Virus record (IMG/VR): IMGVR_UViG_3300042559_001610
Coordinates: 1 to 59,156 of that record
DNA length: 59,156 nt
Reading direction: 5' to 3' (one strand)
Origin: a virus
Lineage: Duplodnaviria > Caudoviricetes
Part shown: piece after piece, positions 1 through 59,156 of the stretch
Numbering within the stretch: the stretch's first letter is position 1
Layout: the number at the start of each line of letters is the position of its first letter
Position numbers and translations under genes: made by a program
The notes under the pieces: generated by a model
The model's input: only the letters and a program-made list of their open reading frames with translations
Database searches by the model: none
What the model was told of the DNA's origin: nothing

Positions 1-3000
1 CAGATGTTCCACTAGATCCTGAAGTTCCTGAAGATCCTGAAGATCCTGAGGTTCCAGAAGAACCGGAAGTTCCTGAAGATCCTGAAGATCCAGAAGAACC
101 TGATGTACCTGAAGAACCTGAAGTTCCACTAGCTCCTGATGATCCACTTGTTCCTGAAGATCCAGATGTTCCTGATGAACCACTAGATCCTGAGAAACCT
201 GAGCTTCCAGATGTTCCTGAGCTTCCAGATGAACCACTTGTTCCACTAGATCCTGATGAACCACTAGTTCCTGAAGAACCAGATGTTCCACTAGATCCTG
301 AAGTTCCTGAAGTTCCTGAAGTTCCTGAGGTTCCAGAAGAACCTGATGTACCTGAAGAACCTGAAGTTCCACTAGCTCCTGATGATCCACTTGTTCCTGA
401 AGATCCAGATGTTCCTGACGAACCACTAGATCCTGAGAAACCTGAGCTTCCAGATGTTCCTGAGCTTCCAGATGAACCACTTGTTCCACTAGATCCTGAT
501 GAACCACTTGTTCCACTAGATCCTGAAGATCCTGAAGTTCCTGAAGATCCTGAAGATCCTGAAGAACCAGATGTTCCACTAGATCCTGATGAACCACTAG
601 TTCCTGAAGAACCAGATGTTCCTGAGGTTCCTGAAGATCCAGAAGAACCTGATGTACCTGAAGAACCTGAAGTTCCACTAGCTCCTGATGATCCACTTGT
701 TCCTGAAGATCCAGATGTTCCTGAAGAACCACTAGTTCCTGAAGAACCAGATGTTCCACTAGATCCTGATGAACCACTAGTTCCTGAAGAACCAGATGTT
801 CCACTAGATCCTGAAGTTCCAGAAGAGCCAGATGTTCCAGAAGTTCCAGAAGAGCCAGATGTTCCTGACGAACCACTAGATCCTGAATTTCCACTAGATC
901 CTGAAGATCCAGATGTTCCAGATGAGCCTGATGTTCCTGATGAACCAGAGGATCCAGAAGTTCCTGATAATCCTGAGGTTCCTGATGTCCCGCTTGATCC
1001 TGATGTCCCCGCGATTGCACCAACTGAGGTTAAGATAAATGAGTAGTATGAATTACCTTCAGTGTAATAAACAACCGACATTGAACTAGATTCGTTACTA
1101 TTAAGATATAGTCTAATAATCATTCGGTTGGTAGGATCGATCGATGTTGTTGGTAATACAATATCCATATTGACCTCAACTGGAATTACTGAAGTAACCC
1201 AACCGATTAGAGAAACGTTTGAGGTTATTGTTGGACCAATAGGAGTTCCTGCTGAATCTGCTAATTGTATTTCAACATAAGCATCAATATCATCATTACT
1301 TGCCTGTTTTAAATAGTGTAAATGAAATCTTTGTACACCACTTGGAATTACACTAAATCCTAATTGAGATGTAATATAATCAGAAACCAATACGTTTTGT
1401 TGATTACTAGTTAAATTGGTTGTTACTGTTTGTTGAGCAGCTCCAGATGGTGTAGTAGAAGCTACTTTATAACCTGAAACATCTGAATTTTGACTTTCGT
1501 TAAGGTAGTATACTTGTCCGGCTGAAATACCATTCTGTCCAGTAGCTCCGGTAGCTCCAGTAGCCCCAGAAGTTCCAGATGATCCAGATGATCCTGATGA
1601 ACCAGATGTTCCAGAAGATCCTGATGAACCTGATGTTCCTGAAGAACCACTTGTTCCAGATGATCCGGAGGTTCCTGATGAACCACTAGATCCTGATGCT
1701 CCTGATGTTCCTGAAGAACCTGATGTTCCTGAAGAACCACTTGTTCCAGATGAACCAGAAGTTCCAGAAGTTCCAGAAGAGCCAGAAGAACCTGATGTTC
1801 CTGAAGAACCTGATGTTCCTGAAGAACCACTTGTTCCACTAGCTCCTGATGAACCACTAGATCCTGATGAACCAGAAGAACCTGATGTTCCTGAAGAACC
1901 ACTTGTTCCACTAGCTCCTGATGAACCACTAGATCCTGATGAACCAGAAGAACCTGATGAACCAGAAGATCCACTTGTTCCAGAAGATCCTGAAGTTCCA
2001 CTAGATCCTGATGCTCCTGAAGAACCACTAGATCCTGATGCTCCTGAAGAACCAGATGTTCCAGAAGATCCACTAGATCCTGAAGCCCCACTAGATCCTG
2101 ATGAACCACTAGTTCCAGATGTTCCTGAAGAACCACTTGATCCACTTGTTCCTGAAGAACCAGAGGTTCCTGAAGATCCTGAAGTTCCAGAAGATCCTGA
2201 AGATCCACTAGTTCCTGATGAACCTGATGTTCCAGATGTTCCAGATGAGCCTGAAGTTCCACTTGATCCGTCTGCTCCTTGAGCTCCCCCTAGATTCACA
2301 TCCCACGAAGGGAATGTTCCGGATCCAAAGATTGATGTAATGTCTCCAACCAGTGCACCTGTTCCGGAGTTATAACTGGTAACAGTTCCCTCCATTCTAT
2401 TAGTAGGTGAGTTTGCAATTACCAGTGATTGTCCTGTAGTATAAGATAACCCTGTTCCTACAGTTAAGCTTTGAGCTCCTGTTGCTATTGTTAAGCTTGT
2501 AACTGAGGTTGTTGCATATCTGTCTCCCGATAGACCAGAAGTTCCTGAAGAACCACTTGTTCCTGAAGAACCGGACGATCCAGAAGTTCCGGAAGAACCG
2601 GATGTTCCTGAAGTTCCAGATGAGCCTGATGTTCCAGAAGAACCAGATGTTCCGGACGATCCAGAAGTTCCGGAAGAACCAGAAGTTCCTGAAGAGCCAC
2701 TAGCTCCCGATGATCCTGAAGAACCAGAGGTTCCTGAAGAGCCACTAACTCCTGATGATCCTGAAGAACCAGAGGTTCCTGAAGAGCCACTAACTCCTGA
2801 TGATCCTGAAGAACCAGAGGTTCCTGAAGAACCAGAGGTTCCTGAAGAGCCACTAGCTCCTGATGATCCTGATGATCCTGAAGAACCAGAGGTTCCTGAA
2901 GAGCCACTAGCTCCCGATGATCCTGATGATCCTGAAGTTCCACTTGTTCCTGAAGTTCCAGATGAACCTGATGAACCAGCATCTCCTGATGTTCCTGAAG

Positions 3001-3045
3001 AACCAGAAGTTCCTGAAGAACCTGACGAACCAGCAGTTCCTCCTG
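1..3045. repeat. 9-bp-period coding repeats (Gly-X-Y) with longer internal duplications
   Basis: Units such as cctgaagaa/ccagatgtt/ccactagat; the block starting at 91 recurs at 334 and partly at 640. Confidence 0.9.
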
Positions 3046-3889
3046 TGATAGTTACAGTAACAAAGTCCCCGTCTGCAGATACAGATTGAACTCCTGCTCC
3101 CGTAAATAAAATTCCGGTTGCTCCGGGGGAAGCTAATCCGGTAGGACCATATATTCCAACAGGAGATCCTGTTCCCCCACCTCCACCAGTAATATTGTCG
3201 GTGATGTAGAGAGTATCTAAGTTGTAGATTGCTTCTTGTGCTCCGTCCTGAAATTCATATCCTAGATCTGCTGAGATCTGCCAAGAAAATAATTTATTAG
3301 GTGTCGGCTCAGAAATTGGATTTTGAACGTCTCCTCCTAGTGGGGTAGTTCCTGAAGCCAATTCTGTCCCAGGCTCATCCCAGGTTAAAAAAAAGTCTAT
3401 GGTCTGTAAAGAAGGATCTGAATTTACAACTTCTGTAATTCTATATTTATGAAATCCTCCAGGGATAGGAAGACCAGTATTATTGTTTACTGAAGAAGTT
3501 AAAATAATAAATCCGGAGGTAATATCCGAAACAGTACTTTGACCGGTAATATCTAAATATTCTGCTCCAGTAACTATGTAATTTCCAGGGGTCTCGAGAA
3601 TTTGAAATGTTGCTGTCCCGGTAGCTCCTGAAATCTCAGAAACTGTAATTTCCCCAAGAAGGGAATCTAGAGATTGAATGTATGCAGTTCCTCCAAATCC
3701 GGTTGAACCTGATATTAGCTGAACTATTTGACCTTCCCTTATGTAGTTAAATTCTCCACTCCCGGTAGGAACCCCTGTTATAACATTACTTCCTATTGAT
3801 AAATCCCCATAGGTAGAAGGAGCCCCCGAGATAGGAACGACAGTTCCATACTCGTAGATTGTTATTCCTCCTGTTATAATGTTTGACAT
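1..3889 (-). CDS. Large tail-fibre/collagen-like virion protein with (Gly-Ser/Thr-Ser)n blocks; 3' end runs off the window
   Basis: Absent from the ORF track because there is no stop in the window. ATG at 3889 (MSNIITGGITIYEYG...), frame consistent down to position 2. Three GSS/GTS triplet blocks (~3040-2535, ~2280-1540, ~1010-1) are separated by globular segments (DRYATTSVTSLTIATG...; ISAGQVYYLNES...). Confidence 0.85.
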   Translation of the reverse strand, partial: MSNIITGGITIYEYGTVVPISGAPSTYGDLSIGSNVITGVPTGSGEFNYIREGQIVQLISGSTGFGGTAYIQSLDSLLGEITVSEISGATGTATFQILETPGNYIVTGAEYLDITGQSTVSDITSGFIILTSSVNNNTGLPIPGGFHKYRITEVVNSDPSLQTIDFFLTWDEPGTELASGTTPLGGDVQNPISEPTPNKLFSWQISADLGYEFQDGAQEAIYNLDTLYITDNITGGGGGTGSPVGIYGPTGLASPGATGILFTGAGVQSVSADGDFVTVTITGGTAGSSGSSGTSGSSGTSGDAGSSGSSGTSGTSGTSGSSGSSGASGSSGTSGSSGSSGSSGASGSSGTSGSSGTSGSSGSSGVSGSSGTSGSSGSSGVSGSSGTSGSSGSSGASGSSGTSGSSGTSGSSGTSGSSGTSGSSGTSGTSGSSGTSGSSGSSGTSGSSGTSGLSGDRYATTSVTSLTIATGAQSLTVGTGLSYTTGQSLVIANSPTNRMEGTVTSYNSGTGALVGDITSIFGSGTFPSWDVNLGGAQGADGSSGTSGSSGTSGTSGSSGTSGSSGSSGTSGSSGTSGSSGTSGSSGSSGTSGTSGSSGSSGASGSSGSSGTSGSSGASGSSGSSGASGSSGTSGSSGTSGSSGSSGSSGSSGSSGSSGASGTSGSSGTSGSSGSSGSSGSSGASGTSGSSGTSGSSGTSGSSGSSGTSGTSGSSGTSGSSGTSGSSGTSGASGSSGSSGTSGSSGTSGSSGTSGSSGSSGTSGSSGSSGSSGTSGATGATGATGQNGISAGQVYYLNESQNSDVSGYKVASTTPSGAAQQTVTTNLTSNQQNVLVSDYITSQLGFSVIPSGVQRFHLHYLKQASNDDIDAYVEIQLADSAGTPIGPTITSNVSLIGWVTSVIPVEVNMDIVLPTTSIDPTNRMIIRLYLNSNESSSMSVVYYTEGNSYYSFILTSVGAIAGTSGSSGTSGTSGLSGTSGSSGSSGTSGSSGTSGSSGSSGNSGSSGSSGTSGSSGTSGTSGSSGTSGSSGTSGSSGTSGSSGSSGTSGSSGTSGSSGTSGSSGTSGSSGASGTSGSSGTSGSSGSSGTSGTSGSSGTSGSSGSSGTSGSSGSSGSSGTSGSSGSSGTSGSSGSSGTSGSSGSSGTSGSSGFSGSSGSSGTSGSSGTSGSSGASGTSGSSGTSGSSGTSGTSGTSGTSGSSGTSGSSGTSGSSGSSGTSGSSGSSGTSGSSGFSGSSGSSGTSGSSGTSGSSGASGTSGSSGTSGSSGSSGSSGTSGSSGTSGSSGSSGTSGSSGTS

Positions 3890-3961
3890 CTGTGAATTTT
3901 TCTCTTTTTTTAATTAAGTTCTTAGAGTATTTATCCTCCAAGTAAATTTGATCTTCTAGGA

Positions 3962-4903
3962 TTAGAAGTCGAATCTGATAAGGGTATTTAGAGAAGAACT
4001 TAAGTTCTGAACACTAAATACATTCGGACTTCCTGTCAAAGTCATAGAAGCAGCAACAATTGCTCCGGAAGAAACTAGTTGTGCTCTAATTATTGGAAAA
4101 TAACTATTTAAAATAGTAGTATTTAAACCTGCTCCATTTGTAGAACTTTGAGGAAGAGTTAAAGCATAAGAAGGACCTGATCTAGCCCCGGTAGAAACCA
4201 GCATTGAAAGTAGCTGGCAGTCTGCCCCAGACGGAGCACCCACTGTGCATCCGGTTGAAGATACAGAAGAGGTTTTAAATGCTTTGCTATATGCCCCATC
4301 AGATCCGCTGAAAGCTCCGGAATTTGCAACAGTAACTGTGAAATTCGAAGCAGTTACTGCAGTTACGATAGCATAAACATTATCCACGTTACAATTTCTA
4401 ACGATTACATAATCACCTACAATTAATCCACCTGGATCAGTTGTAATTGTGAGACTTGTTCCTGATCTTGTCCATGCTAGACTGTAGTAAACTGTAGAAC
4501 TAGAAACCGCCCATATTTGAGAATCTGTTAAGTTGTCATACATTTGATATCTAGAAACCGAGTTGTAGGATTGTCCAGAACCAACTACTCCAGTTGCTCC
4601 TCTTTCTCCTGCTGCTCCAGTTGCACCGGCAGATCCGGTTGCTCCAGCTGGTCCAGCAGATCCAGTTGCACCAGGTGATCCAGCTGGTCCAGCTGGCCCA
4701 GTTCCAGCAGGTCCTACAGGTCCAGTTGGTCCTGCATTTCCACCAGGAGCAAAATATGGTAAATCGTTCCAAGGATCGATACCATTTCCAAATTTAGCCT
4801 GATTGGTGTCTGTTTCGTATCCCATTTCCGCCAGCAACAAAACCGGATTGTTTATTTCCCAGTTTGCTGAGGTGTCTCTTCTCATTTGAATTCTAAAAGC
4901 CAT
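3962..4903 (-). CDS. Tail fibre protein: Mtd_N/hyaluronidase-type N-terminal domain plus short collagen repeat
   Basis: IQMRRDTSANW..NPVL...EMGYETDT...KFGNG..PWNDLPY motif followed by GPTGPVGPAG repeats. Confidence 0.8.
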   Translation of the reverse strand: MAFRIQMRRDTSANWEINNPVLLLAEMGYETDTNQAKFGNGIDPWNDLPYFAPGGNAGPTGPVGPAGTGPAGPAGSPGATGSAGPAGATGSAGATGAAGERGATGVVGSGQSYNSVSRYQMYDNLTDSQIWAVSSSTVYYSLAWTRSGTSLTITTDPGGLIVGDYVIVRNCNVDNVYAIVTAVTASNFTVTVANSGAFSGSDGAYSKAFKTSSVSSTGCTVGAPSGADCQLLSMLVSTGARSGPSYALTLPQSSTNGAGLNTTILNSYFPIIRAQLVSSGAIVAASMTLTGSPNVFSVQNLSSSLNTLIRFDF

Positions 4904-4923
4904 TTACTTGTTGTATTTTTTGA

Positions 4924-5109
4924 TTATGCCGGACCTGTAGCTCCGCCAAGGCAGATAAAGTAGGGAAGAGAATTCCAAGCTGTAACTCCATCCCCGATTT
5001 TTAAACAATTGCTTGTTAAATCTAGAGCAAGTTCTGCTTCTAAAAGAACAGGATTTGTTGCTGCCCAGTTAACAGCTGTGTCTCTTCTAATTTGTATTCT
5101 AAAGGCCAT
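4924..5109 (-). CDS. Stand-alone Mtd_N-like domain (short paralog of the adjacent fibre N-terminus)
   Basis: MAFRIQIRRDTAVNWAATNPVLL...KIGDGVTAWNSLPY is near-identical in motif to 3962..4903. Confidence 0.7.
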   Translation of the reverse strand: MAFRIQIRRDTAVNWAATNPVLLEAELALDLTSNCLKIGDGVTAWNSLPYFICLGGATGPA

Positions 5110-5191
5110 CCGATATCTTATTATTTTCTTTGTATATATCCACCAAAGTAAATAATAAGTAAAGGGTTATATCGAATAATATGAATTAAAA

Positions 5192-6091
5192 TTATTTCTG
5201 ATACACAGAAAATGATCTAATAATCATTGTGCTTTCGTCCGGGTTCTCAGGATAATCTTGATGCAGACCGTGGTTAAAAATAACAAACATCTGATCCTTC
5301 TCCCCGTTAAAATACTGAAGAATTTTTGGATTTGTGCACTCCAGGATTAAACCTCCGTCGTAGTAGATTCTGATAAAATCTTTTTCCCAATGACAAACAT
5401 ACTGAACAAATCTCTCTGTGCACTTTGCAACAGGAACGTCGTATGATCTGTAGTTGTCTTGGTTTGCATAGTAGATGTTCGGCTGAATTTTTCTGCCTGG
5501 TTTCTTTCTCCACTTTTCAAACAGAGTGTAGCCTTCGTATTTCGGTCCAATGTAGGAATACCCTTCTAAAATGTCAATTTCAGGTGGCCAAGAATTTTGA
5601 CCTGCCATCCAAAATGCAGGCCAGTAGCTTTGACCTTCTGGAAGTTTAATCCAAGCTTCGAACCAGCCATACTGCCAGGATTTTTTAGTGGAGACAAACC
5701 CAACCCCAACTGGAATTGTAAACTCGTCTGGCATTGCTGGGGTTCTTCTCCATTCAGGAAGATCTGATTTCTTCCAAGTCTTGGGAGATTTTTTAAGATC
5801 TAGAAGTAGACCTTCAGGTGAACAACGGCTTAGGGTTCCGTCGGTGTCGTAGTATTGATGAAGATGGGAAGGGTGGAAATCCCCCCATGGCATTCCATAT
5901 CTCCAATCTTCTACATATAATTTCTTTTGGAATTTTTCGGATAGCACAGGAGAATACCCTGCAGGAACAGAGACTTTTCTTTCTTCCCCGTTATAATTCT
6001 TAGCCCTCTTCTCAGCAGACCAAAGGGTTTTAAGATTTTTAATTACCTCCTTGAAGGGATGTTTTTTGAAGTGAATCCATCTGATATCCAT
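5192..6091 (-). CDS. Glycoside hydrolase family 16
   Basis: YGWFEAWIKLP, WPAFWM and catalytic EIDILE motifs. Confidence 0.85.
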   Translation of the reverse strand: MDIRWIHFKKHPFKEVIKNLKTLWSAEKRAKNYNGEERKVSVPAGYSPVLSEKFQKKLYVEDWRYGMPWGDFHPSHLHQYYDTDGTLSRCSPEGLLLDLKKSPKTWKKSDLPEWRRTPAMPDEFTIPVGVGFVSTKKSWQYGWFEAWIKLPEGQSYWPAFWMAGQNSWPPEIDILEGYSYIGPKYEGYTLFEKWRKKPGRKIQPNIYYANQDNYRSYDVPVAKCTERFVQYVCHWEKDFIRIYYDGGLILECTNPKILQYFNGEKDQMFVIFNHGLHQDYPENPDESTMIIRSFSVYQK

Positions 6092-6128
6092 AATACAGTT
6101 TTATTTACTGTATTTATCAATTGATTTT

Positions 6129-6377
6129 TTAATCGTTAGATTTCCTGCTTATCTTTACTATTATCCCAGCAGGTCCGGATGAAATTTCATAGGTGTTGTA
6201 TCTGTTATCATTAATCCAACCAAGGTCTCTAAATTTAAAAATAATAACATCTTGATTCTCATACCAACCGTGAATTGCATTGGTTGCATAGTCAATGTGA
6301 AGACTACTCACATATTGCATTTTATAGGCAGCTCTGAATTCTTCTACTAATTCTTCCGGTGAAATAACAATTAACAT
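6129..6377 (-). CDS. Hypothetical protein
   Basis: ORF track; consistent strand and packing. Confidence 0.6.
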   Translation of the reverse strand: MLIVISPEELVEEFRAAYKMQYVSSLHIDYATNAIHGWYENQDVIIFKFRDLGWINDNRYNTYEISSGPAGIIVKISRKSND

Positions 6378-6574
6378 TTATCGATTTAGGATCATTTTTT
6401 TCTGGATGGAATTTTATTTATCAATGCTATTAAAACGTCTCCTAGTATTACTAGACTTACCATGAACAATGCTCCTAAGAACATGGTTAAAAAGGGATGA
6501 CTTCCCATTACTTCAAATGCTTCTTTCATTTATGTTCTATTTATTCTTATTGAAAAGTTTCCGATTATTAATTT

Positions 6575-7099
6575 TTAAGTGTGCATCTTTTTACCTATCA
6601 AACCACATAGAAATTCAGTAACCAATTCAGCTTCAGGGTTTCTCCAACCGTGACTTAGATAAACATCTGCTTTTTTGTGATAGTGATAGTAGTTTAGATC
6701 CAGATGTTTTTGAGCAGCTTTAGCTGTTAAAAATGAATTTGTAAAGAAAGGTTCTAGAGAATATGAACACTCCTTTAAATCAGGACAATTCTCTTCGATC
6801 CAATCAGGAAGTCCAAAATCTTTGTCATCATTCCAAAGATTGGTTAGCTCAGTTTCGTCGTGCTCAATTCCCTTAGACTCCAAATAGCTTTTAAGATCTT
6901 CTAGAGATTCAATTTCCTCTTCATAGTCTCCTATCCAAATTCGGGTATCCCCATTTAGAGACCAATCATAAACCATTCTCCAATCTCTGATTTGAAATAT
7001 GTGAGGCATTCTGGTTGCTCTCGGATCCTGAGTTGTCATCTCTTTTGCAAGCTGAATAAGCTTTTCATACATTTCCTCTGATACTGTTATTGTCTTCAT
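6575..7099 (-). CDS. Hypothetical phage protein
   Basis: 174 aa ORF, tightly packed. Confidence 0.7.
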   Translation of the reverse strand: MKTITVSEEMYEKLIQLAKEMTTQDPRATRMPHIFQIRDWRMVYDWSLNGDTRIWIGDYEEEIESLEDLKSYLESKGIEHDETELTNLWNDDKDFGLPDWIEENCPDLKECSYSLEPFFTNSFLTAKAAQKHLDLNYYHYHKKADVYLSHGWRNPEAELVTEFLCGLIGKKMHT

Positions 7100-7100
7100 T

Positions 7101-7562
7101 TTATAAATCTTTTTTCATCGGTCTTCCCGAAGAATCAAAAGAACCCACCAGGTTCTCATATTGCTTGAACATTCTTTCCAGAACTTCTTTGCCAACTTTT
7201 TTCTCTCTAGATTCGTCTCTTTCTAAAGCTTCATTTAAAGAGATGTCAAAGATCTGAAACTCTACAGAAGCATAAGGTTGAACCAATTTAGCGAAGTGTT
7301 CAATGTACTTCTTTTTCAAGTTTGTGTTGTCAATAACGACATTTATCCCTTTTGCCAAAGCGTCTAAGATCACGGAGTCTTGGATTGTGTTAATTAGACT
7401 TTCGATCTTGGGTTCACAGATCGGTTGATCTTTCAACATGAATCTAAAATCATCTCTGCTAACTCTAACCCAGTCAGGATTTGTTCTAACAAAGTCTAAC
7501 GACCAGGTGGATTTGCCCGAAGCCGGCACACCTATCAAGATGAGAACTTTCAAATTTTCCAT
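7101..7562 (-). CDS. Polynucleotide kinase, kinase domain only (T4 PseT N-terminal-like)
   Basis: GVPASGKST Walker A, VSRDDFR, VVIDNTN, R-D-SR lid. Confidence 0.85.
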   Translation of the reverse strand: MENLKVLILIGVPASGKSTWSLDFVRTNPDWVRVSRDDFRFMLKDQPICEPKIESLINTIQDSVILDALAKGINVVIDNTNLKKKYIEHFAKLVQPYASVEFQIFDISLNEALERDESREKKVGKEVLERMFKQYENLVGSFDSSGRPMKKDL

Positions 7563-7593
7563 TTTATAAATATACGGTTCTCTTATTAATAAC

Positions 7594-8627
7594 TTAATTT
7601 TTAAATATTGCTGTGAAATGAACGACCGAATACTTGGACCCTTCTATCCTAACAATTTTAGAGCCGACCATCATCTCTCCGTTGCTCTGAACCGTTGCAA
7701 TATCTTCTACAACTCTAGAGAGATGCCTTAATTTGTCTAATGGAAAAGAAGGATCTTCGAAAACCGAATGATCTGAAACTATGCATTCTCCAACATCAAA
7801 TAGCTGGTCAACTACAAAATTTGCAATTCTAGTTGTTCTTCCTGATCTTCTGGGGTTTATTTCGTACATATTCTTTAATAAAATATACGACTACAAAGGG
7901 ATTATTTCTATTTTTCTTTAGACTTATTTTCCTTTAAAGCCCACTTCGTAAATATTAATCTTGTCAATTGAATTATTGTCCAGGAAATCCAAATACTCAA
8001 AGTGACCCTGGTAGCTGTCTGGAAATTTAGGGTCGTAAGGATACCATCCTAATCTTTTACCGTCACTGCCATAGTACTCATCGATCATACTTAGGAGGGA
8101 TTCCCAATTGTCAGAAGAAGCTATTGGACAGTGATTTTGCTCGTGATAAGCTACGTAAACCCAGTTCATATTATTCATTCTTGTGTAAATTTTTGTTCTA
8201 CTTCGATTATTTGCGGTGCCATGTATAAGTGCATCAGGATCCCTGCTTTATCCGAGTCCAAACCTATCAACCAATCTTTACCCAGACCCTTGATGTCCTC
8301 CTTATTGATTAAGAAATCGTGAATGTACTGGCTTTGTCTAATCAGTTCTTGTTTTTGTTCTTCTGTTTCTACTATTATTTTCATGGTTTAATTAGATAAA
8401 GGTGGTGAGATTGATATTCTATATTTCAAAGATCTATCGTTAACATCTATAATACCAAAAGTAACTGATTTATCCTCGGGATTAATTAGAGTTCCTATTA
8501 TATCGTAACCGTCCATTTTACCAAGCACTTGTTCAACTTCATTGACTAAATCCATAGGAATTTTAGTTTCAACCTCAGATTTTTCAAATGTCTCCGGGTG
8601 GTAATAATCTCCTTTGTATGTTTTCAT
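7594..8627 (-). CDS. Four small hypothetical proteins (7594-7869, 7924-8178, 8175-8384, 8388-8627)
   Basis: Contiguous minus-strand ORFs. Confidence 0.6.
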
Positions 8628-8631
8628 ATTT

Positions 8632-9942
8632 TTAATTTGATAATGGGGCTTTGATTGTCGGATGGGACTTATAATTTTCTAGAATTACATCATTGGTTGA
8701 ACTGCAGAAAATACCATCTCTGACATGAACCGTTGGTAACTCAAATGGCTCTCTAGTTCTTCTTGGAATGCACCATTGATCAATTTCGGAATGAGATAAT
8801 GTTGAGCTATCCCCTGCTGTATAGATTTGACTAAACATTTCTGGGCTAACCAGATCCCTTCTTTCTTCCAGGGTCAATTCCCTTCCAATCTGTTCTTTTG
8901 CTTGTTCAAGGTGGTTAAGGTAAAGGTGGGTGTCACCCAAATTACCAATTAATTCATCAGGAACCATATTCACCTCGTCTGCAATCATCATTAGGAGTAG
9001 CCCATAAGAAGCTATGTTGAAGGGAAGTCCCAAAAAGGTATCTATGCTGCGCATATTAAACATTAAAGAGATTGCTCTGGTTGGAATATTCCATCCATTC
9101 AAATCTTCATGTTCAAAATTTTCAATATGTCCTTTTGGTTCCCACCCAGCTTTAAGTCCTAATTGTATTCTTTCAAGTCGATTCAACTCTCTTGTATAAA
9201 CTTGAAATCCATAATGACATGGAGGGAGCAACATCTGCGAAATTTCAGATACGTTCCAGCTATTAACCATTAGACGTCTTGAGTCTGGGTTTGTTTTAAG
9301 GTCGTTGATTAGGTTTGCGATTTGGTCTATTGGTTGATTTTTGTCTCTTTCTTTTATTAATCTACTAGCTTCCTCATGAAGATATTCGTCTGTAATTCCA
9401 TTACCAACTTCAATAAGAGTATCTATAACAGTCTCTAATGATATAGAGTCTATTTTAGGTATAGACCAACTTCTCCACTGCTTACCATAAATTGGGCCTA
9501 GTTCTCCAAATCTTTTAGAAAACTCATCATCTGTTTTGATTTTGTTGATGAATTCTTCTTGTGATAAAGGTGCCCATTGTAACCCGCCATCAACCAACTT
9601 CAACCATTTGTTAGACTGTTCTTCAGTTAAGTTACAACTACCATCTGATTCTTCCCACCATTTGGTATAAAACTTATAGCAGTCTCCGTCCCAAATATGA
9701 CAGTTATTTTCCAAAAGGTACCTTAGATCGGTTCTGCCCTGGAGGAACCACAGAAGCTCTGCTACTACCGAATTCCAGTGAATTTTTTTGGTGGTAATTA
9801 AGGGGAACCCTCCAGACATTTTATGACGAATTTGTCTACCAAATACTGAAATGGTTCCAGTTCCTGTGCGGTCTCCTTTTTGTACACCATTATCAAGAAT
9901 GTCTTGTAATAGGTCTGTGTATGATTTATCTAGGTTGTTCAT
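8632..9942 (-). CDS. thyA: Thymidylate synthase with large insertions
   Basis: DRTGTGT, ELLWFL, GPIYGKQWR, DSRR, LPPCH, RSIDTFLGLPFNIASY, DTHLYLNH. Confidence 0.95.
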   Translation of the reverse strand: MNNLDKSYTDLLQDILDNGVQKGDRTGTGTISVFGRQIRHKMSGGFPLITTKKIHWNSVVAELLWFLQGRTDLRYLLENNCHIWDGDCYKFYTKWWEESDGSCNLTEEQSNKWLKLVDGGLQWAPLSQEEFINKIKTDDEFSKRFGELGPIYGKQWRSWSIPKIDSISLETVIDTLIEVGNGITDEYLHEEASRLIKERDKNQPIDQIANLINDLKTNPDSRRLMVNSWNVSEISQMLLPPCHYGFQVYTRELNRLERIQLGLKAGWEPKGHIENFEHEDLNGWNIPTRAISLMFNMRSIDTFLGLPFNIASYGLLLMMIADEVNMVPDELIGNLGDTHLYLNHLEQAKEQIGRELTLEERRDLVSPEMFSQIYTAGDSSTLSHSEIDQWCIPRRTREPFELPTVHVRDGIFCSSTNDVILENYKSHPTIKAPLSN

Positions 9943-10159
9943 TTGTTAAATTTTTTACTTGTATCACATCGATGATGGATTTCAGGTGATTTGCCATTCT
10001 CTGATTAGGTTTACATCTTTCTACTGACGAGATGTATTTGTGGAAAAAATATTTCAAGCTATCAACATCAGATAATTCAGCTCCTGGTAATGAGACTTCA
10101 ACTTCTATATTGTCAAAAACATATTCTTTTTGGTAGGGTAGTTTGTTTAATTTACTCAT
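9926..10159 (-). CDS. Hypothetical protein
   Basis: ORF overlapping the thyA start. Confidence 0.6.
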   Translation of the reverse strand: MSKLNKLPYQKEYVFDNIEVEVSLPGAELSDVDSLKYFFHKYISSVERCKPNQRMANHLKSIIDVIQVKNLTNEQPR

Positions 10160-10538
10160 AACTTTCTATTGTTTTATCGTTGTATGTTATTGTGATTAGT
10201 TTGGTTGGAATGTTCCTTGTTGTTAATTTAGCATCAATAAAATTATCAAATGGCGGTTCATAATTATTTTTAACCCCACCAGTATATTCTTTACAGTATA
10301 AATCAATTCTTTCATCCCTACTCAACTCTCGTTCTTCAATCTTTAATCCCCACTTTTCGGAGAATGTTTTATCGTAAGTACATAAATCAACAAACATTTC
10401 TTTGTTGGGTTTTCGGTAGGTTGATTTACCATCCAATCGTTTAACTAAAAGACACATCCCAATAGAATTATCCTTTTCATATTCCTTTGAATAATTCTCA
10501 TAAGCATCATTCAATAATTCTTGTTGTTCTTTATTCAT
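10152..10538 (-). CDS. MNKEQQELL family paralog (ThyA-insertion-like)
   Basis: Conserved ends MNKEQQELL..AYENY / WGLKIEERELS / NIPTKLITITYNDKTIESYE. Confidence 0.8.
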   Translation of the reverse strand: MNKEQQELLNDAYENYSKEYEKDNSIGMCLLVKRLDGKSTYRKPNKEMFVDLCTYDKTFSEKWGLKIEERELSRDERIDLYCKEYTGGVKNNYEPPFDNFIDAKLTTRNIPTKLITITYNDKTIESYE

Positions 10539-10926
10539 AACTTTCTATTGTTTCGTTGTTGTATGTTATTGTGATTAGTTTGGTTGGGATATTGTTTTTA
10601 TCCATTGTTATTTGTTTCACATCATTGACTGAATGTTGAATAAAAACTTCTTTTCCAGAAGAATACATTCCTTCTAATCTAGCAATTTGAATTTCACATC
10701 GCTCTTCAAAACTCAACTCTCGTTCTTCAATCTTTAATCCCCACCTTTCAAAGAATTCTGTGTCGGTTTTACATTTGTTGATGAATTGTTCTTGCGTATA
10801 AGGTACGGGTATATTCATCTTACCAGCAGGAGTATTAACTTCCATCTGATTCAACCATTTTATGTGGCCTCCTTTTAGATAGTTTTCGTAAGCCTCATCC
10901 AATAGCTCTTGTTGTTCTTTATTCAT
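10531..10926 (-). CDS. MNKEQQELL family paralog
   Basis: Same conserved blocks. Confidence 0.8.
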   Translation of the reverse strand: MNKEQQELLDEAYENYLKGGHIKWLNQMEVNTPAGKMNIPVPYTQEQFINKCKTDTEFFERWGLKIEERELSFEERCEIQIARLEGMYSSGKEVFIQHSVNDVKQITMDKNNIPTKLITITYNNETIESYE

Positions 10927-11260
10927 AACTTTCTATTGTTTTATTAAAATACATTAAATCTTTACCAATAGTTTTTTTGAACATTTTTTCTATATTCGGA
11001 ATGGGATTTGATTTATCCGTTTTACCATTTTTAGCCCACCCATGGTCACAACTAAAATAGTGAATTTCACCATTTTTTTGATAAACATCATAATCATAAT
11101 CTTGCCACGAAATGGTATGTATGTCCTCAAGTTTATCGGGAGTAGAATCCCAAGAAAAGGCTTTTGGTACAATAACCTCTTTTCTAGTATATTTTTTTCC
11201 TCTATACTCTACATAATGAGAGTATTCAATTTTTTTACTTGGATTACGTAATTCATTCAT
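10919..11260 (-). CDS. Hypothetical protein ending in the shared KTIESYE tail
   Basis: Unrelated body, shared 3' junction sequence. Confidence 0.7.
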   Translation of the reverse strand: MNELRNPSKKIEYSHYVEYRGKKYTRKEVIVPKAFSWDSTPDKLEDIHTISWQDYDYDVYQKNGEIHYFSCDHGWAKNGKTDKSNPIPNIEKMFKKTIGKDLMYFNKTIESYE

Positions 11261-11639
11261 AACTTTCTATTTTTTTATCGTTGTATGTTATTGTGATTTG
11301 TTTGGTTGGAATGTTTGATTCATTTAATACTAATTCATCTTCTATAATTAATCTTCCATTTCTATCATAAAAATCTTTCTTATTATCACTCTTACTTACA
11401 AGAATTTTCGTTCTCTCTTCCAAACTCAGCTCTCGTTCCTCAATCTTTAATCCCCACCTTTCAGAGAAGTCAGAATCAGTTTTACATTTGTTGATGAATT
11501 CTTCTTGTGTGAATTTAACCATTGTGGCAAACGGAAGTTCTCCAACTAACTTACCTGCAGTCGTCATCGGGTTTGTTCCCCAACACTTGCAATAATTCTC
11601 ATAAACCTCATCCAATATCTCTTGTTGTTCTTTATTCAT
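11253..11639 (-). CDS. MNKEQQELL family paralog
   Basis: Same conserved blocks. Confidence 0.8.
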   Translation of the reverse strand: MNKEQQEILDEVYENYCKCWGTNPMTTAGKLVGELPFATMVKFTQEEFINKCKTDSDFSERWGLKIEERELSLEERTKILVSKSDNKKDFYDRNGRLIIEDELVLNESNIPTKQITITYNDKKIESYE

Positions 11640-12846
11640 AACTTTCTATTGTTTTATCTGTTGATGATATCGTAATTGGAATATCTAAATATTGTAATGA
11701 CATTTTTGGCTGTACCATAATATCATAGGATAAAACGTTTCCGTCATCATCAAACTTTGGTTTAATATTATAATCTACAATTTCCTGACCAACTAGACTT
11801 TCAATCCAATCTACAAATTTTTCTTTTTTATCCGTTTCTCCGTCCATAGGTTTCATACATTCCCCCGTACAACTATCACCGCAGTTATACATGCATCCTT
11901 TTGTTCCAAAATTCATAATTTTCTATTGTTTTGGTTTAAAACTTTGTAATTCACTAGCAATTGTTTTAGCACTTACATTTTTAACAATTGGAAAAGAAAG
12001 TGAGTCCCAATCAATCGGATGACTCTCAGCTTTTGGAATTATAATAAATTCCTCATTTTTCCATTTATAATCATCAGAACCAATATTCCAAAGACCTGAT
12101 GCGTATTGAGTAGCACGTAATCCAGTTTTGGTAATATATTCGGTATAAAATCCATATACAAAATTATGGCCGCAACCAGTTTCATATAAATTCTCACCAT
12201 TAAAAGAAAAGATTGAAACTTTATCTTCTGTGATTTCTGTTACTAATTTTTTTGTTTCATTCTTTATGTCCTCTTCAGTCACATAAACCAGATGAAATTT
12301 GTTTTGTTCTTTATTCATAACTTTCTATTGTTTTGTTTTTTCAAATAACACCTTCAACTGGTCTCGAAAAACCGTCATTACTAAATCTTCCGCTAAAAGA
12401 TGTCCGATTGGATTAAGCATATCTTCGCAATGCTGACATCCTAAGAAAACATTTTCCTCTAAACCTAGTAAGGTCATTTTTGTTGAAACACCTAATTGAC
12501 CGATTGGATAATGTTCAGATGGTTCTCCTCTTTTCATATCACTCAGAAATTCTACTTCTAAACCTTCATTAACTTGTTTCATTAAATCTACGGCAGAGAT
12601 AATGATAGGACTAATTTCTTTATTCATAACTTTCTATTTTTTAATGGGGTCAATACTTATTGGGAGACCTGATTCTGGGTTTGACAAACACACATTATAC
12701 CATCCTGGGATTAGTCCATAATAAAAATATACTTGTCTAATGGTTACAATTTCTAACCAATACCACCCGCCATCAAATCTTTTAGGGAACCATAAAAACT
12801 TAGTTTTATATCTATAGTCACCATCTTTTGGTCTATTAATTTTCAT
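11632..12846 (-). CDS. Four unrelated hypothetical genes inside the junction-repeat array (11632-11916, 11923-12318, 12325-12627, 12634-12846)
   Basis: Each is bounded by the AATAGAAAGTTATG junction repeat. Confidence 0.7.
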
Positions 12847-13264
12847 AACTTTCTATTTTTTTATCGTTGTATGTTATTGTGATTAGTTTGGTTGGGATGT
12901 TAAGTGAATTGAATCTATCGTGTGATAGTTCTGATACACCTGGTTCCCATTGTCTTTTATACACATTATTTCTTTCTTCCAAACTCAATTCTCGTTCTTC
13001 AATCTTTAATCCCCACCTTTGAGAGAACTCAAAATCGGTTTTACATTTGTTGATAAATTCTTCTTGGTTATATGTTCTATACCCATATGCAAAAGATGGA
13101 TTTGTGAAATGTTCATAATATACATCATACTCAACTAAACATCCATCTAAATACCCCTTAATTTTATCTAACCCTGTTTCAATTCCATTTATAGTATATT
13201 CAAGATATTTCTCATAAGCCTCATCCAATAACTCTTGTTGTTCTTTATTCATTATTATTTCCAT
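12836..13264 (-). CDS. MNKEQQELL family paralog (true start probably 13252)
   Basis: Same conserved blocks. Confidence 0.8.
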   Translation of the reverse strand: MEIIMNKEQQELLDEAYEKYLEYTINGIETGLDKIKGYLDGCLVEYDVYYEHFTNPSFAYGYRTYNQEEFINKCKTDFEFSQRWGLKIEERELSLEERNNVYKRQWEPGVSELSHDRFNSLNIPTKLITITYNDKKIESYEN

Positions 13265-15581
13265 GATTTGGTTGAGGCTAAACCACTATAGTGGCAAATT
13301 GATTCTTCTTTTAGTTCCTTTAATTTTTCTATAATCTCATCAGAAAAATAAACTCCATCACTTTCTATATCTGCAATTGTTTTATGAATCGTTTTGACCT
13401 TAATGGGGGTTGATTTTTTAAATTGTTTAATTATTATTAAAATATTTTTCAATTGCTTCCAATTTATCGTCAGCTTCAACTAGAAGTTGTAAAGCTTCAG
13501 TTGCGTCTTTCAAGAAATCGTTTGCAGTGTGATCCCCTATGCCAACCCCCTGATTTTCTAATAAATCTAACACCATAAGTGCCTTCTCTTTGTCAGCCAT
13601 CGCTTGTGCTTTTAAAGCTGATATTACTTTTGTTTTTCTCATATTCTTTTATTATTTTTATTCAATCGACCAAGTTACCTCCCCAAGTTCAACATTTGAA
13701 TTCATTTCAACCTCCAAGAAATTTAATCCCATCTCTAATCCAATCAAAGTTATAGAATATCCAGAAAAAGTTTCCTCCTCTTGATTTATTCTGCTCTGCT
13801 CTGAAAGGTGGTCCTTTAGAATTTCAGACTGTTCCTCTGTCAGGTTAATTATCAACTTTTTGTTTTTCTCTTTCATTTTATCTTTCATCAATTTAATTTT
13901 ATTTTTCTAATCTCCTCCAATAGAGCTAAACCTACTCTAACATCAGAGTCAAACATTCTGGTTAAATCCCTTTCCAGCTTTACAATTCTTATCATTTCAG
14001 ATTCCAAATTAGCTTTAAATAGGCGAGAAGGAAGCCATTGTTTTGCAAACTCTGCATCGGTTTCTATCCTTTTGGCAAAGCTTCCATACAGAACTGCATT
14101 GTCTGTTGTGTTCTCGATGACATAATTTGTATATGCTAATTTTAATTCTTCTTCGTTAATTTTCATTTTGTTAGGATTTATTTTTTTGCTAGGATTTAAT
14201 TTAGATCCCAGCAAATTTCAGTTAATAACTCGTCTCCTTCTCCAAGTACAACAACTTCTCTTTTGTGCTGATCGTTGAATGATTTTGTTGTTTTGATTTT
14301 CTCGTCATCCCTAGGCATCCACAAGTTGGGTTGATCGTAATGATTAAGTTTAGCTAATCGAACTAGCTCATTATAGTCTTTGTCCTGAAGATGTCCTTTT
14401 AAAGGCATTAGACCCCCGACGCAAGTATTCCAAGTTAGCTTTCTACCGTTATAGGTGATCCAATAATAATCCCATTCATCTTCGCCTATTGCTACCAATC
14501 TTTCGATTTTCCAGCTAGCATTAATTACAAATTGTCCCTTTAGCCTTTCGAATTCTTCTATTATTCCGCCTTTATTATCATTCATGATTGTAAAATTCTT
14601 CTAAGTTTATACCGTCAATCTCTCCAGATGTTCCGATAATGATTGGTTTTCCGGCTGTTTTATCCGATAAAACCGGAAATGCCTGATCCCACATTTGGAC
14701 CAGAACCTCTGGAGGGTATCCCAAAAAAAGTTCGTCTTCTGCGGAAATGTGGTTAGGTCGTCTACCGTTTTTCATCTCTTTTTCTTAGTCCTAATATTCT
14801 CATTTTTTAAACTTGTATGTAATTTGATAACCCCATAATCTCTTCATATGCACATCCATACTCGAAACAAATGCCGTGGATAATTTTTGGATTATCCCCT
14901 GTGTACCTATAAATCTCATATCCGGTTAATTTGGATTTCCCTGCTGGGATTAAATATGGGGAATTTATTCTTTCCGAGGTTAAAAAAGTAACCATCGGGG
15001 ATTCCTTATAAGAAGGGGCTTCGTATATTTTCTCAGGAGGTTTGACCGGAGCTATGACTTCAGAAATGATCTTATGGGGCTTCCTTTCGATAAATGATTC
15101 TTCTACTAAGGGTCTATTAACTAAGGTTTTAACAGCCGATGCAATTTCTTCTATTGCAGGCTGTGGGGATTTCTTAGGTTTTTTCTTTAAAAAGCTCAGC
15201 ATTTTATCTTTTTATTTTCCAGTTGATAAGAAACCAAAGGGTAAACATTCCGGGGATAAGCATCCACCAAATCCATTCTAGATGATTGTGTTGGACACCA
15301 GCCATTTTCTGAGCTAAATAAAATACTGTCGGGATAATCCAAATATGAATTGTTCCTGTTGGGCTAAAATTTTCTCTTTTTTCTATTTTCATTTCTTATT
15401 TTATTTTAGTGGCCCAAACAGAGTCTGGGAAAACTTCGGATCTTAATTTTAGTAGCTCGTCTCTGTGTGCTTGGAATTCGTCACCGTGAGAAGGCTGATG
15501 CCCCTTAATGATTGCTGTAGTCATTTCTAGATCTAGCTTTATGATGCGAGAAGTTTTTTCTTGGTATTCTTGAAAGTCCAT
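13255..15581 (-). CDS. Run of about nine small hypothetical proteins
   Basis: Contiguous or overlapping ORFs; 13888-14214 has a remote AYTNY...ETDAEFAKQW similarity to the MNKEQQ family. Confidence 0.6.
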
Positions 15582-15653
15582 TTTTACTATTAATTATATT
15601 GATTTGATCTAAAATGTTTCTTTAAAAAAATATATAAGGAAAACACAAACACT

Positions 15654-15935
15654 ATGAAAGATATTAGCAAATTCTCCTGGGCAGAAATGACATCCAACGA
15701 GTCAGGTAAGACATCAGCGAGCGGAACAATAGGGGTTATTATTTCCCTTGTTGGAGCTCTTGGGTTTTTACTTGGAATAATTGATAAAATGTTTCTTGAC
15801 GAGTCTGTCGAAATTTTAAATCAATCGATCTTCGTAATTGGGATTGGAGTAGGACTGCTAGGTTTTAGGAAGGGTAAAGATCCAAGGTCAACTGATAAGA
15901 CTGAAGAACCTAAGGAAGAACCTACTGAGGTTTAA
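15654..15935 (+). CDS. Small membrane protein (2 TM, holin-like); the only convincing plus-strand gene
   Basis: Two hydrophobic helices and a charged C-terminus; fills the gap between minus-strand genes. Confidence 0.65.
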   Translation: MKDISKFSWAEMTSNESGKTSASGTIGVIISLVGALGFLLGIIDKMFLDESVEILNQSIFVIGIGVGLLGFRKGKDPRSTDKTEEPKEEPTEV

Positions 15936-16637
15936 AGACTATCTTTTACCTCCTCAACTTTAACCTTGTTAACTGGCCTTGTTCTCCAAACTGTATCGTG
16001 AATTCTAATTTCCTTTGGTGGGGAAGGAAGATAAATTGTGTCCCTTCCACAATTATAGTCCTGAACTATCTCTGAATTTTCTTCATAAGGGGTTACGTAC
16101 CTGTAGATATTTACTGCAATCATTGAGATAAATCCTGCAAGAACAATAATGATGAAAATACCCAAGTAAAGAGAATTTCTAAATCCTGTATTTCTTTGTG
16201 GGGTTTTATTTTTCATTTGTAGTAGTCATTGAATTTAAAATGTTCTTCAGGGATTTTTTAATGTTAGCTGTAATTTCAACTTCAAATTCTTCGCTTCTTC
16301 TTTCTTGCTCCTCGTTGAATTCCCTGTCTACTTTTTCCCAGGATTTGTCGTCCAAGTGGATAGTGTAGCTGTAAACATGATTGATTATATCAGCATTTCT
16401 CTTATGAAGAACCACAGTGATACCAAACTTTTCATTTTTTAGATACCTCTTAGCTGAGATCGGAGCAAGCAGAAGCTCTGTTTCTTTGTCCTTGATTAAT
16501 TTTTTGTGGATGGCCATAAATTCGTGAATGTATTCAGACTTAGGCTCCTCGGGGATTTTAGTTTTTCTGCGGAATTCAATGTAGGACTTTTGAATTGTTC
16601 TCTTTAGAGAATGCATTAGCTTATCTAATATTTCCAT
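15932..16637 (-). CDS. Two hypothetical proteins (15932-16216 with TM helix; 16206-16637)
   Basis: ORF track. Confidence 0.6.
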
Positions 16638-16677
16638 TTATAATATGTTTTATACAGTAATATACGGTTAAGCCCAC

Positions 16678-16714
16678 AAAAAACCCCGAAATATTTAAAA
16701 ATATTTCGGGGTTT
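16678..16714 (-). terminator. Intrinsic terminator
   Basis: aaaccccgaaatattt/aaatatttcggggttt inverted repeat with a T-run on the minus strand. Confidence 0.8.
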
Positions 16715-16738
16715 AAGCTTTGCCTTTTACCAGTTTAT

Positions 16739-17611
16739 TTAGTTATTTTCGGTTCCGCAATTAGGGCAGAACTTCCAGGTGGTTTTTTTCATTCTAGATC
16801 CACATCCTGTACAGTAAGATCTAATTTCCTGTGTTTCCACAGGTTTTTGGGATAGAGGAATAATCTGAACCTCTGAGGTGTAAGCAGCCCAAGAGTAGAA
16901 ATCACCGTAGCCATTTTTAAACTCTTGATCGGATTTACCACCTTTCTCTACTCTTCCAGTTTCGAATGAACTGTCCAGGGATAGAGTTTTAACGTTGGAT
17001 TCCATTCCGGTTGAACAATAAAAAGAGTTAGCTGTATTTGATGTAAACGTTGAATTTGATAAATTCGCAGTATCAAAAGTTACAGTGGTAGATGAACCTG
17101 AATTTGATGTTGTTAGTTTCCCAGCGAGATTAGAAGACCCTGTACTTATTGTTCCATTATACAGGTTCCAGTTAGGAGTTCCTGAATTGTACCAGTAGTT
17201 TGGAGGGGTGTATGTTCCGTTCCATTGGTTTAATTTAACCTCAACTTCTGCAAAGAATTCAACTTCTAGCAGCCCATTTTTTTCTGTGGCCTTCTGATTA
17301 GTTTTGGTGTTCTCAACTTCGTAGGTTTGAAAGGCTAACTTTCTGTCTTCGTCAATAAATCTGTCTAAGAAATATCTTTGACCTGGATTAAGGATTAAGC
17401 CTCGGTCACTCTGGTACTTTCCGTTGATTTTGAATTTTACCAGATACCTATTTGAAGTTGGATTATAGAGTTCAATTTCAAACTCTTGTCCATCTTTAAG
17501 ATAGATTTTGGAAGGGGTAGAACCCTTGCCGTCATAAATTTTTTGCCTGTTTCTCTTGATGGCAACCCAAGCTTGTGGGGTGTCGTTTGACCCCGATTTT
17601 GTTGTTTTCAT
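16739..17611 (-). CDS. Hypothetical protein with C-terminal zinc ribbon
   Basis: CTGCG...WKFCPNCG. Confidence 0.75.
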   Translation of the reverse strand: MKTTKSGSNDTPQAWVAIKRNRQKIYDGKGSTPSKIYLKDGQEFEIELYNPTSNRYLVKFKINGKYQSDRGLILNPGQRYFLDRFIDEDRKLAFQTYEVENTKTNQKATEKNGLLEVEFFAEVEVKLNQWNGTYTPPNYWYNSGTPNWNLYNGTISTGSSNLAGKLTTSNSGSSTTVTFDTANLSNSTFTSNTANSFYCSTGMESNVKTLSLDSSFETGRVEKGGKSDQEFKNGYGDFYSWAAYTSEVQIIPLSQKPVETQEIRSYCTGCGSRMKKTTWKFCPNCGTENN

Positions 17612-17753
17612 TTTACTTTACCTTTGTTATTTTTATTTTAAAATCCCCTCATGACCCCTAATCGATCATTCAAAAGCCATTTCTGACTCGGGACGTCAAA
17701 CGGTAAAAGGCACCGCTTAATTTTTTTATATTTAAGAACTAAAAAAGTTTCAT

Positions 17754-18149
17754 TTAAACCACGATTTTATCGCTGGTTGTCATGAAATCTTTTTTTCTCA
17801 TGATTGTCTTTAGAACCAGATCAAGTCCTCCTCTTCTGTCATACTCAATGACAAATGGAGTATTTAGATCTGTTCTCATGTCCTGAATTACTGCTTCTGC
17901 ATCAGGAGGCATTTCTGAAATCTTCTTGCCTGCTTTTTCATAGGACCTTTTAAAAAGCCCTATAAGCTCCGCTGCGCTAACTTCTTTCTTGTTCCTTGGA
18001 TCATTTAGTCTTTCCCTAAAATGTTTACTAAACTCAACGTCAAGTCCCAATTTTTTGAATAATTTATCAGCATACTCCTCCACTTTATTCATTTGGTCCA
18101 AAGTAATGTTTTCGTTGAGTGTTTCCCACTCTTTCCAGTTGTAGACCAT
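17754..18149 (-). CDS. Hypothetical phage protein (HF.ERL..RN motif)
   Basis: 131 aa ORF. Confidence 0.65.
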   Translation of the reverse strand: MVYNWKEWETLNENITLDQMNKVEEYADKLFKKLGLDVEFSKHFRERLNDPRNKKEVSAAELIGLFKRSYEKAGKKISEMPPDAEAVIQDMRTDLNTPFVIEYDRRGGLDLVLKTIMRKKDFMTTSDKIVV

Positions 18150-19060
18150 TATGCTGTTTTCGTGTCGTCTATTTTGAATTGATTAGAAGCTGCTACTGCT
18201 TTACTGTAAGTCTCTCTAAAAAATCCTTTAGTAATGTCAGCTCCCGGTCCTGCATTGACATTCACAACTGCTTTTAAGGCTGTATCAAAATCTTTAAAAT
18301 CGTTAGGACCTTTATTTCCATATTTTCTTTGGATAGTAGGATTCAATAATCCCATTAGAAAGAAAAGAGCATTTACCTCTGCAGCAACTTCTTTATTCGT
18401 ATTCAGAAGAGTTGGATTAGCAATTATATCAGCGTTAACCCCGTTCTTCTTAAGAAGTTCGTTATATTTTTGATAATTCCCTCTCCCTGTAATTCCATTA
18501 AATCCTCTTCCAACATATTTGGCTCCGTCTCCTGGTTGTGTGTTTCCTAGATTTTTCCTTCCCCATTCTCCTCCATAAACTTTTTCCCAAAAAGCATCAT
18601 CGTCTTGCTTCACCTTGTTTATTTCTTCATCGGACATTCCTGAAAATCTTTTTCCAAAAACCTCTCTAATTCTTGCGGGTGAAGTTCCTTTGTAGGTAGT
18701 TTCTTTAAATTTTTCAAATCCAGATTCTTTTCCTATTGTTGATAAAATTGCTTTCTGAACAATAGGATTTGTTATCTGGTATTTATTGAGATATTTGATA
18801 ACAAGATCTACCATTTCTTTCTTTGATCCAGAGAAGCTAGATTTAACCTCCCCACTTTCTGTTGATCCTGGATTAGCCTGGCTAGCTTGAGGAGATTGAG
18901 GAGTACCTTCTCCTTCAGATCCCTCTTCATTTTCTTCGGGTTTTTTTGCCCCCAGATCTATCCCTGTTAAACTCTTTAATTTACTAGTGTAGGCATCAAA
19001 TTGCTTTGTAAGATCTGCAGCTGCGTCTTCAAGTAGAAAATCTTTATAACTTTTAATCAT
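18149..19060 (-). CDS. GH19-like lysozyme/chitinase-fold muralytic enzyme
   Basis: KESG.....E, LGNTQPGDGAKYVGRGFNGITGRGNY. Confidence 0.8.
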   Translation of the reverse strand: MIKSYKDFLLEDAAADLTKQFDAYTSKLKSLTGIDLGAKKPEENEEGSEGEGTPQSPQASQANPGSTESGEVKSSFSGSKKEMVDLVIKYLNKYQITNPIVQKAILSTIGKESGFEKFKETTYKGTSPARIREVFGKRFSGMSDEEINKVKQDDDAFWEKVYGGEWGRKNLGNTQPGDGAKYVGRGFNGITGRGNYQKYNELLKKNGVNADIIANPTLLNTNKEVAAEVNALFFLMGLLNPTIQRKYGNKGPNDFKDFDTALKAVVNVNAGPGADITKGFFRETYSKAVAASNQFKIDDTKTA

Positions 19061-19085
19061 CTTTTGGTTTTATTTAGTCTATATA

Positions 19086-19883
19086 TCAATTCCATCCTTC
19101 CAAAGAGGAATAATAAGTTTCATCATCCACAAATCTGTACTTGAAAGAATGCTCTCTTATTCTCACAGCTACGTCTAGTTCTTTACCTTTGTGATCCGAG
19201 AATGAAGTAATTTCTCTAGAGATCATTGGCCAAACTGTATAGTTTTTAATTGGAACGGTATTTGAAGTTAAGAAATGGTCAAAATCTCTCTTGAAAGGAT
19301 TTCCCTCTCTGGATTTTTCGTGATCTTTTATTTTCTGAAGGATAGTCTTTCTATAAACACCAAAGTTGGCCGTTGAAGCTCTATCTGTGGGTCTTGCTAT
19401 GCTGTCGGTGAGAATTTCCATCAGACCAAAGAAATAATGGTTTCCTATGAGGACGTCCCAATCGTCCGGAAGATCCTTCCAGGCTTCTCTTAACTTTTCA
19501 ATTCCTCCTTTAGCTAAATATGCATCGTCCTCCATTATAATAATGGATTCATCTTCAGAAAATCCAAATTCCATACAAGTCACAAAGCTTTGGAAGATTG
19601 CATCTACTACATCAGACCCAGGACGAAACTCTGGGGTTACTGCTTCCCATCTTTGGACATCAAATGTTTGATATAGTTCAGAATTGTTTTCCTTAAATTT
19701 TTCCATCCGGTCTTCTCTTTCAGACCTATTGATAACAAAAACTTTAGTTGGAAATGAGCATTTATTTTTTGGCCCTAAGTTGACTTGGCCTCTGAGATCA
19801 ACGATAGACTTTTCGTCCTCGATTTTGTTTTTTAAAGATTTTAATCTAAATCCTCCGAAGGAGGATCCTAATGGGTTGTTCAT
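19086..19883 (-). CDS. Glycosyltransferase family 25-like
   Basis: VFVINRSEREDR, IIIMEDDA, LPDDWDVL. Confidence 0.75.
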   Translation of the reverse strand: MNNPLGSSFGGFRLKSLKNKIEDEKSIVDLRGQVNLGPKNKCSFPTKVFVINRSEREDRMEKFKENNSELYQTFDVQRWEAVTPEFRPGSDVVDAIFQSFVTCMEFGFSEDESIIIMEDDAYLAKGGIEKLREAWKDLPDDWDVLIGNHYFFGLMEILTDSIARPTDRASTANFGVYRKTILQKIKDHEKSREGNPFKRDFDHFLTSNTVPIKNYTVWPMISREITSFSDHKGKELDVAVRIREHSFKYRFVDDETYYSSLEGWN

Positions 19884-19890
19884 AAGCTAT

Positions 19891-20343
19891 TTAATTCCAC
19901 TCGTCATTCCACTCATCCCATTCATTTTCCCAGTAATTTCCGTCGTCCCAAGACTTATCCTCTTCAATGTCCTCAAGATCCCAAGAATAGTCTTCTCTGA
20001 CCCATTTTACAGGAGCATTAGAAAATTCCTCAGCATAGCTAAAATAGCTTCCTGTGGTAAACCCTCCGACTTTGGATTCTACTGATTTAATAAACGAAAG
20101 AACATCTTCTGGCGAGTCTTCATTTATAGCACCATCTTCAATATAAATTTCAATTTTTCCCTCTCTTGTTAGTTGAGAGGTTTCTGAGATAACTGTGGAG
20201 ATAGAAAAATCCTCTCCAATTTCCAGAATTTTTTCTTTTAATTTCTCTAAGCGCTCCGGGGTAAATTTACCTTTCGAGGTGAGATCTAAATTAAAAAGTA
20301 TTTTCTTTTGCATGGAAATTTTTTTATTTCCACTATATAACAA
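19891..20343 (-). CDS. Hypothetical protein with acidic/Trp-rich C-terminus
   Basis: ORF track. Confidence 0.6.
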   Translation of the reverse strand: MLYSGNKKISMQKKILFNLDLTSKGKFTPERLEKLKEKILEIGEDFSISTVISETSQLTREGKIEIYIEDGAINEDSPEDVLSFIKSVESKVGGFTTGSYFSYAEEFSNAPVKWVREDYSWDLEDIEEDKSWDDGNYWENEWDEWNDEWN

Positions 20344-20735
20344 ATTAGAAACGTTAAAAAATTAACTTTCTGAAAAAACTCTGCCTTTTCTATTAGAATT
20401 TTTAACGAATTCTCTTCTCAGTAAAACTAATTCTTCTTCTAGTCTTAGAATTTCTGATTGATTTTTTTCTTCCTTTGCAGATTTTAGCTTTTCGAAAGCT
20501 TCGTAAATAAGATCCATTGTGTCTGCCATAATAGTCTTAAATTCCGATGTGAATTTCCTCCCCTTCTTCTGTAAAGAAGGTGTTCTTAAATAGATTTCTT
20601 CTCTTTCTCTTTACAGAGAATTTAAAAATTAAAAATGATCCGACCGAAATTATTCCAGCCGAAACAAGAATCGAAGAAAAGATTAACCAATGGGACATTT
20701 AAATAAGGATTTGAATTGTCCTATATATCTAAATT

Positions 20736-21772
20736 TTATTTGGTTTTTAGTGAATTTATGACCTGATTTACTTTAATTTCCTTTTCTACTTGATCAAAAA
20801 ATTCCGAGACAAATTTGCACTTCTCAAATTCTTCGGTTGACTCATAATAAGAGATTAAAGATTTCTTTATCACGTCCCTCTTTTCTAAAAGATGAGGAAT
20901 CATAATAGATTTAACCCCGAACTTTTCCATTCTGTCAAGGGCATTCTCGTAGATCACTCTTTCTATTGCTGCTTTTCCTTCGCTCATTTTTTCTTCTTTT
21001 TGGACAATTTAGAAAGTATTCCAGGTTCATTATCCTTCAAAATGTGTAAAATATCAGAGCACTTTTCGTATTCCTCAAATTCTTCTAGAATATGAAGACA
21101 CTCTTCGCTTTCTTCCAAAACACTACTATCCAATCCATATTTCACTATGTCGGAGTAGATGTTCAAAGCCCAATTAAGCTGCGATATATTTTCTTCCTGT
21201 TCCAATTGTACAGTTTATATATTCTCAGCTCAAAAAAGATTATCCCATTAAGAAGGACAGAGAATCTGCAGGTAAAAATCTAGTCTGACCGTTACCCCCT
21301 GGTTCTGTATTTTCGCACTCTATGTAGTATGCTCCGTCTGTATATCTTCTGTATACAGAAATAACTTTTAAAACTCTTCTGGTAGCATTTTCTCTTAGCA
21401 TGTCTCCACTTTGTACCCTCATGGTACCGGAAGGGCTATTTAAATAGACTGAAGCAACCAGTCCTAATTCTTTTCTTTCCATTTTTCTAATTTATTTAAT
21501 ATTTTTTTAGCTTCTATGCATTTTTCATATCTCTCCAGTCCTTCAGACCACATCAGAAAATTCTGGAGAAGAATTTCATACTGATCATAAGTAATGATAG
21601 CCGAATATCCCTCTCCTGAATCGTCTTTTTCTGAAATTAGACCATCAAAGATGACTGCAAAATTCTGTTTTTGAATTACTGCTGCTGAGATTTTCTCGTA
21701 GAGAAGAGTCCAAATTTTGTCTCTTTCTTCGAACGGAATTCCGTCATCCTGATATGAATCTGAATTTATCAA
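20736..21772 (-). CDS. Three small UVR-like (E.(Y/F)EKC) proteins plus one hypothetical
   Basis: EEFEKC, EEYEKC and ERYEKC in 20736-20987, 20984-21205 and 21464-21772. Confidence 0.55.
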
Positions 21773-22818
21773 GCTTCTACTGCCGAAACAGATTTAATTG
21801 CATTTGTGATGTGATAAACCACTTTATAAGGATTTGCATTAGAAGCTGGCCTTCTATCTTCTAAATAACCTTTCCAACCTTCTTGCGGAACTGCAACTGG
21901 AATTCTGATCGAAGCTCCTCTGTCGCTAATTCCCCATGAAAATTTATCCATGCTTTGGGTTTCGTGTTTACCTGTTAATCTCAAGTGATTGTCAGATCCA
22001 TAGTCTTTGATTGCTTCCGAGTGGGTTCCTCTGAAAGCCTCACAGATAGATTCAAATAGATCTTCCCCCCCAATTTCTCTCATCTCTGAGTTAGAGAAAT
22101 TAACGTGCATTCCAGAACCATTCCAGTCACCTTCAGTTAAAGGTTTTGGTCTCAAGTCAATTTGAACCCCGTATTTCTCTGCAATTCTCATCAAGATAAA
22201 TCTGCTGATCCAAAGATCGTCTGAAGCTGATTGCTGACCTTTTCCTAGAATTTGATATTCCCACTGTCCAAGAAGAACTTCTGCATTTGTTCCTGTAATA
22301 TGTAATCCGCAAGAAAGACAAGCATCTAAATGCTCTTCAGAAATTTCTCTTCCTGCTGACCAAGGGTAACCAACTGAGCAGTAGTATTTTCCTTGAGGGT
22401 CAGGTTCACCTTCTTTAGGAAATCCTAGAGGCTTACCGTCTCTGCTTAGAACATATTCTTGTTCAAATCCAAACCAGTAGTCTTCGTCGTTACCAAGACC
22501 GTGTCTGTGATTTGAAGCATGTGGTGTTCCGTCTGGATTTAAAACTTCGCAGAAGACAAGAAATGAGAATCCACCTTTGGTTGGATCCTGGTAAATTCTA
22601 ACCGGCTTTAGTACGCAATCAGAAGAATTTCCCTCAGCCTGCTGAGTTGAACTTCCATCGAATGACCAAAGAGGTAAATCTTCTACCGAAGGTAGAGCAA
22701 AAAGTGGATTTTGTAGGGATTTTTCAGACTCCGATAAGTCATGAATCTTAATTTTAGATCTTAAATTTGGTTCTGGTTTATATCCATCAAGCCAAATGTA
22801 TTCAAGTTTTAATTTCAT
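21769..22818 (-). CDS. glnII: Glutamine synthetase type II
   Basis: EYIWLDG, WSFDGSST, GFEQEY, NAEV..GQWEYQ, DWNGSGMH, RLTGKHET, EDRRPASN. Confidence 0.95.
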   Translation of the reverse strand: MKLKLEYIWLDGYKPEPNLRSKIKIHDLSESEKSLQNPLFALPSVEDLPLWSFDGSSTQQAEGNSSDCVLKPVRIYQDPTKGGFSFLVFCEVLNPDGTPHASNHRHGLGNDEDYWFGFEQEYVLSRDGKPLGFPKEGEPDPQGKYYCSVGYPWSAGREISEEHLDACLSCGLHITGTNAEVLLGQWEYQILGKGQQSASDDLWISRFILMRIAEKYGVQIDLRPKPLTEGDWNGSGMHVNFSNSEMREIGGEDLFESICEAFRGTHSEAIKDYGSDNHLRLTGKHETQSMDKFSWGISDRGASIRIPVAVPQEGWKGYLEDRRPASNANPYKVVYHITNAIKSVSAVEA

Positions 22819-22858
22819 ATTTTTTATTTATAGTTGTTATTTCAATTTTTGTTACACA

Positions 22859-22888
22859 AAAAATCCCTTTTCTGACGGAAAGGGATTA
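22859..22888 (-). terminator. Intrinsic terminator
   Basis: aatcccttt...aaagggatt hairpin with T-run. Confidence 0.7.
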
Positions 22889-22915
22889 AATATTTTTTAA
22901 TTTTCAGTGCATCTC

Positions 22916-23867
22916 TTACGCTTGGAAAAACATCAATTTTGTTAGGATACCAACGATGGCAGTAAATACTATCCACATTGCTTTGGTCATTGCATTCTTC
23001 CAGATTAGAAGATCTTTATGCTGATCTATAATTTCGTCATAATAGTCTTCTAATTCTTTCTTGTCTGTAATATACTGACCGTGTTGGTTGAGCTTAACTA
23101 CTACACCCGTTTCCGGATCTAATAATCTTTTCTTCATTTCGGAAAGATCGCTTTTCATAGAGTCCTGGGAGGTCTTAAGATCATTAATAGTAGTCTGGAT
23201 AACTTTAAGTTCTCCGTTAGGAAGTTTAGCTTTCATCGAAGCTAACTCTTCCAGAATTTTTTCCATCATTTTGGTGTTTTCGTTAGTACTTGACATATTT
23301 ATAATTCTGGTTTGATCCCCATCTCTCCAAAACTTATAATTATATATCTACCGAAAATATCAAAATTTTGAGGATTTAATCCTCTGATTATCAATTTATT
23401 CTCTAGGAATTTCTAGAGTTAATCCAGGAACATAATAAAGAGCTTCTATTAAATCTGGAGACCCGTCTAGCAAGAAAAACCCATAGTTTTCCTCCTCTGA
23501 AATAATTCCAGAATCTACTATCCTCGGGCAAAATGTTTTAATTGCACTGCAGATTAGTAGATGTGATTTTGGGTCTACCGATTTAACTTTGAACTCCAAT
23601 TTAGTTTCCTAATACCATGCTTGTAACCTCGTCGCAGTGAACAACATAACATGTTCCGTCCAACTGTGATTCAATAACCATTTCATAGGCATCGATCGTT
23701 CCTAACAGCTTAAATGGTGTGTTGCTATAGGTAAACTCTGCACCAAGATGATTAGATTCCAATTTAGATCTCCTCATAAATTTCATTTGATTACGGGTAA
23801 AAAGTTTTTCATAGTGCTTTCTTAGCGAATCTGATGGCGGGTTGATTTTTCTCCAGGTTTTTTTCAT
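22916..23867 (-). CDS. Three hypothetical proteins (22916-23296 coiled-coil plus C-terminal TM; 23396-23599; 23601-23867)
   Basis: ORF track. Confidence 0.6.
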
Positions 23868-23920
23868 TTTTTATTTTCTATTTTTTCTATTTTTTCTATT
23901 TTTAATTTGTAAAATAAAAA

Positions 23921-24511
23921 TTAAAAAGACTGAATTTTTACACTTCTGTATAAATCTTTTTTGCAAGTTTTAATATTTGCTTGACTTGTTATTGAAATCA
24001 AACTGTCTTCAATACAATATTCCTTAGCCAGTATATATTTCATGTATACTGCTCTGTCATTAGCTAACTGTACATTAATCAATGAATCTCCAGACAAATC
24101 GGAATACCCTGTTATACAAAACTTTAATGATTTAGTTTGATTTAATTGTTTTTGAACCATCCATGATTTTAGTGTATTTTCAGACTCCTCTTTTATATTT
24201 ATTGTAGATGTATTAAAAAAAACCAAACAAATGTCATCTATTTTAATGGTATCAATTACTTCTTTTTTTAATTTTAAACTATCTAATTGCGTTTGAAATG
24301 CCTTAATTTTTAAAGACAATTGTAAATTTTCTTTTTTTACCAATTCAAACTCTTCTTGAGTTTCTTGTTCTAAAAGCTCTCTGGTTTGTAATTCTACCAA
24401 CTTAGATAATTTTGATTCTTTGTATTTAGTTGGTGTGTTTATCATACAAGAATTCATAGTTGTAATTGAAAGTGTTAAGATTAACACTAATTTAAAATTT
24501 GTTTTTTTCAT
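23921..24511 (-). CDS. OmpA-family (peptidoglycan-binding) lipoprotein
   Basis: Signal peptide with NSC; ITGYSDLSGDSLINVQLANDRA OmpA_C motif. Confidence 0.7.
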   Translation of the reverse strand: MKKTNFKLVLILTLSITTMNSCMINTPTKYKESKLSKLVELQTRELLEQETQEEFELVKKENLQLSLKIKAFQTQLDSLKLKKEVIDTIKIDDICLVFFNTSTINIKEESENTLKSWMVQKQLNQTKSLKFCITGYSDLSGDSLINVQLANDRAVYMKYILAKEYCIEDSLISITSQANIKTCKKDLYRSVKIQSF

Positions 24512-24716
24512 TTTATTTTTATTTTTTTTATTTTTTATTATTTAAGATTTTGGTGAGTATTTAAGAATTTCTAGATCTTTGATTTCTTTTCCGTCTTTAT
24601 AGATGGAAAGAATTTTTCTAACTTTAGATCCAAGAACGTAGTTGTTCGGCTCCATTTTTTCAACCTTCATTAAAAGGGTGAAAATTCGAATTTGTTTTAT
24701 GATTCTTCTAATCATT

Positions 24717-25493
24717 TTAGTATTTATTTAGTTTTAGGATTCCTTTTTCTTTATTGAAACAGTGAAGAGATGTGATGTGCATTGCATAATAACCTGGGGT
24801 AACGTCTCCCCATCTTTCAGGGTCTCTGTTTTTCAATTCGTCTAATACCCACATTAATTTTCTGCAAGCCATATAAATATCATCCCTAAAGTGTCTGATG
24901 TAGTCACAGGATCTAATGTAATATACGATATGAAGGTGATTTCCTCTTCTCATAAAATGATATCCGATTGTGCAAGGAACTCTTTCCCCATGAACTACCC
25001 CGGTGTCTTCCGGAAACCACATTGGAAGAAAAGCCTGTCTAGTAAAAGGTTCTTTCTGAAGTAGATTCAGAACATCTCCAAAATCCCCATAGTCATACCT
25101 GATCCCTTTCATGACTGTATTGGGTTCTTTGTCTGCATATCTAGGCCAAAGTCTTTCTGGATAAGTGTGGGAGAATTGACTGTGCCCTCCAAATTGCTCG
25201 TTGTTCTTCTGAGCAAAAGGCCACCACTCATGAGAAGGGGGAGGATTTAAAGGAAGACCTCCGATTCTTTCTTCAAAGTGATCGTCAGCCCAAGGTAAAT
25301 TTGGACGAACTTCTTCTCTTAACTCTTCTAGGGTTTGAGGTATGAAACACTGAAACGAGTGATTCATAATCTCGTTCATATCGTCAGGGGAATCTATCCC
25401 TTGCCACTTTTCAGTTTTAACAACGTATCCGTGATTGGAAAGTTTTTCTTTAGACCATTTGATTGCGTCTGAGAACTTTGAGAATGTCTTCAT
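24717..25493 (-). CDS. Thymidylate-synthase-fold nucleotide-modifying enzyme (probable dCMP hydroxymethylase-like)
   Basis: TRQA, VPCT, IRSCD...DD, ITSLH; Asp at the position of E. coli ThyA N177. Confidence 0.7.
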   Translation of the reverse strand: MKTFSKFSDAIKWSKEKLSNHGYVVKTEKWQGIDSPDDMNEIMNHSFQCFIPQTLEELREEVRPNLPWADDHFEERIGGLPLNPPPSHEWWPFAQKNNEQFGGHSQFSHTYPERLWPRYADKEPNTVMKGIRYDYGDFGDVLNLLQKEPFTRQAFLPMWFPEDTGVVHGERVPCTIGYHFMRRGNHLHIVYYIRSCDYIRHFRDDIYMACRKLMWVLDELKNRDPERWGDVTPGYYAMHITSLHCFNKEKGILKLNKY

Positions 25494-25537
25494 TGAGGAT
25501 TATATCTCAGAAGACGAAAAAGTTTTCTTTTCTACAC

Positions 25538-26128
25538 TTAACTTTTAGGCCAAGATTTAATTTTGAACTCTTTGAAGTCAGAAGATTTTGGTTTGACGTT
25601 AGGAAAGTAATACATGCTGGTATCTTTTCCTGCAATTATTCTTTTATAGAAACCCGAAGGAACGGTAGCTCCAGTGGGTAATTTAATTGGATTTTTATAC
25701 TCGAGTTTGATTAGAACATTAACTTTATCTTTTTCCCCAGAAATCCTTCTTTCTTCTGCTTCTAAAAGTCTCCACGTTCCTCTGTTTAGATATTGATCTT
25801 GAAGAGCACAATTAAGGTATGAGAATGTTTTTCTTAGCATCTCCGTACTGCAAGTAAAAGCTGCCGCAGGAGCCATGTGTCCTTTATCGTAGACGTTATT
25901 TTCATAGTCTGCATTATCTGAAGTGATGATGGAATCGTTAGTGTAGAAGTCCATTCCTTTTCTTGAAGCGGTCCCATTTGGACAAAGAACTGTGTATTCT
26001 ACGCTTAAAGGTTGCTGATAAGCCTCGGAATAATTAACCGTAAAAATGTCGGTCTTTACCAGAACACTAGTCCTTGGCGTTAAAGATAAGAGGATAAGAA
26101 TTATTGGTATCAGAAAAAATCTTTTCAT
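25538..26128 (-). CDS. DNA/RNA non-specific endonuclease with signal peptide
   Basis: YDKGHMAPA, N...Q...LNRGTWRLLE. Confidence 0.9.
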   Translation of the reverse strand: MKRFFLIPIILILLSLTPRTSVLVKTDIFTVNYSEAYQQPLSVEYTVLCPNGTASRKGMDFYTNDSIITSDNADYENNVYDKGHMAPAAAFTCSTEMLRKTFSYLNCALQDQYLNRGTWRLLEAEERRISGEKDKVNVLIKLEYKNPIKLPTGATVPSGFYKRIIAGKDTSMYYFPNVKPKSSDFKEFKIKSWPKS

Positions 26129-26175
26129 GAATTTTTTGTTTTTCTATATATTAAAAACACAGAATCTAACTGCAC

Positions 26176-26205
26176 AAAAAAGACCGATAATTTTTATCGG
26201 TCTTT
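26176..26205 (-). terminator. Intrinsic terminator
   Basis: aaaagaccgataa/ttatcggtctttt inverted repeat. Confidence 0.75.
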
Positions 26206-26226
26206 TAATATATTCTAAAATATCAC

Positions 26227-26535
26227 TTATTGTGATTTTTTAGGTCTTCCTTTTTTCTTCGCAGGAGATTTCTCGGTCTCTGTAGTTTTCTTTGCCTTTG
26301 TAGTTTTCTTAGGTTTGCTAATTGCTTTAACCTCTTTAACTGGCTCTTGTACGGGAATTTCCTCAACAATTGGTTCTTCTTTAACCTCTTCTTCTGGTGA
26401 CCAGGTTTCAATAGGTAGATCTAATTCGGGAATTGTGGTTTCCTCTGAGGATAATTCTTTTTCGTCTTTCTTTAGAAACTTGTAAGCTCCAAAAATAAGT
26501 AAAGCGATTACTGTGATTAAAATTATTTCTGTCAT
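26227..26535 (-). CDS. Membrane-anchored protein with Lys-rich tail
   Basis: N-terminal TM, KKGRPKK tail. Confidence 0.65.
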   Translation of the reverse strand: MTEIILITVIALLIFGAYKFLKKDEKELSSEETTIPELDLPIETWSPEEEVKEEPIVEEIPVQEPVKEVKAISKPKKTTKAKKTTETEKSPAKKKGRPKKSQ

Positions 26536-26555
26536 ATTATTTTTAGATTTATACC

Positions 26556-26996
26556 TTAAAGTGAGGAAAAAATTTCATCTACCATTGGAATATATCTTGG
26601 TAATGTTCTTCTCTGGCACTCTTCATAATCCATGAAAACTGCATCTGAAAGTTCTTCTTCCTGAAGCATATACTTTGGAATTTCCCCTTTTATCAATGTG
26701 GGTATTCCTAATTGATCCAGAGAATCAATTCTGCATTCAAAGATATAAACTTCTTTATAAGCTTTTGCCCCTTGAGCATTGGTGTACCTTACCAAGTGTT
26801 CTTTTCCGAGCATGTCTATCGGAACTTTAATTCCGCATTCTTCCTCTACCTCTCTAATTGCAGCTTCTTCTTTTGTCTCACCTTCTTCCAACTTACCTTT
26901 TGGAGGCATCCAGCTTCTAAACCAAGGAGAACGAGTTGCATGGGACAGGAGGATTTTCCCGTCGTAAATGATTGCTATTCCAGCTGACTTTTCCAT
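26556..26996 (-). CDS. NUDIX hydrolase
   Basis: GKLEEGETKEEAAIREVEEECG Nudix box. Confidence 0.9.
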   Translation of the reverse strand: MEKSAGIAIIYDGKILLSHATRSPWFRSWMPPKGKLEEGETKEEAAIREVEEECGIKVPIDMLGKEHLVRYTNAQGAKAYKEVYIFECRIDSLDQLGIPTLIKGEIPKYMLQEEELSDAVFMDYEECQRRTLPRYIPMVDEIFSSL

Positions 26997-27039
26997 GGTT
27001 TATATATTCAAAATAATTTTGTGGGGGCATTGGCATACT

Positions 27040-27978
27040 TTAAAAGAATGTCCCCGTGACATGATTTAGGCTTAGATATTCTATTAGATTATCGTAATTT
27101 TTATCCACGATAAACATAAAATTATACCCTCTCTTTTTACATTCTTTCTCCTTCTCTAAATTACATTCTAAATCAGAATTAAGTGTATAGGTAGATTTAA
27201 TTTCTATTATAAGATTCAAATCATCAATAATAAAATCCGAATGGTAAACTCTATTTTTCTTATTAAAATTATAAGATAATGAAGGACCATTGTTTACTTT
27301 AATTGAATTAGATTCGCAAAATTCTAAAAAATCCAATTCGTAATCTCCCTGATAAGTTAAATCTGTGTCTTTGTATCTACAGACTCTAAAAGAGGATTTT
27401 TGAATTTTTTCCCAGATTTCTGGAATTTGGTTCGTGTGCCTTACCCCATATTTTAATAAGCAGGTTTCTTCTTTTTTCTCCTGATTGTTATAATTTTCGT
27501 CTCCGTGTTTATTTAACTTAGTTTCTTTCCTTTTCTTCTGATTATTATATGTTTCGTCACCGTGTTTCCTTTTTAAAGTTTCTTTTCTTTTCTCTGGGTT
27601 ATTATAATTTTGGTCTCCGTGTTTATTTAACTTAGTTTCTTTCCTTTTGTCTAAAGATTTTTTATTATTTCTTAAACTAAGCTCCCTTTGTAAAACCGGA
27701 TTTCTAAAAACAGATCCATTTTTAGAAATTCTATCTTTATGAATGCAGGATTTACATTCGTATGTAAAATTTATTTTGTCCCGTACCCCTCTAAACTCTA
27801 TATTTTCTATTTTTCCACATTTGTCGCATTCGGCATTTACCCTTACATGGCTTCCCTTTGGAAGGTGTAGAGAGTTTATATCTAATGTATCTGACATTTT
27901 AGCCTCATAGCCAAGATTTCTATAATATTTTAGATGGTTCGAATTTACTTTAATAGTAATTATTTCTTTTAAAATCAT
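27040..27978 (-). CDS. Putative homing endonuclease (KETxLxKHG repeats plus PD-(D/E)XK-like domain)
   Basis: Tandem KRKETKLNKHGD.NYNN repeats; YHSDF....LIIEIKS. Confidence 0.7.
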   Translation of the reverse strand: MILKEIITIKVNSNHLKYYRNLGYEAKMSDTLDINSLHLPKGSHVRVNAECDKCGKIENIEFRGVRDKINFTYECKSCIHKDRISKNGSVFRNPVLQRELSLRNNKKSLDKRKETKLNKHGDQNYNNPEKRKETLKRKHGDETYNNQKKRKETKLNKHGDENYNNQEKKEETCLLKYGVRHTNQIPEIWEKIQKSSFRVCRYKDTDLTYQGDYELDFLEFCESNSIKVNNGPSLSYNFNKKNRVYHSDFIIDDLNLIIEIKSTYTLNSDLECNLEKEKECKKRGYNFMFIVDKNYDNLIEYLSLNHVTGTFF

Positions 27979-28023
27979 ATATTATATATCTTTATGCTAT
28001 CCTAAAAAATGTCACGGATAGAA

Positions 28024-28359
28024 TCAGAATAATTTAGAAGGAGCATTAGCATATTTTAGAAGTATATCTCCGTGGCATCTTCTATAGGGCTTACAGAAAC
28101 ATCCGAGGGTCTTTCCCTTTAGATCAGATAGTCTAGCCATTAATTCTTCATTAGACGTGAGGTATTGCTCAAATTTTTTAATGGCTTCTTCTCTATCCTT
28201 GACTACAAATTTGGCTAAAGTTCCTTCTTTGTGAGAATATGGATTTCCCCAAATTGAACCCCTTCCGATGAAAACATCAAAGGGTTCTTTCTGGCAATGA
28301 ACTACTCTGGGCTTATCCAGCATTGAACGAAGATAAGATAACCCCTTTCTTTTGATCAC
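28024..28359 (-). CDS. DUF4326-family protein
   Basis: VFIGRGSIWGNPY, LKGKTLGCFCKP..CHGDIL. Confidence 0.85.
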   Translation of the reverse strand: MIKRKGLSYLRSMLDKPRVVHCQKEPFDVFIGRGSIWGNPYSHKEGTLAKFVVKDREEAIKKFEQYLTSNEELMARLSDLKGKTLGCFCKPYRRCHGDILLKYANAPSKLF

Positions 28360-29766
28360 TGTTGGCAGTTCCTATTTCTTCGCAAGTGATAGAAGAAGCT
28401 TTCAAAGCCCAAGATGTTCTCCAAGATCCTCTTTTTCCTGCGGTCTCTACGAAAATTCCACCTTCAGGAGAGATTGTCTTTGCTTCTTTCTCGTCCTTAG
28501 CACAAACTATACACGAATCGTAGGTATCATATCCGTTGTTGTCGTTCTGAGTTAGCAGATATAATTTCAATCTCATTTTTTGATGATTAGTGAGTGATAA
28601 CTTCGAAATCCCTTCCAGAAGAATCTTTCAAGGACTCTATCCATTTTGAAGCTTCTTTTCCAGTTTCAAAACTTCGTTGAACTTGGATCTCGTGTTTAAG
28701 GTAAACCGTGACGTAAGGTTTATTACAAACCCTGTCGTTTATTCTTTCTCCCCAAGGGTAAACCAAGTATCCAAATCTTTTAAGATCTTCTTCTGAATAG
28801 AATTTTCTATCAAACCAGGAATCTCTATCTACAAATCCAGCTGGGGTTGCCTTTTGTTTAATCCTTAAACCGAAAAAAGATCTGATCTCTGGTTTGGCTT
28901 CTACCCAATGAAAAGAGGTTGGTCTTTCCGGGACAAATTTAATTTTTACTATTTGACTTGGGTCAAAGTGTTCTTGTATTTCCATTTTTATTCTTCTATT
29001 TCTTTTCTTTTGTTGAACCATTCTACGAATTCACAAACTGCTCTAAACGTTGCTTCGATTTTGGTTGGATATTTCTCATCGAATGACTTGGGGTTAATGG
29101 TAAATCCTGGATCTAACTGAAGATTCACGTAAATCCAGCAGCTTTTGTTCTCAATTTCGACGCTAATTCCCTCGAAATTATACTCGGTCTCTCCATCTTC
29201 TCCTTCCCAAGAATACATTTCTTTTGAAAGGTCTAAGCTTTCGATTTTTTCCACTGCGGTCATCAACCATTCCCAAGATCTGTGATAGGCTAAATCCTTA
29301 TGGACTCTTCCTAAATAAGTTCCCGAAACTTTCGGATGAGCTTTTTCTTTCCTCCATCCCGGTAGGGTTTCTTCCCTCGTGTGAGGGTAGTAACCATAGC
29401 CCATAAATTCGGCTATTAATTTGTTTCCTTCTAGTATTTCTTCTGGTGTCATTTCGTATCTGGTTCGAATTCTGCTTTTAATCTTAGGTAGCTCTTGAGT
29501 CTTTCCTCTTTTGCCCATTTATCTTGTCGTTCAATATCCTTCATTCTTTTTTGAAACTGTTCATCAGTTTCTTCAACCATTCGAGTAATATAACCTCCCC
29601 AATTTCCTTCATTTTCATCCTCTTCCCATGAAGAATAAATTAAGTCATCATCTTCTAATTGAAGGTGTTTAATATCACCCCATTTTAATTGAGTATTAAG
29701 TTGATGCCAATAAATGTGTGTTTCTTTTTTAATTTTCTCTTTTGATTTTCTATCTTTTTCGAACAT
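28313..29766 (-). CDS. Four hypothetical phage proteins
   Basis: 28313-28576, 28587-29021, 28988-29518, 29449-29766. Confidence 0.6.
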
Positions 29767-29771
29767 ATTTT

Positions 29772-30353
29772 TTATTGTTTAAAACCTTCTATTTCTGCAA
29801 TTGTTTTCATTAGCTTATTGAGGTTGCAGTTCTTCACCAGAGTGCTTGAACTAATTCCCATTTTCTTAACTATCTTAGCAACATATCCGTCTGTATTGTT
29901 CTCAAACGAAGGGGCATATCTACTGATACAATCCCGGATTGAACTATTCCAGTACACTTTCTTTAGAACAATTTCCAGAGCTTTGTAACCGTGTTGCTCA
30001 TTGGCAAAATGTAGAAATTCTCCTGAGGGTGCTTGAACAGTTCCTATTGCTAGATCATTCACTTCTTTAATTGACGAGGGTCGAAGTGCCCCCGGATTGT
30101 TACAGAAGGTCGGAATATTAGCATTTCGATCCACTGTGATTTCCGTTAGACCGTGTTTCATGACAACTAATTGCTCGACTGTGTCATGAACTACTACCTC
30201 TTTGTAAATGAACTTTTGTTGGATTGGAATAAATGATGATAATATCACCAGTATCATTAAAGACACAAATAATCCGGCTAGTACGTTTTTAATTTTGTAA
30301 TTGAAGGTAATGTCCTTGACTGACATGTCCTCATTTTGTTTATAAATTCTCAT
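29772..30353 (-). CDS. Membrane-anchored lysozyme-like/virion protein
   Basis: NNPGALR...F....G..A...YAPSFENNT..Y motif. Confidence 0.6.
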   Translation of the reverse strand: MRIYKQNEDMSVKDITFNYKIKNVLAGLFVSLMILVILSSFIPIQQKFIYKEVVVHDTVEQLVVMKHGLTEITVDRNANIPTFCNNPGALRPSSIKEVNDLAIGTVQAPSGEFLHFANEQHGYKALEIVLKKVYWNSSIRDCISRYAPSFENNTDGYVAKIVKKMGISSSTLVKNCNLNKLMKTIAEIEGFKQ

Positions 30354-30381
30354 AACCTTTTATTTTTATTTAAATATACGG

Positions 30382-31070
30382 TCAGGGTTTTCTATAGACG
30401 TAGAGGGTGTCAACTTTATTATCTTTGATGATTAGTTCTATCTCAGGAACCATTGGGGAAGTTGTTCTGATTGCGTCGTCAATAAAGATCCAATCTATTA
30501 ACTCCCATGCTCCCCAGACTGATAGACCGATAAAAAGTCCTCCTACTACTAATGCTGTGAAAACTCCGTCAAAATTGTACATAATTATTTTTCTAGAATT
30601 ACTTTTGCAAATGTTGAGTCCACTTTCATCTTTTCAACAATTTCCGTGGCGGTCATTGTTTTTGCTTGCTCTAGAATTTTCTCTTTTTGATTTTGGATTC
30701 CAAGGTCAACTTGGGCTTCCTTAGCCATATTTTTTAATTCTGATACTACAAAGCTAGAAAGCTCGTGTGGAATCTGCTTGGCAGTTGAGTCAGTGGTTAA
30801 GAAATTCATCGTTTGACCTCCTGCAATAATTAATAGTGCATCTTTTCTGTCCGGGGTAAAGATGAATAGGGACCAAAAGAAAATCATAAATGGATAAGAC
30901 CACCACATCCATTTTCGAGACATTCTCTGTGAATCTGGTTCATCACCGTTAAATATATATGCAATAGTCGCGATTACCGCAATTGCCGTAAATATAGTTA
31001 TAAACGTGATAAACATCGTTTTAGCGTTGTCGGCTACTGTTAGCCAATAGAATAATTTAGTATAATTCAT
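30382..31070 (-). CDS. Two membrane proteins (30382-30582; 30585-31070)
   Basis: Hydrophobic helices. Confidence 0.6.
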
Positions 31071-31089
31071 TTTTTATTTAAATATACGG

Positions 31090-31632
31090 TCAAGACACAA
31101 GTTTAGAATACTCTTTGATGATAAAATTAACAATAGTTTCTTTGGAAGTTTCTGCTCCGTCCACAGTAAGGTGAATCTTATCTACCTCTTCTACCCTTTG
31201 TTTTATTTTAGCATCTAGGTCGATAGCCTCATCTAAGGTTTGGTTCCTTCCCTTTGGGTTATAATTTTTAACCCTATTAAGCATGATGTTGATGGTTGGT
31301 CTTCTAAAGTATTCGCTGATCACAAGATCTTTAAATTCCCTGCTAGTTTCGGTCTCTCCGTAAACTGTACTTAGGAGAAGTGGGGAATCTGTTATAATGA
31401 TGTCAACTTTTCCGTCCAGTCTCCAAATTCTGTGCTGCTGTTTTCCAAACACATAAATTTGATCCCTTAGGACATTGTACGATTCTCCCCAGGTTAGATC
31501 TTTTGCATACTCAGTTACAAGTTCTACATTGTAGTCAAGATCTTTTAGAGCTGAAAAAATTCTAGCTGAATTGGTGGATTTTCCACTCCCCGGTCCGCCA
31601 TATAGGTTAACGATTAAAGTTTTTGATTTCAT
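31090..31632 (-). CDS. P-loop kinase/ATPase (NadR-like AAA)
   Basis: GGPGSGKST, EYAKD, ITDSP, GRNQ. Confidence 0.8.
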   Translation of the reverse strand: MKSKTLIVNLYGGPGSGKSTNSARIFSALKDLDYNVELVTEYAKDLTWGESYNVLRDQIYVFGKQQHRIWRLDGKVDIIITDSPLLLSTVYGETETSREFKDLVISEYFRRPTINIMLNRVKNYNPKGRNQTLDEAIDLDAKIKQRVEEVDKIHLTVDGAETSKETIVNFIIKEYSKLVS

Positions 31633-31834
31633 TCATCTTAGTAGATGAAAATAGACTCAAATGTTTCTTTTTTCTTTGGATTTTTTGATTTCATATTCCC
31701 AAAGATCCTGGTACATTCCTGCTTCAAACTCCTTCTCTTTTGCAAGGTACAAAGCACCTTCCATGGTCCTCTTTTGGTCTTCTGGCTTAACCGGGTAGCC
31801 TCCAAAGGCCAGCTGGCAAATAAAAATTTCCCGC

Positions 31835-32359
31835 TTATTCATTCAAGAATTTTATAATTTTATCTCTTACTCCAGATTGTTTGATTCCCTCGTAAGATCT
31901 AGGTGTTAAAACAAAGTTTGTTAAACCCCATCCATCCCTCATAGACATATCCAAGTCGTCAACGGCAACCCATTTGGTAATTTCTGGATGCTCTTCTAGG
32001 TATTTCAGGATCTCTAAAGATCGGGTTTGTGCTAATTCAGTCATGTAAAACCAAGGAAAATCATCAGGGGATCTAACAGGACCTTTAGTTGTCATTCCGA
32101 TTGGAACTTTGATAACTCCAGAATCCCGATAAACTTGTTGAAGCAATTCCAAATCTCCATGAAATCTCCAGTCGGAAGAAATAACTATCTCCGCATCTGT
32201 TACTTCCAGGATTTTGTTTAAAACCTTTACAGCTTTAAGATCAAATCCATCAAAAACAGATTTCCATCCATCAGACGGAGTAAACTTCCGTCTTCTACCC
32301 CATTGAGCAGAAAGACAAATTACACCATCGTGATCTAAAAATATAACTTTAGAATTCAT
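31835..32359 (-). CDS. HAD-family phosphatase (RNA-repair-associated type)
   Basis: FLDHDGV, IVISSDWR, VAVDD. Confidence 0.8.
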   Translation of the reverse strand: MNSKVIFLDHDGVICLSAQWGRRRKFTPSDGWKSVFDGFDLKAVKVLNKILEVTDAEIVISSDWRFHGDLELLQQVYRDSGVIKVPIGMTTKGPVRSPDDFPWFYMTELAQTRSLEILKYLEEHPEITKWVAVDDLDMSMRDGWGLTNFVLTPRSYEGIKQSGVRDKIIKFLNE

Positions 32360-32543
32360 TTAGGACCCTATTTTTTTAACTGAGTATTTATGACCTGAGT
32401 CTGTGTTAGTGTTCATGATGTCTGCAAAGTTTAAAGCTTCAGCTTCCTTTTCAAACTCAAGAATTTCTGCATGACCGTTCAACATAATGACAGGCAATTT
32501 TGTGCCTTTGCTAGATTCGATTTCTTTGATTATTATATACATT

Positions 32544-33083
32544 TTATTTCTTTATCCAATTGTAATTTTCTTTTAGTATTTCTCTTGAGTATCTGTTTAG
32601 ACACGGAGATCCAGTGTTATAAGCACCAAATGCTAAACCCCAATCCCCATGAATTTTATACCAGTCTTTCATCATGCTCATAGAAACCCTGACGTTGAGT
32701 TTGATGTCGTTCCTTAACTCCTTTCCAGTTACCTTTCTTCCGGCATGTTTACGGGCATATCTGGGCATAATCTGCATAGGACCAACCGCTCCAGCTGATG
32801 AGGTCTGTTTGTGGTTGTACGAGGAATCTAGAGGACCTTGATATCTCGTCTCCTGATAGGCAATCCCAAAGGCATATTTTTCAGGAATCCCATACTCTTT
32901 GCAATATTTTTTGATGTAGTAGTACACCCTAATTGAGGGGATAGATTTATCGATCTCCTCCTCCGTCATGTTCCCTATATAAGGGTCTTTTGGTTCCTCC
33001 CTTGGGAATAAAATCAAAGCAAGACAAACTATAATACCTGTTATAGTTGCTGCTACAATTTTATTTCTCTTCTGAGATTCCAT
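32544..33083 (-). CDS. Lytic transglycosylase (SLT)
   Basis: QET, SSAGAVGPMQIMP, AYNTG. Confidence 0.85.
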   Translation of the reverse strand: MESQKRNKIVAATITGIIVCLALILFPREEPKDPYIGNMTEEEIDKSIPSIRVYYYIKKYCKEYGIPEKYAFGIAYQETRYQGPLDSSYNHKQTSSAGAVGPMQIMPRYARKHAGRKVTGKELRNDIKLNVRVSMSMMKDWYKIHGDWGLAFGAYNTGSPCLNRYSREILKENYNWIKK

Positions 33084-33103
33084 TCATATAAGTATACGGT
33101 CAT

Positions 33104-33982
33104 TTAGAACTCAGTGCATTTTCTTTTGCTGTTGATATTGGATTTGTATTTTTTACCAGATCCAAATCCAAAGTTTCCATTTTTTCCTAGAGTATAATTA
33201 AAGCCAAAGGTAAAGAAAAAGAAATTGTCGTTGTTCTTATAATCACCTCTGATTGACCCGGGACTGCTAAATCCTGGAATGGTTGAAATGTTTCTGTCCG
33301 CTAATGCTGCAGATGTTGGGCCAAGTAAATTTGGATCCACGTAGAACGTGCTCACGTCATCGATATAGTCCGTTTGAGTTTTTCTACCATTAACCTCAAT
33401 TGTAAAGTAAGATCTCCTGCTAGTGACAAATTTACAACCAAATCCGAGAGGAAAACAAACTGAATATAGGGAATATGGAGATTTTCCAGGAAGAACATAC
33501 TGGCCTTCGGTTCCCCAGTCTCTTAGGGTATAAACCTGACCGTTCATTCTAGTTTTTGGGTTAAAATGGAAATATCCAACCCCACCAAGAACATAGAAGA
33601 TTTTCTTTTTGTTTGGTGTTCTGTAGATGTTGGCCTCAAGGGTTAAATCTGCTTCATAGATCTCACTAAAGAAATTTAGATTTCTTCCTCTTCTCTCTCT
33701 GTTGATGGTGTATTTGTCATCGCCATAAAGTCTTGCATACCAAAAATTTGTTCTCACAGAAAATGTTTTTCCAATTCCAAACCTAAGTCCAGCATCCAGT
33801 GCGTATCTAGTAGAACCAAAATCTAGGTCTTGAAGGTCGTTAGTTCCCAAAAAGGGTTTACCCCCAAGATCCCCAAGGAAATGACTGGTTGATATTCCTC
33901 CCATCAGATCCACCTTCTGGGATTTTAAATTTACAGGGAGCAAAACAAAAATCCCCAATACTAAGCTAAAGATAATTTTCAT
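33104..33982 (-). CDS. Outer-membrane beta-barrel protein (DUF6089/PorT-like, Bacteroidota type)
   Basis: Signal peptide, FLGDLGG, RNLNFFS, GTEGQ, TDYIDDVS, NDNFFF. Confidence 0.75.
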   Translation of the reverse strand: MKIIFSLVLGIFVLLPVNLKSQKVDLMGGISTSHFLGDLGGKPFLGTNDLQDLDFGSTRYALDAGLRFGIGKTFSVRTNFWYARLYGDDKYTINRERRGRNLNFFSEIYEADLTLEANIYRTPNKKKIFYVLGGVGYFHFNPKTRMNGQVYTLRDWGTEGQYVLPGKSPYSLYSVCFPLGFGCKFVTSRRSYFTIEVNGRKTQTDYIDDVSTFYVDPNLLGPTSAALADRNISTIPGFSSPGSIRGDYKNNDNFFFFTFGFNYTLGKNGNFGFGSGKKYKSNINSKRKCTEF

Positions 33983-34027
33983 ATAGCTTATGTATCGGGG
34001 ATTTTCTAAATTGTTTCAAACCCTATG

Positions 34028-34288
34028 TTATTCTTTCGTAAATTTATAACCATTCGAAGTGTAGTAAATCTTTCCTTCCTCTGCATAATTCTGAAGAAAA
34101 TCCTTGTACAGACCTTCAAAAATTAGTCTTTCATTTTGATAAACCCCAGAGGAGGTTACCGATTTTACTGAAAGGGTGTAGATGCTATCTGTTTGAGCAG
34201 AAGCATGAATCGGGATTAACGATAACAGGATAAATAGTATCCAGTTAAAAATTGACTTTTTTTGTTTCATGTTGGTGTTATAATTCAA
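34028..34288 (-). CDS. Small secreted hypothetical protein
   Basis: Signal peptide ending ASA. Confidence 0.55.
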   Translation of the reverse strand: MNYNTNMKQKKSIFNWILFILLSLIPIHASAQTDSIYTLSVKSVTSSGVYQNERLIFEGLYKDFLQNYAEEGKIYYTSNGYKFTKE

Positions 34289-34356
34289 TTTATATACCCA
34301 ACAGAGCCTATACTTTTAACCCCTTACTAGAAAAATAATTTTTATCCTTTCGTCAA

Positions 34357-35619
34357 TTATAAGAATTTGGAATTGGACATTTCGTGAGACTTTAAGATTG
34401 CCTGGTGAAGGGTTTCATTAAGCTCGTCTATCTTGTCCATGTCAATATTTCCGATTGATATTCTAAACCAACCCTTGTTGTCTTTAGATCCAAAGTATTC
34501 AAAAGGAACTATTCCAAGCCCACAAGTGTTGATCAGGAAAGCGAGATAATTCTCGGTGGAAGAAAAGCAATTGACATAGTCCAAATAGATCGAAATGTAA
34601 ATTCCCCCTTCTGGTCTCTGACAATCAACTCTAAATCCTGTTTCTTTCATTTCTTCTAATTTAGAACAGATTTTACCCACGATGTAACCATACTGACCTT
34701 TCTTGTCCTCGATATACCCAACCATGTCTTCGTATTCGTCTAGATATCTAGAAACTGCATTTTGTTCAGGTTTAGGTGCCCAAGCCCCGATGTGGGAGAA
34801 CAGCTCAGTCATTTTTCCGATAATGTCTTGAGGTCCAAAAACCCAGCCAACTCTAATTCCAGTTGCACAGAGGGATTTAGAAACCCCGTCCACACAGATC
34901 AAATATTCTCTAATCTCTGGACATAGTTTTGTTGGATGAACGAACGAAAATCCAACTGAAAGATCTGAGTAGATCTGATCAAAGAATAGGTAGCAAGGTC
35001 TGGAATTGGTTTCTTTTCTCTTCTTGTTTTCTTCCACTATAGCTTCGCAGATTCCTTTTAAGACCTCTTTATCAATTACCCTTCCCGTTGGGTTTTGAGG
35101 TGAGCACAGACAAACTAATCTTGCTTCAGCGTGGAGCCTTGATTTCACATCCTCCACAGTTGGGAAAAAAGAATTTTCTGGTGTGCACTCAATCGGAACT
35201 TTCTTGGCGTGATGTAAAAAAGAGTAGTGATTATTGTTCCAAGAAGGAACAGGATATAAAACAGATTCTCCTTCGTCTACGATAGACTTGAAGATTGTGT
35301 AGATTAAAGGACGAACCCCTCCACCGATGAGAATTTCATTCTCTGAATATTTAATTCCTTGGCGGTTGCTAAGGTAAGTCGAAACTGATTTTCTAAGGTT
35401 TAATTCCCCTGCTGATAGAGGGTAGTTGGTTAGATCCTCTTGGTAGCACTTGATAATTTCGTCTCTCAGAGGTGTTGGGATTGGATTTATCTTGGAATCA
35501 AAATCACCAATGGTTAAATTTTGAACCGACCTTGTCTTTGAAATTTCTTTGATTTGCTGGGAGATTTTAATGATTTCGGATCCCACGATTCCGTTTCCTA
35601 TAATTGATAATTTGTCCAT
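34357..35619 (-). CDS. PLP-dependent aminotransferase class I/II (aspartate aminotransferase-like)
   Basis: SPQNPTG, DQIY, SKSLCATGIRVGW, WFRIS. Confidence 0.9.
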   Translation of the reverse strand: MDKLSIIGNGIVGSEIIKISQQIKEISKTRSVQNLTIGDFDSKINPIPTPLRDEIIKCYQEDLTNYPLSAGELNLRKSVSTYLSNRQGIKYSENEILIGGGVRPLIYTIFKSIVDEGESVLYPVPSWNNNHYSFLHHAKKVPIECTPENSFFPTVEDVKSRLHAEARLVCLCSPQNPTGRVIDKEVLKGICEAIVEENKKRKETNSRPCYLFFDQIYSDLSVGFSFVHPTKLCPEIREYLICVDGVSKSLCATGIRVGWVFGPQDIIGKMTELFSHIGAWAPKPEQNAVSRYLDEYEDMVGYIEDKKGQYGYIVGKICSKLEEMKETGFRVDCQRPEGGIYISIYLDYVNCFSSTENYLAFLINTCGLGIVPFEYFGSKDNKGWFRISIGNIDMDKIDELNETLHQAILKSHEMSNSKFL

Positions 35620-35924
35620 TCTTGATTTATATACCCTGTCGGTATTTTAGACAAAACCTGAATTTCTGTTTCAAATAAAAACACCCTAATTTATTCAACT
35701 TACAGGTGTTATGGCTGTCCTCTTGTAACCTACCACTATGAGCACGAGCTACAGGAGTTAGAACTAAACTTACTGAGATACGTTGGTTTCTTCATCTCAT
35801 TTGATATTTCCCACAGATAGTCAATCTGAGTATACCGGCCCGTAATACTAGGAGACTCATATAGGCATCACCCTATTTCTCATCGTTCAGAGTTGAACTA
35901 TCCGCTGTCATGTTTCGGAACGTG

Positions 35925-36055
35925 TAGTCAGGACAGGACTCGAACCTGCAAGCCCTTATTTATTATAGTGATTCTATAAGGCCTCTCTCACTCGGGGAGT
36001 GCGTTTACCACGATACGTTCGCTCACCACTACTAATATCTTTCCGCCACCTGACT
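35925..36055 (-). ncRNA. AGTCAGG-family tRNA-like RNA (D-loop insertion)
   Basis: Acceptor AGTCAGG/CCTGACT-A, T arm GCAGG TTCGAGT CCTGT, non-canonical interior. Confidence 0.7.
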
Positions 36056-36135
36056 ATGTTGCTCGTCTTTCCGAGCTGTCAGCTATTTAGTGTACGTTTT
36101 TGAGGTCGTTTAGCATAGCTGCCGTTCTTTCCTCG

Positions 36136-36249
36136 TAGTCAGGACAGGATTCGAACCTGCACGTAGTGCTAATCTCTACACAATCTCCACCTTAGCTGGG
36201 ACCGATCTCGTAAGTACCTCTTGTGCGTCTACCATTCCGCCACCTGACT
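36136..36249 (-). ncRNA. AGTCAGG-family tRNA-like RNA (expanded anticodon domain)
   Basis: Leu-type D arm GCGGAATGGTAGACGC, intact T arm, no 7-nt anticodon loop. Confidence 0.7.
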
Positions 36250-36323
36250 ATGTTGCTGTCTTTCCAGCAGTCAACCACCTTATCTCATATTGGAGTAATC
36301 ACCTCAAGTTAAGCAGGATTTTG

Positions 36324-36414
36324 TAGTCAGGACAGGACTCGAACCTGTCATCCGTTCTATCACCGTTTCTAGAGGGATTCGAACCCCGATAGATAGGACT
36401 GCCATCACCTGACT
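36324..36414 (-). ncRNA. AGTCAGG-family tRNA-like RNA with two TTCGA loops
   Basis: GGGG TTCGAAT CCCT plus ACAGG TTCGAGT CCTGT. Confidence 0.65.
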
Positions 36415-36593
36415 ATATTTTAATATCCGTAATCTTGTTCTCCACACATGCAATAATCAGCATAAGTAGATTGATAGATTTTACTACCGCAACTGGGGCA
36501 AATCCCACAGTATTGGTCTGACCTTTCATTCCATTCTTCTAATGGAGATTTATATTCCTCTTCGTCGTAGTCTTCGTCTTCCATTTTATTATT

Positions 36594-36748
36594 TTAATCT
36601 TCTAGATCAAATTTATTATTGTCTCTACGTTGAGAAGAAGTAAAATAAGTTAGCCCTTTAATTCCTTTGCCAACCCACTTCATAAAGTATGCACCTCTAC
36701 CCCAATGTAGTCTTTTATCAGATTTTCTTTTTTTGTTCTCAGATGCCA
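36594..36748 (-). CDS. Small basic hypothetical protein (start MASENKK)
   Basis: The upstream in-frame extension in the track overlaps a tRNA-like gene. Confidence 0.45.
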
Positions 36749-36765
36749 TAATTTTATTTCTTTTG

Positions 36766-36912
36766 TAACCGGGCCAGGATTCGAACCTGGTTGAACTCAC
36801 TCTAGAGCTTATTTACTACATATCTTTCGATCTGCAGCTGAGTTCTCATCTCCTCGAGGACGTCTCCCCTTACAGACTGACTCTGTAGCGTATACCCTTC
36901 CGCCTCCCGGTT
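36766..36912 (-). ncRNA. tRNA-like RNA with very large variable region
   Basis: AACCGGG/CCCGGTT-A acceptor, D arm, CCAGG TTCGAAT CCTGG. Confidence 0.65.
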
Positions 36913-37114
36913 ATGCTTTCTTTCTCACAGTTAAAAGATGATATTGGTGACAATGAGTGCATTTGTAAGCAACCAATTTAGTTCCCAATTTCGGATCTTT
37001 TTCGTTAACTATTTTAGCTGCACTTATTGCTGCCTTGTCATCCGGATAAGCTTTTTTAGCAAGCCCATTTCTAGAAATACAAGTCCATTTTCCTTTATCA
37101 GTACATTTAACCAT
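36911..37114 (-). CDS. Small zinc-ribbon-like protein
   Basis: AYKCTHCHQYHL. Confidence 0.6.
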   Translation of the reverse strand: MVKCTDKGKWTCISRNGLAKKAYPDDKAAISAAKIVNEKDPKLGTKLVAYKCTHCHQYHLLTVRKKA

Positions 37115-37139
37115 TTTATTTATCTAAATATACGGTTAG

Positions 37140-37224
37140 TAGTCAGGGAAGGAATCGAACCTCCAACGCAAAACCCGTCTTAACGTGGGTGAACTGCCAT
37201 TTCTCCATTATATGCCACCTGACT
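37140..37224 (-). ncRNA. AGTCAGG-family tRNA-like RNA
   Basis: Acceptor and T arm conserved. Confidence 0.65.
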
Positions 37225-37371
37225 AAATTTAAGAACAAGGCATATCGGTCGTTCCCTCTATATTGACTAACCCCTGCCATATTCTTTGCCCCGCTAAAGG
37301 CATACCTTTTGAGATGTTGGTCTGAGATTGAATTGGCTATTACGTAATTTACCTCATCAATTTATTCTTAG

Positions 37372-37476
37372 TAGTCAGGGCAGGAATCGAACCTGCGAGT
37401 GCTTTGCCATAAAGAGTGCCATTAGCTGTTAATCTCAACCTTGGGAGGTGCCACGTTACCACTACGCCACCTGACT
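37372..37476 (-). ncRNA. AGTCAGG-family tRNA-like RNA
   Basis: Acceptor, D arm and T arm conserved; aberrant anticodon domain. Confidence 0.65.
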
Positions 37477-37622
37477 ATATTTGACCACTGGTGGGATTTG
37501 AACCCCGAAGACCTTACGTATCGGTCACCCTCCTGTTCGTCCGTTCCAAACGTAACTTACATCAGTGATTTTTAATCAATAGGGGGACTACGAATCCCTA
37601 GAACAGGTACTCCTATTGAAGT

Positions 37623-37702
37623 TGGTAGTCAGTGCAGGATTCGAACCTACTTGTAGGATTTTCCGCCCTACTTTTCCAGGTGTCTTGTACTTCGACCTGA
37701 CT
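37623..37702 (-). ncRNA. AGTCAGG-family tRNA-like RNA with encoded CCA
   Basis: AGTCAGG...GTAGG TTCGAAT CCTGC ACTGACT A CCA. Confidence 0.6.
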
Positions 37703-37904
37703 ATATTTAAAAAATCCGAGGGGGCCTCACCGTCCCTCTATGTGGCTGAGTTAAACTCTTCTCTCAAGAGGAGATACCATCATGTGCCGGCCTATTACTT
37801 GTTTACACTACCGGATTCTTTTTGTCTTTTACTATTTCAAATAACTTTTTGTTTCGATTAAATATACGGTCGATACCGAGATTTAATTCTGATCTGGACC
37901 ACAT

Positions 37905-38550
37905 TTATTGTAATTCCATTTCTTTTAATTCATAGACTACAATTTCGCAATCAATTTCTCCAAAATCTTTGTTTGTTGGATTTGGAGGTGTTTTCCATCC
38001 CTTATGGGTGTCAAACAATTGATTACCCATTTCCGGTGTTATCCTTTCTAAAACCCCCTTTTCTTTCCAAACTTTAATACCCGCTATTTCAAGTTTTATT
38101 CTAAGGAATTTACCAGTAGGAATATGTCTTATTTTATACAATTTACTCATATTGATGACTGTTGTCTTTAATGTATTCAAATGCTGCTGAATAAGCTTCT
38201 TGTGGTGAATTAAATTCCCCTCCAAATCCGCCATATTTATGCCCTTTTAATTGTAATAATCTGATGTTAAATTTCCAATAAGTGGATCCTTCTTCTCTGT
38301 CCACACAAACCCAAATTCCATGGTTAACTCTTAACCATTCAACTACTTGCCATTGTTCAGGTACAGGAATCCATTTATCATCTGGAAATACTTCTTCTGA
38401 AAAATCACTTTCATGACATCTTCCTTGTATATCTTTATCATAATAATCGTAATAACTTGCAAAGGCCTGAAATATTTTATGATAGTTAAATCCTTTTTCT
38501 TTAAGCCATTTAGCTTGTTCAAAGGTTACATACTTTGGTTTTATTTCCAT
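37905..38550 (-). CDS. Two hypothetical phage proteins (about 37905-38150; 38143-38550)
   Basis: ORF track; VTFEQAKWLKEKGF phage-type motif. Confidence 0.6.
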
Positions 38551-38588
38551 ATATTAGAATATACGGTCGGGGATTAGGATCCCCAGCA

Positions 38589-38662
38589 GGGTGAATACTG
38601 GGAATCGAACCCAGATTACTGGCACCACAAACCAGTGTCTTGACCGTTAGACGATACTCACC
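38589..38662 (-). tRNA. tRNA-His(GTG) with G-1
   Basis: Cloverleaf, loop TTGTGGT, C73. Confidence 0.9.
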
Positions 38663-38676
38663 ATATTTATTTTTTG

Positions 38677-38747
38677 AACCCCCGGCAGGACTCGAACCCG
38701 CATCAGACGATCCGTATTCGCCCATTCTTCCGTTGAACTACAGGGGC
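38677..38747 (-). tRNA. tRNA-Arg(ACG)
   Basis: Cloverleaf, loop ATACGGA. Confidence 0.85.
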
Positions 38748-38754
38748 AGTTCGA

Positions 38755-38967
38755 TTAGACTATCCATCTAATCAAAAGCTTTGCTGGCATATGAAGCAGA
38801 AAGTCCGAATCTCCCATATCAGAAACTGGGATCTCGAATCTAACCTCATGCTCGTAGTCATCCACATCTACTACAACAGCGTAGTAAGCAGTTCCCTTTC
38901 GGATCATCTGGAAGTTTGCTTCCGGATTCTGTTTATACAGAGCTTTCTTTATTTCATTTTTTTCCAT
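38755..38967 (-). CDS. Hypothetical protein (start MEKNEIKK)
   Basis: The track's upstream extension overlaps tRNA-Trp. Confidence 0.6.
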   Translation of the reverse strand: MEKNEIKKALYKQNPEANFQMIRKGTAYYAVVVDVDDYEHEVRFEIPVSDMGDSDFLLHMPAKLLIRWIV

Positions 38968-38984
38968 AGTTTCTTCTTTAGCAG

Positions 38985-39055
38985 CACGAGCGGAGGGACT
39001 CGAACCCCCATCAACGGTTTTGGAGACCGGTATGCTACCATTGCACCACACTCGT
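38985..39055 (-). tRNA. tRNA-Trp(CCA)
   Basis: Loop CTCCAAA, G73. Confidence 0.9.
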
Positions 39056-39064
39056 GTATATTTG

Positions 39065-39140
39065 AGGTCAAACTCAGAATCGAACTGAGATTAAGTAGAT
39101 TTTGCAGACCTACCCCTATACCAGTATTGGGTATTTGACC
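39065..39140 (-). tRNA. tRNA-Cys(GCA)
   Basis: Loop CTGCAAA, U73. Confidence 0.85.
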
Positions 39141-39152
39141 ATAGCAGTGGAT

Positions 39153-39374
39153 TTACTTCCACTGTGTTTTTCTGTTGTGTTTCCAGGTCCTGTACATTCT
39201 CATCTTGTAAGACTCGAGTCTTTTTCCTGGATTCTTAAATCCTCTTCTCCAAGAGGGATATAGGTTTAACCCATCGTCCCAATAAGGAGGGTAATTTTCT
39301 TCTAGCCAAAGAATTCTATATTCTCTGGAAGTTTTTGCTTCATCTAAGAAGCTGCGTTTTCTGTTTTTTGACAT
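39153..39374 (-). CDS. Small basic hypothetical protein
   Basis: Ends RTWKHNRKTQWK. Confidence 0.6.
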   Translation of the reverse strand: MSKNRKRSFLDEAKTSREYRILWLEENYPPYWDDGLNLYPSWRRGFKNPGKRLESYKMRMYRTWKHNRKTQWK

Positions 39375-39431
39375 GATCTATTAGAGTTACCTAATAGAAG
39401 TCCATTTCTTTTTTCATATTTGAATATACGG

Positions 39432-39520
39432 TGGCGGAGAGCTGAGGTGTCGATCCCCATACATTTTTCAGTACCCACAGTTTTCAAGACTGCGACTCAG
39501 GCCGCTGAGTTTAACTCTCC
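39432..39520 (-). tRNA. tRNA-Ser(TGA)
   Basis: Loop CTTGAAA, long variable arm, GCCA end. Confidence 0.85.
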
Positions 39521-39528
39521 ATTTTTTG

Positions 39529-39600
39529 CAGACCAGGTAGGTTTCGAACCCACAGCCTCAGGGATTGGAATCCTGCGCTCTACCGTTGAGCTACTGGCCT
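39529..39600 (-). tRNA. tRNA-Trp(CCA), second copy
   Basis: Loop TTCCAAT, G73. Confidence 0.85.
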
Positions 39601-39607
39601 ATTTTTG

Positions 39608-39690
39608 TGGGTAGGGAGGGACTCGAACCCCCAAGGCCCGAAGGCGGCAGAGTTACAGTCTGCTGAGCCAACCAATTGCTCAACCTACCC
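39608..39690 (-). tRNA. tRNA-Tyr(GTA)
   Basis: Loop CTGTAAC, long variable arm. Confidence 0.9.
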
Positions 39691-39742
39691 ATGGTGGCTA
39701 TCTAAACTCATATAGAGAACTTCGCCGATTAGTTTTTTTTAG

Positions 39743-39828
39743 TAGCTCCACCCGGACTCGAACCGGGATTCTACTTCTCGTCTCCACTTTGTAAGAGTGG
39801 GATGTTTATCCAGTTACACCATAGAGCT
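39743..39828 (-). tRNA. tRNA-Val(TAC), enlarged variable loop
   Basis: CCACT CTTACAA AGTGG. Confidence 0.8.
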
Positions 39829-39836
39829 ATTTTTTG

Positions 39837-39913
39837 TGACCCCGGTGGGAATCGAACCCACATTTACACGAGTTAAAAGCTCGTTCCTATGGCCAGTATA
39901 CGGGTACGAGGTC
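39837..39913 (-). tRNA. tRNA-Lys(TTT)
   Basis: ACGAG CTTTTAA CTCGT. Confidence 0.85.
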
Positions 39914-39919
39914 ATTTTG

Positions 39920-39991
39920 CGGACCCTCCCCGGATCGAACGGGGGCTACCAGGGCTTCACTCTGGCGCTCTACCATCTGAGCTAAGGGTCC
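39920..39991 (-). tRNA. tRNA-Phe(GAA), atypical loop
   Basis: Loop GTGAAGC. Confidence 0.75.
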
Positions 39992-40018
39992 ATTTTTTCT
40001 AGTATGTCAAATAACTTT

Positions 40019-40094
40019 TGGTTGTCTGGGAAAGACTCGAACTTTCAACTTTCTCCGTATCAGGGAGATGCTCTAACCATTGAACTACCAGACA
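40019..40094 (-). tRNA. tRNA-Ile(GAT)
   Basis: TCTCC CTGATAC GGAGA, CCA encoded. Confidence 0.9.
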
Positions 40095-40096
40095 AT

Positions 40097-41062
40097 TTAT
40101 TTTTTTCTATATTTACGAGAACAAGAATTATTACAAAAAGTGTTTATTCTTTTACATTTGGACCCACAATATTTACAAGTCCCTGAATATAAAGAATTAT
40201 TTTTATCCTCGTATAGCTTTATAAAGTCGTTTCCATATTTAGTTTTAACATATTCTAATATAGGTTTCATTTCCCTTTTATAAAAAACTATAACGTCAGG
40301 GTTTTCTTTATGTTTTTGTTCCCATTCTTTTGTTTTAAATCCTTTTATTTCTACAATCCCCTCCTGGGTTACAAAGTCTGGCAAATATTTTCTAGTTTTC
40401 CCTTCCAATGTATATTCTCTCCATTCGGTGTTTCTTTCTATTTTTTCCCCCATATCTTTTTTATAAATAACAAAAGCTAACTCCCAACTACTGTCACAGA
40501 ATATCCCTTTATACCATCCTTTCTCCCCTCTTCCAGACCCTTCTCTTTTTCCGCCAGATACTTTTTTAAAGCATTCCCCGTGATATTTTCTATCTGGATA
40601 TGTACTAATTATATTTTCATTACAATGTAAACATTTTGCTTCATATCTTTGGGCTCTAAGAGGTTTTTTTGCATTTTTTGCTGCTTCTATAACCTTTGGA
40701 TTTCCTTTTAAACCTTTTGATATATTTTCTCTCCTTTTTTCCAGATTAGCATTAGCTGCATATTTATTAGCACAATTTCTTCCGCAAAAGTATTTTTCTT
40801 TCTTCGGGGATTTCCTGTTATATTCTAAAACACTAAATCCAATCTTACAGGTAAAACAATTAACATCAAACTCTTTATATTTTAATTTATTTTCTTTTTT
40901 TACTTTTTCTATCCCTTCTCGAGCTTTTTCGCTTTTTGATAGAGAATTTCTTATTTTATCCCTATGCTCTTGCGTTATTTTTCTTCCTTTTTGAGAACAA
41001 CTTCTAGAGCAATGCATTCCATTTTTTTCATGGGGATTTCCACATTTTTTACAGTTTTTCAT
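40097..41062 (-). CDS. Putative homing endonuclease (Zn fingers, NUMOD-like, PD-(D/E)XK) inside the tRNA array
   Basis: CSRSC motifs, DSSWEL, YLPDF....VEIKG. Confidence 0.75.
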   Translation of the reverse strand: MKNCKKCGNPHEKNGMHCSRSCSQKGRKITQEHRDKIRNSLSKSEKAREGIEKVKKENKLKYKEFDVNCFTCKIGFSVLEYNRKSPKKEKYFCGRNCANKYAANANLEKRRENISKGLKGNPKVIEAAKNAKKPLRAQRYEAKCLHCNENIISTYPDRKYHGECFKKVSGGKREGSGRGEKGWYKGIFCDSSWELAFVIYKKDMGEKIERNTEWREYTLEGKTRKYLPDFVTQEGIVEIKGFKTKEWEQKHKENPDVIVFYKREMKPILEYVKTKYGNDFIKLYEDKNNSLYSGTCKYCGSKCKRINTFCNNSCSRKYRKK

Positions 41063-41102
41063 ACTCTATATATCTTTCGAACCCTAATTTTTTTAATGAT
41101 TG

Positions 41103-41176
41103 TATTACCGCACAGAATCGAACTGAAATTTCCGCAGTGAAGTTGCAGTGTCCTAAACCATTTAGACGACGGTAAC
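41103..41176 (-). tRNA. tRNA-Glu(TTC), atypical loop
   Basis: CTGCA ACTTCAC TGCGG; Glu-type D arm GTCTAAATGGTTTAGGAC. Confidence 0.75.
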
Positions 41177-41227
41177 ATTTTTTTCTAATATTTCAAATAA
41201 CTATTTTTTTTATTTTTAGGGACAAAC

Positions 41228-41256
41228 AAAAAAGGAACCTTTTGAGGGGTTCCTTT
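41228..41256 (-). terminator. Attenuator terminator of tRNA operon 1
   Basis: AAAGGAACC-CCTCAAAA-GGTTCCTTT-TTT. Confidence 0.85.
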
Positions 41257-41281
41257 AAAATATCTGTATAAAAATTTCTTC

Positions 41282-41410
41282 TTATTCAAAAATCTTATGA
41301 AACCCATTTAGACGCTTAAAGCAAATCCAATAGACGATCACCTCAACTTCATGTACGAAGCTTGAGAACGATTTCTCTGATTTCTTTAATATGTTAATTA
41401 AGTTTCTCAT
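41282..41410 (-). CDS. Leader peptide (42 aa) of tRNA operon 1
   Basis: MRNLINILKKSEKSFSSFVHEVEVIVYWICFKRLNGFHKIFE*; GATATATA motif at 41425-41432; terminator just downstream. Confidence 0.8.
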   Translation of the reverse strand: MRNLINILKKSEKSFSSFVHEVEVIVYWICFKRLNGFHKIFE

Positions 41411-41578
41411 TTCTTTGATTGGTTTATATATCTTATTAGTTGTGTAAATATACGGTAGTTATACTGTTTTTTGGTAAAAAATTTCAAATATTTTCAATTA
41501 TTTTCAAACTTTTTTGATTTTTTTATTTGTTTTATTGAATATACGGTGATTATACACAAGATTTAGAAAAAGTTTCAA

Positions 41579-44500
41579 TTATTTTCTTATCTCCCCTAGC
41601 TTTTGAATTACATCTCCAAAGACTCTAGCCGTTTCGGATCTGTCTACAAATCTGTTATAATCTTTGGGCTTTACGTGAATAGCATAACGATCTGATGCAA
41701 ACACGGAGTTTCCATCAATTCCGGAACTATAATTATCAGGGATTCCAAAATCTTTTGGCCTTTTAAAAGTGTATGCTTGCCCATATGGTATAATGTCCCC
41801 TTTATAGAATAGGAAATCAAAAAGATCCGAAGACATGGCTGGATATTCTTTCCCAGTTATTTCTGTTCCAAATCCAACTCCATTAGGTCCATGTCCAAAT
41901 CCAAAATCTTCTCCAAAGGACCATTTTGTCTTGTGACCTATGTCATGTAGGGTGTCCTGAAGATCTCTAAGTTCTTCTTCTGAGTAGTCTTCAAATACTT
42001 TGATGTGCTTCATTTTTTTAGTTCGTTATAAAATTTCAGAAGAGATTCTGTGTAAGTTTCTTCGTGAGGACCATTTTTAAAAAATTGGTTTGCATAGTTT
42101 GTATTTCCGTCAAAACCATCCCCAGTGATGAGTAGTTCTGGTGATCCCCAGCCTGCGTATGTCGGAATTGTTAAATCAATTTTAACTCCGTTGCTCAGGA
42201 TCAAATGAAGATCTGCAAGAAAGTGAGATCCCATCTCACCATCTACGGAAAGAAGGGCAACGTCACTCTTGTAATTTCTGGCAAATTCTTCTTCTCTATC
42301 TCGTTCCTTTTTATACATTGCATCAGAACGAACATTAAATTTTAAATCGTGATGCCCTATTCCTCTAAGGTCTCCAATTAGATCCCCGAGTTCTTCTTCT
42401 GAGTAGTCTTCAAAAAGTTTAATGTGCTTCATGATTTAAGTTCTGATAAGTATTTTTCAATTTTTAGATATCTTGATTTAGCATTACTCGCATAAAATGC
42501 TATTCTAAATAGGTTTGTTCCAAATAAAGTTATAGCAGCTTTAATTTTTGGATCGGTAAATTGATAATAATTTGCATCTGGATTTGGTTTGGCTATTATC
42601 CCTTTATCCTCTAACTTTTTAATTCCTAATTTAGTGAGATATAAGGGATATCCCTGGCTAGCACCATCATGAAGAGCCGTTCCATATCCAAAATCCCTGC
42701 CCTTTTGAAGGAGTTTGTACTCATGACCAATCCCCTCTAGATCAACTTGGAGTGCCCTAAGTTCTTCGTCTGAGTAGTCTTCAAAAAGTCTAACGTGTTT
42801 CATTTTCTAATAGAAGATAGATAGTCAAAAACCTCCTGAGCAAAATCTTTCTTTATTTTTAGTCTTTCTTCAGTAGAAAGTCTGACGTGGGGTTTTACTT
42901 CAAGAGAATAGTCTCCTTCTGAGGGATCAAAAATACCCTGTTGAAAATAACGATAGACTGAATAGCTTGGGTATTTCAAAGAAAGTCCTACAGAGTCATC
43001 AAAATAAATAGCTCCTGGGGTGTGTGAGTCTCTTTTCATGAGGCCCTTTTTAAGCATATCCTCCACAACTGATTTTTTTATCACCAGATCTTCATATCCT
43101 GTATTTGGTCTTTTCATAAACCACTTCCTTTGCTGCTGTATGTCCTTTCCAAATCCAAAGTCTTCTCCAGGAATAAGCCTGTATGTGTGTCCAATGGTTT
43201 CTAAGTCCCCTAAAAGGCCCTCTATTTCTTCGTCTGAGTAGTCTTCAAATAGTTTGATGTGTTTCATCATATTAGTTTATCATATAGTGAGAGAGCGGAT
43301 AAAATCCATCCTCCTGGATATTCAAACATTTCATCTCCTACGGTTTCTTTGATTTCTTTTCCTCCAGTAAAGATGGTGATGTGTCCTAGATATCTATTAA
43401 AGGAATTATTTCCAGTATTTTTGAATTCAAATTCAAATTTGTCTCCGTTGGATAAATCCAGATTTAGCTGGATATCTTCTGGGTCGTTTTTATTGATTAT
43501 GTGTCCTTCAACTCTAACAACATGAACACCAGGATTTTCTTCAGAAACCCAATTTTCGCATTCATCTTTTTCAACTTTAGGATTTCCCCATGATTTGGAC
43601 AAATCAACATTAAAAATTAGATTGCTGTGACCAACACCTTTAAGATCTCCCATGAGATCTCTAAGCTCTTCTTCTGAGTAGGACTCTTTAAGACCTAGCT
43701 TTGACTTTATTCTTTGCAGAAAGGTTGGGTTTTTACTTCTGGATTTGTTAGCCAAATGACGTTCGTATCTCGTCAGAGCAGCCAAGGTGTGTGGATATTC
43801 CACGATTCCCATGTTATAGTTTTCGTTGTCATATGGGGAGTCGTCTTCATCATCTTCTAAATTGAGTATGGGATTTCCATTGACAGAAAAAGAGACCCCT
43901 TCGTAATTGTCTGTCACTGTTTCGATGACATCACCATTGGAAAGGTTTAGGGCAACAAGAACCTTATTGTCCGGGAGAATTTTGAGAGACCCAGATTTAA
44001 CTTTAATTTCCCCTCCTGGGGTTGGAAAAGACCAGGAATTAACGATGTCCCTCTCTTCTTGTTTATCCTTCTCCTTCATCCCAAATAAATGACCATAGTC
44101 TATATCCATACGAACTTCAGACTGCCCAACAGATCTCAGATCTCCAATGAGGTCCCTAAGTTCTTCATCCGTGTACTCCTCAAATAGTTTAATGTGCTTC
44201 ATCTTCTAAAAATGCTTCTCCTTTAGATTTGATTCCGTCGTAGAGATCAAGACAAGCTCTAACTACACTTCCAGATTCTAATAGCTCCAAATATTTTTCT
44301 TTAACCTCATAGTATCTGTCGTTGAGAGTAAAAGTCCCCTCGTCCTTATTGTCAGATCCTTTGTTTCCAGGCCCAGATTGGTAATAAAAGTAGAGATTAG
44401 CACGGTCACCGTTGGAAAAAACAAAGTCTAGATCAGTAGTTTCCTCGCTGATCTCTCCAGAAACTGATTTCAAGTAGGTACCTGGGCTAGATTTGGATTT

Positions 44501-45374
44501 CCAAAACTCTGCTTGCTTTGCCTCTTCTTCTGCCAATTCTGGATAGTCTATGTGATCTATATCCACCTCGACAACATTATGTCCAATCCCATAAAGGTCC
44601 TTCATCAGAGAATCTAAATCTTCTTCTGAGTACTCCTCAAAAATTCGGATGTGCTTCATTTCATTTAATCTAATATATCAATCGGGCTTCCCTGAAGAGA
44701 TCCATATCCCTTCATTTTTTTTGCTATTTCAACTAGAAAACCCCCTACTTCCTTTTTTCCCTTGAACTTTTTAATTTCCTCTGGACTCATTCCCAGTATT
44801 TTCCCGAGCTTTCCAATAACCGGGTAGAGCATGGCTGGGTTTAACCTGTGAACTTTATTTCCATATCTAGTCCCTATCTTTAGCGGAGATTCTGCAAGTC
44901 CTACTGAGGATAGATCATCTATTAGATCCCCTATCTCTTCTTCTGTGTAGTCTTCGAATAGTTTAATGTGCTTCATTACCTCTTGTTTTTATTGTAGTAG
45001 TCAGACATTTTGAGGTAGAGCTTGTAGAGTGGCTCCTGTTCTATTTTAGAGGTCGACCATCTTTCGTACGTTCCCATTCTCATGGGGCCACTCAGATTGT
45101 ATCTAGCGTGGTCTTCCACTGAGTTTTCATAAAGGTACCAGATCATGTCGTAGTAGTCTCCCTTCGTGTCTATATCAAAGTCTTCTGGGTTGGTGTAGTA
45201 GTCGTATAGGTACTCCGCATAGTCCTCAGCAGACATTCCCCCACCAAATTGGTTTATGAACTTTAGCATGTCCTCTTCTTCTTCAGTCAGAGCATGCCCA
45301 ACCGATCTTAGGTCCCCGATCAGGTCCTTTAGTTCCTCGTCTGAATAGTCTTCAAATAGTTTAATGTGTTTCAT
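41579..45374 (-). CDS. Tandem array of eight MKHIKLFEDYSEEEL..L..DL..IGH proteins (putative capsid-targeted internal proteins)
   Basis: 41579-42013, 42010-42432, 42429-42803, 42800-43270, 43267-44202, 44189-44659, 44665-44976 and 44976-45374 share a ~27 aa N-terminus; the bodies are mostly unrelated. Confidence 0.85.
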
Positions 45375-45385
45375 TTAATAATCTT

Positions 45386-45520
45386 TTATTTAGGCATTTC
45401 TCTCACACAATTCGGAACTACTCTGCCATTCTTCTTTTTGGTTCCAATTTGCTTATATCCCTTCCAGCATGGATTTTTTTCCTCCAGCACAAATTCGTTA
45501 TATTCTCTAAGAAATTTCAT
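45386..45520 (-). CDS. 44-aa PCWKGY-motif phage protein (below the track cutoff)
   Basis: MKFLREYNEFVLEEKNPCWKGYKQIGTKKKNGRVVPNCVREMPK, downstream of GATATATA at 45525-45532. Confidence 0.7.
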   Translation of the reverse strand: MKFLREYNEFVLEEKNPCWKGYKQIGTKKKNGRVVPNCVREMPK

Positions 45521-45544
45521 AATCTATATATCCTTTTATTCCAC

Positions 45545-46045
45545 TTACTTGGCGGAATAAATTTCAACTACAGATCCATCAGATCGAAAAATTCTAACGT
45601 CTGGTGATGTCCAACCATATTCGTCTGCCAAATACTGTGCATAAGACTCTGGAGTTGCAAAGACCACATCCCAATTTCTGTCCTTCCATCCTCCTTTAGA
45701 CGCTGCTACCGATGCTCCGTACTTCTCAGCAACCGAAGCTGCTTCTTTCTCAGTCATTGAACCGTAAGAACGAGGAAAGGACACCTCATGACCGCTGTAC
45801 CATCGGTCTCCGCAGCAAGGACAATCCATTCCCTCGTCTACTCCATTGAAGTAAACACCCATAGACTCGGCTTTAAGTTCTGCTTCTGCTTCGGAAGCAG
45901 CTTCTATTAGAAGTCTATGACAAACTTGAGAATTTGTAACGAAACTTCCACCTGTGTTGTTCTGGCTGAACTCGTAAAATTTTTGTAGTTTAGATTCTTT
46001 GACTGTTGATTTTATTTCTTTCATATTGTTTAAATTCACGTTCAT
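45545..46045 (-). CDS. Conserved phage hypothetical protein
   Basis: QNNTGG...YFNGV...DCPCCGDRW. Confidence 0.7.
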   Translation of the reverse strand: MNVNLNNMKEIKSTVKESKLQKFYEFSQNNTGGSFVTNSQVCHRLLIEAASEAEAELKAESMGVYFNGVDEGMDCPCCGDRWYSGHEVSFPRSYGSMTEKEAASVAEKYGASVAASKGGWKDRNWDVVFATPESYAQYLADEYGWTSPDVRIFRSDGSVVEIYSAK

Positions 46046-46214
46046 AAAAACCGGACCAGTTTCTGAAACGTCTTCCAGTCTTTGTCCGGGGTGTCAATAT
46101 AGGTTATGCCTTGGGCTATTCCCTTGTTTGACTTGAAAACACCTCAGGAGTGAGCAGATCTAACGGTATGCTTCGAGGCAATTTGTTCCTTTGAACTATT
46201 AGAAAAACCAGGTG

Positions 46215-46288
46215 TGTCGAGAACAGGAGTTGAACCTGTGACCTTGAGGTTATGACTCTCACGCTACTACCAACTGAGCTACCTCGAC
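46215..46288 (-). tRNA. tRNA-Met(CAT)
   Basis: Loop GTCATAA. Confidence 0.75.
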
Positions 46289-46350
46289 ATGGAGCCGGCA
46301 CCAGGATTCACTGGTGGATCGCCCGGCATTTATTTCCCAATTAGGGGTCG

Positions 46351-46423
46351 AGCGAGAAACCAGGTACGATCTGGCAACCTCCGACTTGGAAGGACGGCGC
46401 TCTACCAATTGAGCTACTCTCGC
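46351..46423 (-). tRNA. tRNA-Gly(TCC)
   Basis: Loop CTTCCAA, U73, atypical T loop ATCGTAC. Confidence 0.8.
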
Positions 46424-46537
46424 ATGGCGGACAAGCGAGTAATTTAATACTTCCTCTCATCCATAGTCACATCTTAGATTTAACTCCGCTTGTGCTAAGC
46501 TCGGACTGTATACCGGCATTTGTTCTGTTAAGAACCG

Positions 46538-46612
46538 TGGAGCAAGTGATAGGAATCGAACCTACGTCTCAGGCTTGGAAGGCTAGAGTAATAACCACTA
46601 TACGACACTTGC
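46538..46612 (-). tRNA. tRNA-Gly(TCC), second copy
   Basis: Loop CTTCCAA, TCCA end. Confidence 0.85.
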
Positions 46613-46624
46613 TTGTAAAAAATA

Positions 46625-46764
46625 CAGGATTGGGGTTTTTTTCCTGCTCTAACCAACTGAGCTACTCTGAACGATGCCACTTAAGGCTGTGTTCAAAGGA
46701 AGGACTCGAACCTCCGACCCGGGCATTATAAGTGCATTTTTTTAATTTTTGCTGTAACAATCCT
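46625..46764 (-). ncRNA. Y-RNA-like RNA 1 (stem-ACAGCAA scaffold plus permuted tRNA, TAT loop)
   Basis: AGGATTG/CAATCCT closing stem; T arm precedes D arm. Confidence 0.8.
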
Positions 46765-46775
46765 TTAATAAGTTT

Positions 46776-46904
46776 CAGGTTTCAGGTTTTTTGACCAGTG
46801 CGTCTACCAATTTCGCCATCGGGGATTTCTCCCTCTGTGGGGCTCGAACCCACACATCCTTTCGGATATCGGTTTTGATTATTTTTTCTTGCTGTAAGAA
46901 ACCT
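46776..46904 (-). ncRNA. Y-RNA-like RNA 2 (permuted Leu-like tRNA)
   Basis: AGGTTTC/GAAACCT stem, ACAGCAA, variable arm, T arm, GAAA-closed acceptor, Leu-type D arm. Confidence 0.75.
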
Positions 46905-46955
46905 TTTATTATCTTAGATCAGTAAGTGAAAATAGTTTCATTTACTGATCTTTTG

Positions 46956-47031
46956 TCTCCGCGGAGGGCTTCGAACCCCCAGTAATGTCCTCGTCCCAAA
47001 CGAGGCGACTTCCCAATTAGTCTACACGGAG
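46956..47031 (-). tRNA. tRNA-Pro(TGG)
   Basis: CCTCG TTTGGGA CGAGG. Confidence 0.85.
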
Positions 47032-47120
47032 AAATTATGGGTGGGATCAGAGGCCTTCTGCCCACCGGGACCTTCATTTTGAGATTGCTCTCAGGGAACG
47101 AAGACACTTTTTTAAAAATG

Positions 47121-47246
47121 CGGGATCGCATGTTTTTGGCCTGCTGCTCTACCAACTGAGCTACCGGGGATGCCGAAGCATTGTCCCCAGGTGAGACTCG
47201 AACTCACGACCCGCGGGTTGGATTTTTTCGTTGCTGTAACGATCCC
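47121..47246 (-). ncRNA. Y-RNA-like RNA 3 (permuted tRNA)
   Basis: GGGATCG/CGATCCC stem, ACAGCAA, T arm, acceptor closed by a TTCG hairpin, then D arm. Confidence 0.8.
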
Positions 47247-47256
47247 AATAAATTTA

Positions 47257-47314
47257 CAGGATGCTTGTTTTTTCAATTTAAAAGTTTGATTTTTTGATTT
47301 GCTGTATGCATCCT
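47257..47314 (-). ncRNA. Y-RNA-like RNA 4 (scaffold plus Lys-type anticodon stem-loop)
   Basis: AGGATGC..ACAGCAA..TCAAA CTTTTAA ATTGA..GCATCCT. Confidence 0.7.
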
Positions 47315-47324
47315 TTAATAAGTT

Positions 47325-47386
47325 CAGGTTAGTTTTTGATTTTACATCCAATTGTATAATTTTTTTAATTTTGCTGGAACTAACCT
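47325..47386 (-). ncRNA. Y-RNA-like RNA 5 (minimal)
   Basis: AGGTTAG..CCAGCAA..TACA ATTGGA TGTA..CTAACCT. Confidence 0.65.
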
Positions 47387-47393
47387 TTTTTTG

Positions 47394-47467
47394 CAGTTCG
47401 TACGGGATTCGAACCCGTGATCTCCACGATTGACAGTCGGGTATCTTAACCGCTAGACCAACGAACT
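47394..47467 (-). tRNA. tRNA-Asp(GTC)
   Basis: Loop CTGTCAA, G73. Confidence 0.85.
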
Positions 47468-47630
47468 ATGTTTAAAAAAGAAAATAATGAGGGAGTACCC
47501 GTCTCGCTCCAATCTTAATTGCTTCTTCAGTTTTAATGAGGCCTCGGCAAAGGGTGGTGCACTTCTTAAATTCCGTTCCTGGTTTGTCGACAACCGAAAA
47601 ACAGAGAAGGCCATTATTTTCTTTTATCTT

Positions 47631-48539
47631 TTATTGTTTCCAAGATTTTCTTTTGAAACAATTAATTTCATAAAATTCTGGGAGAAATCTTTTCATCCAT
47701 CCATTTATTTTTTGATCTGATAATCCAACTATTTTAGAAGCTTGAGATACCCATCCAAAGGAAGAAAAATCTATGCCTGATGAAATTAATTCTTCTGCAA
47801 TTCTTTGATTCTTTTCGTTGTATTGTATTGCATTTAAAGCTCTCTTATCTACTTTTGGGGTTTTTAATTCTTTGGATCTTATTAATCTTTCTTCTAATTT
47901 TTTAGTTTCGGAATTTGAAAGGAAGGAAATTAAGTCCTCGATTTTAAAGCTCTCTGTCTCGTCATAAGCTATTCTATAAACTCTCCATCCTGATTTTTCT
48001 AAATTATGATCCCTGGTTATGTCATGATCTATTCTTTTTTTATTTATAAAATGACATTTTCCATCAAATTCAACTGCTACTTTTTCATTAATAAAAGCAA
48101 AATCAATAAAATATGGATAAACTGGATGTTGAAAGATAACATCATACTTTGAATAAATCTTATTCTCTTCAAATATATTGTGTAACCATTCCTCTCCGTA
48201 GGTCATTAACCCGTTTGCTACTTTACCCCAAGCCGTTTTTTGGAAATTGTTTTTATCCGAAAGATATTCGAATCTTTTTTTCCTCATTTTTTCCTTAGTT
48301 TCTTCTGAATATACTTTAGTATGACTGAGTGTTTTTAAACATTTTTTATCTCCACAAGTGGAATTAAATTTTATACCTCTTCTTAATTTTCTATTTTTTT
48401 CACAATATGGGCACTTAGGAATTTTCATATTTTCATATTTTTGATAATATTCAAGAAGACTGATTCCATATTTTTTTAAACTTGTCGATAGACCTAATTT
48501 ATTTTTACAAATTGTTCCATCTATTTTAGATATAATCAT
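47631..48539 (-). CDS. Putative homing endonuclease (DUF559/Vsr-like)
   Basis: YFIDFA....VAVEFDG..H......D..RD..LEKSGWRVYRI. Confidence 0.8.
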   Translation of the reverse strand: MIISKIDGTICKNKLGLSTSLKKYGISLLEYYQKYENMKIPKCPYCEKNRKLRRGIKFNSTCGDKKCLKTLSHTKVYSEETKEKMRKKRFEYLSDKNNFQKTAWGKVANGLMTYGEEWLHNIFEENKIYSKYDVIFQHPVYPYFIDFAFINEKVAVEFDGKCHFINKKRIDHDITRDHNLEKSGWRVYRIAYDETESFKIEDLISFLSNSETKKLEERLIRSKELKTPKVDKRALNAIQYNEKNQRIAEELISSGIDFSSFGWVSQASKIVGLSDQKINGWMKRFLPEFYEINCFKRKSWKQ

Positions 48540-48596
48540 AATCTATATATCCAAATTAAGTTCGAATAATTTGTCGTTTTGCCATTTTTTAAGTTG

Positions 48597-48679
48597 TTAT
48601 CCCGTCAGGAGTCGAACCTGAATACAGCTTTCGCTTCCAGAGCCAAAATCTGGGGTGTTGCCAGTTACACTACAGGATA
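48597..48679 (-). tRNA. tRNA-Gln(TTG), long variable arm
   Basis: CCAGA TTTTGGC TCTGG, U1-A72. Confidence 0.8.
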
Positions 48680-48691
48680 ATTTATTTGGGG

Positions 48692-48765
48692 TGGGCCATA
48701 CAGGGCTCGAACCTGTGACCTTGACATTATGAGTGTCCCGCTCTGACCAACTGAGCTAAAGGCCC
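48692..48765 (-). tRNA. tRNA-Ile2/Met(CAT), probably Ile2 reading ATA
   Basis: GGGCC acceptor typical of Ile2, loop CTCATAA. Confidence 0.8.
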
Positions 48766-48810
48766 GATTTTTCTAATATGTCAAATAACTCTTTGTGAAG
48801 TAACATACGG

Positions 48811-48899
48811 TGGCAGAAGATACAGGACTCGAACCTGTACACCGAATTAACGGTGAGCTAGTTAGCAACCAGTTGCAGTACCATTATGCTTAATCTTCT
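48811..48899 (-). tRNA. tRNA-Ser(GCT)
   Basis: Loop TTGCTAA, long arm, GCCA. Confidence 0.85.
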
Positions 48900-48904
48900 A
48901 ATTG

Positions 48905-48980
48905 TGGAGCTAGTGGGAATCAAACCCACCACAGTCTGATTGCAAATCAGACTCGCCGAAGTCTTGGTACATGTAACCCC
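48905..48980 (-). tRNA. tRNA-Ala(TGC)
   Basis: G3:U70, loop TTTGCAA. Confidence 0.85.
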
Positions 48981-48989
48981 ATTTTTATT

Positions 48990-49077
48990 TGGCGGAGAGG
49001 ACAGGATTCGAACCTGCGGTACCTTTCGGTACACATGCTTTCCAAGCATGCTCCTTAAACCACTCGGACACCTCTCC
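48990..49077 (-). tRNA. tRNA-Ser(GGA)
   Basis: Canonical; loop TTGGAAA, GCCA. Confidence 0.95.
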
Positions 49078-49082
49078 AGGTG

Positions 49083-49166
49083 AGCCAGATGTAGGATTCG
49101 AACCTACGGTGTACTTTCGTATCCGGTTTACAAAACCGGCGCTATCGACCTCTAAGCGAATCTGGC
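49083..49166 (-). tRNA. tRNA-Thr(TGT), long variable arm
   Basis: CCGGT TTTGTAA ACCGG. Confidence 0.85.
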
Positions 49167-49239
49167 GTTTTTGACAAGCTTATAACTGGTCCTGTCCAGT
49201 ACTTGTCGTGTATGCCACTTTCCAGGATGAGATCAAAAA

Positions 49240-49413
49240 TTACTTACAGTCTGCACTGTCAGAACAAACTGATGTGCTGTCTGGGCAAACACAAGCAGTG
49301 TCTTTGTTACAAGTGCTGTCGCATTTACTAGCGCAATTGCTAGATTGATTTGATCCGTTAGAGCAAGAGCCCAATGCTAATGCTAAAGTTAAAGCTAAGA
49401 TTAAGTTTTTCAT
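49240..49413 (-). CDS. 57-aa Cys-rich lipoprotein (below the track cutoff)
   Basis: MKNLILALTLALALGSCSNGSNQSSNCASKCDSTCNKDTACVCPDSTSVCSDSADCK; lipobox LGSC. Confidence 0.7.
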   Translation of the reverse strand: MKNLILALTLALALGSCSNGSNQSSNCASKCDSTCNKDTACVCPDSTSVCSDSADCK

Positions 49414-49434
49414 TTTTATTTTTAAGTTGTTTTG

Positions 49435-49506
49435 CTGGGATGGAGAATTTCGAAATCTCGACCTACGGATTAACAGTCCGCCGCTCTGCCTCTGAGCTAC
49501 ATCCCA
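49435..49506 (-). tRNA. tRNA-Asn(GTT)
   Basis: GCGGA CTGTTAA TCCGT. Confidence 0.9.
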
Positions 49507-49516
49507 ATGTAATTTG

Positions 49517-49608
49517 CTGACTAAAAGGGATTCGAACCCTAAACTCCCGCCCTATTGTCTTCCGTTAAGAATATCGTCGGGCAGTGTGCTCCAATACACC
49601 ATAGCCAA
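49517..49608 (-). ncRNA. tRNA-like RNA with expanded anticodon domain
   Basis: D arm GTGT..ACAC, T arm TAGGG TTCGAAT CCCTT. Confidence 0.55.
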
Positions 49609-49657
49609 TCGAGAGTTTCGAACCTCTCAGTTTTAGGTTAATTACTCCTAAAATTTG

Positions 49658-49731
49658 TTGCGGCTCTCAGGATTCGAACCTGGTGTCTCTGGGTTATGAG
49701 CCCAGTATGTAAGCCATTTCACTCAGCCGCA
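49658..49731 (-). tRNA. Initiator tRNA-fMet(CAT)
   Basis: CTGGG CTCATAA CCCAG (three G-C pairs). Confidence 0.85.
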
Positions 49732-49741
49732 ATTTATTTAG

Positions 49742-49848
49742 CCCCTCCAGCTGGATTCGAACCAGCTTACTCGTGGATGAATTCGTCGGGGGATACCGAA
49801 AGGGCGATTCATCCGTCTCTGTGTTTTACCTCATAGAACTACAGAGGG
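49742..49848 (-). ncRNA. tRNA-like RNA with a long hairpin replacing the anticodon arm
   Basis: CCCTCTG/TGGAGGG acceptor, T arm, GGATGAAT/ATTCATCC stem. Confidence 0.6.
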
Positions 49849-49854
49849 ATTTTG

Positions 49855-49965
49855 TACAAAAGGCAGGACTTGCACCTGCATGGTTCGGTTACCCTGTACC
49901 GACCCCTGACGGGGTCACGTCTGTCTATCATCCTTTTTCGAATATGGATGCTTCCGCCACTCTTG
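49855..49965 (-). ncRNA. tRNA-like RNA with D-loop insertion
   Basis: ACAAGAG/CTTTTGT acceptor, GCAGG TGCAAGT CCTGC, GACCCC GTCA GGGGTC. Confidence 0.55.
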
Positions 49966-50102
49966 TATTTTTGGCTTTTCTAATATGTCAAAGAACCAAT
50001 AAAGATTTTTTATTGTCTTTATTGTACCTAAGTATACGGTCTTGTTTCGTAGAACCTAAGAGGAAATTAAAAATTTTTTAATTATTTTTTAATTTCTTTT
50101 TT

Positions 50103-50552
50103 TGGTGGAGCAGGGGGGAATCGAACCCCCGTCTTGTTCAGCTTGTTCAAGGACTCGTTCACATGCTTAGATCAGTTTTTCTAAACTGTCAAAATTTGTC
50201 ACCTGGATTTTTTGACTGATTCCTTGGTGACCGTTTTATCAGCGAACCTTCCGATAGTGTCGATCTGAATGGGTATTGGATTTCTCCTCAAGGTTTCACT
50301 CGGTTTCCACTTGGCGGTACTACAAACCTTTTTCCCGCATGTGAGATTTTCTGTTCCTGGGTAATCTCAAACCCGATGAGAATTAAGCTGCAATAGCTAA
50401 TTCAGCTCCTACTAAAGACATTGCATCTTCAAAGGAGAAAGTTGACTTTTCGCCGTTTACATTTTATATAGGTGATTAAAGAGTTTCCAATACTAACTCT
50501 GCATGCATCATCACGAAAATCAAGAACTGCCAATCGATGCCTGGTCTGCCCC
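50103..50552 (-). ncRNA. ssrA: tmRNA
   Basis: 5' GGGGCAG, 3' T arm plus CTGCTCC-ACCA (G3:U70); tag ORF 50383-50454 ending AIAA*. Confidence 0.92.
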
Positions 50553-50614
50553 ATAAATTAAAGAACTGTTTATCTAATATACGACTATAGATACGGACCT
50601 GTAGAAAATTTCAT

Positions 50615-50647
50615 AAAAAAACCTGAACTTTTTAAAGGTTCAGGCTT
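50615..50647 (-). terminator. Attenuator terminator of tmRNA/tRNA operon 2
   Basis: AAGCCTGAAC-CTTTAAAAA-GTTCAGGTTT-TTTT. Confidence 0.85.
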
Positions 50648-50673
50648 AGTAGAGGATCTTCTATATTTCTATA

Positions 50674-50769
50674 TCACGATATTCGAACTAAGCCTGCAGC
50701 ATCCGGGTTGCCGTCTCCTGTAGTAGAGGCTCCCATCTGATTTATATTTGCTTGACTTATCGAAATCAT
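50674..50769 (-). CDS. Leader peptide (31 aa) of tmRNA/tRNA operon 2
   Basis: MISISQANINQMGASTTGDGNPDAAGLVRIS*; GATATATA at 50792-50799; perfect 10-bp antiterminator 50687-50696/50641-50650. Confidence 0.85.
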   Translation of the reverse strand: MISISQANINQMGASTTGDGNPDAAGLVRIS

Positions 50770-50911
50770 TTTTTAGTTTTTTATTGTTTGTTATATATCA
50801 ATTTGTTTTTAAAGTTTCACATTTTTTTCCACTATAATTGAAAAAAATTGAATTATTTTCCATTTTTTTCCACTAAGGCCACATTTTTTGGAAAAATTTT
50901 CCACTATAGGC

Positions 50912-51523
50912 TTAAGCGAAGAAGGTTTTACCCTCTATATTTGAGATGTCTTGGAGTTTTCCGTCCATTTCAACCGAAAGAATTTTTAGTGGAACCCCTT
51001 TAATGAGGGTTATTTCTTTCTCGTCATCCCCAGTAAAAGGTTCGACGTTGGTGATTAGAGTCTTTTCCCAGTCAACTCCATTCTCAGGAACTTCTGCTTC
51101 TATCAAGACTTTAGATGGCTTGCTGTAGTCACCCCAGTGTGTGTCTGCTGAGTCAGAATCCCAAGTCCAATAGATACCAAGGTGTTTCCCTTCGCGTTCT
51201 AAATGATCAAGCCACGAGCTTGTAACGGTCATTGCTCTCCATATAGTCGCCTTTCCGTTTCGAATAACATCATTTTTATATACGCTAATCAGTTCTTCCA
51301 TCTTATATCTTAGATCATATTCTAACCAATTCAAGAAATCCTCTTGATCTATATCTTCGTCATCAACATCGGTTAGCTGCTCCTCGTCTTTGTAAAGGGT
51401 CATAGCCCATTCGTCTTTAGCTGCCATGTCTTCGACAAAATCTCGGGTAAGAATTGAATCCAGATTTACCGAGGATAAGAGAGACTCGGTGATGAAATTT
51501 TCAAAGAGTGTTAGGTGTTTCAT
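50912..51523 (-). CDS. Hypothetical protein with MKHLTLFENF N-terminus (possible ADP-ribosyltransferase-like fold)
   Basis: IWRAM..GIYWTW..EKEITL; the fold call is tentative. Confidence 0.55.
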   Translation of the reverse strand: MKHLTLFENFITESLLSSVNLDSILTRDFVEDMAAKDEWAMTLYKDEEQLTDVDDEDIDQEDFLNWLEYDLRYKMEELISVYKNDVIRNGKATIWRAMTVTSSWLDHLEREGKHLGIYWTWDSDSADTHWGDYSKPSKVLIEAEVPENGVDWEKTLITNVEPFTGDDEKEITLIKGVPLKILSVEMDGKLQDISNIEGKTFFA

Positions 51524-52443
51524 TATAGACCGATGTCATTTAAGTCTGCTAGAAGATCCGATTCCTCCGAATAGCCTTCTGGAAACTCTAGACCTGAGTA
51601 TCCTGGAAGTTTCTTCAGTTCTTTCCAGATTGATTTTAGTTCAACCGCCATTTTTGCTGGGTTAGCATGGATCATTTCTTGTACCTCCTCAGGAGAATTT
51701 GCCATGAAATCGCATAATCCCTGCTCTTCGTATTTTCCGTTTAGCATAAGATCTAATTTTCCTACTGGATTCCATTTCCCTTCTAATGAGACCCTAAACA
51801 TTCTTCCACCTATTACTACATCCCATATTTTAAATTGGCCTTTAACCTCGGTAGGTAAAAAGTCTTTTGCTTCGGATTTAGTTAAAGATAAATCCCTCGA
51901 AAAATCTCCTTTCCGATTATAACCTTCTCTTCCATACAAAGAAAATCCCCCGACTTCTCCAAACTTTATCCCTTCTTCCATTACATTAAGTGCCCCTTGC
52001 TTTGTTAATGTAATGTTCTTAGGAGAATCAATTCTACCGGTGGAGGGATTCAATTTAAAATCTGATGCATATCTTCTGAGAATACCATATGCTTTTTCAC
52101 TTAAACCTGTTTTTGAGGATTGACTTTCATATTTAGAATATCTGTCAATCAAATAATCTAGCATTCCTTTTAAATCTAAACCATTTTTTAGAAATCCGGA
52201 TCTTACCCCTCTATCTCTAACATATCCAGAACCAGGCTGAAGAACTATCCCTTCCGGGTAGTAATCAAATCTTCTGTTCTTTAGAATGATGTTTCCATTT
52301 TTAGCAACGATTGGGGTTGTGGAATCATAAAATCCTAGCTCTTCCAGTCTTTTCCATTCTGCAGGAAAATCTGAAGCTATGCTTGCAACGCTAGCCTCGT
52401 TTAGCTTTAAATAGGATTCAAAATTGTGGATTCTTGACTTCAT
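51523..52443 (-). CDS. Hypothetical protein; C-terminal YSEESDLLADLNDIGL resembles the MKHIK-family motif
   Basis: ORF track plus motif comparison. Confidence 0.65.
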   Translation of the reverse strand: MKSRIHNFESYLKLNEASVASIASDFPAEWKRLEELGFYDSTTPIVAKNGNIILKNRRFDYYPEGIVLQPGSGYVRDRGVRSGFLKNGLDLKGMLDYLIDRYSKYESQSSKTGLSEKAYGILRRYASDFKLNPSTGRIDSPKNITLTKQGALNVMEEGIKFGEVGGFSLYGREGYNRKGDFSRDLSLTKSEAKDFLPTEVKGQFKIWDVVIGGRMFRVSLEGKWNPVGKLDLMLNGKYEEQGLCDFMANSPEEVQEMIHANPAKMAVELKSIWKELKKLPGYSGLEFPEGYSEESDLLADLNDIGL

Positions 52444-52457
52444 CTTCTATATATCAC

Positions 52458-52482
52458 AAAAAACCCCGATTGAATCGGGGTT
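52458..52482 (-). terminator. Intrinsic terminator after Y-like RNAs 6 and 7
   Basis: AACCCCGAT TCA ATCGGGGTT TTTT. Confidence 0.8.
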
Positions 52483-52492
52483 AGAAGTTTGA

Positions 52493-52663
52493 CAGGATCG
52501 TGTTCGTTTATTTCTCCCCGGCGGGATATCTCTCTTTTGACGTCTGAGAATTTGACGGTAACCTTTTTTGAAACTGGAGATTTTACCAGGGTGCTCGATA
52601 AGGACGAATCCTTAATTAAGCTTGCATTGATTAATTGTAGTTAATTTTTGCTGTATCGATCCT
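52493..52663 (-). ncRNA. Y-RNA-like RNA 6
   Basis: AGGATCG-AT-ACAGCAA ... CGATCCT-G with internal hairpins. Confidence 0.7.
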
Positions 52664-52669
52664 TTTACT

Positions 52670-52727
52670 GGTTCCTGTGGGTTTTTCTTAATTTAATTTT
52701 AGGTTTTTAAGTTTGCTGTAAGGAACC
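52670..52727 (-). ncRNA. Y-RNA-like RNA 7
   Basis: GGTTCCT-T-ACAGCAA ... AGGAACC. Confidence 0.65.
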
Positions 52728-52897
52728 TGGGATGTTTTACCATCCAAGATGTTTTACCATCTGTATCTTATATATCAGAACGCTGATTTTGTTTCAATCA
52801 AAAAGAAGGAATTTTTTAAGGATTCCTCCTTTCTTTGGGACTTGATCCGGAGATCAACACCACCACTCTGTTTTAGGAACAGAGAAACCATTATCTC

Positions 52898-53384
52898 TTA
52901 ATTGAAAGACTTTGCTCTCTCAATTGCATCTTCGAGGGAAATCCACTTGATGTATTCGGGATTGGTATCCGCTTCTACTCCAAAGAGCATCTTTCCCTCA
53001 TCTGACTTTGCCACTGCCAGTGTCCCCAGACCTTCACAAATTTGACCCATTGCTTCGTTAGGTTTCAAGTCATTGAATAACTCCGCATAGTCGAAATCGC
53101 TGTGATCAAAACCAAATGCATCCTGATATTGTTTACTAAATTCTGCCATCTTAAAATTCCTTTATCTTTTCAAATTCTTCCTTGCTGATAAAAACTTCTC
53201 CCGAGCAATAGGAACCACCCGTTAGGATGGCCCATGCTTTGGAGATTCTTCTACCCAAGGTGTCCCCTGAATAGCTTTTATAAACAGTTACTATAGTTTC
53301 CTCCAACTCGTCGTTAAACTTGTCGAAAGCTATAATAGAGCATCCATCGGAGCATCTAACCAGTAATTCTTTTCTTTCTTCCAT
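52898..53384 (-). CDS. Two hypothetical proteins (52898-53149; 53151-53384)
   Basis: ORF track. Confidence 0.6.
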
Positions 53385-54826
53385 TATGCTTTGATAGCTT
53401 CGTATCTAGGTGAAAGAATAGTTTCGTCCATTATTGCAGATGGGCTTGTTATTTCCCCTCTAACAACAGACTTTAGAATCGATGGGCTAAATCCGGAGAT
53501 TAAAGCTGTTCCAGTCTTGTCGAAAGCTACTGGAACGTTGTCCCCTCTGGATTGGATGTTCCAGTAAACTATCTGAGGCATTTTATAACCTGCAGAAGAG
53601 TACTTTTGCTCGATCATTTGTTGAGCAGTTGGATTCCAAGAACTTCCTTCAGATCTTCCGTAGTAACCCCCTCTAGATCCGTTTGCTGCATCGAATTCCA
53701 TATCTGATAGGATCAAAACCTTAGTTGGCATTTCAGACTCAGGAACTGAGTTCTTCTTTGCTTGGTCTAGGATTAGATCAAACACCCTTTCGACGTTGGT
53801 GTTCATTCCCCATTCAGCTCTTGCAAGTTGAGCAAATCTGTCTCTCAAGTTACCTTTTAGGTATTGAAGAGTTGGGTTAGCAGAGAAGGTAACGAATGCA
53901 TCCTTGAATGCACCTTCGTTTCTTTCAGAGATGTAAAGACCTAGTGATAGGGAAACATCCATACAAGTAACGTTTTTGTTTCCTCCTGCTGGGCAACCCA
54001 TAGATCCAGAAACGTCTACCACTGGTAGGATTCTTTCTGTAGAACCTTCCATGTAGTTTGGAAGAGCTTTCCATTGCTCGATTGCTACATCTGCGTTTCC
54101 TCTTTGTAGTGACTTAGTCACGTCGTAAGGGTAAACTGCAGAAGCATTAATCTTAGCTTCTCCTTTTTGAAGAGATGCAATGTAGGCTTTGTATCCCGCC
54201 TCGTTTCTTTTCCAGAAAGCCTTTTGGTATCTAGCAGAAGCAACTGATGGCAATTTACCAAAGTCGATGCTCTCCCACTCGTTTGAACACATTTGGGTTT
54301 CTACCACCTTAGTTAATTCAACTAAAGTCTTTCTATATTGTTTTGGTGACATTTCTAAGAACTGTCTTAATCTGTTAGCAACTGGACCTTTTCTAGGCAT
54401 CCATTTTGCTGCAAGACCATTCTTGTTCTCTAAAGCCCAACGAATTTGAGTTAAAGCTTCTGTCTCTAACTTAGTTCCAACCAGAGTTAAAAGATCGTCC
54501 CATCTTCCATATTCGGAAACATAAGGAATGTTTTCCTTTAGGAATTGAGGGTGGTTTTCTGCAAGGTAAACCATGATGTCCTTGAAGATCTGACGTTCTC
54601 CAGCTCCACCTCTAATGTCTCTTACCCAAAAGAGAATTTTCATTGCTCTATTTGGATCATTTAACAAAGCAAGCGAGAACTTAGAGATCAAACGCTCTTT
54701 GTTTTGACCTCTCATAGCTCCGATTGTGAAGAATAAATCCACACAAGCGTTTAGAGAAGATGAGTTAGTTGTCATCCCGTTTTCTGTAACGGTGTTGTTT
54801 TGTCTTAATGCGTCTACAAGTTTCAT
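53384..54826 (-). CDS. DUF2828-type TROVE/Ro60-like protein with vWA domain
   Basis: TENG, RDIRGGAGER, YGRWDDL, AKWMPR, VDVSGSM (MIDAS), LSDMEFD, IVYWN, SGFSP. Confidence 0.85.
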   Translation of the reverse strand: MKLVDALRQNNTVTENGMTTNSSSLNACVDLFFTIGAMRGQNKERLISKFSLALLNDPNRAMKILFWVRDIRGGAGERQIFKDIMVYLAENHPQFLKENIPYVSEYGRWDDLLTLVGTKLETEALTQIRWALENKNGLAAKWMPRKGPVANRLRQFLEMSPKQYRKTLVELTKVVETQMCSNEWESIDFGKLPSVASARYQKAFWKRNEAGYKAYIASLQKGEAKINASAVYPYDVTKSLQRGNADVAIEQWKALPNYMEGSTERILPVVDVSGSMGCPAGGNKNVTCMDVSLSLGLYISERNEGAFKDAFVTFSANPTLQYLKGNLRDRFAQLARAEWGMNTNVERVFDLILDQAKKNSVPESEMPTKVLILSDMEFDAANGSRGGYYGRSEGSSWNPTAQQMIEQKYSSAGYKMPQIVYWNIQSRGDNVPVAFDKTGTALISGFSPSILKSVVRGEITSPSAIMDETILSPRYEAIKA

Positions 54827-55275
54827 AAATTTTTCCTTTTAATTGTCTCTATTTTATATTGGTTATACAGTTTTGTTTCGTCTCCGTCACATTTTTCTAC
54901 GATTTCTTCCCAGATATCAAGATCAAATGTTTTTATTAGTCCTTCTTTTAGAAGAGATAATCGATTTGTTTCATATCGAAGATGCTCTTCTTTTAATTTT
55001 TCAATTCTTTTATGGTAAACCTTCCATCGGTTGTTTGCAAAGTCCCTAACTGAAGCCTCGGAAATTCTAGGATTCTTGACTTTGTATTCCTTGATTTCTT
55101 TTTCCCAGTAGACCAGCTCTTTGTCTGCCATTTTCCAGTAAGGGCTCTCTTTGAAGTCCCCGTTTAGAATTTGATACCAAACTAGAGGTTCTAATGCCCC
55201 CTTGGGTTTCTTCTTCAAAGGGGGATTTACGCTTACCCCTCTTTTCCACCACGTATACGGATTAAATTTTGCCAT
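54823..55275 (-). CDS. Hypothetical protein
   Basis: ORF track. Confidence 0.65.
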   Translation of the reverse strand: MAKFNPYTWWKRGVSVNPPLKKKPKGALEPLVWYQILNGDFKESPYWKMADKELVYWEKEIKEYKVKNPRISEASVRDFANNRWKVYHKRIEKLKEEHLRYETNRLSLLKEGLIKTFDLDIWEEIVEKCDGDETKLYNQYKIETIKRKNL

Positions 55276-55401
55276 TTGCTTTATCTCTGGAGATTGCTTC
55301 CATTAATGAAATATACGATTGCCTTACCGGTCCAGGTGAGAAACTTAGTGAAAAAATTCCAAAAAGTTTCTGCTGTTTTATTTTCTTTACTATTCTACTT
55401 C

Positions 55402-56094
55402 TCATAAGAATTCTATCTCGTTAGTTTCCGGATCCCATTCTATCGTTAAAGGGGGATTGGTAAAATTATACCCCTCGTTTAGAACACAAGCATTGATGTA
55501 GTGGGTATTCCCATCAAACTTATATCCATAACTTCCGTGAATATGACCGAAGACGTGGATCTTTGGTTTTATCTTCTCTATTCTTTTCAGAAGAAGCTCA
55601 CACCCAAGATCCCGGGTTCCATATCCAGAAACGTCCAAGTGTCCCCACGGTGGTCCGTGGGTAACAAGGATGTCTGTATTGTCAGGAATCCAAGACCACT
55701 TCTCTTCTAAGTCTGGACCGTTTCTAGGAAGATTGAAACCCCAGTTATAAAACTCAGGTTGCCAAGGACTTCCCCAGATGTTCACAGTCTTGTCAGTGTC
55801 CATGTCATAGATTCCAAAACTACTATCCTGAAGGTAAATCAGATCGTTGTAGAAATCTAGAATCTCTTTGGTCATTTCCGGGTAGTCTTCAAATCCCATA
55901 TCGTGGTTACCAGCAATAAAAACTTTGAAGTTATAACCCTTTAATTCTTTATACCACTTGCAGAACTGTTGAATCTCATGCTTATATCCCATCGAAGTCA
56001 AATCTCCAGCATGGAGAATTAAATCCCCTCCAGGAAGAGAAGATGTGATCTGATTATGTTTGAGGTGAGTGTCGGAAATAAACGTGATTTTCAT
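55402..56094 (-). CDS. Metallophosphoesterase (calcineurin-like)
   Basis: ISDTH, HAGD, AGNHD, THGPP, FGHIH. Confidence 0.92.
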   Translation of the reverse strand: MKITFISDTHLKHNQITSSLPGGDLILHAGDLTSMGYKHEIQQFCKWYKELKGYNFKVFIAGNHDMGFEDYPEMTKEILDFYNDLIYLQDSSFGIYDMDTDKTVNIWGSPWQPEFYNWGFNLPRNGPDLEEKWSWIPDNTDILVTHGPPWGHLDVSGYGTRDLGCELLLKRIEKIKPKIHVFGHIHGSYGYKFDGNTHYINACVLNEGYNFTNPPLTIEWDPETNEIEFL

Positions 56095-56102
56095 TCTAAC
56101 AC

Positions 56103-57203
56103 TTATACTTCCTCCTCAGATTTAGTTTCAAACGGTCTTGAATATACAGGTTTTATCATTTGCCAGATTTTAGAATTTGGATCTCTCCCATCTGCAATCA
56201 GAAATAAAATTCCAGTGCTAATTCTCGAGTCTTTCACCGACAAAAATGCTTCAGCAATTTGCTTTCTGCTCATCTCTTCTGACTTTAAGATGGAATTTAC
56301 TTGAGCAACGTGAAGGGACTTTATAAAGGAAAATTTACTTCTAAGATCAATTTCAACTTTTCTTATCCAATCGTAAAATTCGTCTGGAACGTTATTCAAG
56401 AAAGTTTCTGGTAATTCCCCATTAGTTTTTAAAAAATCCCAAACATCATAAGTTGAAACCTGAGTTACAATTCTGTGGAGTCTCACATATTCTTCAAACT
56501 TAATTTTACATCTTAACCCAGAAGGAAAAAATCTAAGAACAAATCCCTCCTTATTTGATTCATTTCTGTCTTTTAATTTTAGAAATAAGTCTTCCTTATC
56601 TCTTTCCATTAAAGTTGGAACTATGTCCTCTTCTAAAATTCCGTTTGATTTGAACACAGATTTTGCAGTCCCCCAATTCAATTCTCCGGCTGGGGTAGAA
56701 GCAGTTATAAAAACAAAGGTCTCCAAATCCCCATAATCTACAACTATTCTATTTTCTTTAAAAATGATTTCTCCAATATAAGCAACCTCTGACATGAATT
56801 TATCTAAATTGTATTTAGATTTTATAATTTCAAACCCTCTGACGGCTTGATCTGAAGTAAAAGACCCTCTAGATGAGAATACCCATTTCCCTTTGTAGTT
56901 AAATAATATCCCCAGAGAACCGTCCATTTTTTCTTGAACGTAGATGTACTCTGAAGAATTGATTAGGTTCTCATTTTCGTCTATCCTTTCCTCGTAGTTG
57001 AAGAATTTAGGAATTGGTCTAACTAGGATTTCTCCAGTTGACGAGTCAACTATTAGACCCCGGCAAGCCAAAGTCACGTCGTCCCATTGACCATCGTATT
57101 GAGTCTTCTGAGTGTAGTTATAAATAGTCAGCGGAAGAGTTGGATGCACTTGAGACATCAACCAACCTTCAGCCACATAAGCGTCTAAAATTTCTTTGTT
57201 CAT
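56103..57203 (-). CDS. T4 Rnl1-family RNA ligase
   Basis: CRGLI, KFFNY, EKMDGS, EGFV, KIKFEEY. Confidence 0.9.
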   Translation of the reverse strand: MNKEILDAYVAEGWLMSQVHPTLPLTIYNYTQKTQYDGQWDDVTLACRGLIVDSSTGEILVRPIPKFFNYEERIDENENLINSSEYIYVQEKMDGSLGILFNYKGKWVFSSRGSFTSDQAVRGFEIIKSKYNLDKFMSEVAYIGEIIFKENRIVVDYGDLETFVFITASTPAGELNWGTAKSVFKSNGILEEDIVPTLMERDKEDLFLKLKDRNESNKEGFVLRFFPSGLRCKIKFEEYVRLHRIVTQVSTYDVWDFLKTNGELPETFLNNVPDEFYDWIRKVEIDLRSKFSFIKSLHVAQVNSILKSEEMSRKQIAEAFLSVKDSRISTGILFLIADGRDPNSKIWQMIKPVYSRPFETKSEEEV

Positions 57204-57348
57204 TATGATTTCTTTTTTCGAGAATAGATTTTACCAGAAGGTTTAACCTTGGTAATCATGTTTCTTCTGATTTGCTGAGCAAATGATCTGGTTTCTTTAT
57301 CTTGTCGTGAGTTTTGTGAGTCTTTCATATTAGAATATACGGTCAGAT

Positions 57349-58152
57349 CTAAATTGGAAGTTTAACTCTCGAAAGCATTTGATTCGAAACGTGGGTGTAA
57401 ATTTCAGTAGTCTTAGAAGATGAATGTCCTGCGATCTTTTGAATTATTCTAAGATCTGTTCCAGATTCAAGAAGGTTGGTAAAAGAGGAATGTCTAAGAG
57501 TATGGATGGATGATTTGTCATCTATATATTTCTTATAGATTTTTTGACAGCTTCCTATTGAATACTTCAGAGAATTTTGTCCATTAAAAAGATACACTTT
57601 AGGTTTAAAATTTCTCCAGTATTCTCTAAGAAGTTCCAAGACTATCTGAGAAAGTGGAACAATCCTATCTTTTCTACCTTTGGCATTTTTAATGTGAATT
57701 ATCATCCTTTTTGAATCGATATCCTCTATTTTAAGATTGATAATTTCGGACACGCGGAGTCCTACTGAGTAAGTTAATGTTAAAATTGTCTTGTGTTTTG
57801 GATTTTCAATTAAATTTAATTTAGATAAAATAAATTCCGAATCAATTACTTTAGGTAGTTTCTTTTCTGACCTTGGTCTTTTGAAAGAAACTTTATCGTA
57901 CTTTTTATTTAAAATCTCCTTATATAAAAATCGGATAGCATTAATTACTTGGTTCTGCTGCGAGATAGAGGTGAATTTATAGTTATCTAAGTAAGATTGA
58001 AAATCAGAAGAATTGCAATGTATAATCTGTTTATTATTTAAACTTTCTAAAAAAGGTTTGATATGAGATAAATAATTATCTCTTGTTCTAGGAGAATAGT
58101 TTAAGTATATAAATTTTTCTTCACAAATCTTTATAATTTTTTGATTTTTCAT
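57349..58152 (-). CDS. Tyrosine recombinase (integron-integrase-like, no obvious IntI insertion)
   Basis: YS.RT..NY N-terminal domain, GLRVSE, KGRKDR, HTLRHS, AGH....TEIYTHV. Confidence 0.92.
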   Translation of the reverse strand: MKNQKIIKICEEKFIYLNYSPRTRDNYLSHIKPFLESLNNKQIIHCNSSDFQSYLDNYKFTSISQQNQVINAIRFLYKEILNKKYDKVSFKRPRSEKKLPKVIDSEFILSKLNLIENPKHKTILTLTYSVGLRVSEIINLKIEDIDSKRMIIHIKNAKGRKDRIVPLSQIVLELLREYWRNFKPKVYLFNGQNSLKYSIGSCQKIYKKYIDDKSSIHTLRHSSFTNLLESGTDLRIIQKIAGHSSSKTTEIYTHVSNQMLSRVKLPI

Positions 58153-58226
58153 GCTGTAATCTGTTGATGATTAATGATTTATACTTTATTACATATATAA
58201 TATAGTTATAAGTAATAAAACAAAAA

Positions 58227-58409
58227 TTACGAGTATAATATTTTGCCACTCTGTTTCAACATGGGTAAAACACAAAACCTAAATTCGTGTTTATCAAATT
58301 CATCTTTTAGTTCTTTTTTAATAATCAAGTAATCAATTGATGTACCAATCAAAGGTTTTGTGTTTTCTAATGAATTAATCTCCAACACTTTTTTATTTTC
58401 TATTTTCAT
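58227..58409 (-). CDS. Cassette 1 hypothetical protein (start MKIENKK)
   Basis: Lies between the attI-like core and attC1. Confidence 0.55.
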   Translation of the reverse strand: MKIENKKVLEINSLENTKPLIGTSIDYLIIKKELKDEFDKHEFRFCVLPMLKQSGKILYS

Positions 58410-58492
58410 ATTGTATAATTTTTGTTTTACATACTTATAACAACAAATAAAACACATTAAAACGATGTTTTATTTGCAATCGTTAGTATCAA

Positions 58493-58786
58493 TTATTTTT
58501 TGCTACGTTCTGCACAAAATTTACAATTCCCCTTGTGAGTTAAAACATCGCTATTAAATGCGTTTATATGTCCAATGTATTCGCAACTATCAATAACGTA
58601 TAATCTCACATTTCTTATACCATTTCCATCAACAGATTCAATTTTATCAATAATTGGATAAATTTTGTCAATAGGTGTTAGCTCTTGTTTTGGTGTTTCG
58701 TTTCCACAACCGAAAAAAATAACAGCTACTAACAGCACATAAGCAAAAGCAAAGGTGTGATGGTAAATTGATGTTTTCGTTTTCAT
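58493..58786 (-). CDS. Cassette 2 lipoprotein
   Basis: FFGC lipobox, IDSCEYI..LTHKGNCKFC; starts inside attC2. Confidence 0.7.
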   Translation of the reverse strand: MKTKTSIYHHTFAFAYVLLVAVIFFGCGNETPKQELTPIDKIYPIIDKIESVDGNGIRNVRLYVIDSCEYIGHINAFNSDVLTHKGNCKFCAERSKK

Positions 58787-58862
58787 ATTATATTCTGTTT
58801 TTAAATTAAATTTTTCGTTTCTAAATCTTTGCCTTCGCTTATCTGCAAACCGTTAGTTGTAA

Positions 58863-59030
58863 TTATAATATATTTCTATCTTTAGCCCATTTTCTATCTA
58901 TTTCACGTTGTTTTAGTGCATCATCACCTAATTTATCAATATAACTACAACTAACATCAGATATATTCAATTGTTTTTCATATTCTTGAACTATCTGCTT
59001 TGCTTTTAAGTATTCTTCTTCTGTTATCAT
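58863..59030 (-). CDS. Cassette 3 protein (55 aa, below the track cutoff)
   Basis: MITEEEYLKAKQIVQEYEKQLNISDVSCS...; starts inside attC3. Confidence 0.6.
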   Translation of the reverse strand: MITEEEYLKAKQIVQEYEKQLNISDVSCSYIDKLGDDALKQREIDRKWAKDRNIL

Positions 59031-59156
59031 TTGTATTTTAATTTAAGTAAACAACTGAATATATCTGCAACAGTTAGGTTCAATATTCAATTTTTTCCTT
59101 TCTCATACTTAAATATACGGTCTCTTCTTCAGATCTCCAAACTTTTTTTAAGAAAA

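Follow-up and report, generated by a model that had tools for sequence, protein, structure and literature searches.

We propose that a phage thymidylate synthase (ThyA) and a set of mini-paralogs encoded beside it form a thymidylate-synthase-based cassette system in which loop modules are swapped via shared anchors, a reading to which we assign a probability of about 0.72. The window, as we call the whole stretch of 59,156 nucleotides analysed here, derives from a lake-water phage and carries four paralogs of 128-142 aa upstream of thyA. In the proposed system, the ThyA surface would bear in-frame variable modules of two classes with short conserved anchors on each side, and the paralogs would be miniature, non-catalytic ThyA derivatives that keep the anchors and adjoining strands and hold one class-1 and one class-2 module each. 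Because the anchors are common to paralogs and thyA, homologous (homeologous) recombination or gene conversion at these points could transfer entire modules among the paralogs, between a paralog and thyA, or from one of ThyA sites 2 and 3 to the other, whether inside a single genome or across co-infecting relatives, and exchange by recombination would thus make the array an expressed library of loop modules trading with thyA. The paralogs are presumably translated, folded proteins, the modules may be surface-exposed loops for interaction or evasion, and the exchange probably relies on the general phage recombination machinery, with endonuclease cuts possibly assisting. Loop exchange by recombination at short flanks would be unusual for a housekeeping enzyme, and we found no account of such a system in print.

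The thyA gene (8632-9942, minus strand; 436 aa; PF00303, E = 3.7e-87) encodes a thymidylate synthase with four variable inserts, which is predicted to be a catalytically complete, working-type enzyme; its conserved residues, among them the PPCH-motif Cys, do not vary across 25 relatives, and its top-scoring solved relative is the E. faecalis enzyme (3uwl, E = 2.6e-65). Site 1, a class-1 cassette located after the IWDGD motif (9505-9693), is composed of a 5' anchor (9667-9693, aa 84-92), a variable core that is different in each relative compared (9562-9666, aa 93-127) and a 3' anchor (9505-9561, aa 128-146), all on the minus strand. The class-2 cassette at site 2 (9076-9195, minus) forms the hairpin after the FQVYT strand, its hypervariable core (9091-9168, aa 259-284) being flanked by a 5' anchor (9169-9195, aa 250-258) and a 3' anchor (9076-9090, aa 285-289); lake-metagenome contigs from strain variants or related phages align to both of these anchors and not to the core. 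A second class-2 unit, site 3 (8758-8886, minus; aa 353-395; core 8773-8859), follows the KEQ(I/L) helix in some phages; of 117 ThyA ORFs, 73 have this unit and 44 lack it. The variable stretch T1b (9331-9465, minus; aa 160-204), which separates the motifs QWRxW and IDQI, is 6 to 45 aa long in most relatives and was modelled with low confidence, and none of 87 T1b cores recurred in paralogs or at other ThyA sites. The ThyA segments quoted in the first-pass annotation (DCYKFY, TRELNRLER...NIPTR and GRELTLEER...CIPR) were found where it had placed them.

The paralogs, all on the minus strand, are P0002 (10152-10538, 128 aa), P0003 (10531-10926, 131 aa), P0004 (11253-11639, 128 aa) and P0005 (12836-13264, 142 aa as listed, with the conserved start probably at 13252). 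They had been described as constant anchors around hypervariable cores, and their alignment agrees: its 45 invariant columns fall into three constant blocks, and the two cores that these enclose cannot be aligned. None of the catalytic residues or segments of ThyA is found in the paralogs; P0002, whose middle block is more diverged than that of the others, gave no Pfam or PHROG family. The small-gene array (9926-12846, minus) consists of genes linked by a conserved 24-27-nt stop/start junction that occurs in nine copies, and a search with the junction 24-mer (≤3 mismatches) returned seven matches, all on the minus strand between 10150 and 12641, with a chance expectation of 0. The array also includes six minus-strand ORFs unrelated to the paralogs (9926-10159, 10919-11260, 11632-11916, 11923-12318, 12325-12627 and 12634-12846), and in the gene row with the paralogs neither promoter-like nor terminator-like sites were in excess.

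At the nucleotide level, the reported 23-nt exact identity between thyA (9541-9563) and P0004 (11487-11509) was borne out as part of repeat families D7 and D10; D7 (59 nt) links thyA to three paralogs at 71-80% identity, and D9 (40 nt, 65-73% identity) matches thyA 9063-9102 in all four. BLASTP with ThyA as query recovered P0004 (E = 5e-7) and P0005 (E = 1e-6), and the four-paralog profile matched ThyA twice, collinearly, with positions 11-64 fitting site 1 (E = 5.7e-7) and positions 62-129 fitting site 2 (E = 3.4e-5), and gave no significant match in the rest of the window. The third ThyA insert alone was not significant against the family profile (domain E = 3.6). Paralogs and ThyA match only where conserved sequence flanks inserts 1 and 2, the order of which is kept, and on either side the similarity continues into the ThyA core. 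The earlier view that the paralogs were built from ThyA insertion segments was thus right about homology and too narrow about extent, since core sequence of the enzyme is matched as well. Site 1 with its 3' anchor aligns to the insert of the E. faecalis and L. casei enzymes (3uwl, 1lca), which argues that the anchors are native ThyA sequence, and the paralog scaffold, judged by these alignments, is derived from ThyA as core strands plus an Enterococcus/Lactobacillus-type insert. In a tree of 57 anchor columns, 45 sampled family members were divided from 45 sampled ThyA scaffolds by one branch with a support of 100; the scaffolds appear to remain apart while the cores move.

In the bacterial enzymes, the insert is named the 'small domain'. 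The phage insert shares its position in the enzyme (ThyA residues 5-160 align with residues 2-153 of 3uwl) and has a homologous 3' end; the bacterial insert, however, is single and fixed, whereas the phage core is replaceable, and phage ThyA has two more insert sites as well as flanks copied into a free-standing family. The AlphaFold2 model of P0004 reached a mean pLDDT of 91.5. Structural equivalence of the paralogs and ThyA, which the first-pass annotation had put forward for checking, was recovered in part: the secondary-structure elements follow the same order in both, but the nearest Atlas models to the paralog, which are viral thymidylate synthases, scored TM 0.44-0.48, below 0.5, and neither Foldseek nor VIA-align retrieved a thymidylate synthase with the P0004 model.

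Comparison with 155 related viral contigs (numbered with the prefix L), using cores stripped of their anchors (E ≤ 1e-3 over at least 60% of the shorter core), revealed traffic of cores between contexts. Paralog first cores matched ThyA site 1 in 26/139 cases and 17/81 site-1 cores matched back; paralog second cores matched site 2 in 40/162 and site 3 in 23/162; site-2 cores matched site 3 in 18/93, and 30/57 site-3 cores matched site 2. No wrong-class core pairings were found, nor any of T1b with anything else. From the window, the second core of P0003 resembles the site-2 core of L027 (71% identity, 35 aa, E = 5e-16), the first core of P0005 the site-1 core of L106 (62%, 45 aa, E = 2e-20), and the site-3 core of ThyA the site-2 core of L131 (69%, 29 aa, E = 6e-12). 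Among the related contigs, the same core can occur at ThyA site 2 of one phage and site 3 of another. Loop swaps between thyA and paralogs of related genomes, which the first-pass annotation had put forward for checking, are seen as cores common to the paralogs of one phage and the ThyA sites of another. Cross-context core pairs have a median identity of 63-81%, so most transfers are old.

In each of two contigs, L058 and L044, a paralog and the resident thyA are identical over 122 of 125 nt, in otherwise dissimilar genes, and the boundaries of the tract coincide with the anchors; L045 has the same core, identical at the protein level, in paralog and thyA. This one tract, in three related contigs, is the sole clear recent intragenomic event. 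Across 43 cross-context HSP rows, the match passes the core by a median of 23 nt on the 5' side and 21 nt on the 3' side. A recent replacement of whole cassettes is visible in L011 and L054, whose thyA genes share about 99% identity as far as the 5' anchor of site 2 and once more past site 3; in the intervening stretch the two site-2 cores bear no relation to each other, and only L054 has a site-3 unit, 153 nt long. The two cores of a paralog, by their combinations, assort independently: 28 of 54 first-core clusters are paired with more than one second-core cluster, and for 16 cluster pairs all four combinations were seen. Overshoot of the tract is seen at the second core, past which a ThyA-type flank is found in 2 of 144 unique family members, and the class-1 anchor residue is of ThyA type in 19 members and of paralog type in 70. 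The suggestion of a recombinational reservoir for ThyA loops gains support on an evolutionary timescale, from cross-phage core sharing and one near-identical tract in the same genome; these comparisons speak for exchange over evolutionary time, as distinct from a programmed or frequent switch.

The cores appear to be under purifying selection, with pooled dN/dS at 0.16 for 211 pairs from the same site and 0.13 for 43 pairs across contexts, values computed on non-independent, ungapped pairs of equal length that were picked by protein similarity and hence represent a biased choice. Anchors show reduced synonymous variation: synonymous-codon entropy at conserved residues was 0.41 (family) and 0.45 (ThyA) in anchors versus 0.67 in other ThyA core (p about 3e-6 and 2e-6, respectively), and was lower within amino-acid types too (11/12 and 15/16). 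The third position is the most variable in anchor codons.

The family is widespread, with 567 clusters (50% identity) at E ≤ 1e-3 and 7603 of 8000 scored candidates at E ≤ 0.01. Its linkage to insert-bearing thyA in other phages holds, as such a gene occurred in the fetched DNA of 42 of 77 family-anchored loci and 86 of 90 family genes lay upstream of thyA on the same strand. Of 78 thyA-anchored loci, 63 of which included 3 kb or more of upstream DNA, only 8 had a paralog no farther than 6 kb away, so ThyA loops also vary where no array adjoins, and loop variation may need nothing beyond exchange between thyA alleles.

Several known systems offer parallels. Neisseria pilE/pilS and Borrelia vlsE undergo segmental gene conversion from donor cassettes. 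The same is described for Treponema tprK (PMC8480903). As in these systems, one main gene has a nearby donor array with conserved bounds, and whole segments are transferred; unlike them, each phage donor is a whole gene that seems to be translated and has conserved ends of its own, the protein that receives the segments is not a surface antigen but a viral enzyme of cytoplasmic metabolism, and the exchange, known here from sequence comparison, also joins two sites within one gene. CDI and Rhs systems possess orphan toxin modules, and their C-terminal toxin domain is swapped together with an immunity gene. They resemble the phage arrangement in the module array beside a main gene and the short conserved motif before each module that enables the swap, whereas in the phage the swapped parts would be internal loops, 20-60 residues long, at two or three positions, without an immunity partner. 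Diversity-generating retroelements likewise introduce variation into set regions of a phage protein on a constant scaffold, but by adenine-templated changes in a core of fixed length and with a reverse transcriptase, whereas here whole unrelated cores of differing length are replaced; a scan of 99 ORFs in the window, which covers about a fifth of the genome, turned up no reverse transcriptase.

Other explanations of the shared modules were weighed against the cassette reading. The first-pass annotation had also considered decoys, by which the paralogs would mimic the ThyA surface and absorb a host sensor or inhibitor, module sharing keeping the mimicry current. The common scaffold and module classes, the lack of any catalytic segment and the location immediately upstream in one tightly coupled gene row would suit this role, yet decoys should resemble the resident ThyA, and within single loci similar same-class paralog/ThyA core pairs number 5 of 451, with none of the eight paralog cores in the window resembling its own ThyA cores. 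Most insert-bearing thyA genes, moreover, have no paralog near them, and we know of no ThyA-sensing defence, which makes decoys quite improbable. Exchange as a by-product of homing endonucleases seems unlikely, though it deserves some weight. In this scenario, cuts in thyA near the variable sites would be repaired from a paralog or a co-infecting allele, paralogs would perhaps be kept as in-genome repair templates that alter the target, and turnover would stem from conflict rather than loop function. thyA is indeed a known target of mobile DNA, and one account (PMC2988022) describes the T4 td intron with I-TevI, the split nrdA of phage Aeh1 and, for T4-type phages, endonuclease-split genes and flank co-conversion as a consequence. 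Seven fetched loci (L016, L026, L039-L041, L082 and L083) have thyA split inside the site-1 core; the intervening 242-aa ORF of L016 has a NUMOD1 domain (E = 1.1e-5) and an HNH-endonuclease PHROG match (E = 2.5e-4), and no Rfam intron was found. However, the window thyA is intact, with neither an intron nor an adjoining endonuclease gene, the moving unit is a coding loop retained in the protein, splits were seen only at site 1 though sites 2 and 3 exchange at least equally, and the low core dN/dS suggests functional modules, not filler.

We give very little credence to the paralogs as inert relics, decaying from repeated partial thyA duplications and sharing cores with the parent copy: the scaffold is clearly ThyA-derived, but the family forms one clade separate from ThyA on anchor columns, keeps intact reading frames in its 567 clusters, and has anchor and core substitution patterns consistent with purifying selection. 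The independent assortment of the two cores of each paralog, the occurrence of one core at site 2 in one phage and site 3 in another, and the L058 identity that ends exactly at the anchors fit such decay equally poorly. An assembly artefact, in which different phages were fused at repeated anchors into false module combinations, is close to negligible in our estimate. Short contigs of four lake metagenomes end at anchors, so these do confuse assembly graphs; nevertheless, exact matches at anchors extend over just ~20-30 nt, the same three-insert ThyA recurs in a genome from an isolate, that of Flavobacterium phage immuto, and an identical paralog/thyA arrangement recurs in contigs of three samples (L044, L045 and L058).

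Within the 59,156-base window, which represents an estimated 21% of the genome and carries nearly all of its genes on the minus strand, thyA occupies 8632-9942 (minus) and encodes 436 residues with a full-length match to PF00303 (292.3 bits against a cut-off of 24.3). Comparison with the solved thymidylate synthase 3uwl gave an E value of 2.6e-65, and C242-H243 (PPCH motif), R25, R222-R223, R298-S299-D301 and H339-Y341 were invariant among 25 aligned relatives; we take these residues to be the catalytic Cys and the nucleotide-binding Arg, Ser, Asp, His and Tyr. By family profile and conserved residues alike, the product is the thymidylate synthase ThyA. Its closest named relatives are the proteins of Flavobacterium phage immuto, at 54% protein identity, and of two uncultured huge phages; the remaining GenBank phage ThyA proteins reach ~35% identity or below. 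An intein, which would bring a Hint/splicing domain, was rejected, as PF00303 is the only match and the inserts in the protein span 26-45 aa. At least half of the sampled words from 8632-13264 were present in twenty lake-water metagenome runs. The window has another thymidylate-synthase-like gene, a diverged one encoding 258 aa (24720-25493, minus; PHROG 160, E 4e-25; PF00303 below cut-off). Its product may be a paralog of the pyrimidine hydroxymethylase type, a hint, if so, that the DNA is modified.

Upstream of thyA, four minus-strand ORFs (P0002, 10152-10538; P0003, 10531-10926; P0004, 11253-11639; P0005, 12836-13264) are 45-50% identical to one another, and their alignment consists of two unalignable cores held within three constant blocks. 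The 23-nt identity between thyA and P0004 reported in the first-pass annotation was recovered together with wider DNA repeats, and the protein similarity is significant (BLASTP E 5e-7 and 1e-6). A profile of the four paralogs matched ThyA twice with the order kept, and a larger profile delimited the matches to residues 89-146 and 244-302. The first segment starts at the IWDGD motif, crosses an insert and stops just short of the ELGPIYG motif. The second starts at the FQVYT strand, crosses a hairpin insert and extends into the strand with the nucleotide-binding Arg-Ser. The paralogs had been described as built from the insertion segments of ThyA; the inserts are indeed included, but the matched segments exceed them and reach into the ThyA core. 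Since ThyA insert 1, conserved 3' end included, can be aligned with the insert present in thymidylate synthases of Enterococcus and Lactobacillus, the short conserved flanks of the cores (anchors) are native ThyA sequence and the paralog scaffold is thyA-derived. Missing from the paralogs are the ~100 catalytic-core residues that separate the two segments in ThyA, together with all sequence beyond these segments. They gave no Pfam match at E<=0.1, and we rejected them as thymidylate synthases because they correspond only to ThyA 89-146 and 244-302 and lack the segment with the Cys.

Structure prediction for P0004 gave a confident model (pLDDT 91.5), whose helices and strands follow the same order as both segments in the ThyA model. 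Searches with this model by Foldseek against PDB (nothing at E<=0.001) and by VIA-align against 48,161 chains (best Z 3.3, no thymidylate synthase listed) do not show that the folds differ. Among its ESM Atlas structural neighbours, viral thymidylate synthase clusters ranked first and third, with TM scores of 0.44 and 0.48 that fall under the usual bar. An unrooted tree restricted to 57 anchor columns placed a single branch, with support 100, between the sampled scaffolds of the family (45) and those of ThyA (45). The family is large, with 7603 of 8000 scored candidates at E<=0.01 and 567 clusters (50% identity) at E<=1e-3, and it is virus-only as far as we searched: the family alignment found no relative in one genome for each of 185,579 prokaryote species. 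PHROGs contained no family for the four paralogs, and tblastn of P0003 gave no match in 50,697 GenBank phage records. An ORF at 13888-14214 (minus, 108 aa) resembles the N-terminal half of the family at motif level by eye and was rejected as a relative (profile E 0.15, not significant). Some members in related contigs are more elaborate: three of 164-172 aa (L021:9824-10318, L025:5007-5525, L031:9166-9669) have a common N-terminal extension of ~60 residues before the scaffold, and two others (L058:5079-5594, L049:7359-7835) carry a doubled class-1 3' anchor with an extra segment between the copies.

To compare the variable segments, cores were excised by profile alignment with anchors removed, and all unique cores were compared. 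First cores of the paralogs matched cores at ThyA site 1 (the class-1 insert, 9505-9693) in 26 of 139 cases, or 17 of 81 in the reverse direction. Second cores matched at site 2 (the class-2 hairpin insert, 9076-9195) in 40 of 162 and at site 3 (a second class-2 unit, 8758-8886) in 23 of 162, and sites 2 and 3 matched each other in 18 of 93 one way and 30 of 57 the other. Two internal controls gave zero matches, namely all wrong-class comparisons and the comparison of T1b with any other core. T1b is a fourth variable stretch (9331-9465, minus, between QWRxW and IDQI) that is 6-45 aa long in most relatives, as variable as the other stretches and modelled with low confidence. After clustering, 13 of 108 class-1 clusters occur in paralogs and ThyA alike, and among 151 class-2 clusters 20 join paralogs with site 2, 7 paralogs with site 3, and 8 sites 2 and 3. 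The window itself takes part in this sharing: the second core of P0003 matches a site-2 core in contig L027, the first core of P0005 a site-1 core in L106, and its own site-3 core a site-2 core in L131. Site 3 behaves as a presence/absence unit, found in 73 of 117 ThyA ORFs and in 10 of the 25 aligned. Similar cores within one genome are rare (5 of 451).

In contigs L058 and L044, thyA and a paralog located on the same contig agree at 122 of 125 bases from 5' anchor to 3' anchor and show no detectable DNA similarity outside that tract; L045 has the identical core. Across all cross-context DNA matches (43 HSP rows), the median reach beyond the core was 23 bases on the 5' side and 21 bases on the 3' side, with a 3' reach of ~53 bases for class-1 matches. 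A few family members have ThyA-type residues just past the anchors, as expected from longer tracts, and the first and second cores of a paralog assort independently of each other. A difference by cassettes was seen in one of the 25 ThyA pairs whose core DNA identity is 90% or more, L011 and L054. Their thyA genes are ~99% identical as far as the 5' anchor of site 2, and this level of identity resumes at the flank that follows site 3. In the intervening region the two site-2 cores are unrelated, the sequence connecting the sites has diverged visibly more, and L054 alone has a site-3 unit, of 153 bases. Contigs from four metagenome runs break at the anchors and contain many anchor-to-anchor joints in which the core is skipped or replaced; these joints, which are not assignable to one strain, fit a community rich in alternative modules. 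Scaffold homology and the exchange of modules over evolutionary time are well supported.

Cores of the same type differ mostly at synonymous sites, with pooled dN/dS of 0.16 and 0.13, values biased downward by the choice of pairs by protein similarity. Within anchor codons the third position is the most variable, indicating that the constant blocks are selected as protein. At conserved residues of the same genes, the anchors show less synonymous variety than the remaining ThyA core does, which fits DNA-level constraint or repeated homogenisation at recombination sites.

The association of the family with thyA depends on the starting point. Among 77 loci anchored on the family, 42 have thyA in the DNA examined, and at loci with both, family genes lie on the thyA strand in 90 of 90 cases and upstream of it in 86 of 90; the ThyA proteins there measure 336-479 residues, apart from two of 628, and carry the inserts. 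Linkage is weaker from the ThyA side, with a family member within 6 kb at 8 of 78 loci in a set of 80 stretches drawn from at least 584 matching, and phage immuto has a three-insert ThyA with no paralog beside its thyA.

In the window, the array at 10150-12863 (minus) has a 24-27-nt junction common to nine consecutive gene boundaries, within which the stop codon of each upstream gene overlaps the ATG of the gene that follows. This junction is read as a common C-terminal tail in six genes, whereas three end at an earlier in-junction TAG in another frame, so its conservation lies at the DNA level. The family's last residues also terminate the unrelated ORFs 10919-11260 and 11632-11916, which look like entire genes brought in by exchange at the junction. 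Among the six array ORFs that are not paralogs, none has a Pfam or PHROG family except 12634-12846, which belongs to one PHROG of unknown function. Scans of 8000-15000 gave no excess of promoters (27 against 29.4 in shuffles, with Bacteroidota-type promoters outside the coverage of the scan) or of terminators (3 against 3.1).

The mechanism we consider most probable is that anchor-guided homologous or homeologous recombination moves whole loop modules among thyA and the array, a putatively expressed set of ThyA-derived mini-proteins. For lambda Red, a phage recombination system, action on diverged sequences is reported (PMC2327257). At seven loci (L016:11407-13395; L026, L039-L041, L082-L083), thyA is split within the site-1 core into pieces of ~106 aa and 270-323 aa (106 and 304 aa in L016), and in L016 the intervening ORF (242 aa) contains a NUMOD1 domain and weakly matches an HNH-endonuclease PHROG. 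Rfam detected no intron or other RNA family at four of the split loci. Endonucleases of this kind cause co-conversion of flanks, as described in PMC2988022, which suggests that an endonuclease cut in thyA might trigger exchange. The thyA of the window is one ORF, and the endonuclease-split form is seen in relatives.

Several explanations for the variable modules were weighed. An in-frame mobile repeat, of which the Rickettsia palindromic element type has copies in many unrelated genes, was rejected since the profile matches only ThyA and the family in the window and the loci. A diversity-generating retroelement target, which calls for a template and a variable repeat that differ at adenines and for a reverse transcriptase close by, was likewise rejected, as the cores differ in length and are unalignable; no reverse transcriptase domain was found in 99 ORFs of the window, which is ~21% of the genome. 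The first-pass annotation had offered two roles for the paralogs, decoys that mimic the surface of ThyA or a recombinational reservoir that diversifies its loops. Simple mimicry of the resident ThyA is argued against by the discreteness of the modules, their low dN/dS and the near absence of similar cores within a genome, and the same three observations argue for modules with distinct functions rather than filler. The reservoir proposal is supported on the evolutionary timescale: core sharing and anchor-bounded tracts agree with module exchange over evolutionary time, and as comparative evidence they do not extend to switching within a lineage.

Donor-cassette conversion (tprK, pilE/pilS, vlsE) is alike in having variable regions in conserved flanks common to a main gene and an adjacent array, with variable segments transferred between the two, a transfer seen here by comparison of assembled contigs. 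In those systems, which switch frequently within one lineage, the donors are silent and partial, whereas the paralogs are complete ORFs with conserved start/stop junctions, a third-position excess and a confident model. The cassette exchange in ThyA also resembles the logic of orphan-module swapping in CDI and Rhs. Unlike in all of these, the recipient here is a viral metabolic enzyme, and one module class serves two sites of one protein.

A bolder and less likely reading, with a probability of roughly 0.3, is that ThyA and the mini-scaffolds act as display frames for hundreds of discrete, individually conserved module types, each of which would bind or evade a particular factor of the host or of a rival phage. 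The anchors would then be maintained as DNA-level recombination sites through which a phage population re-deals its modules, perhaps triggered by endonuclease cuts in thyA, and such a recombination-based repertoire system in a bacterial virus would be distinct from retroelement-based diversification. Few enzymes are as conserved or as thoroughly studied as thymidylate synthase, and surface loops that are modular and exchangeable are unexpected on it. The literature consulted, mainly listings and abstracts, contained no description of exchangeable inserts in phage ThyA or of this protein family. If the reading of exchangeable cassettes holds, a virus can use an essential enzyme to carry a shuffled peptide-module repertoire, with mini-scaffolds spun off to accommodate further modules. 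It would also provide a natural map of three ThyA positions tolerating arbitrary 20-60-residue inserts, define a large virus-only protein family previously without annotation, and offer a tractable system for measuring phage short-homology recombination, as immuto-type Flavobacterium phages are cultured. It would further raise the testable question of which selective pressure favours diverse loops, during infection, on an enzyme of nucleotide metabolism.

Elsewhere, the window is rich in nucleotide-metabolism and RNA-repair genes, including an RNA ligase (56106-57203) and a kinase-like gene (7101-7562). A tyrosine recombinase/integrase gene lies at 57352-58152 (minus) in this otherwise large, virulent-type-looking phage. 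The region 5-5109 (minus) encodes a 1295-aa collagen-repeat protein truncated by the window end, followed by two ORFs with Mtd_N, the domain at the N terminus of the tropism determinant of Bordetella phage; these proteins are probably tail fibres.

What the first reader, a model, noticed from the sequence alone, without database searches (positions are those of the whole stretch)
38589..50799. Two phage tRNA operons, each gated by a codon-inventory leader-peptide attenuator
Seen: the canonical tRNAs split into operon 1 (E,I,F,K,V,Y,W,S,C,W,R,H; 41176-38589) and operon 2 (tmRNA, fM,N,T,S,A,S,I2,Q,D,P,G,G,M; 50552-46215). Each is preceded by GATATATA, a short ORF, an antiterminator-capable segment and an intrinsic terminator. 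The sensing stretch of each peptide uses exactly the amino-acid set of its own operon (11 of 11 and 10 of 10), and the two sets share only Ser and Ile. Established: trp/his/thr-type attenuation couples ribosome stalling to read-through, and host anticodon nucleases such as PrrC deplete tRNAs during infection. Inference: the phage monitors translation of every codon family it can supply and switches on the matching tRNA array when any is depleted. I do not know of this being described for phage tRNA arrays. Caveat: internal ACCGTATA promoters lie downstream of both terminators, so the attenuators may control only part of the output.
Basis: partly seen in the sequence, partly recalled or inferred. 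Interest (0 to 1): 0.96.

Follow-up and report, generated by a model that had tools for sequence, protein, structure and literature searches.

The report
Inventory leader peptides gating phage tRNAs
Two tiny genes in front of a phage's tRNA gene clusters use just the amino acids that those tRNAs carry and are each followed by a transcription stop signal, a design that recurs in many unrelated phages and looks like a built-in sensor that turns on tRNA production when decoding slows down.

Summary
Two minus-strand tRNA arrays (41176-38589; 50552-46214) are each preceded by GATATATA, a short ATG ORF (42 and 31 aa) and an intrinsic terminator. Residues 9-33 of leader 1 and 1-26 of leader 2 use exactly the amino-acid sets of their own arrays. 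In a six-frame scan of the window these are the only uninterrupted runs that cover either set. Random peptides do so 11-97 times in 2,000,000. Caveats: Ser(UGA) rests on one Rfam hit, and tRNA-Ala is a hand call that no program confirms.

The interpretation gains comparative support. The same unit (inventory ORF, 20-45 nt spacer, terminator, array) occurs in unrelated viral contigs, in cyanophage S-PM2 and in Cellulophaga phage phi4:1. Leader composition covaries with array content (odds ratio 5.2 for partial arrays, 0 of 5000 permutations). This was replicated on an independent sample. In 17 of 22 leaders the ORF's 3' part can pair with the terminator's 5' arm.

Best reading: ribosome-mediated attenuation that senses decoding of the codon families the array supplies.

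- No expression or translation data were obtained.
- Internal promoter-like motifs may bypass the attenuators.
- Leader 1's antiterminator is weak.
- Ten full-text searches and term look-ups in two papers found no description of this.

The parts
50792..50799 (-). GATATATA promoter-like motif, 23 nt upstream of the leader 2 ATG
   Evidence: 12 copies in the window, all on the minus strand, 2.4 expected. The same motif precedes both leaders of relative L042. Promoter function is inferred.
50674..50769 (-). Leader 2 ORF (31 aa). Residues 1-26 use only M, I, S, Q, A, N, G, T, D, P.
50688..50696 (-). Antiterminator 5' strand CAGGCTTAG (codons 25-28 of leader 2). It pairs with CTAAGCCTG at 50641-50649.
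   Evidence: 9 Watson-Crick bp; 0 of 200 shuffles reach this. With a ribosome stalled at codons 1-12, predicted P(terminator) falls from 0.96 to about 0.
50615..50649 (-). Antiterminator 3' strand overlapping the intrinsic terminator of leader 2 (CCTGAAC, 9-nt loop, GTTCAGG, T run)
50103..50552 (-). tmRNA gene. Its upstream motif GTTCTTTAATTTATGGGG is shared with 42 viral contigs that lack a leader.
   Evidence: Rfam 75.4 bits
46214..49731 (-). Array 2: Met(cat, initiator-like), Asn, Thr, Ser(gga), Ala-like (hand call), Ser(gct), cat (Ile2-like), Gln, Asp, Pro, Gly, Gly, Met. It also holds a 57-aa ORF, a 302-aa DUF559 ORF and five tRNA-like or permuted elements.
48904..48980 (-). tRNA-Ala-like element (UGC loop, G3:U70), non-canonical D arm
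   Evidence: Read by eye. Not called by ARAGORN or the Rfam tRNA model.
41425..41432 (-). GATATATA promoter-like motif, 15 nt upstream of the leader 1 ATG. Two ACCGTATA motifs lie further upstream (41449-41456, 41540-41547).
41282..41410 (-). Leader 1 ORF (42 aa). Residues 9-33 use only K, S, E, F, V, H, I, Y, W, C, R.
41299..41305 (-). Candidate antiterminator strand GGGTTTC (codons 36-38 of leader 1), complementary to GGAACCC in the terminator 5' arm
   Evidence: 6 Watson-Crick bp; shuffle fraction 0.08. It sequesters the 5' arm in transcripts cut before the 3' arm when the ribosome is at codons 1-31. It is not favoured at equilibrium.
41226..41256 (-). Intrinsic terminator of leader 1 (AAAGGAACC, loop, GGTTCCTTT, T run)
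38589..41176 (-). Array 1: Glu, [321-aa ORF], Ile(gat), Phe, Lys, Val(tac), Tyr, Trp, Ser(tga), [73-aa ORF], Cys, Trp, [ORF], Arg(acg), His
39425..39432 (-). Internal ACCGTATA promoter-like motif inside array 1. Others lie at 38560-38567 and, in array 2, at 50033-50040.
   Evidence: 14 copies, all on the minus strand, 0.54 expected

Best explanation
Each unit is a ribosome-mediated transcription attenuator placed in front of tRNA genes.

Transcription starts at a phage promoter (GATATATA here; inferred). A ribosome then translates a short leader whose first two thirds contain at least one codon for every amino acid that the downstream tRNAs serve.

- If all those codons are decoded quickly, the ribosome reaches the 3' part of the ORF. 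It covers the strand that could pair with the terminator's 5' arm, the terminator forms, and transcription stops before the array.
- If decoding of any of these codon families is slow, the ribosome stalls upstream. This would happen when the matching host tRNA is scarce, cleaved or uncharged. The antiterminator then forms and RNA polymerase reads into the tmRNA/tRNA array.
- The new tRNAs relieve the stall, which gives negative feedback.

Shown here: the anatomy, its statistical non-randomness, its recurrence, and the covariation of leader composition with array content across phages.

Inferred: translation of the leader, the direction of the switch in vivo, promoter identity, and the natural trigger (host tRNA loss or anticodon nucleases).
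For: 1. Window. These are the only runs in the six-frame translation that cover either tRNA set, with Monte Carlo frequencies of about 5e-6 to 5e-5 each. Each leader matches its own array and not the other's: the longest in-set run against the other array's set is 3 or 4 residues.

2. Recurrence. Examples:
- L021: MTYFICKFKEYM.. followed by Cys Ile Tyr Phe Lys Glu Met tRNAs.
- L015: ..TAVATTTPVTGG.. followed by Pro Ala Thr Gly Val.
- L149: two tandem units.
- L177 and L136: 38- and 33-aa ORFs containing all 20 amino acids, before 19-amino-acid arrays.
- S-PM2, and phi4:1 (QRLHLQELEQP followed by Pro Glu Gln His Leu Leu Arg).

3. Covariation, with candidates chosen by architecture only.
- All 28 leaders: 253 of 286 array amino acids are present in the leader, odds ratio 2.9. 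Permuted pairing reaches this in 1 of 5000 trials and same-locus random ORFs in 0 of 2000.
- 18 partial arrays: 115 of 124 present, odds ratio 5.2, reached in 0 of 5000 permutations.
- Replication on 17 new, unrelated leaders with frozen thresholds: odds ratio 2.6, reached in 28 of 5000 permutations and by 0 of 2000 same-locus random-ORF draws.

4. Within one homologous family (119 loci, 58 distinct peptides), the N-terminal codons vary and track the array. For Pro, 70 of 79 loci are concordant. Phylogenetically independent pairs go the same way 12.7 times against 2.5 the opposite way, p about 0.02.

5. Structure.
- The spacer from stop codon to terminator is 19-47 nt in the 26 high-coverage leaders.
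- 17 of 22 leaders have at least 6 contiguous Watson-Crick bp between the ORF's 3' part and the terminator's 5' arm, against 1 of 22 for the ORF's 5' part.
- 14 of 30 leaders show stall-dependent loss of the terminator at equilibrium, against 10 of 180 shuffles.
- Leader 2: P(terminator) is 0.96 without a ribosome, about 0 with a stall at codons 1-12, and at least 0.9 from codon 22 to the stop.
- In both window leaders the non-set residues after the in-set run (L, N, G in leader 1; L, V, R in leader 2) lie at or next to the antiterminator strand.

6. Context. A T4 Rnl1-type RNA ligase and a DUF2828/DUF7788 'RNA-binding' protein lie 3-6 kb upstream.
Against: - No RNA or ribosome data.
- Shine-Dalgarno-like motifs are not enriched: 5 of 21 against 11.9% in null ORFs, p 0.10.
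- Leader 1's antiterminator is weak. It has 6 bp with a shuffle fraction of 0.08, and the terminator stays at P of at least 0.7 in every equilibrium state.
- Leader 1 has Asn and Leu codons at positions 3, 4, 6 and 8, inside the zone where a stall should also cause read-through, yet array 1 has no Asn or Leu tRNA.
- The codon-level match to array anticodons is only weak: 150 of 252 against 133 expected, z 2.3.
- Promoter-like ACCGTATA motifs lie downstream of both terminators. The tmRNA's upstream motif is conserved in 42 viral contigs without a leader. The attenuators may therefore gate only part of the transcription.
- 44 of 57 sampled arrays show no such leader under my criteria (ATG starts only), and T5 shows none.
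- In the cyanophage family the conserved core keeps Cys, Trp, Pro, Phe and Leu codons even where the array lacks those tRNAs.
- tRNA-Ala is a hand call.
Confidence: 0.72

Rival explanations
1. It is the same attenuator hardware but reads something other than tRNA loss. It would report amino-acid supply or tRNA charging, or overall translation speed (ribosome availability, stringent response). It would then tune array transcription to the general translational state and not to specific host tRNA depletion or cleavage.
For: Any leader-peptide attenuator responds to aminoacyl-tRNA availability, whatever its cause (established for the trp/his type; recalled). The codon-level match to array anticodons is weak. 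Leaders before 19-20-amino-acid arrays contain all 20 amino acids, so they would also act as a general speedometer.
Against: A general speedometer needs no tailoring. Yet partial arrays have partial leaders that match them: 115 of 124 array amino acids present, 0 of 5000 permutations. Two leaders in one genome split the alphabet as their arrays do. Making more tRNA would not help in amino-acid starvation.
Confidence: 0.13
2. The short ORFs are small phage proteins, or upstream ORFs that only stabilise or help process the precursor transcript. The terminators are ordinary gene ends, and the composition match has no regulatory meaning.
For: phi4:1 gp075 is annotated as a protein. The cyanophage core DCRYWHIEGxPLF is strongly conserved.
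Against: There is no sequence similarity between leaders of different lineages, whereas composition tracks the array. In the conserved core, synonymous positions are also nearly invariant, and the core contains a copy of the terminator's 3' arm. This points to an RNA constraint and not a protein constraint. The N-terminal part is hypervariable. A protein role does not predict the ORF-to-terminator pairing.
Confidence: 0.06
3. The logic is reversed: stalling favours termination. The array would then be transcribed only when the leader is translated efficiently, as a checkpoint and not a demand sensor.
For: Leader 1 keeps its terminator in all equilibrium states. The direction has not been measured in vivo.
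Against: For leader 2 and for 14 of 30 leaders, the predicted terminator is lost when the ribosome is held upstream and kept when it sits at the stop codon. The complementary strand lies in the ORF's 3' part, where a terminating ribosome would cover it.
Confidence: 0.05
4. It is chance plus selective reading: freedom in choosing the ORF, the 'sensing stretch' and which tRNA-like elements count as tRNAs.
For: Two of the tRNAs needed for the exact match were not called by ARAGORN, and one of them by no program. Five more tRNA-like elements were left out of the set. My spacing thresholds were set after I had seen examples.
Against: With automatic tRNA calls only, the leaders still contain 10 of 10 and 8 of 8 array amino acids. 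The runs are unique in the window. The pattern recurs and was replicated with frozen thresholds on new loci.
Confidence: 0.01
5. Ribosome-independent sensing: tRNAs pair by their anticodons with codon-like triplets of the leader RNA, T-box-like, and stabilise an antiterminator.
For: The regulated genes and the signal would both be tRNAs. T-box elements also end in a terminator/antiterminator pair (recalled).
Against: No T-box or other riboswitch family matched at E up to 1. The triplets lie in one frame between an ATG and a stop codon. That frame stays open in 73 distinct DNA variants of one family, although those were selected for an in-frame ATG. One tRNA per specifier cannot explain 10-20 different triplets.
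Confidence: 0.03

Closest known systems
Leader-peptide transcription attenuators of amino-acid biosynthetic operons (trp, his, phe, leu; E. coli/Salmonella type)
   Same: A short ORF sits in the 5' leader. Regulatory codons are matched to the regulated product. An intrinsic terminator and a mutually exclusive antiterminator overlap the ORF's end. The ribosome's position decides between them. The general mechanism is recalled; I saw only the start of the abstract of PMC1183508 in a search listing.
   Different: The regulated genes are tRNAs and a tmRNA, not enzymes. The leader holds an inventory of 4-20 different amino acids, mostly one to a few codons each, not a run of one. The element is carried by phages. 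The feedback acts through tRNA supply.
Multivalent attenuators (ilvGMEDA leader with Leu/Val/Ile codons; thr leader with Thr/Ile codons)
   Same: One leader senses several amino acids, namely those relevant to the operon's products (recalled; no call).
   Different: They sense two or three amino acids in clustered runs. Here there are up to 20, and two leaders in one genome divide the alphabet in the same way as their arrays.
T-box riboswitches
   Same: A terminator/antiterminator decision is driven by the state of a specific tRNA, controlling genes of the translation apparatus (recalled).
   Different: No T-box match was found in the window.
Phage tRNA arrays as insurance against host tRNA loss or tRNA-targeting defence
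   Same: It concerns the same genes and the same proposed selective pressure. For PMC10264068 I saw the start of the abstract in a search listing and ran a term search. For PMC11464382 (PARIS and a viral tRNA) I saw the listing only.
   Different: Those works concern tRNA sequence and function. In PMC10264068 the words terminator, leader, attenuat-, promoter and upstream occur 0 times in the text held. Regulation of array transcription by a leader is not part of what I saw.
Drug-sensing leader peptides (erm, cat, msrD type)
   Same: Ribosome stalling on a short upstream ORF switches RNA structure (search listing only).
   Different: There the stall is caused by an antibiotic together with the nascent peptide, not by tRNA supply. 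The peptide sequence matters, not its amino-acid inventory.

Membership tests
Ribosome-mediated (leader-peptide) transcription attenuator | Short translatable ORF in the 5' leader of the regulated genes | tested here: met
   ATG ORFs of 42 and 31 aa end 26-29 nt before the terminators. In the cyanophage family the frame is open in 73 distinct DNA variants, though these were selected for an in-frame ATG.
Ribosome-mediated (leader-peptide) transcription attenuator | Regulatory codons that correspond to the regulated product | tested here: met
   Composition equals the array's amino-acid set. Covariation holds across phages. At the level of individual codons the match is only weak.
Ribosome-mediated (leader-peptide) transcription attenuator | Intrinsic terminator between leader ORF and regulated genes | tested here: met
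   GC-containing hairpins followed by T runs at 41256-41226 and 50644-50615. Each terminator alone folds at -7.6 kcal/mol.
Ribosome-mediated (leader-peptide) transcription attenuator | Antiterminator that excludes the terminator and whose 5' strand a terminating ribosome would cover | tested here: inconclusive
   Leader 2: met in silico (9 bp; P(terminator) falls from 0.96 to about 0). Leader 1: 6 bp, shuffle fraction 0.08, seen only in truncated transcripts. Across phages: 17 of 22.
Ribosome-mediated (leader-peptide) transcription attenuator | Termination as the default when the leader is not translated (1:2 pairing) | tested here: met
   The minimum-free-energy folds pair the ORF's 5' part with its 3' part and keep the terminator. 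P(terminator) without a ribosome is 0.96 for leader 2 and 1.00 for leader 1. This is a prediction only.
Ribosome-mediated (leader-peptide) transcription attenuator | Leader is translated, and read-through rises when cognate aminoacyl-tRNA is limiting | not testable with these tools
T-box riboswitch | Specifier loop and T-box sequence recognisable by the Rfam model | tested here: not met
   No T-box hit at the gathering score or at E up to 1 in 34000-52000.
Canonical tRNA (element 48904-48980, 'Ala') | Cloverleaf recognised by ARAGORN or Rfam RF00005 | tested here: not met
   Not called. Only the T arm and the acceptor 3' strand align, to a tmRNA model at 16.9 bits. The acceptor stem with G3:U70 and the UGC loop were read by eye.

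The most novel reading that the evidence does not exclude
A widespread, so far undescribed class of phage regulatory element. It consists of 'inventory' leader peptides that work as tRNA-demand sensors. They were detected in front of about a quarter of sampled phage tRNA arrays, in unrelated lineages: T4-like cyanophages, Cellulophaga phages and uncultured freshwater phages. They would let a phage transcribe exactly those tRNAs whose decoding has become limiting, for instance after host tRNA decay or attack by tRNA-cleaving defence systems. As a by-product, the leader would be a written inventory of what an array supplies, including non-canonical tRNAs that gene finders miss, such as the Ala-like element here.
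Probability: 0.6. Interest if true: 0.93.

Novelty: new variant of a known kind. Interest (0 to 1): 0.9.

Why it matters
Why phages carry tRNA arrays is an old question, and how they control them is largely unknown. If these leaders work as proposed, four things follow.

1. They tie array expression to decoding demand, which makes the 'insurance against tRNA loss or defence' idea directly testable with simple reporters.
2. They extend classical attenuation from one to three amino acids up to the whole alphabet, and from enzymes to tRNAs.
3. They give annotators a new element. In S-PM2 the leader is unannotated, and only an opposite-strand hypothetical CDS is listed there. In phi4:1 one leader is annotated as hypothetical protein gp075.
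4. They offer a compact natural sensor of the availability of chosen tRNA sets for synthetic biology.

Two cultured systems carry the element: Cellulophaga baltica with phi4:1, and Synechococcus with S-PM2.

Tried and rejected
Searches for relatives
- Proteins flanking the leaders (50912-51523; 41579-42013) found nothing in viral contigs.
- BLAST of the leader 2 region, the L147 leader peptide and the L177 array against isolated phages gave no match.
- The closest relatives by the DUF2828 protein (L001-L005, 63-69% identity) have no tRNAs in the DNA fetched.
- In 42 contigs sharing the tmRNA upstream motif I saw no inventory-type leader ORF before the tmRNA by eye, and few tRNAs after it.
- L016, L017, L019 and L020 and phage T5 show no convincing leader.
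- The third small ORF in phi4:1 (gp076) has no terminator and is not a clean leader.

Weak or negative tests
- Codon-level match to anticodons: weak, z 2.3.
- Shine-Dalgarno-like motifs: not enriched, p 0.10.
- Equilibrium folding gives no switch for leader 1 or for 16 of 30 leaders.
- The independent-pairs test for single amino acids lacks power, with 5-6 pairs each. Only the sum over amino acids reaches p about 0.02.

Expression
I therefore have no read-depth or variant evidence.

Other
- Rfam search of the Ala-like element: no tRNA call.
- Literature: ten full-text searches (two of them run in pairs with others) and term look-ups in PMC10264068 and PMC10690425 found no description of leader peptides before phage tRNA arrays.
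- Supplementary tables of PMC10690425 (lists of candidate structured RNAs in IMG/VR) could contain these regions. Supplements were closed and I did not see them.

Full report
**1. What is in the window**

All genes in 36-59 kb lie on the minus strand. ARAGORN finds 24 tRNAs in the window. Eleven lie in 38589-41176 and twelve in 46214-49731. Rfam adds a tmRNA at 50103-50552 (75.4 bits).

The two arrays are separated by eight tandem paralogues that begin MKHIKLFEDY (41579-45374) and two further ORFs (45386-46045). Inside the arrays are:
- a 321-aa ORF (40097-41062) with no Pfam match, which I take by its position and Cys-rich sequence to be nuclease-like;
- a 302-aa DUF559 ORF (47631-48539);
- some small ORFs.

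Its loop reads UGA by eye.

By eye it has a 7-bp acceptor stem with G3:U70, a UGC loop and a T arm, but no proper D arm.

Five more tRNA-like or permuted elements lie in array 2. Two of them give sub-threshold hits to the YrlA (Y RNA-like) model.

**2. The two leaders**

Upstream of tRNA-Glu, the order is:
- two ACCGTATA motifs;
- GATATATA (41425-41432);
- a 42-aa ATG ORF (41410-41282);
- a 25-nt spacer;
- a hairpin with a T run (41256-41226).

Upstream of the tmRNA, the order is:
- GATATATA (50792-50799);
- a 31-aa ORF (50769-50674);
- a 29-nt spacer;
- a hairpin with a T run (50644-50615).

Both motifs are strongly over-represented and occur only on the coding strand. ACCGTATA occurs 14 times against 0.54 expected. 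GATATATA occurs 12 times against 2.4 expected.

**3. Is the composition match more than chance?**

Residues 9-33 of leader 1 use exactly K, S, E, F, V, H, I, Y, W, C, R. Residues 1-26 of leader 2 use exactly M, I, S, Q, A, N, G, T, D, P. These are the amino-acid sets of the respective arrays.

I took all stop-to-stop frames of the window (1,740 segments, 75,881 aa) and listed all maximal runs made only of set-1 or only of set-2 residues.
- Of 18,939 set-1 runs, the leader 1 run is the longest (25; the next is 20) and the only one containing all 11.
- Of 19,148 set-2 runs, the leader 2 run is the only one containing all 10. Longer runs belong to collagen-like Gly-Ser-Thr repeats.

Random peptides with the window's amino-acid frequencies contain such a run in 11-52 of 2,000,000 trials (leader 1) and 25-97 of 2,000,000 (leader 2).

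Against the other array's set, the longest runs are 3 and 4 residues.

**4. Related and unrelated phages**

The window is the whole assembly held. It has no close relative among isolated phages.

Using the DUF2828/DUF7788 protein (53384-54826) and the 166-aa protein (45545-46045) as anchors, I fetched 59 viral contigs. Several carry tRNA arrays with the same unit:
- L021: MTYFICKFKEYMTWEGSRG plus terminator, then Cys Ile Tyr Phe Cys Lys Glu Lys Phe Met Tyr Glu Ile.
- L015..TAVATTTPVTGG.. plus terminator, then Pro Ala Thr Gly Gly Val Thr Pro Thr Thr.
- L042 shares five proteins with the window at 43-58% identity and has two units behind an identical promoter-like region of about 40 nt that contains GATATATAA. 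Unit one contains all 13 amino acids of its array (P W Q K Y N F G M A V R I). Unit two has the stretch LDTLHLDHTSSTCESS before Ser Ser Thr Cys His Leu Ser Met Glu Asp.

So in a relative the alphabet is divided differently, and the leaders follow.

**5. A broader sample**

A pattern for three consecutive T loops drew 119 stretches with tRNA arrays from viral contigs. A fixed procedure then gave 50 candidates, of which 33 have at least 19 aa and at least 3 tRNAs, and 28 are non-redundant. The procedure required:
- an ATG ORF of 10-70 aa;
- a simple hairpin with a T run starting 15-50 nt after the stop;
- a tRNA within 400 nt.

The spacing window was chosen after I had seen the first examples, but it uses no information on composition.

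Many candidates are striking:
- 38- and 33-aa ORFs with all 20 amino acids before 19-amino-acid arrays (L177, L136);
- two tandem units in L149 (NKQNKLQELW.. then Gln Lys Asn Leu Trp; SYEYSYEYSEF then Glu Phe Tyr Glu Ser Ser).

Eleven of 33 candidates have a number of distinct amino acids reached by at most 1% of 22,847 null ORFs of similar length.

Presence/absence of each amino acid in leader and array:

| Set | n | Array aa present in leader | Odds ratio | Permuted pairing reaches it | Same-locus random ORFs reach it |
|---|---|---|---|---|---|
| All leaders | 28 | 253 of 286 | 2.9 | 1 of 5000 | 0 of 2000 |
| Partial arrays, at most 13 aa types | 18 | 115 of 124 | 5.2 | 0 of 5000 | not run |
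| Replication, all | 17 | 97 of 115 | 2.6 | 28 of 5000 | 0 of 2000 |
| Replication, partial arrays | 16 | 82 of 96 | 2.8 | 16 of 5000 | 0 of 2000 |

The replication used a second, differently drawn sample, analysed with the same thresholds after removing homologues of leaders already seen.

In the first sample, 13 of 57 arrays (at least 5 tRNAs, with upstream DNA present) have a leader that contains at least 80% of the array's amino acids. This is a lower bound, because only ATG starts and simple hairpins were accepted.

**6. Cultured phages**

The leader family ..DCRYWHIEGxPLFA.. (L064, L086, L127, L147) leads to cyanophage S-PM2. In LN828717.1 an unannotated ORF, MSNISKQIEIIMESDCRYWHIAQSLLLANKDKRM, lies between tRNA-Arg and tRNA-Lys.
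- It is preceded by TATAAATA, which I recall as the T4 late-promoter consensus.
- It is followed by a terminator and then Lys Tyr Asp Glu Ile Ser Ser Met His Gln Trp Arg Val .. Pro.
- The record annotates only an opposite-strand hypothetical CDS there.

Cellulophaga phage phi4:1 (NC_021788.1) has two units behind the same promoter-like region.
- Unit one: MKIQRLHLQELEQPIISGGTGV plus terminator, then Pro Glu Gln His Leu Leu Arg. The stretch QRLHLQELEQP uses exactly these six amino acids.
- Unit two: the annotated gp075, which has a non-ATG start, ..KKIKVQLTKTGITVIDKTKGARAYLGDTVIG plus terminator, then Ala Lys Ile Gly Met Asp Thr Val Arg Met Tyr.

Phage T5 shows nothing comparable.

**7. Fine-scale co-evolution**

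A degenerate pattern for CRYWHIEG fetched 119 loci with 58 distinct leader peptides.

The twelve N-terminal codons are hypervariable at the amino-acid level. The core is almost invariant even at synonymous sites. The core contains CTCCCC, a copy of the terminator's 3' arm.

Among 79 loci with adequate arrays, Pro codons in the variable part go with a tRNA-Pro in the array in 70 of 79 loci. On a tree built from the core and the downstream DNA, phylogenetically independent pairs, summed over amino acids, go the same way 12.7 times and the opposite way 2.5 times (p about 0.02). Single amino acids lack power.

Tracking is not perfect. The conserved core keeps Cys, Trp, Pro, Phe and Leu codons where arrays lack those tRNAs.

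**8. Structure and mechanism**

Both window leaders fold more stably than shuffles (z about -3). The ORF's 5' part pairs with its 3' part, and the terminator stays intact.

I masked a ribosome footprint at each codon in turn.

Leader 2:
- P(terminator) is 0.96 without a ribosome.
- It is about 0 for stalls at codons 1-12, or codons 1-20 if upstream RNA is also masked.
- It is at least 0.9 from codon 22 to the stop.
- The antiterminator is CAGGCTTAG (codons 25-28) paired with CTAAGCCTG, which overlaps the terminator's 5' arm.

Leader 1:
- The terminator wins in every equilibrium state.
- In transcripts cut before the 3' arm, GGGTTTC (codons 36-38) together with an intervening hairpin sequesters the 5' arm for stalls at codons 1-31 but not later.

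Across phages:
- 17 of 22 leaders have at least 6 contiguous Watson-Crick pairs between the last 12 codons (plus 8 nt) and the terminator's 5' arm, against 1 of 22 for the first 15 codons. 15 of 22 exceed 95% of shuffles.
- 14 of 30 leaders, against 10 of 180 shuffled controls, lose the terminator on an upstream stall and keep it with the ribosome at the stop codon.

In the window, the in-set run ends at residue 33 and the pairing strand starts at codon 36 (leader 1). For leader 2 the values are residue 26 and codon 25. The same order holds in L015, L021, L042, L111, L136 and L177. This explains the 'non-set' residues at the ORF's 3' end. There the sequence serves base pairing, and a stall would not cause read-through.

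**9. What remains open**

- Nothing shows that the leaders are translated or that termination occurs in vivo.
- The match is at the level of amino acids. Codons readable by array anticodons under strict wobble are only slightly enriched (150 of 252 against 133 expected). So the design may rely on broad wobble, or may sense families and not isoacceptors.
- ACCGTATA motifs inside both arrays (50033-50040, 39425-39432, 38560-38567) and a conserved tmRNA upstream motif suggest additional promoters. The attenuators probably gate one promoter class only. The T4-late-like TATAAATA before the cyanophage leaders hints at late transcription (inference).
- Leader 1 has Asn and Leu codons in its first eight positions without matching tRNAs.
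- The trigger is inferred: host tRNA decay, anticodon nucleases or charging. A T4 Rnl1-type RNA ligase and a DUF2828/DUF7788 protein nearby fit a tRNA-damage theme but prove nothing.

**10. Novelty**

The hardware is that of classical attenuation. What I did not find in print:
- its use in front of tRNA genes;
- an inventory of up to 20 amino acids;
- the division of the alphabet between leaders in step with the arrays;
- its spread among phages.

The searches were ten full-text searches and term look-ups in two papers.

I rate it a new variant of a known kind, of high interest, with confidence 0.72 in the proposed mechanism.

Noticed in passing
window 46615-46744, 47143-47214, 46790-46882 (minus strand); 53384-54826; 56103-57203: Three permuted tRNA-like elements lie inside array 2 (T arm, then closed acceptor stem, then D arm). 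Two give sub-threshold hits to Rfam YrlA, the Y RNA-like family (38 and 34.8 bits; gathering score 69). A DUF2828+DUF7788 protein (PHROG 'RNA-binding protein') and a T4 Rnl1-type RNA ligase lie 3-10 kb upstream of them. Together this could be a phage Ro/Y-RNA-like module beside an RNA repair enzyme.
   Followed up: partly
window 35924-37703 (minus strand): Six tRNA-like elements share the same acceptor-stem start TAGTCAGGT (6 copies, 0.25 expected). Several have long insertions in the anticodon region: ARAGORN calls them only in intron mode, and Rfam tRNA hits are 105-114 nt long. They lie downstream of array 1, behind ACCGTATA motifs.
   Followed up: partly
window, whole; e.g. 7571-7578, 16661-16668, 30375-30382, 38560-38567: ACCGTATA (14 copies) and GATATATA (12 copies) occur only on the coding strand, mostly 5-45 nt upstream of ATG codons. 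ACCGTATA often directly abuts the 3' end of a tRNA. These are probably two promoter classes of this phage.
   Followed up: partly
window 41579-45374 and 50912-51523 (minus strand): Eight tandem paralogous genes, plus one more copy upstream of leader 2, all start MKH(I/L)(K/R/T)(L/V/I)FE.. and have divergent C-terminal parts. One that was scanned (41579-42013) has no Pfam or PHROG family. They fill the gap between the two arrays.
   Followed up: no
window 1-4903 (minus strand): Very long Gly-Ser-Ser/Gly-Thr-Ser collagen-like repeats (runs of up to 259 residues) lie in an ORF that runs off the window's end. L042 has a similar protein (50% identity over 200 aa).
   Followed up: no
L179 (S-PM2, LN828717.1) 2854-3210; L340 (phi4:1, NC_021788.1) 9794-9913: Public annotation at the leaders: S-PM2 has only an opposite-strand hypothetical CDS (S-PM2d160) over the leader and terminator. 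phi4:1 annotates its second leader as hypothetical protein gp075 with a TTG start.
   Followed up: partly
window 49240-49413 (minus strand): A 57-aa ORF with a lipoprotein-like signal (..LALALGSC..) and a Cys/Ser/Asp-rich tail sits between tRNA-Asn and tRNA-Thr. Similar small lipoprotein-like ORFs lie upstream of the tmRNA in several contigs that share the tmRNA motif (L191, L202, L205, L212, L215).
   Followed up: no
window 8632-9942, 21769-22818, 34357-35619 (minus strand): Auxiliary metabolic genes: a thymidylate synthase with a long insertion (436 aa against a 266-position profile), a glutamine-synthetase-like protein and a class I/II aminotransferase.
   Followed up: no

What the first reader, a model, noticed from the sequence alone, without database searches (positions are those of the whole stretch)
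41228..41432. Leader 1: ...KKSEKSFSSFVHEVEVIVYWICFKR... matching tRNA operon 1
ORF 41410-41282 (42 aa). Codons 9-33 contain only K,S,E,F,V,H,I,Y,W,C,R, which are the 11 specificities downstream. They include rare W and C, Arg as CGT (ACG anticodon), mostly TCA/TCG Ser (TGA anticodon; one AGC is the exception) and all four Val codons. Immediately after, GGGTTTC can pair with GGAACCC in the terminator 5' arm, extendable through TAAGAT/ATTTTA. The architecture is the same as leader 2 but the sequence is unrelated. The first 8 codons include L and N, which do not match.
Basis: seen in the sequence. Interest (0 to 1): 0.9.

Follow-up and report, generated by a model that had tools for sequence, protein, structure and literature searches.

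The report
Leader-peptide attenuator before phage tRNA genes
A 42-codon reading frame followed by a terminator sits in front of a phage tRNA gene cluster and is written almost only in codons read by those same tRNAs, so it looks like a switch that lets the phage make more tRNA when decoding runs slow.

Summary
ORF 41410-41282 (minus strand, 42 codons) has 25 consecutive codons (9-33) using only the 11 amino acids whose tRNA genes follow. This is the longest such run in the 59-kb contig: the next best is 15, both in 11,953 residues of real genes and among 238 small ORFs. At most 1 in 200,000 random peptides reaches it.

All 11 specificities are represented. The sister ORF before the second tRNA cluster shows the reciprocal preference (Fisher p = 1.2e-5). 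The ORF ends 25 nt before one of only 10 terminator-like hairpins on the coding strand. A segment 14-20 nt before the stop codon can pair with the terminator's 5' arm.

No homologue of this ORF was found. However, an unbiased scan of distantly related jumbo-phage contigs found at least six other unrelated small ORF plus terminator units in front of tRNA sub-arrays, each enriched in its own downstream specificities (combined p = 1.8e-11 without the window).

I read it as a ribosome-mediated transcription attenuator that senses tRNA supply and controls tRNA genes. Six literature searches found no description of this.

Expression, translation and switching are not shown. Equilibrium folding alone does not give a switch.

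The parts
41538..41546 (-). Promoter-like 9-mer, first of two copies upstream of the leader
   Evidence: The motif occurs 15 times in the window, all on the minus strand, against 0.36 expected from shuffles. It usually lies a few to about 30 nt before start codons. It overlaps the best sigma-70-like match of the region. Function as a promoter is inferred.
41447..41455 (-). Promoter-like 9-mer, second copy
41424..41432 (-). Second type of promoter-like 9-mer, 13 nt before the leader start codon
   Evidence: 15 copies on the coding strand. For 14 of the 15, the next ATG lies 0-22 nt downstream; for the other none lies within about 50 nt. This holds for many real genes and for both leader ORFs. 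Function is inferred.
41282..41410 (-). Leader ORF, 42 codons plus stop (stop at 41284-41282)
   Evidence: No Shine-Dalgarno sequence, but none of the phage's genes has one. No homologue and no Pfam family.
41312..41386 (-). Regulatory run: codons 9-33, only the 11 amino acids of the downstream tRNAs, all 11 present
41399..41406 (-). Region 1 (codons 2-4): pairs with region 2 in the minimum-energy fold of the whole leader transcript
   Evidence: MFE -49.8 kcal/mol, z = -3.43, 0 of 200 shuffles fold as well. Its role is inferred.
41299..41305 (-). Region 2 (codons 36-38), the upstream strand of the antiterminator, ending 14 nt before the stop codon
41257..41297 (-). Middle hairpin that holds the stop codon and is closed by the region 2:region 3 pairing
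41247..41253 (-). Region 3: part of the terminator 5' arm (plus two loop bases) that pairs with region 2
41221..41256 (-). Intrinsic-terminator-like hairpin (9 pairs, 8-nt loop, -11.0 kcal/mol) with T-rich tail
   Evidence: It is one of 10 such sites on the coding strand of the 59-kb window.
41102..41176 (-). tRNA-Glu(ttc), first gene of the regulated cluster, 44 nt after the T-rich tail
38589..40094 (-). Rest of tRNA cluster 1: Ile, Phe, Lys, Val, Tyr, Trp, Ser(tga), Cys, Trp, Arg, His, with small ORFs between them
   Evidence: No strong terminator-like site on the minus strand lies between 41231 and 38589 (none at all). Co-transcription is inferred.

Best explanation
The stretch 41432-41221 (minus strand) is a ribosome-mediated transcription attenuator placed in front of a phage tRNA operon.

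Proposed course of events:
1. Transcripts start at the promoter-like motifs just upstream.
2. A ribosome translates the 42-codon leader while RNA polymerase moves on.
3. Codons 9-33 sample all 11 tRNA specificities encoded downstream.
4. If any of these tRNAs is scarce, the ribosome stalls inside the run. Region 2 (41305-41299) stays free and pairs with the terminator's 5' arm as soon as that arm is made. The terminator hairpin cannot form, and the polymerase reads on into tRNA-Glu and the rest of the cluster.
5. If decoding is fast, the ribosome reaches codons 32-42 or the stop codon and covers region 2. The terminator forms and transcription ends before the tRNA genes.

The result would be negative feedback on tRNA supply. 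It would be useful when host tRNAs do not fit the phage's codon usage, or are degraded or cleaved during infection.

Shown here: the ORF, its composition and codon match, the terminator, the alternative pairing, and the recurrence of the design in other jumbo phages.

Inferred: the promoters, translation, the coupling of ribosome and polymerase, the kinetic trapping of the antiterminator, and the physiological signal.
For: 1. Composition.
- Run of 25 in-set codons: p at most 5e-6.
- 34 of 41 residues in the set against a background of 0.546.
- It is the longest such run in the contig.
- It beats 198 of 198 small-ORF controls and 2,177 of 2,177 real-protein windows.

2. Specificity at codon level, strict wobble.
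- L1: 29 of 41 codons are decodable by its own cluster (background 0.418, p = 1.7e-4), but only 5 of 41 by the other cluster (background 0.305, lower-tail p = 0.0057).
- The ORF before cluster 2 (50769-50674) shows the reverse: 14 of 30 own, 4 of 30 other.
- The 2x2 Fisher test gives p = 1.2e-5.

3. Coverage. 11 of 11 downstream specificities occur in the peptide, including single Trp, Cys, His, Tyr and Arg codons. Random peptides average 8.6, and 3.5% reach 11.

4. Structure.
- The leader transcript folds better than 200 of 200 shuffles (z = -3.43).
- Without the 3' arm, the antiterminator state folds at -22.9 kcal/mol (z = -3.82).
- The best duplex between the ORF and the extended 5' arm is -11.4 kcal/mol against -6.7 +/- 1.8 in 500 shuffles (p = 0.020). 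It lies 22 to 7 nt before the stop codon.

5. Ribosome-position model on the transcript made up to the terminator loop. The 5' arm is paired with probability about 0.75 for a 30-nt footprint at codons 1-31. This falls to 0.1-0.3 at codons 32-42. The switch point therefore coincides with the end of the matching run.

6. Context. Only 2 of the 10 terminator-like hairpins on the coding strand are preceded by an ORF of 25 codons or more. Those two are the ones in front of the tRNA/tmRNA clusters. Both ORFs carry the same promoter-like 9-mer that precedes real genes.

7. Recurrence.
- A scan blind to composition returned 22 ORFs in related loci. 14 of them belong to units whose peptide tracks the downstream tRNAs.
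- In a test set from complete jumbo-phage genomes fetched afterwards, 6 of 8 returned ORFs do so.
- Fisher-combined binomial p is 1.8e-11 for six non-homologous units without the window's two, and 7.9e-6 for the three units of one test genome.
- 14 of 17 units have an ORF-to-arm duplex better than 95% of shuffles, always in the last 45 nt of the ORF. The gap from stop codon to terminator stem is 18-36 nt in all 17, and 25 nt here.
- In one homologous family, the region 2 bases change together with the terminator arm.
Against: - No homologue of this particular ORF or region was found. All comparative support is by analogy with non-homologous units.
- At equilibrium, once the 3' arm exists, the terminator is favoured whatever the ribosome position (probability 0.6-0.9 for this leader). 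A switch therefore needs kinetic trapping of the antiterminator, which is assumed and not shown.
- The antiterminator is short: 7 pairs, one of them G-U, closing a 41-nt hairpin. With a narrow definition of the arm the duplex test gives only p = 0.078.
- Without any ribosome the model predicts read-through (arm paired with probability 0.70), although the full-length minimum-energy fold shows region 1:region 2 plus the terminator. The default state is unclear.
- Promoter-like motifs also lie inside the cluster (41074 before the 321-aa ORF; 39431, 38566, 37869, 37135). They could drive most of the tRNAs independently of the leader.
- 7 of 41 residues do not match. One Ser (AGC) and one Arg (AGA) use codons the cluster's tRNAs do not read.
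- Choice among synonymous codons adds little. Over 15 units, 290 codons were decodable against 279.6 expected (z = 2.0). In that call the window's Ser anticodon was mis-set; this was corrected.
- 6 of 11 test loci with tRNA arrays gave no unit.
- 6 of 16 units do not show the drop in arm pairing with a ribosome at the stop codon.
Confidence: 0.7

Rival explanations
1. The ORF is translated and matched to the tRNAs, but it acts by a route other than terminator/antiterminator choice. Possible routes are translation-dependent protection or processing of the tRNA precursor, shielding from Rho, timing of expression, or the peptide itself having a role.
For: Equilibrium folding does not give a switch. 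In one homologous leader family the peptide order is well conserved: 16 invariant positions in six sequences. There, codons of identical residues are identical in 59-89% of cases, against 45-62% in a neighbouring gene. This fits an RNA-level or peptide-level constraint beyond composition.
Against: A terminator follows within 18-36 nt of the stop codon in 17 of 17 units. The best complement of its 5' arm lies in the ORF's last 45 nt, and beats 95% of shuffles in 14 of 17. Region 2 covaries with the arm. Unrelated peptides share the design, which argues against a peptide function.
Confidence: 0.15
2. It is an ordinary small phage gene, or a transcribed spacer, with its own terminator. The tRNA cluster is transcribed from other promoters, and the match of residues to tRNAs is a coincidence picked out by a reader scanning many windows.
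For: The ORF has the same promoter-like motif and start context as ordinary genes. Promoter-like motifs exist inside the cluster. No homologue shows conservation. The finding comes from a very large scan, so rare coincidences are expected somewhere.
Against: The run has p at most 5e-6. There is a reciprocal match of the second ORF in the same contig (p = 1.2e-5). The same pattern was found prospectively in other phages: 6 of 8 ORFs returned in the test set, combined p = 7.9e-6 for one genome.
Confidence: 0.1
3. The ORF is not translated at all. The region is a structured non-coding leader, or a plain terminator of the upstream gene block.
For: There is no Shine-Dalgarno sequence and no homologue. 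The transcript is strongly structured. The protein database holds no such ORF.
Against: None of the phage's genes has a Shine-Dalgarno sequence. An untranslated spacer has no reason to hold an open frame whose codons match the downstream tRNAs. The upstream gene ends at 41579, and two promoter-like motifs lie between it and the ORF.
Confidence: 0.05

Closest known systems
Leader-peptide transcription attenuators of amino-acid biosynthesis operons (trp, his, thr, leu, ilv, phe leaders of enterobacteria)
   Same: A short ORF lies between promoter and regulated genes. It holds regulatory codons cognate to what the operon supplies. An intrinsic terminator sits before the first gene. An antiterminator shares the terminator's 5' arm, with its upstream strand near the end of the ORF. 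Stalling gives read-through. The general principle is stated in the abstract of PMC1183508, seen in the listing; the rest is established knowledge, recalled.
   Different: The regulated genes are tRNAs, not enzymes. What is sensed would therefore be tRNA amount as much as charging. The run covers 11 specificities once to four times each instead of repeats of one to three amino acids. It sits in a phage. There is no sequence or Rfam match to any known leader family. The model predicts read-through without a ribosome.
Multivalent attenuation of ilvGMEDA and the pheM leader of pheST
   Same: The ilv leader responds to several amino acids at once. The pheM leader controls a component of the translation apparatus (an aminoacyl-tRNA synthetase) by the same ribosome-stalling logic.
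   Different: Three specificities at most, cellular genes, and protein products. No tRNA gene is the regulated target.
T-box riboswitches
   Same: A terminator/antiterminator choice in a leader that reports on a tRNA.
   Different: A T-box binds uncharged tRNA directly, has no ORF, and regulates synthetase and amino-acid genes. No T-box match was found in 36000-51000 at E up to 1. Here the read-out is through translation of an ORF.
tRNA gene clusters of large phages (T4, T5, KVP40-like, huge phages)
   Same: Arrays of tRNA genes interspersed with small ORFs and homing-endonuclease-like genes, on one strand.
   Different: No leader-peptide control of such arrays turned up in six full-text searches (listings only). 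In the cultured Vibrio phage nt-1 the scan found a small ORF plus terminator before the array. Its downstream set holds 18 or more amino acids, so the match is uninformative.

Membership tests
Ribosome-mediated (leader-peptide) transcription attenuator | Short ORF in the leader, between promoter and regulated genes | tested here: met
   The 42-codon ORF 41410-41282 lies 13 nt after a promoter-like motif and ends 106 nt before tRNA-Glu. Promoter activity itself was not tested.
Ribosome-mediated (leader-peptide) transcription attenuator | Regulatory codons cognate to the product of the regulated genes | tested here: met
   Codons 9-33 use only the 11 downstream specificities, and all 11 are present. 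Run p is at most 5e-6. Own-versus-other cluster Fisher p = 1.2e-5.
Ribosome-mediated (leader-peptide) transcription attenuator | Intrinsic terminator between the leader ORF and the first regulated gene | tested here: met
   Hairpin 41256-41231 with 9 pairs and a T-rich tail. This is a pattern match only; termination was not measured.
Ribosome-mediated (leader-peptide) transcription attenuator | Mutually exclusive antiterminator whose upstream strand is masked by a ribosome at the end of the ORF | tested here: met
   41305-41299 pairs with 41253-41247. Duplex test p = 0.020, or 0.078 with a narrower arm. Arm pairing falls from 0.75 to 0.1-0.3 when the modelled ribosome is at codons 32-42. The equilibrium model alone does not switch.
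Ribosome-mediated (leader-peptide) transcription attenuator | Translation of the ORF, and read-through that rises when the cognate tRNA is limiting | not testable with these tools
   The phage is uncultured, known from lake-water metagenomes.
Known leader families in Rfam and Pfam (Trp, His, Thr, Leu and other leaders) | Match to a curated RNA or peptide model | tested here: not met
   No Rfam match in 41228-41432 at E up to 1. No Pfam family at E up to 10.
T-box riboswitch | Specifier loop and T-box sequence (Rfam model) | tested here: not met
   No such match in 36000-51000.
Ordinary small phage protein | Homologues in phage or metagenome protein sets | tested here: not met
   None by tblastn against 50,697 phage records at E up to 1. 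None in the 5.8-billion-protein set within 23-74 residues.

The most novel reading that the evidence does not exclude
Jumbo phages carry a general, previously undescribed class of multi-specificity leader-peptide attenuators. Each tRNA sub-operon, and here also a tmRNA gene, is preceded by a short ORF spelled in the codons of exactly the tRNAs that follow. Ribosome speed on that ORF then sets transcription of those tRNA genes. This would be a direct sensor of tRNA supply. It could switch on replacement tRNAs when host tRNAs are depleted, mismatched to the phage's codon usage, or cut by anticodon-nuclease defences.
Probability: 0.6. Interest if true: 0.92.

Novelty: new variant of a known kind. 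Interest (0 to 1): 0.88.

Why it matters
How phages control their tRNA genes is largely unknown, and tRNA genes in general are not known to be under leader-peptide attenuation.

If this reading holds, a textbook mechanism is used for a new purpose: homeostasis of the decoding machinery itself. One leader would integrate up to 11 or more tRNA specificities.

It would give three things:
- a sequence rule for finding transcription units inside phage tRNA arrays;
- an explanation of why the arrays are split into blocks;
- a testable link between phage tRNAs, tmRNA, RNA-repair genes and host defences that attack tRNAs.

The design is also compact enough to be reused as a synthetic sensor of tRNA availability.

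Tried and rejected
Searches for relatives of the leader itself all failed:
- blastn of 40900-41700 against phage records;
- tblastn of the peptide;
- the protein-database search;
- Pfam.

The upstream 144-aa gene and the profile of its eight paralogues have no relatives in IMG/VR.

Relatives found through the Ro60-like gene are fragments without the tRNA region. A relative found through the 135-aa gene inside cluster 1 (L141) has a tmRNA but no arrays.

The leader family of other phages has no match in cultured phage records. Vibrio phage nt-1 has an ORF plus terminator before its array, but the downstream set is too large to test.

The equilibrium model of terminator probability against ribosome position gave no switch for 14 of 16 units. 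I keep it as evidence against a purely thermodynamic switch, and replaced it with a model of the transcript before the 3' arm is made.

Synonymous-codon choice adds little (z about 2).

I considered that the match might only reflect a general preference for phage-tRNA codons. I rejected this because each ORF avoids the other cluster's codons.

I considered that the odd tRNA-like units at 37.7-36.0 kb belong to the regulated set. Their identity is ambiguous, so they were left out.

The alignment of the second leader family was too divergent for a collection scan.

Supplementary files were not consulted. No paper was read beyond search listings.

Full report
**What the window is.** The window is a whole 59,156-base viral contig of 36.9% G+C with nearly all genes on the minus strand. 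Its closest relatives by a Ro60-like gene are fragments estimated at 10-18% of their genomes. More distant relatives are complete phage genomes of 283-430 kb. It is therefore most likely a piece of a jumbo phage. The same DNA is held by 23 lake-water metagenome runs.

Genes have no Shine-Dalgarno sequence and A-rich start contexts. Two short motifs are confined to the coding strand and lie shortly before start codons. One occurs 15 times against 0.36 expected. The other occurs 15 times, with the next ATG 0-22 nt downstream for 14 of them. I treat both as promoter-like; this is inference.

**The tRNA genes.** ARAGORN finds 24 tRNA genes in two clusters. Rfam adds a tmRNA (50552-50103, 75 bits), a long-arm tRNA at 39521-39435, and several tRNA-like units with inserts.
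- Cluster 1 (41176-38589) holds Glu, Ile, Phe, Lys, Val, Tyr, Trp, Ser (anticodon TGA), Cys, Trp, Arg(acg) and His. That is 11 specificities.
- Cluster 2 (49731-46214) holds three tRNAs with anticodon CAT, plus Asn, Thr, two Ser, Gln, Asp, Pro and two Gly.
- No Ala or Leu tRNA was identified.

The match is far beyond chance:
- The background frequency of the 11 amino acids in this phage's long ORFs is 0.546.
- A run of 25 has a probability of at most 5e-6 for a peptide of this length.
- It is the longest run in the contig. The next is 15, both in 11,953 residues of real genes and among the other 237 small ORFs in six frames.
- None of 198 small-ORF controls and none of 2,177 windows of real proteins reaches 34 of 41 in-set residues.
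- All 11 specificities are present (3.5% of random peptides).

**Specificity.** A general liking for codons served by phage tRNAs cannot explain this. Under strict wobble rules, 29 of 41 codons of this ORF are read by cluster 1 tRNAs (background 0.418), and only 5 of 41 by cluster 2 tRNAs (background 0.305). The small ORF in front of the tmRNA and cluster 2 (50769-50674) shows the opposite, 4 of 30 and 14 of 30. Fisher's test on the 2x2 table gives p = 1.2e-5.

These two ORFs are also the only ORFs of 25 codons or more that end just before one of the 10 terminator-like hairpins on the coding strand. Both carry the same promoter-like 9-mer, 13 and 21 nt before the start codon.

**Structure.** The leader transcript (41425-41222) folds at -49.8 kcal/mol, better than 200 of 200 dinucleotide shuffles (z = -3.43). 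This fold has three parts: a long-range helix between codons 2-4 and codons 35-38, a middle hairpin that holds the stop codon, and the terminator.

Cut before the terminator's 3' arm, the 3' part folds at -22.9 kcal/mol (z = -3.82). In that fold, 41305-41299 pairs with 41253-41247 on top of the middle hairpin.

With a uniform definition of the arm (six bases before the stem, the 5' arm, and two loop bases), the best duplex with the ORF is -11.4 kcal/mol against -6.7 +/- 1.8 in 500 shuffles (p = 0.020). With the bare arm it is -6.6 kcal/mol (p = 0.078).

**How it would switch.** At equilibrium the terminator wins whatever the ribosome position. This is also true of classical attenuators as I recall them. 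It means the choice must be made kinetically, before the 3' arm is transcribed.

Modelling that moment gives the following:
- With a 30-nt ribosome footprint at codons 1-31, the 5' arm is already paired upstream with probability about 0.75.
- With the ribosome at codons 32-42 this falls to 0.1-0.3. With the stop codon in the A site it is 0.31.

The switch point thus coincides with the end of the matching run (codon 33). Ten of 16 units examined behave this way.

Without any ribosome the arm is paired with probability 0.70. So the default may be read-through, and termination would need completed translation. The full-length minimum-energy fold suggests otherwise, and I leave this open.

**Related phages.** No homologue of this ORF exists in the collections I could search. 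A conserved 166-aa gene (46045-45545) that lies between the two clusters led to distant relatives with tRNA arrays.

I scanned them with a rule blind to composition:
- a perfect hairpin of at least 6 pairs, including at least 3 G-C pairs, followed by a T-rich tail;
- on the tRNA strand, within 300 nt upstream of a tRNA;
- an ATG-started ORF of 12 or 15 to 70 codons ending within 75 nt of the hairpin.

The scan returned 22 ORFs. Fourteen belong to units whose peptide tracks the tRNAs that follow. Two are homologous families, each present in several phages, and one is a 19-codon ORF in L021.

I then fetched tRNA regions of three further jumbo-phage records and one further stretch of the record that already holds L044 as a test set. 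Three of these four records are complete. The scan returned 8 ORFs there, and 6 were of the same kind.

All units share a pattern: a few unmatched codons, an unbroken matched run, then an unmatched tail. For one representative of each of eight mutually non-homologous units, the binomial p-values combine to 1.4e-14. Without the window's two units the value is 1.8e-11, and for the three units of one test genome it is 7.9e-6. Of the 16 units tabulated there, including homologues, 14 have a run p of 2e-4 or lower; the other two give 0.27 and 0.007.

Nine of 14 units represent every downstream specificity. The misses are Met (three times), Cys and Gln.

In 17 of 17 units the stop codon lies 18-36 nt before the terminator stem. 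In 14 of 17 the ORF's last 45 nt hold a complement of the arm better than 95% of shuffles. In one family the region 2 bases change together with the arm.

Negative results:
- Six of 11 test loci have arrays without a unit.
- Eight of the 22 and two of the 8 returned ORFs do not match.
- One family member (L108) lacks a significant duplex.

**Comparison with what is known.** The anatomy is that of leader-peptide attenuators of amino-acid operons. The differences are the target (tRNA genes), the number of specificities sampled, and the setting in a phage.

There is no match to any Rfam family in the region or to any Pfam family. It is therefore not a member of a described leader family, although it appears to work like one.

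Six full-text searches returned nothing on leader-peptide or attenuator control of tRNA genes or phage tRNA arrays (listings and abstract starts only). Subscription journals are not covered, so this is not proof of absence.

**Verdict.** The finding generalises to a class of elements in jumbo phages.

What is missing is any experimental evidence of transcription, translation and tRNA-dependent read-through, and any homologue of this particular leader. My confidence is 0.7 that it is a ribosome-mediated attenuator of the tRNA cluster. I rate it a new variant of a known kind, with interest 0.88.

Noticed in passing
window 50769-50605 (minus): Sister element ('leader 2'). A 31-codon ORF enriched in the specificities of cluster 2 is followed by a terminator-like hairpin (50643-50623). 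A 10-pair antiterminator overlaps the hairpin's 5' arm. The first gene after it is a tmRNA, so ribosome stalling might also induce the rescue RNA. A promoter-like motif (50583) lies between terminator and tmRNA.
   Followed up: partly
window 50552-50103 (minus): Phage-encoded tmRNA (Rfam RF00023, 75 bits). ARAGORN missed it here but found tmRNAs in relatives L006, L013 and L141.
   Followed up: no
window 57203-53384 and 47214-46615 (minus): RNA-repair-like neighbourhood: an RNA ligase-like gene, a Ro60/TROVE-like 480-aa gene (phrog_850), and two weak Y-RNA-like (YrlA) Rfam matches below the gathering score inside tRNA cluster 2.
   Followed up: no
window 37730-36030 (minus): About six tRNA-like units share the same acceptor-stem sequence and carry inserts. 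Rfam scores two as tRNA (42 and 38 bits). ARAGORN gives conflicting identities with and without introns. They could be intron-bearing tRNAs or tRNA-like modules of other RNAs.
   Followed up: no
window 45374-41579 (minus): Eight tandem paralogous genes share the first 25 residues and little else. No relatives in IMG/VR. They separate the two tRNA clusters, which are contiguous in related phages.
   Followed up: partly
window, whole (minus strand): Two strand-specific promoter-like 9-mers lie shortly before start codons. One occurs 15 times against 0.36 expected. The other occurs 15 times, often only 3 nt before the ATG. This suggests very short or absent 5' leaders and a phage-specific promoter class.
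   Followed up: partly
window 49990-49741 (minus): A structured stretch with a tRNA-like 3' end lies between a promoter-like motif and the first tRNA of cluster 2. ARAGORN with introns calls part of it a Pro tRNA with an insert. Rfam gives a weak permuted-tmRNA match nearby.
   Followed up: no
L044 1422-1478; L155, L157, L158 near 4100-5730: An 18-24 codon ORF rich in Leu and Arg lies in another frame of a 54-59 codon lipoprotein-like ORF, just before a terminator and an Arg-Leu(-Leu) tRNA group. In L044, 7 of 17 residues are Leu or Arg against a background of 0.124 (p = 0.0028). It may be a further leader hidden by a longer overlapping frame.
   Followed up: partly
L141 15706-15777: A relative of this phage carries a tRNA with anticodon tta, which would read the stop codon TAA. 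The window itself reads well under the standard bacterial code.
   Followed up: no
window 49413-49240 (minus): A 57-codon ORF lies between the Asn and Thr tRNAs of cluster 2. It has a lipoprotein-like start and a body rich in Ser, Cys, Asn, Asp and Thr. Whether it is a gene or another codon-matched element was not tested.
   Followed up: no

Follow-up and report, generated by a model that had tools for sequence, protein, structure and literature searches.

Introduction

The leaders of amino-acid operons (trpL, hisL, leuL, thrL and pheL) are ribosome-mediated transcription attenuators with tandem regulatory codons. Attenuation also operates in the pheM leader of pheST, which encodes phenylalanyl-tRNA synthetase, and there the leader peptide reports tRNA charging. 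T-box riboswitches read the status of a tRNA through the choice between a terminator and an antiterminator upstream of translation-related genes. Phages commonly carry tRNA arrays and tmRNAs, and the control of their expression is largely unknown. The tRNA cluster of phage T4 additionally encodes small stable RNAs (species 1 and 2), whose function is unknown.

Here we describe a small unit in a jumbo-phage fragment, with a tmRNA gene and a 12-tRNA array immediately downstream. Like the trpL-type leaders, it has a short open reading frame (ORF) between a promoter-like site and an intrinsic terminator, RNA regions that can pair as 1:2, 2:3 or 3:4, a stop codon between regions 2 and 3, and an outcome predicted to be set by the position of the ribosome. 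Unlike them, it lacks a tandem run of a single codon, its region 1 includes the start codon, it precedes RNA genes (tmRNA, tRNAs) instead of biosynthetic enzymes, and a promoter-like motif follows the terminator; the phage setting also differs, with A-rich leads and no Shine-Dalgarno sequence. As in pheM, a component of the translation apparatus would stand under a leader peptide, but pheM concerns one amino acid and a bacterial protein-coding operon, whereas the phage unit would act on RNA genes and has mixed codons. With T-boxes it would share the terminator/antiterminator choice ahead of translation-related genes; T-boxes, however, bind tRNA directly and need no ORF, and no Rfam family, T-box included, matched positions 50553-51000 at E values up to 1. 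T4 species 1 and 2 are likewise small structured RNAs beside phage tRNA genes; what sets the unit described here apart is a promoter-like site of its own, together with a terminator and a conserved ORF. A full-text literature search returned, in the portions of text it covers, no report of a leader-peptide attenuator before phage tRNA or tmRNA genes.

We propose tentatively, at a probability of about 40%, that this unit is a translation-coupled attenuator ahead of the tmRNA and tRNA genes. Through it, the phage may sense stalled ribosomes. A previous sequence-only reading had described a leader ORF with a perfect antiterminator; what it observed was confirmed in part, and its interpretation is partly supported.

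Setting and composition of the putative transcription unit

The DNA analysed, hereafter the window, comprises 59,156 nt of IMG/VR record IMGVR_UViG_3300042559_001610 and comes from a lake jumbo phage of an uncultured group. Among sequencing runs, 94-100% of the sampled words were present in 15 lake-water DNA runs and 6-16% in five RNA runs. Just upstream of the unit lie RtcB-like, RNA-ligase and phosphoesterase genes; the operon there includes the RtcB, 306-aa and 203-aa genes. The 203-aa gene stops at 50912, and no terminator was seen from there to that of the unit itself (50615-50645). The features downstream of this stop codon are:

50906-50897, 50875-50866 and 50834-50825, minus strand: three exact direct repeats TAGTGGAAAA, upstream of the promoter-like motif of the unit
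50792..50820, minus strand: promoter-like site GTGAAA, 17-nt spacer, TATATA, the last within the 'class 2' motif GATATATAA (50799-50791)
50674..50769, minus strand: 31-codon ORF MISISQANINQMGASTTGDGNPDAAGLVRIS, then TGA (ATG at 50769, TGA 50676-50674)
50570..50593, minus strand: 'class 1' promoter-like motif with core TCGTATATT, downstream of the terminator and upstream of the tmRNA gene
50553..50567, minus strand: AGTTCTTTAATTTAT, a conserved motif of the 5' flank that directly adjoins the mature tmRNA 5' end
50103..50552, minus strand: tmRNA gene (Rfam RF00023, 75.4 bits, E 1.7e-27, full model)

Positions 50820-50615 would constitute a single small transcription unit, about 170 nt long, with its own promoter-like site after the three repeats; the assignment of the -35 element and spacer is our own reading. 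The predicted RNA opens with an A-rich untranslated lead, continues into a translatable ORF (29-31 codons) and ends at an intrinsic terminator. The ORF, as the sequence-only reading had placed it, uses the first AUG downstream of the inferred transcription start, with the class 2 motif 21 nt before its ATG (21-22 nt when the relative L114, described below, is included). This arrangement was counted in favour of an attenuator, as were the class 2 sites found upstream of each tRNA sub-array (50798, 48550, 41431 and 41073). There are 15 copies of ATATATA[GA] on the gene strand against two on the other, mostly 3-6 nt before a gene ATG.

The repeats TAGTGGAAAA are probably protein-binding or upstream promoter elements. 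At up to one mismatch the window holds 27 matches to them (9.9 expected), but a role as a general promoter motif was rejected because the only exact copies in these 59 kb are the three at the unit.

To describe the class 1 motif, a position weight matrix was built from the 15 CGTATATT sites having full flanks. It matched 20 sites on the gene strand and one on the other; the site at 50570..50593 scored 14.2, and 12 of the 20 gene-strand matches, by our count from the listing, lie 0-15 nt before an ATG. Further class 1 motifs were found inside the array, at 50048 and 48819. An attenuator would be expected to have no promoter between itself and its genes, whereas here three promoter-like motifs (50593-50570, 50048 and 48819) follow the terminator. 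The terminator is therefore not the sole gate, and read-through is not needed for expression of the genes. A scan for sigma-70 promoters and terminators listed neither the promoter-like site of the unit nor its terminator; the latter was missed because the scan allows loops of 3-8 nt only, and the loop here has 9 nt.

The tmRNA gene is the first RNA gene after the unit. A 19-mer of the AGTTCTTTAATTTAT motif including GGGG was found exactly in 33 IMG/VR loci with varied contexts. In the tRNA array that follows (49731-46214), ARAGORN detected 12 genes with 8 nominal specificities: Met (three), Asn, Thr, Ser (two), Gln, Asp, Pro and Gly (two). Ile is acceptable as an array specificity, given that the CAT tRNA (48690-48765) matches E. 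coli genes annotated as tRNA-Ile at 80% identity along its entire length. The tRNA-Ile(CAT) and tRNA-Ser(GCT) genes adjoin each other. ARAGORN found no tRNA-Ala gene in the array; the leader ORF has four Ala codons, all within codons 1-26. The alanine-charged tmRNA would be the sole possible stand-in, yet tmRNA does not decode Ala codons.

Alternative pairings and predicted folds

The RNA contains four regions whose pairings would be mutually exclusive: region 1 is the start of the ORF, region 2 its end (codons 25-31), region 3 the stretch ACUAAGCCUG and region 4 the 3' arm of the terminator. The corresponding elements are:

50754..50769, minus strand: region 1, ORF start AUGAUUUCGAUAAGUC, codons 1-6; predicted partner, region 2 with its 3' extension
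50676..50696, minus strand: region 2, the antiterminator 5' arm CAGGCTTAGT (50696-50687, codons 25-28) followed, as far as 50676, by bases that pair with region 1
50641..50650, minus strand: region 3, antiterminator 3' arm ACTAAGCCTG
50615..50645, minus strand: intrinsic terminator, GCCTGAAC (50645-50638), 9-nt loop, GTTCAGGT (50628-50621), seven T's to 50615

The perfect 10-bp helix of the sequence-only reading was recovered: CAGGCTTAGT is the exact reverse complement of ACTAAGCCTG, and the overlap with the 5' arm of the terminator is real, with CCTG common to both. The terminator stem has 8 pairs (-9.6 kcal/mol for the isolated hairpin) and is followed by seven U's. When the 138 nt upstream were dinucleotide-shuffled, a perfect complement of at least 10 bp overlapping the terminator arm arose in 1 of 5000 shuffles (P 0.0002), which was counted for an attenuator. 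Folding of 50610-50775 placed the helix in the minimum free energy (MFE) structure, at -40.9 kcal/mol (z -2.95; 3 of 200 shuffles were as stable).

We then constrained the folds of the window sequence by ribosome position. As had been predicted from the letters alone, the antiterminator formed with no ribosome or with the P site at codons 3-14, and the terminator (7 of 7 pairs) with the P site at codon 18 or any later position as far as the stop. When the U-tract was left out, the antiterminator was favoured by 3.3-3.8 kcal/mol in the window (ribosome at codons 4-12) and by 1.5-2.7 kcal/mol in L114 (codons 4-8); with no ribosome, the terminator fold was the better one, its margin being 11.6 kcal/mol in L114 and 0.7 kcal/mol in the window.

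A further pairing (1:2), in which the start and the end of the ORF come together, had gone unmentioned in the earlier reading. In folds of growing RNA prefixes, from the window and from L114 alike, region 2 is already paired with the ORF start at lengths that do not yet include region 3, and this too was counted for an attenuator. Because the 1:2 pairing forms first, the default in L114 would be termination and not read-through. In the untranslated RNA, the 1:2 rod together with the terminator is the MFE structure in L114 and lies within 1.4 kcal/mol of it in the window. These thermodynamic predictions suggest that in both sequences the ribosome position decides the fold by way of a 1:2 anti-antiterminator.

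Conservation of the unit

Among 49 metagenome loci and 24 IMG/VR loci retrieved with alignment A2, only L114 was close enough (its neighbouring protein is 62% identical to that of the window) and carried the unit. L114 keeps it whole: three TAGTGGAAAA repeats at similar spacing, GATATATAA, the promoter-like site as TTGAAA-17-TATATA, a 29-codon ORF, the helix arms and the terminator. This retention was counted for an attenuator. The ORF has the same start and an open frame, with one indel relative to the window that comprises a whole codon, and in both sequences the stop codon follows region 2 and precedes region 3 by about 25 nt. Region 1 (TTTCGATAAGT) is identical at 11 of 11 positions, CTAAGCCTGAACC of region 3 at 13 of 13, and TCGTATATTAGAT of the class 1 motif at 13 of 13 nt. 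The 36-nt loop preceding region 3 is poorly conserved and 7 nt longer in L114; the terminator stem is identical and its loop different. Altogether the 300-nt spacer is conserved in blocks, despite an extra gene inserted upstream in L114.

Other features of this comparison point away from an attenuator. The heptamer GGCTTAG of region 2 is kept, but by our reading a 1-nt indel puts it into another codon register, and substitutions between the two ORFs in a hand alignment number 9, 9 and 12 at codon positions 1, 2 and 3. Their even spread and the frame shift over the heptamer indicate that the constraint lies mainly on nucleotides. The 2:3 helix of L114 has 8 pairs including G-U, and both of its changed ends are mismatches. 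Covariation, which would have backed the helices, was absent: between the window and this one relative, compensatory changes occur in neither 2:3 nor 1:2. RNAalifold on the two sequences supported only the terminator and small hairpins, with one double change among 27 pairs. Moreover, the full-length MFE structure of L114 keeps the terminator at every ribosome position, an outcome that the sequence-only reading had itself named as refuting its model and that holds here for this relative. The L114 RNA is more structured than its shuffles, at z -3.67 versus -2.95 for the window.

At the protein level, the collection searched contained 16 distinct core peptides on 53 public contigs. One variant, P0043, is identical to the window peptide over residues 1-28, and the window and L114 types share 57% peptide identity. 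Across the 16 variants, radical exchanges occur (N/F, R/G, R/N, Q/H/Y/L, T/K and G/C), and the C-terminus reads RIS, RLS, ES or S. Such exchanges fit a leader whose peptide does not matter and were counted for an attenuator. The frame is open in all variants except one stop-loss form, in a sample biased towards open frames since only called ORFs are visible. In composition the peptide is hydrophilic, rich in G, S, T, N, D and A, and low in complexity; none of the three small peptides compared with Pfam, this one included, matched a family. A type I toxin mRNA was rejected because the peptide is not of the small hydrophobic membrane type. A degenerate tRNA within the ORF, suggested by GTTCGAAT, was also rejected; neither ARAGORN nor Rfam supported it, and the stretch is missing from L114.

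Relatives at 81-91% identity were seen as proteins, and no collection returned a DNA match for them. BLAST of the leader region gave short A-rich matches only in 50 virus records and none in 22 further records, and the INPHARED phage collection held no match. Nothing useful for the leader came from IMG/VR, whether searched with the 203-aa protein alone, a tmRNA 5' 26-mer, an alignment of the MKHIKLFEDY paralogues, the terminator pattern or the ORF-start pattern; from metagenome contigs with a promoter-plus-tmRNA pattern; or from genome contigs with the terminator pattern, while alignment A2 found two distant loci in the latter. The closest RtcB relatives (L002-L006, 63-69% identity) had no tRNA, tmRNA or 203-aa homologue in the fetched loci. 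In another locus, L007, a terminator and after it a promoter come behind the gene that precedes the tmRNA.

Codon content, the sister unit and an ORF-less RNA

It had been claimed that codons 1-26 specify only M, I, S, Q, A, N, G, T, D and P, and that these are the ten specificities encoded downstream. The first statement is correct; the second is overstated, as ARAGORN gives 8 nominal specificities and Ala has no tRNA gene. The 26-residue run in these ten letters is the third longest in the window, after runs of 259 and 36 in long ORFs of 1296 and 313 aa and ahead of one of 16. With the 8 detected specificities, the longest run is 9 and unremarkable. Nor is the restriction conserved: in relatives the segment also contains F, R, C, V, H, Y, L and K, and in-set residues are replaced by out-of-set ones and vice versa (N/F, R/G, R/N, Q/H/Y/L). 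Leader codons outside the array anticodons are ATT, TCG (two), GCN (four) and, strictly, ACT and GGC (two).

A milder enrichment was found in the reading frame. The array can read 17 of the 30 codons, compared with a fraction of 0.339 in 60 long genes (binomial P 0.0086), which was counted for an attenuator; the dinucleotide-shuffle P is 0.0019, versus 0.21 and 0.31 for the other two frames, all of these values being optimistic because the hypothesis was formed after seeing the same data. In L114, 17 of 28 codons are readable by the window array (P 0.0024, subject to the same optimism). Among the 199 small ATG ORFs of 25-60 codons in the window, about 1% reach the share of the leader. The codons are not clustered: the enrichment is mixed (P about 0.002-0.009), and no tandem run of a single regulatory codon is present.

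The same phage carries a sister unit ('leader 1') before a tRNA-Glu gene. Its ORF matches its own array, array B, at 29 of 41 codons (shuffle P 0.0002), and each ORF is depleted in codons of the other array (4 of 30 in the leader, 6 of 41 in the sister). The best antiterminator of the sister has 6 pairs with G-U and is not significant (P 0.73), and its terminator forms at all ribosome positions; this was counted against an attenuator. The leader 1 peptide was not found in the protein collection. A further, highly structured RNA, at 52775-52465 (z -4.98), has the same promoter type and a terminator but no ORF. It indicates that the phage makes stand-alone small RNAs and was likewise counted against.

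Discussion

If the unit is an attenuator, it would work as follows. Without translation, 1:2 would fold first and leave 3:4 free to terminate transcription. A ribosome held on the first ~10 codons would occupy region 1, so that 2:3 could pair and the polymerase would read into the tmRNA gene and the array. A ribosome that reaches the stop codon would cover region 2, and the terminator would form. Slow translation of the leader would then add read-through transcription of the ribosome-rescue and tRNA genes on top of that from their own promoters, perhaps at a stage of infection when only the putative class 2 promoters fire. That the attenuator further serves as a stalled-ribosome sensor for the translation-support module of the phage itself, tmRNA plus tRNA array, we consider unlikely. 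On such a reading, the ribosome may pause on codons that depend on phage tRNAs, such as the AUA and AGU within UCG-AUA-AGU, the conserved codons of region 1, and the feedback would raise the supply of rescue and tRNA functions at times when the tRNAs of the host run short or are cleaved by its defences. Upstream genes of the RtcB-like, RNA-ligase and phosphoesterase kinds would be in keeping with a host conflict of this sort.

A narrower version, in which the leader codons match exactly the ten downstream specificities and lack of any one charged tRNA turns the array on, appears quite improbable to us, and whatever weight it has is included in that of the attenuator. The frame-specific enrichment in the window and in L114, the match of the sister ORF to array B with mutual depletion, and the conserved UCG-AUA-AGU alongside neighbouring tRNA-Ile(CAT) and tRNA-Ser(GCT) genes speak for it, but the array lacks a tRNA-Ala gene and cannot read 10-13 of the 30 codons, residues inside and outside the set are swapped freely in relatives, the sister unit has no switch, and the P values carry the optimism noted above. 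A different possibility, doubtful but to be taken seriously, is a stand-alone small structured RNA gene of about 170 nt that folds into a rod-like hairpin and a terminator hairpin and would be part of the RNA-gene region of the phage, with an incidental ORF and 2:3 as a by-product. The z scores of the window and L114, the prominence of the untranslated 1:2 rod with the terminator, conservation in nucleotide blocks irrespective of codon position (GGCTTAG being read in two frames), the ORF-less unit at 52775-52465, and the promoter-like motifs belonging to the tmRNA and tRNAs themselves all agree with such a gene. It would leave unexplained why the terminator arm has a perfect complement of 10 bp, why the first AUG of the RNA opens a frame of 29-31 codons in both types and, with the bias of called ORFs, in all but one of 16 variants, and why the codon enrichment is confined to that frame; Rfam also offers no family for it at E values up to 1.

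That the peptide of 29-31 residues is itself the product, and the terminator merely ends its mRNA, is hard to reconcile with the radical exchanges, the freely variable C-terminus, the heptamer conserved in different frames, the lack of a Pfam match for a hydrophilic low-complexity peptide, and third codon positions that are not enriched in substitutions. We regard a small protein gene as very unlikely, even though gene calling reported the ORF on 53 contigs, the two peptide types are nearly as similar (57%) as the neighbouring proteins (62%), and P0043 retains residues 1-28. Slightly less probable still is a chance ORF in the 3' tail of the upstream operon, whose hairpin and T-run would terminate the RtcB, 306-aa and 203-aa genes without any sensing. 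The absence of another terminator after 50912, the terminator-then-promoter order in L007 and the abundance of small ATG ORFs (199) would allow for it. Block conservation of the 300-nt spacer in L114 despite the gene inserted upstream, the promoter-like motif and repeats of the unit, the shuffle P of 0.0002 for the helix, and a codon match attained by about 1% of those 199 ORFs are difficult to place in such a tail.

Should the attenuator be real, it would be the first case of translation-apparatus RNA genes gated by ribosome position, and it would provide a testable link between ribosome stalling, tRNA depletion (including that by anticodon nuclease defence) and a phage counter-measure. A stand-alone small RNA in its place would still be new, a conserved phage RNA that lies next to a tmRNA gene and is equipped with an elaborate promoter. 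The three strand-specific motifs, two promoter-like and one flanking RNA genes, help in either case to annotate the ~390 kb genomes of this phage group.

Genomic setting of the unit

The window, a single IMG/VR virus record, is 59,156 bases long and, with a completeness estimate of 21%, is a jumbo-phage fragment. DNA near-identical to it was found in 15 lake-water metagenome runs, and its minus strand carries all long ORFs. The unit (leader 2) extends from a promoter-like site to a terminator (50820-50615, minus strand) and contains an ORF of 31 codons (50769-50674).

Genes around the unit
Upstream: RtcB-like protein (phrog_850, E 4.6e-155)
Upstream: RNA ligase
Upstream: metallophosphoesterase
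Upstream: integrase-like protein
Upstream: two genes, 306 and 203 aa, without known family
50552-50103, minus strand, downstream: tmRNA gene (Rfam, 75.4 bits)
49731-46214, minus strand, downstream: 12 tRNA genes (first array)
After the first array: block of MKHIKLFEDY paralogues
From 41176, after the paralogues: second tRNA array

The paralogue block consists of eight tandem genes (41579-45374, minus strand) between both tRNA arrays. Their products share the N-terminus MKHIKLFEDYSEEEL..L.GDL..IGH, and no relatives were found in an IMG/VR pattern scan. Elsewhere, an open-ended ORF (2-3889, minus strand; at least 1296 aa) with a 259-residue small/polar run and many TAGTGGAACA repeats encodes a low-complexity repetitive protein.

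Leader ORF, helix and codon content

The sequence-only reading had described an ORF with its translation, a 10-bp inverted repeat and a hairpin followed by a T-run, and all were located exactly where it had placed them. The 10-bp helix is part of the MFE structure of 50610-50775 (-40.9 kcal/mol, z -2.95). A perfect complement of at least 10 bp overlapping the 5' arm of the terminator occurred in 1 of 5000 dinucleotide shuffles (138 nt upstream).

It had also been proposed that codons 1-26 are restricted to ten residues matching ten tRNA specificities encoded downstream, which is partly right. The array has eight nominal specificities, to which Ile can be added because the CAT tRNA at 48690-48765 matches annotated E. 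coli tRNA-Ile genes at 80% identity along its entire length; no tRNA-Ala gene was found in the array. Only tmRNA is alanine-charged here, and Ala codons are not decoded by tmRNA. Under the ten-letter set, the ORF's run of 26 residues ranks third longest in the window, and under the eight detected specificities the longest run is only 9.

Codon readability was scored by strict wobble against the array anticodons. The array can read 17 of 30 codons of the leader ORF; the readable share is 0.339 for 60 long genes taken together (binomial 0.0086), and about 1% of 199 small ORFs reach a share as high. Dinucleotide shuffles of the ORF contained a mean of 9.5 readable codons (P 0.0019), and the other two frames scored 0.21 and 0.31, indicating that a frame-specific codon enrichment exists. 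Its size is moderate, and the data showing it are those from which the hypothesis arose.

Predicted folds and ribosome position

The ribosome was modelled as a 28-nt mask at a given P-site codon. In the window, the antiterminator was predicted for the unconstrained RNA and with the mask at codons 3-14, while masks from codon 18 to the stop yielded the terminator (7/7 pairs), as the sequence-only reading had anticipated for early codons and for the stop. It had missed a further pairing, in which the ORF end (region 2) and the following bases pair with the ORF start (region 1) through AUGAU:AUCGU, UUCGA:UCGAA and UAAGUC:GGCUUA. Until region 3, the 3' arm of the antiterminator, has been transcribed, folding predicts this 1:2 rod both in the window and in L114, a contig of a relative carrying the unit.

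Energy differences were calculated as antiterminator minus terminator, excluding the U-tract because it is still in the hybrid when the decision falls. In the window, the difference was +0.7 kcal/mol without a ribosome and -3.3 to -3.8 at P-site codons 4-12. For L114 it was +11.6 kcal/mol when no ribosome was placed, -1.5 to -2.7 with the P-site at codons 4-8, and +4.8 to +11.6 from codon 12 on. The proposed dependence of the terminator on ribosome position was borne out by the window folds but not by the full-length MFE of L114, which keeps the terminator at every mask position. In this model, an untranslated or fully translated leader would lead to termination, and a ribosome held on region 1 would lead to read-through. 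The logic of these thermodynamically predicted folds is that of the trp leader.

The unit in a relative and in public peptides

Homologues of the 203-aa upstream protein form 39 clusters in the protein collection (52-91% identity). The DNA comparison of the unit covers one informative relative contig, L114 (2601 nt, 62% identity to the 203-aa protein). There, the whole unit is present after one extra inserted gene. It has three similarly spaced TAGTGGAAAA repeats followed by TTGAAA-17-TATATA, and an ATG at the matching place opens a leader ORF of 29 codons (MFSISTANTRQQGNASPAGDGRPCQVGLS). The helix arms are GGGCTTAG, then CTAAGCCTGAACC (13/13 identical), and the loop between them is poorly conserved and 7 nt shorter. 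The terminator stem is identical to that of the window, its loop is different, and TCGTATATTAGAT (13/13 identical) leads on to the tmRNA. Judged from these two sequences, conserved arms around a variable loop have the look of a functional helix. The 2:3 helix (the antiterminator) of L114 has lost both end pairs and one A-U is replaced by G-U, leaving 8 pairs. No compensatory change was found in this helix between the window and L114, the only relative compared as DNA, and RNAalifold support for the pair was limited to the terminator and small hairpins.

The L114 ORF differs from that of the window by one whole-codon insertion and by a 1-nt indel located past GACGGCA and ahead of the heptamer, which places GGCTTAG in another codon register. 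Substitutions number 9, 9 and 12 at codon positions 1, 2 and 3 (hand alignment). This spread, together with the register shift, indicates that the constraint is mainly on nucleotides.

The 31-aa peptide and its variants are called as genes in public protein data. Window-like peptides (type A) occur in seven forms on 36 contigs; variants include T17K, S15P, G26C, I30L and one stop-loss form of 44 aa, and a C-terminal ES replaces RIS on 10 contigs. The other group (type B) has nine forms of the core peptide on 17 contigs, variable at positions 6 (T/Q/I), 10 (R/G), 14 (N/F), 15 (A/T), 22 (R/N) and 25 (Q/H/Y/L). The frame is stable in length (29 or 30-31 codons) among called peptides, where only intact ORFs are visible. 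With such radical exchanges, the variants show no pressure to stay within the residue set once proposed for the leader.

In the distant phage L007 (14420-14540), the order is a gene, a terminator, a Bacteroidota-type promoter (TTG ... TATATTTG) and then tmRNA, and likewise in L076 and L104; no small ORF was found before the tmRNA in this arrangement.

Promoter-like motifs

The class 1 motif ACCGTATATTtaAatA scores above 12 (PWM) at 20 gene-strand sites and at a single site of the opposite strand. By our own count, an ATG follows the end of 12 of these 20 sites at a distance of 0-15 nt, and four more precede RNA genes. The class 2 motif is [GA]ATATATA[GA]; ATATATA[GA] has 15 gene-strand copies against two on the opposite strand, mostly 3-6 nt before an ATG. 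A class 2 variant, GATATATAA, precedes both leaders and one ORF-less RNA.

Motif positions (all minus strand)
59129, 57351, 55327, 50593, 50048, 48819, 41555, 41464, 39440, 38575: class 1 sites 1-10
37878, 37144, 33108, 31098, 30390, 24937, 16676, 12602, 7899, 7586: class 1 sites 11-20
50584-50576: class 1 site, core TCGTATATT, between terminator and tmRNA
52454, 48550, 45531, 41073, 27989, 27007, 26151, 19086: class 2 sites, among others
50799-50791: class 2 site of the leader ORF, GATATATAA, 21 nt before the ATG
49992-49976, 48785-48769, 41197-41181, 40011-39995: copies of a third motif, TTTGA[CA]ATATTAGAAAA

Sequence context suggests that both classes are promoters giving leaderless or short-leader RNAs, and the phage may have two promoter classes; class 1 would be a phage-specific promoter for leaderless or very short-leader mRNAs. 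At the promoter-like site of the leader ORF, GTGAAA lies 17 nt upstream of TATATA, and three exact TAGTGGAAAA repeats, the only exact copies in the window, lie further upstream. Class 1-like sites also occur just past the tmRNA (50048) and at 48819. In L114, three CGTATATT copies lie within 2.6 kb, all on one strand, making it the sole fetched locus with a density comparable to the window; of seven other loci listed for CGTATATT, six have 3-4 copies in 6-16 kb.

Copies of the third motif are separated by 4-5 nt from the RNA genes that follow them. A related sequence, AGTTCTTTAATTTAT, borders directly on the tmRNA (50567-50553, minus strand). It was also found in IMG/VR phage loci, 33 in all, where it follows either a Bacteroidota-type promoter or the end of a coding region. 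Both forms are candidates for a processing signal or an RNA-gene promoter.

Sister unit and ORF-less RNA

Further units (all minus strand)
41410-41282: ORF of the sister unit (leader 1), 42 codons, after a GATATATAA site and before a terminator and tRNA-Glu
About 41255-41225: leader 1 terminator
52775-52465: ORF-less unit, TTGAAA-17-TATATA(A), strong terminator, RNA of ~300 nt

The leader 1 ORF lies in a rod-like fold (z -3.42), and the second array reads 29 of 41 codons (shuffle P 0.0002), a match reached by 1 of 10,849 windows in real genes. No significant antiterminator was found in leader 1 (6 pairs with G-U, P 0.73). The terminator is predicted wherever the ribosome is placed, and the leader 1 peptide was absent from the protein collection searched. 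A codon match without an antiterminator therefore supports the codon-to-tRNA link, but not a shared switch.

The ORF-less RNA is highly structured (z -4.98), contains the direct repeat GGTAAAACATC, has only a 6-codon ORF from its first AUG and matches no Rfam family. The same promoter type would therefore also drive an ORF-less RNA. Adjoining RNA-repair genes, this unit is a candidate new phage non-coding RNA.

Possible functions of the unit

Our leading, still tentative reading is that the unit is a translation-coupled attenuator (probability about 0.4). It is favored by the improbable helix and where it sits, by a four-region layout common to two diverged sequences with the stop codon between regions 2 and 3 in both, by an ORF kept open from the first AUG whose peptide sequence is free to vary, and by a codon enrichment specific to its frame. 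Each tRNA sub-array also has a class 2 site ahead of it, which speaks for the attenuator and would lend the unit a function if the promoter classes differ in timing. Against it stand the conserved promoter-like motif past the terminator, the lack of covariation, the weaker helix in L114, the lack of a run of regulatory codons and the switchless sister unit. A strict sensor of ten specificities, counted within the same 0.4, is unlikely. The missing tRNA-Ala weighs on both. Constraint at the nucleotide rather than the codon level and the ORF-less RNA from the same promoter type, which also count against the attenuator, would fit a stand-alone small RNA; this is possible but ranks behind, the open frame and its codon enrichment being points for the attenuator. 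The called peptides could point to a small protein gene, but radical residue exchanges argue against a functional peptide, and we regard it as improbable. That the ORF arose by chance in an operon tail is the least probable reading. Some of the probability is assigned to none of these readings.

Like known leader-peptide attenuators, the putative attenuator has an ORF, a terminator, an antiterminator and an anti-antiterminator. It differs from them in that regulatory codons are not clustered into a run and its target genes, with a promoter-like motif of their own, would not depend on read-through. Because of these two differences and a function that is only predicted, the unit should not be filed as a proven attenuator. 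A T-box riboswitch was rejected as its identity, since no Rfam family matched 50553-51000 at E up to 1. In the literature searched, no comparable leader was described ahead of phage tRNA or tmRNA genes.

Other RNA elements near the tRNA arrays

Inside the first array, 49741-49970 and 49520-49650 (minus strand) carry T-arm-like GGTTCGAA hairpins, and standard ARAGORN detected no tRNA in either; these stretches could encode atypical tRNAs, tRNAs with an intron or small RNAs of another kind. A weak Rfam match to permuted tmRNA lies at 49891-50130 (E 0.21). Two YrlA (Y RNA-like) matches at 47143-47214 and 46615-46744 (minus strand; 38 and 34.8 bits) are below the gathering score of 69; they fall within the tRNA array, and the phage has a gene for an RtcB-like protein as well. 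Four tRNA-like elements, 86-114 nt long (37139-37224, 37372-37476, 36136-36249 and about 35900, minus strand), two found by Rfam only, share the acceptor-stem ends AGTCAGG ... CCTGACTA and resemble a family of paralogues, all long tRNA-like RNAs. At 39435-39521 (minus strand), low-threshold ARAGORN called a tRNA with a long variable arm as Ser(TGA); its score with the Rfam tRNA-Sec model, 47.5 bits, slightly exceeds the gathering score of 47.
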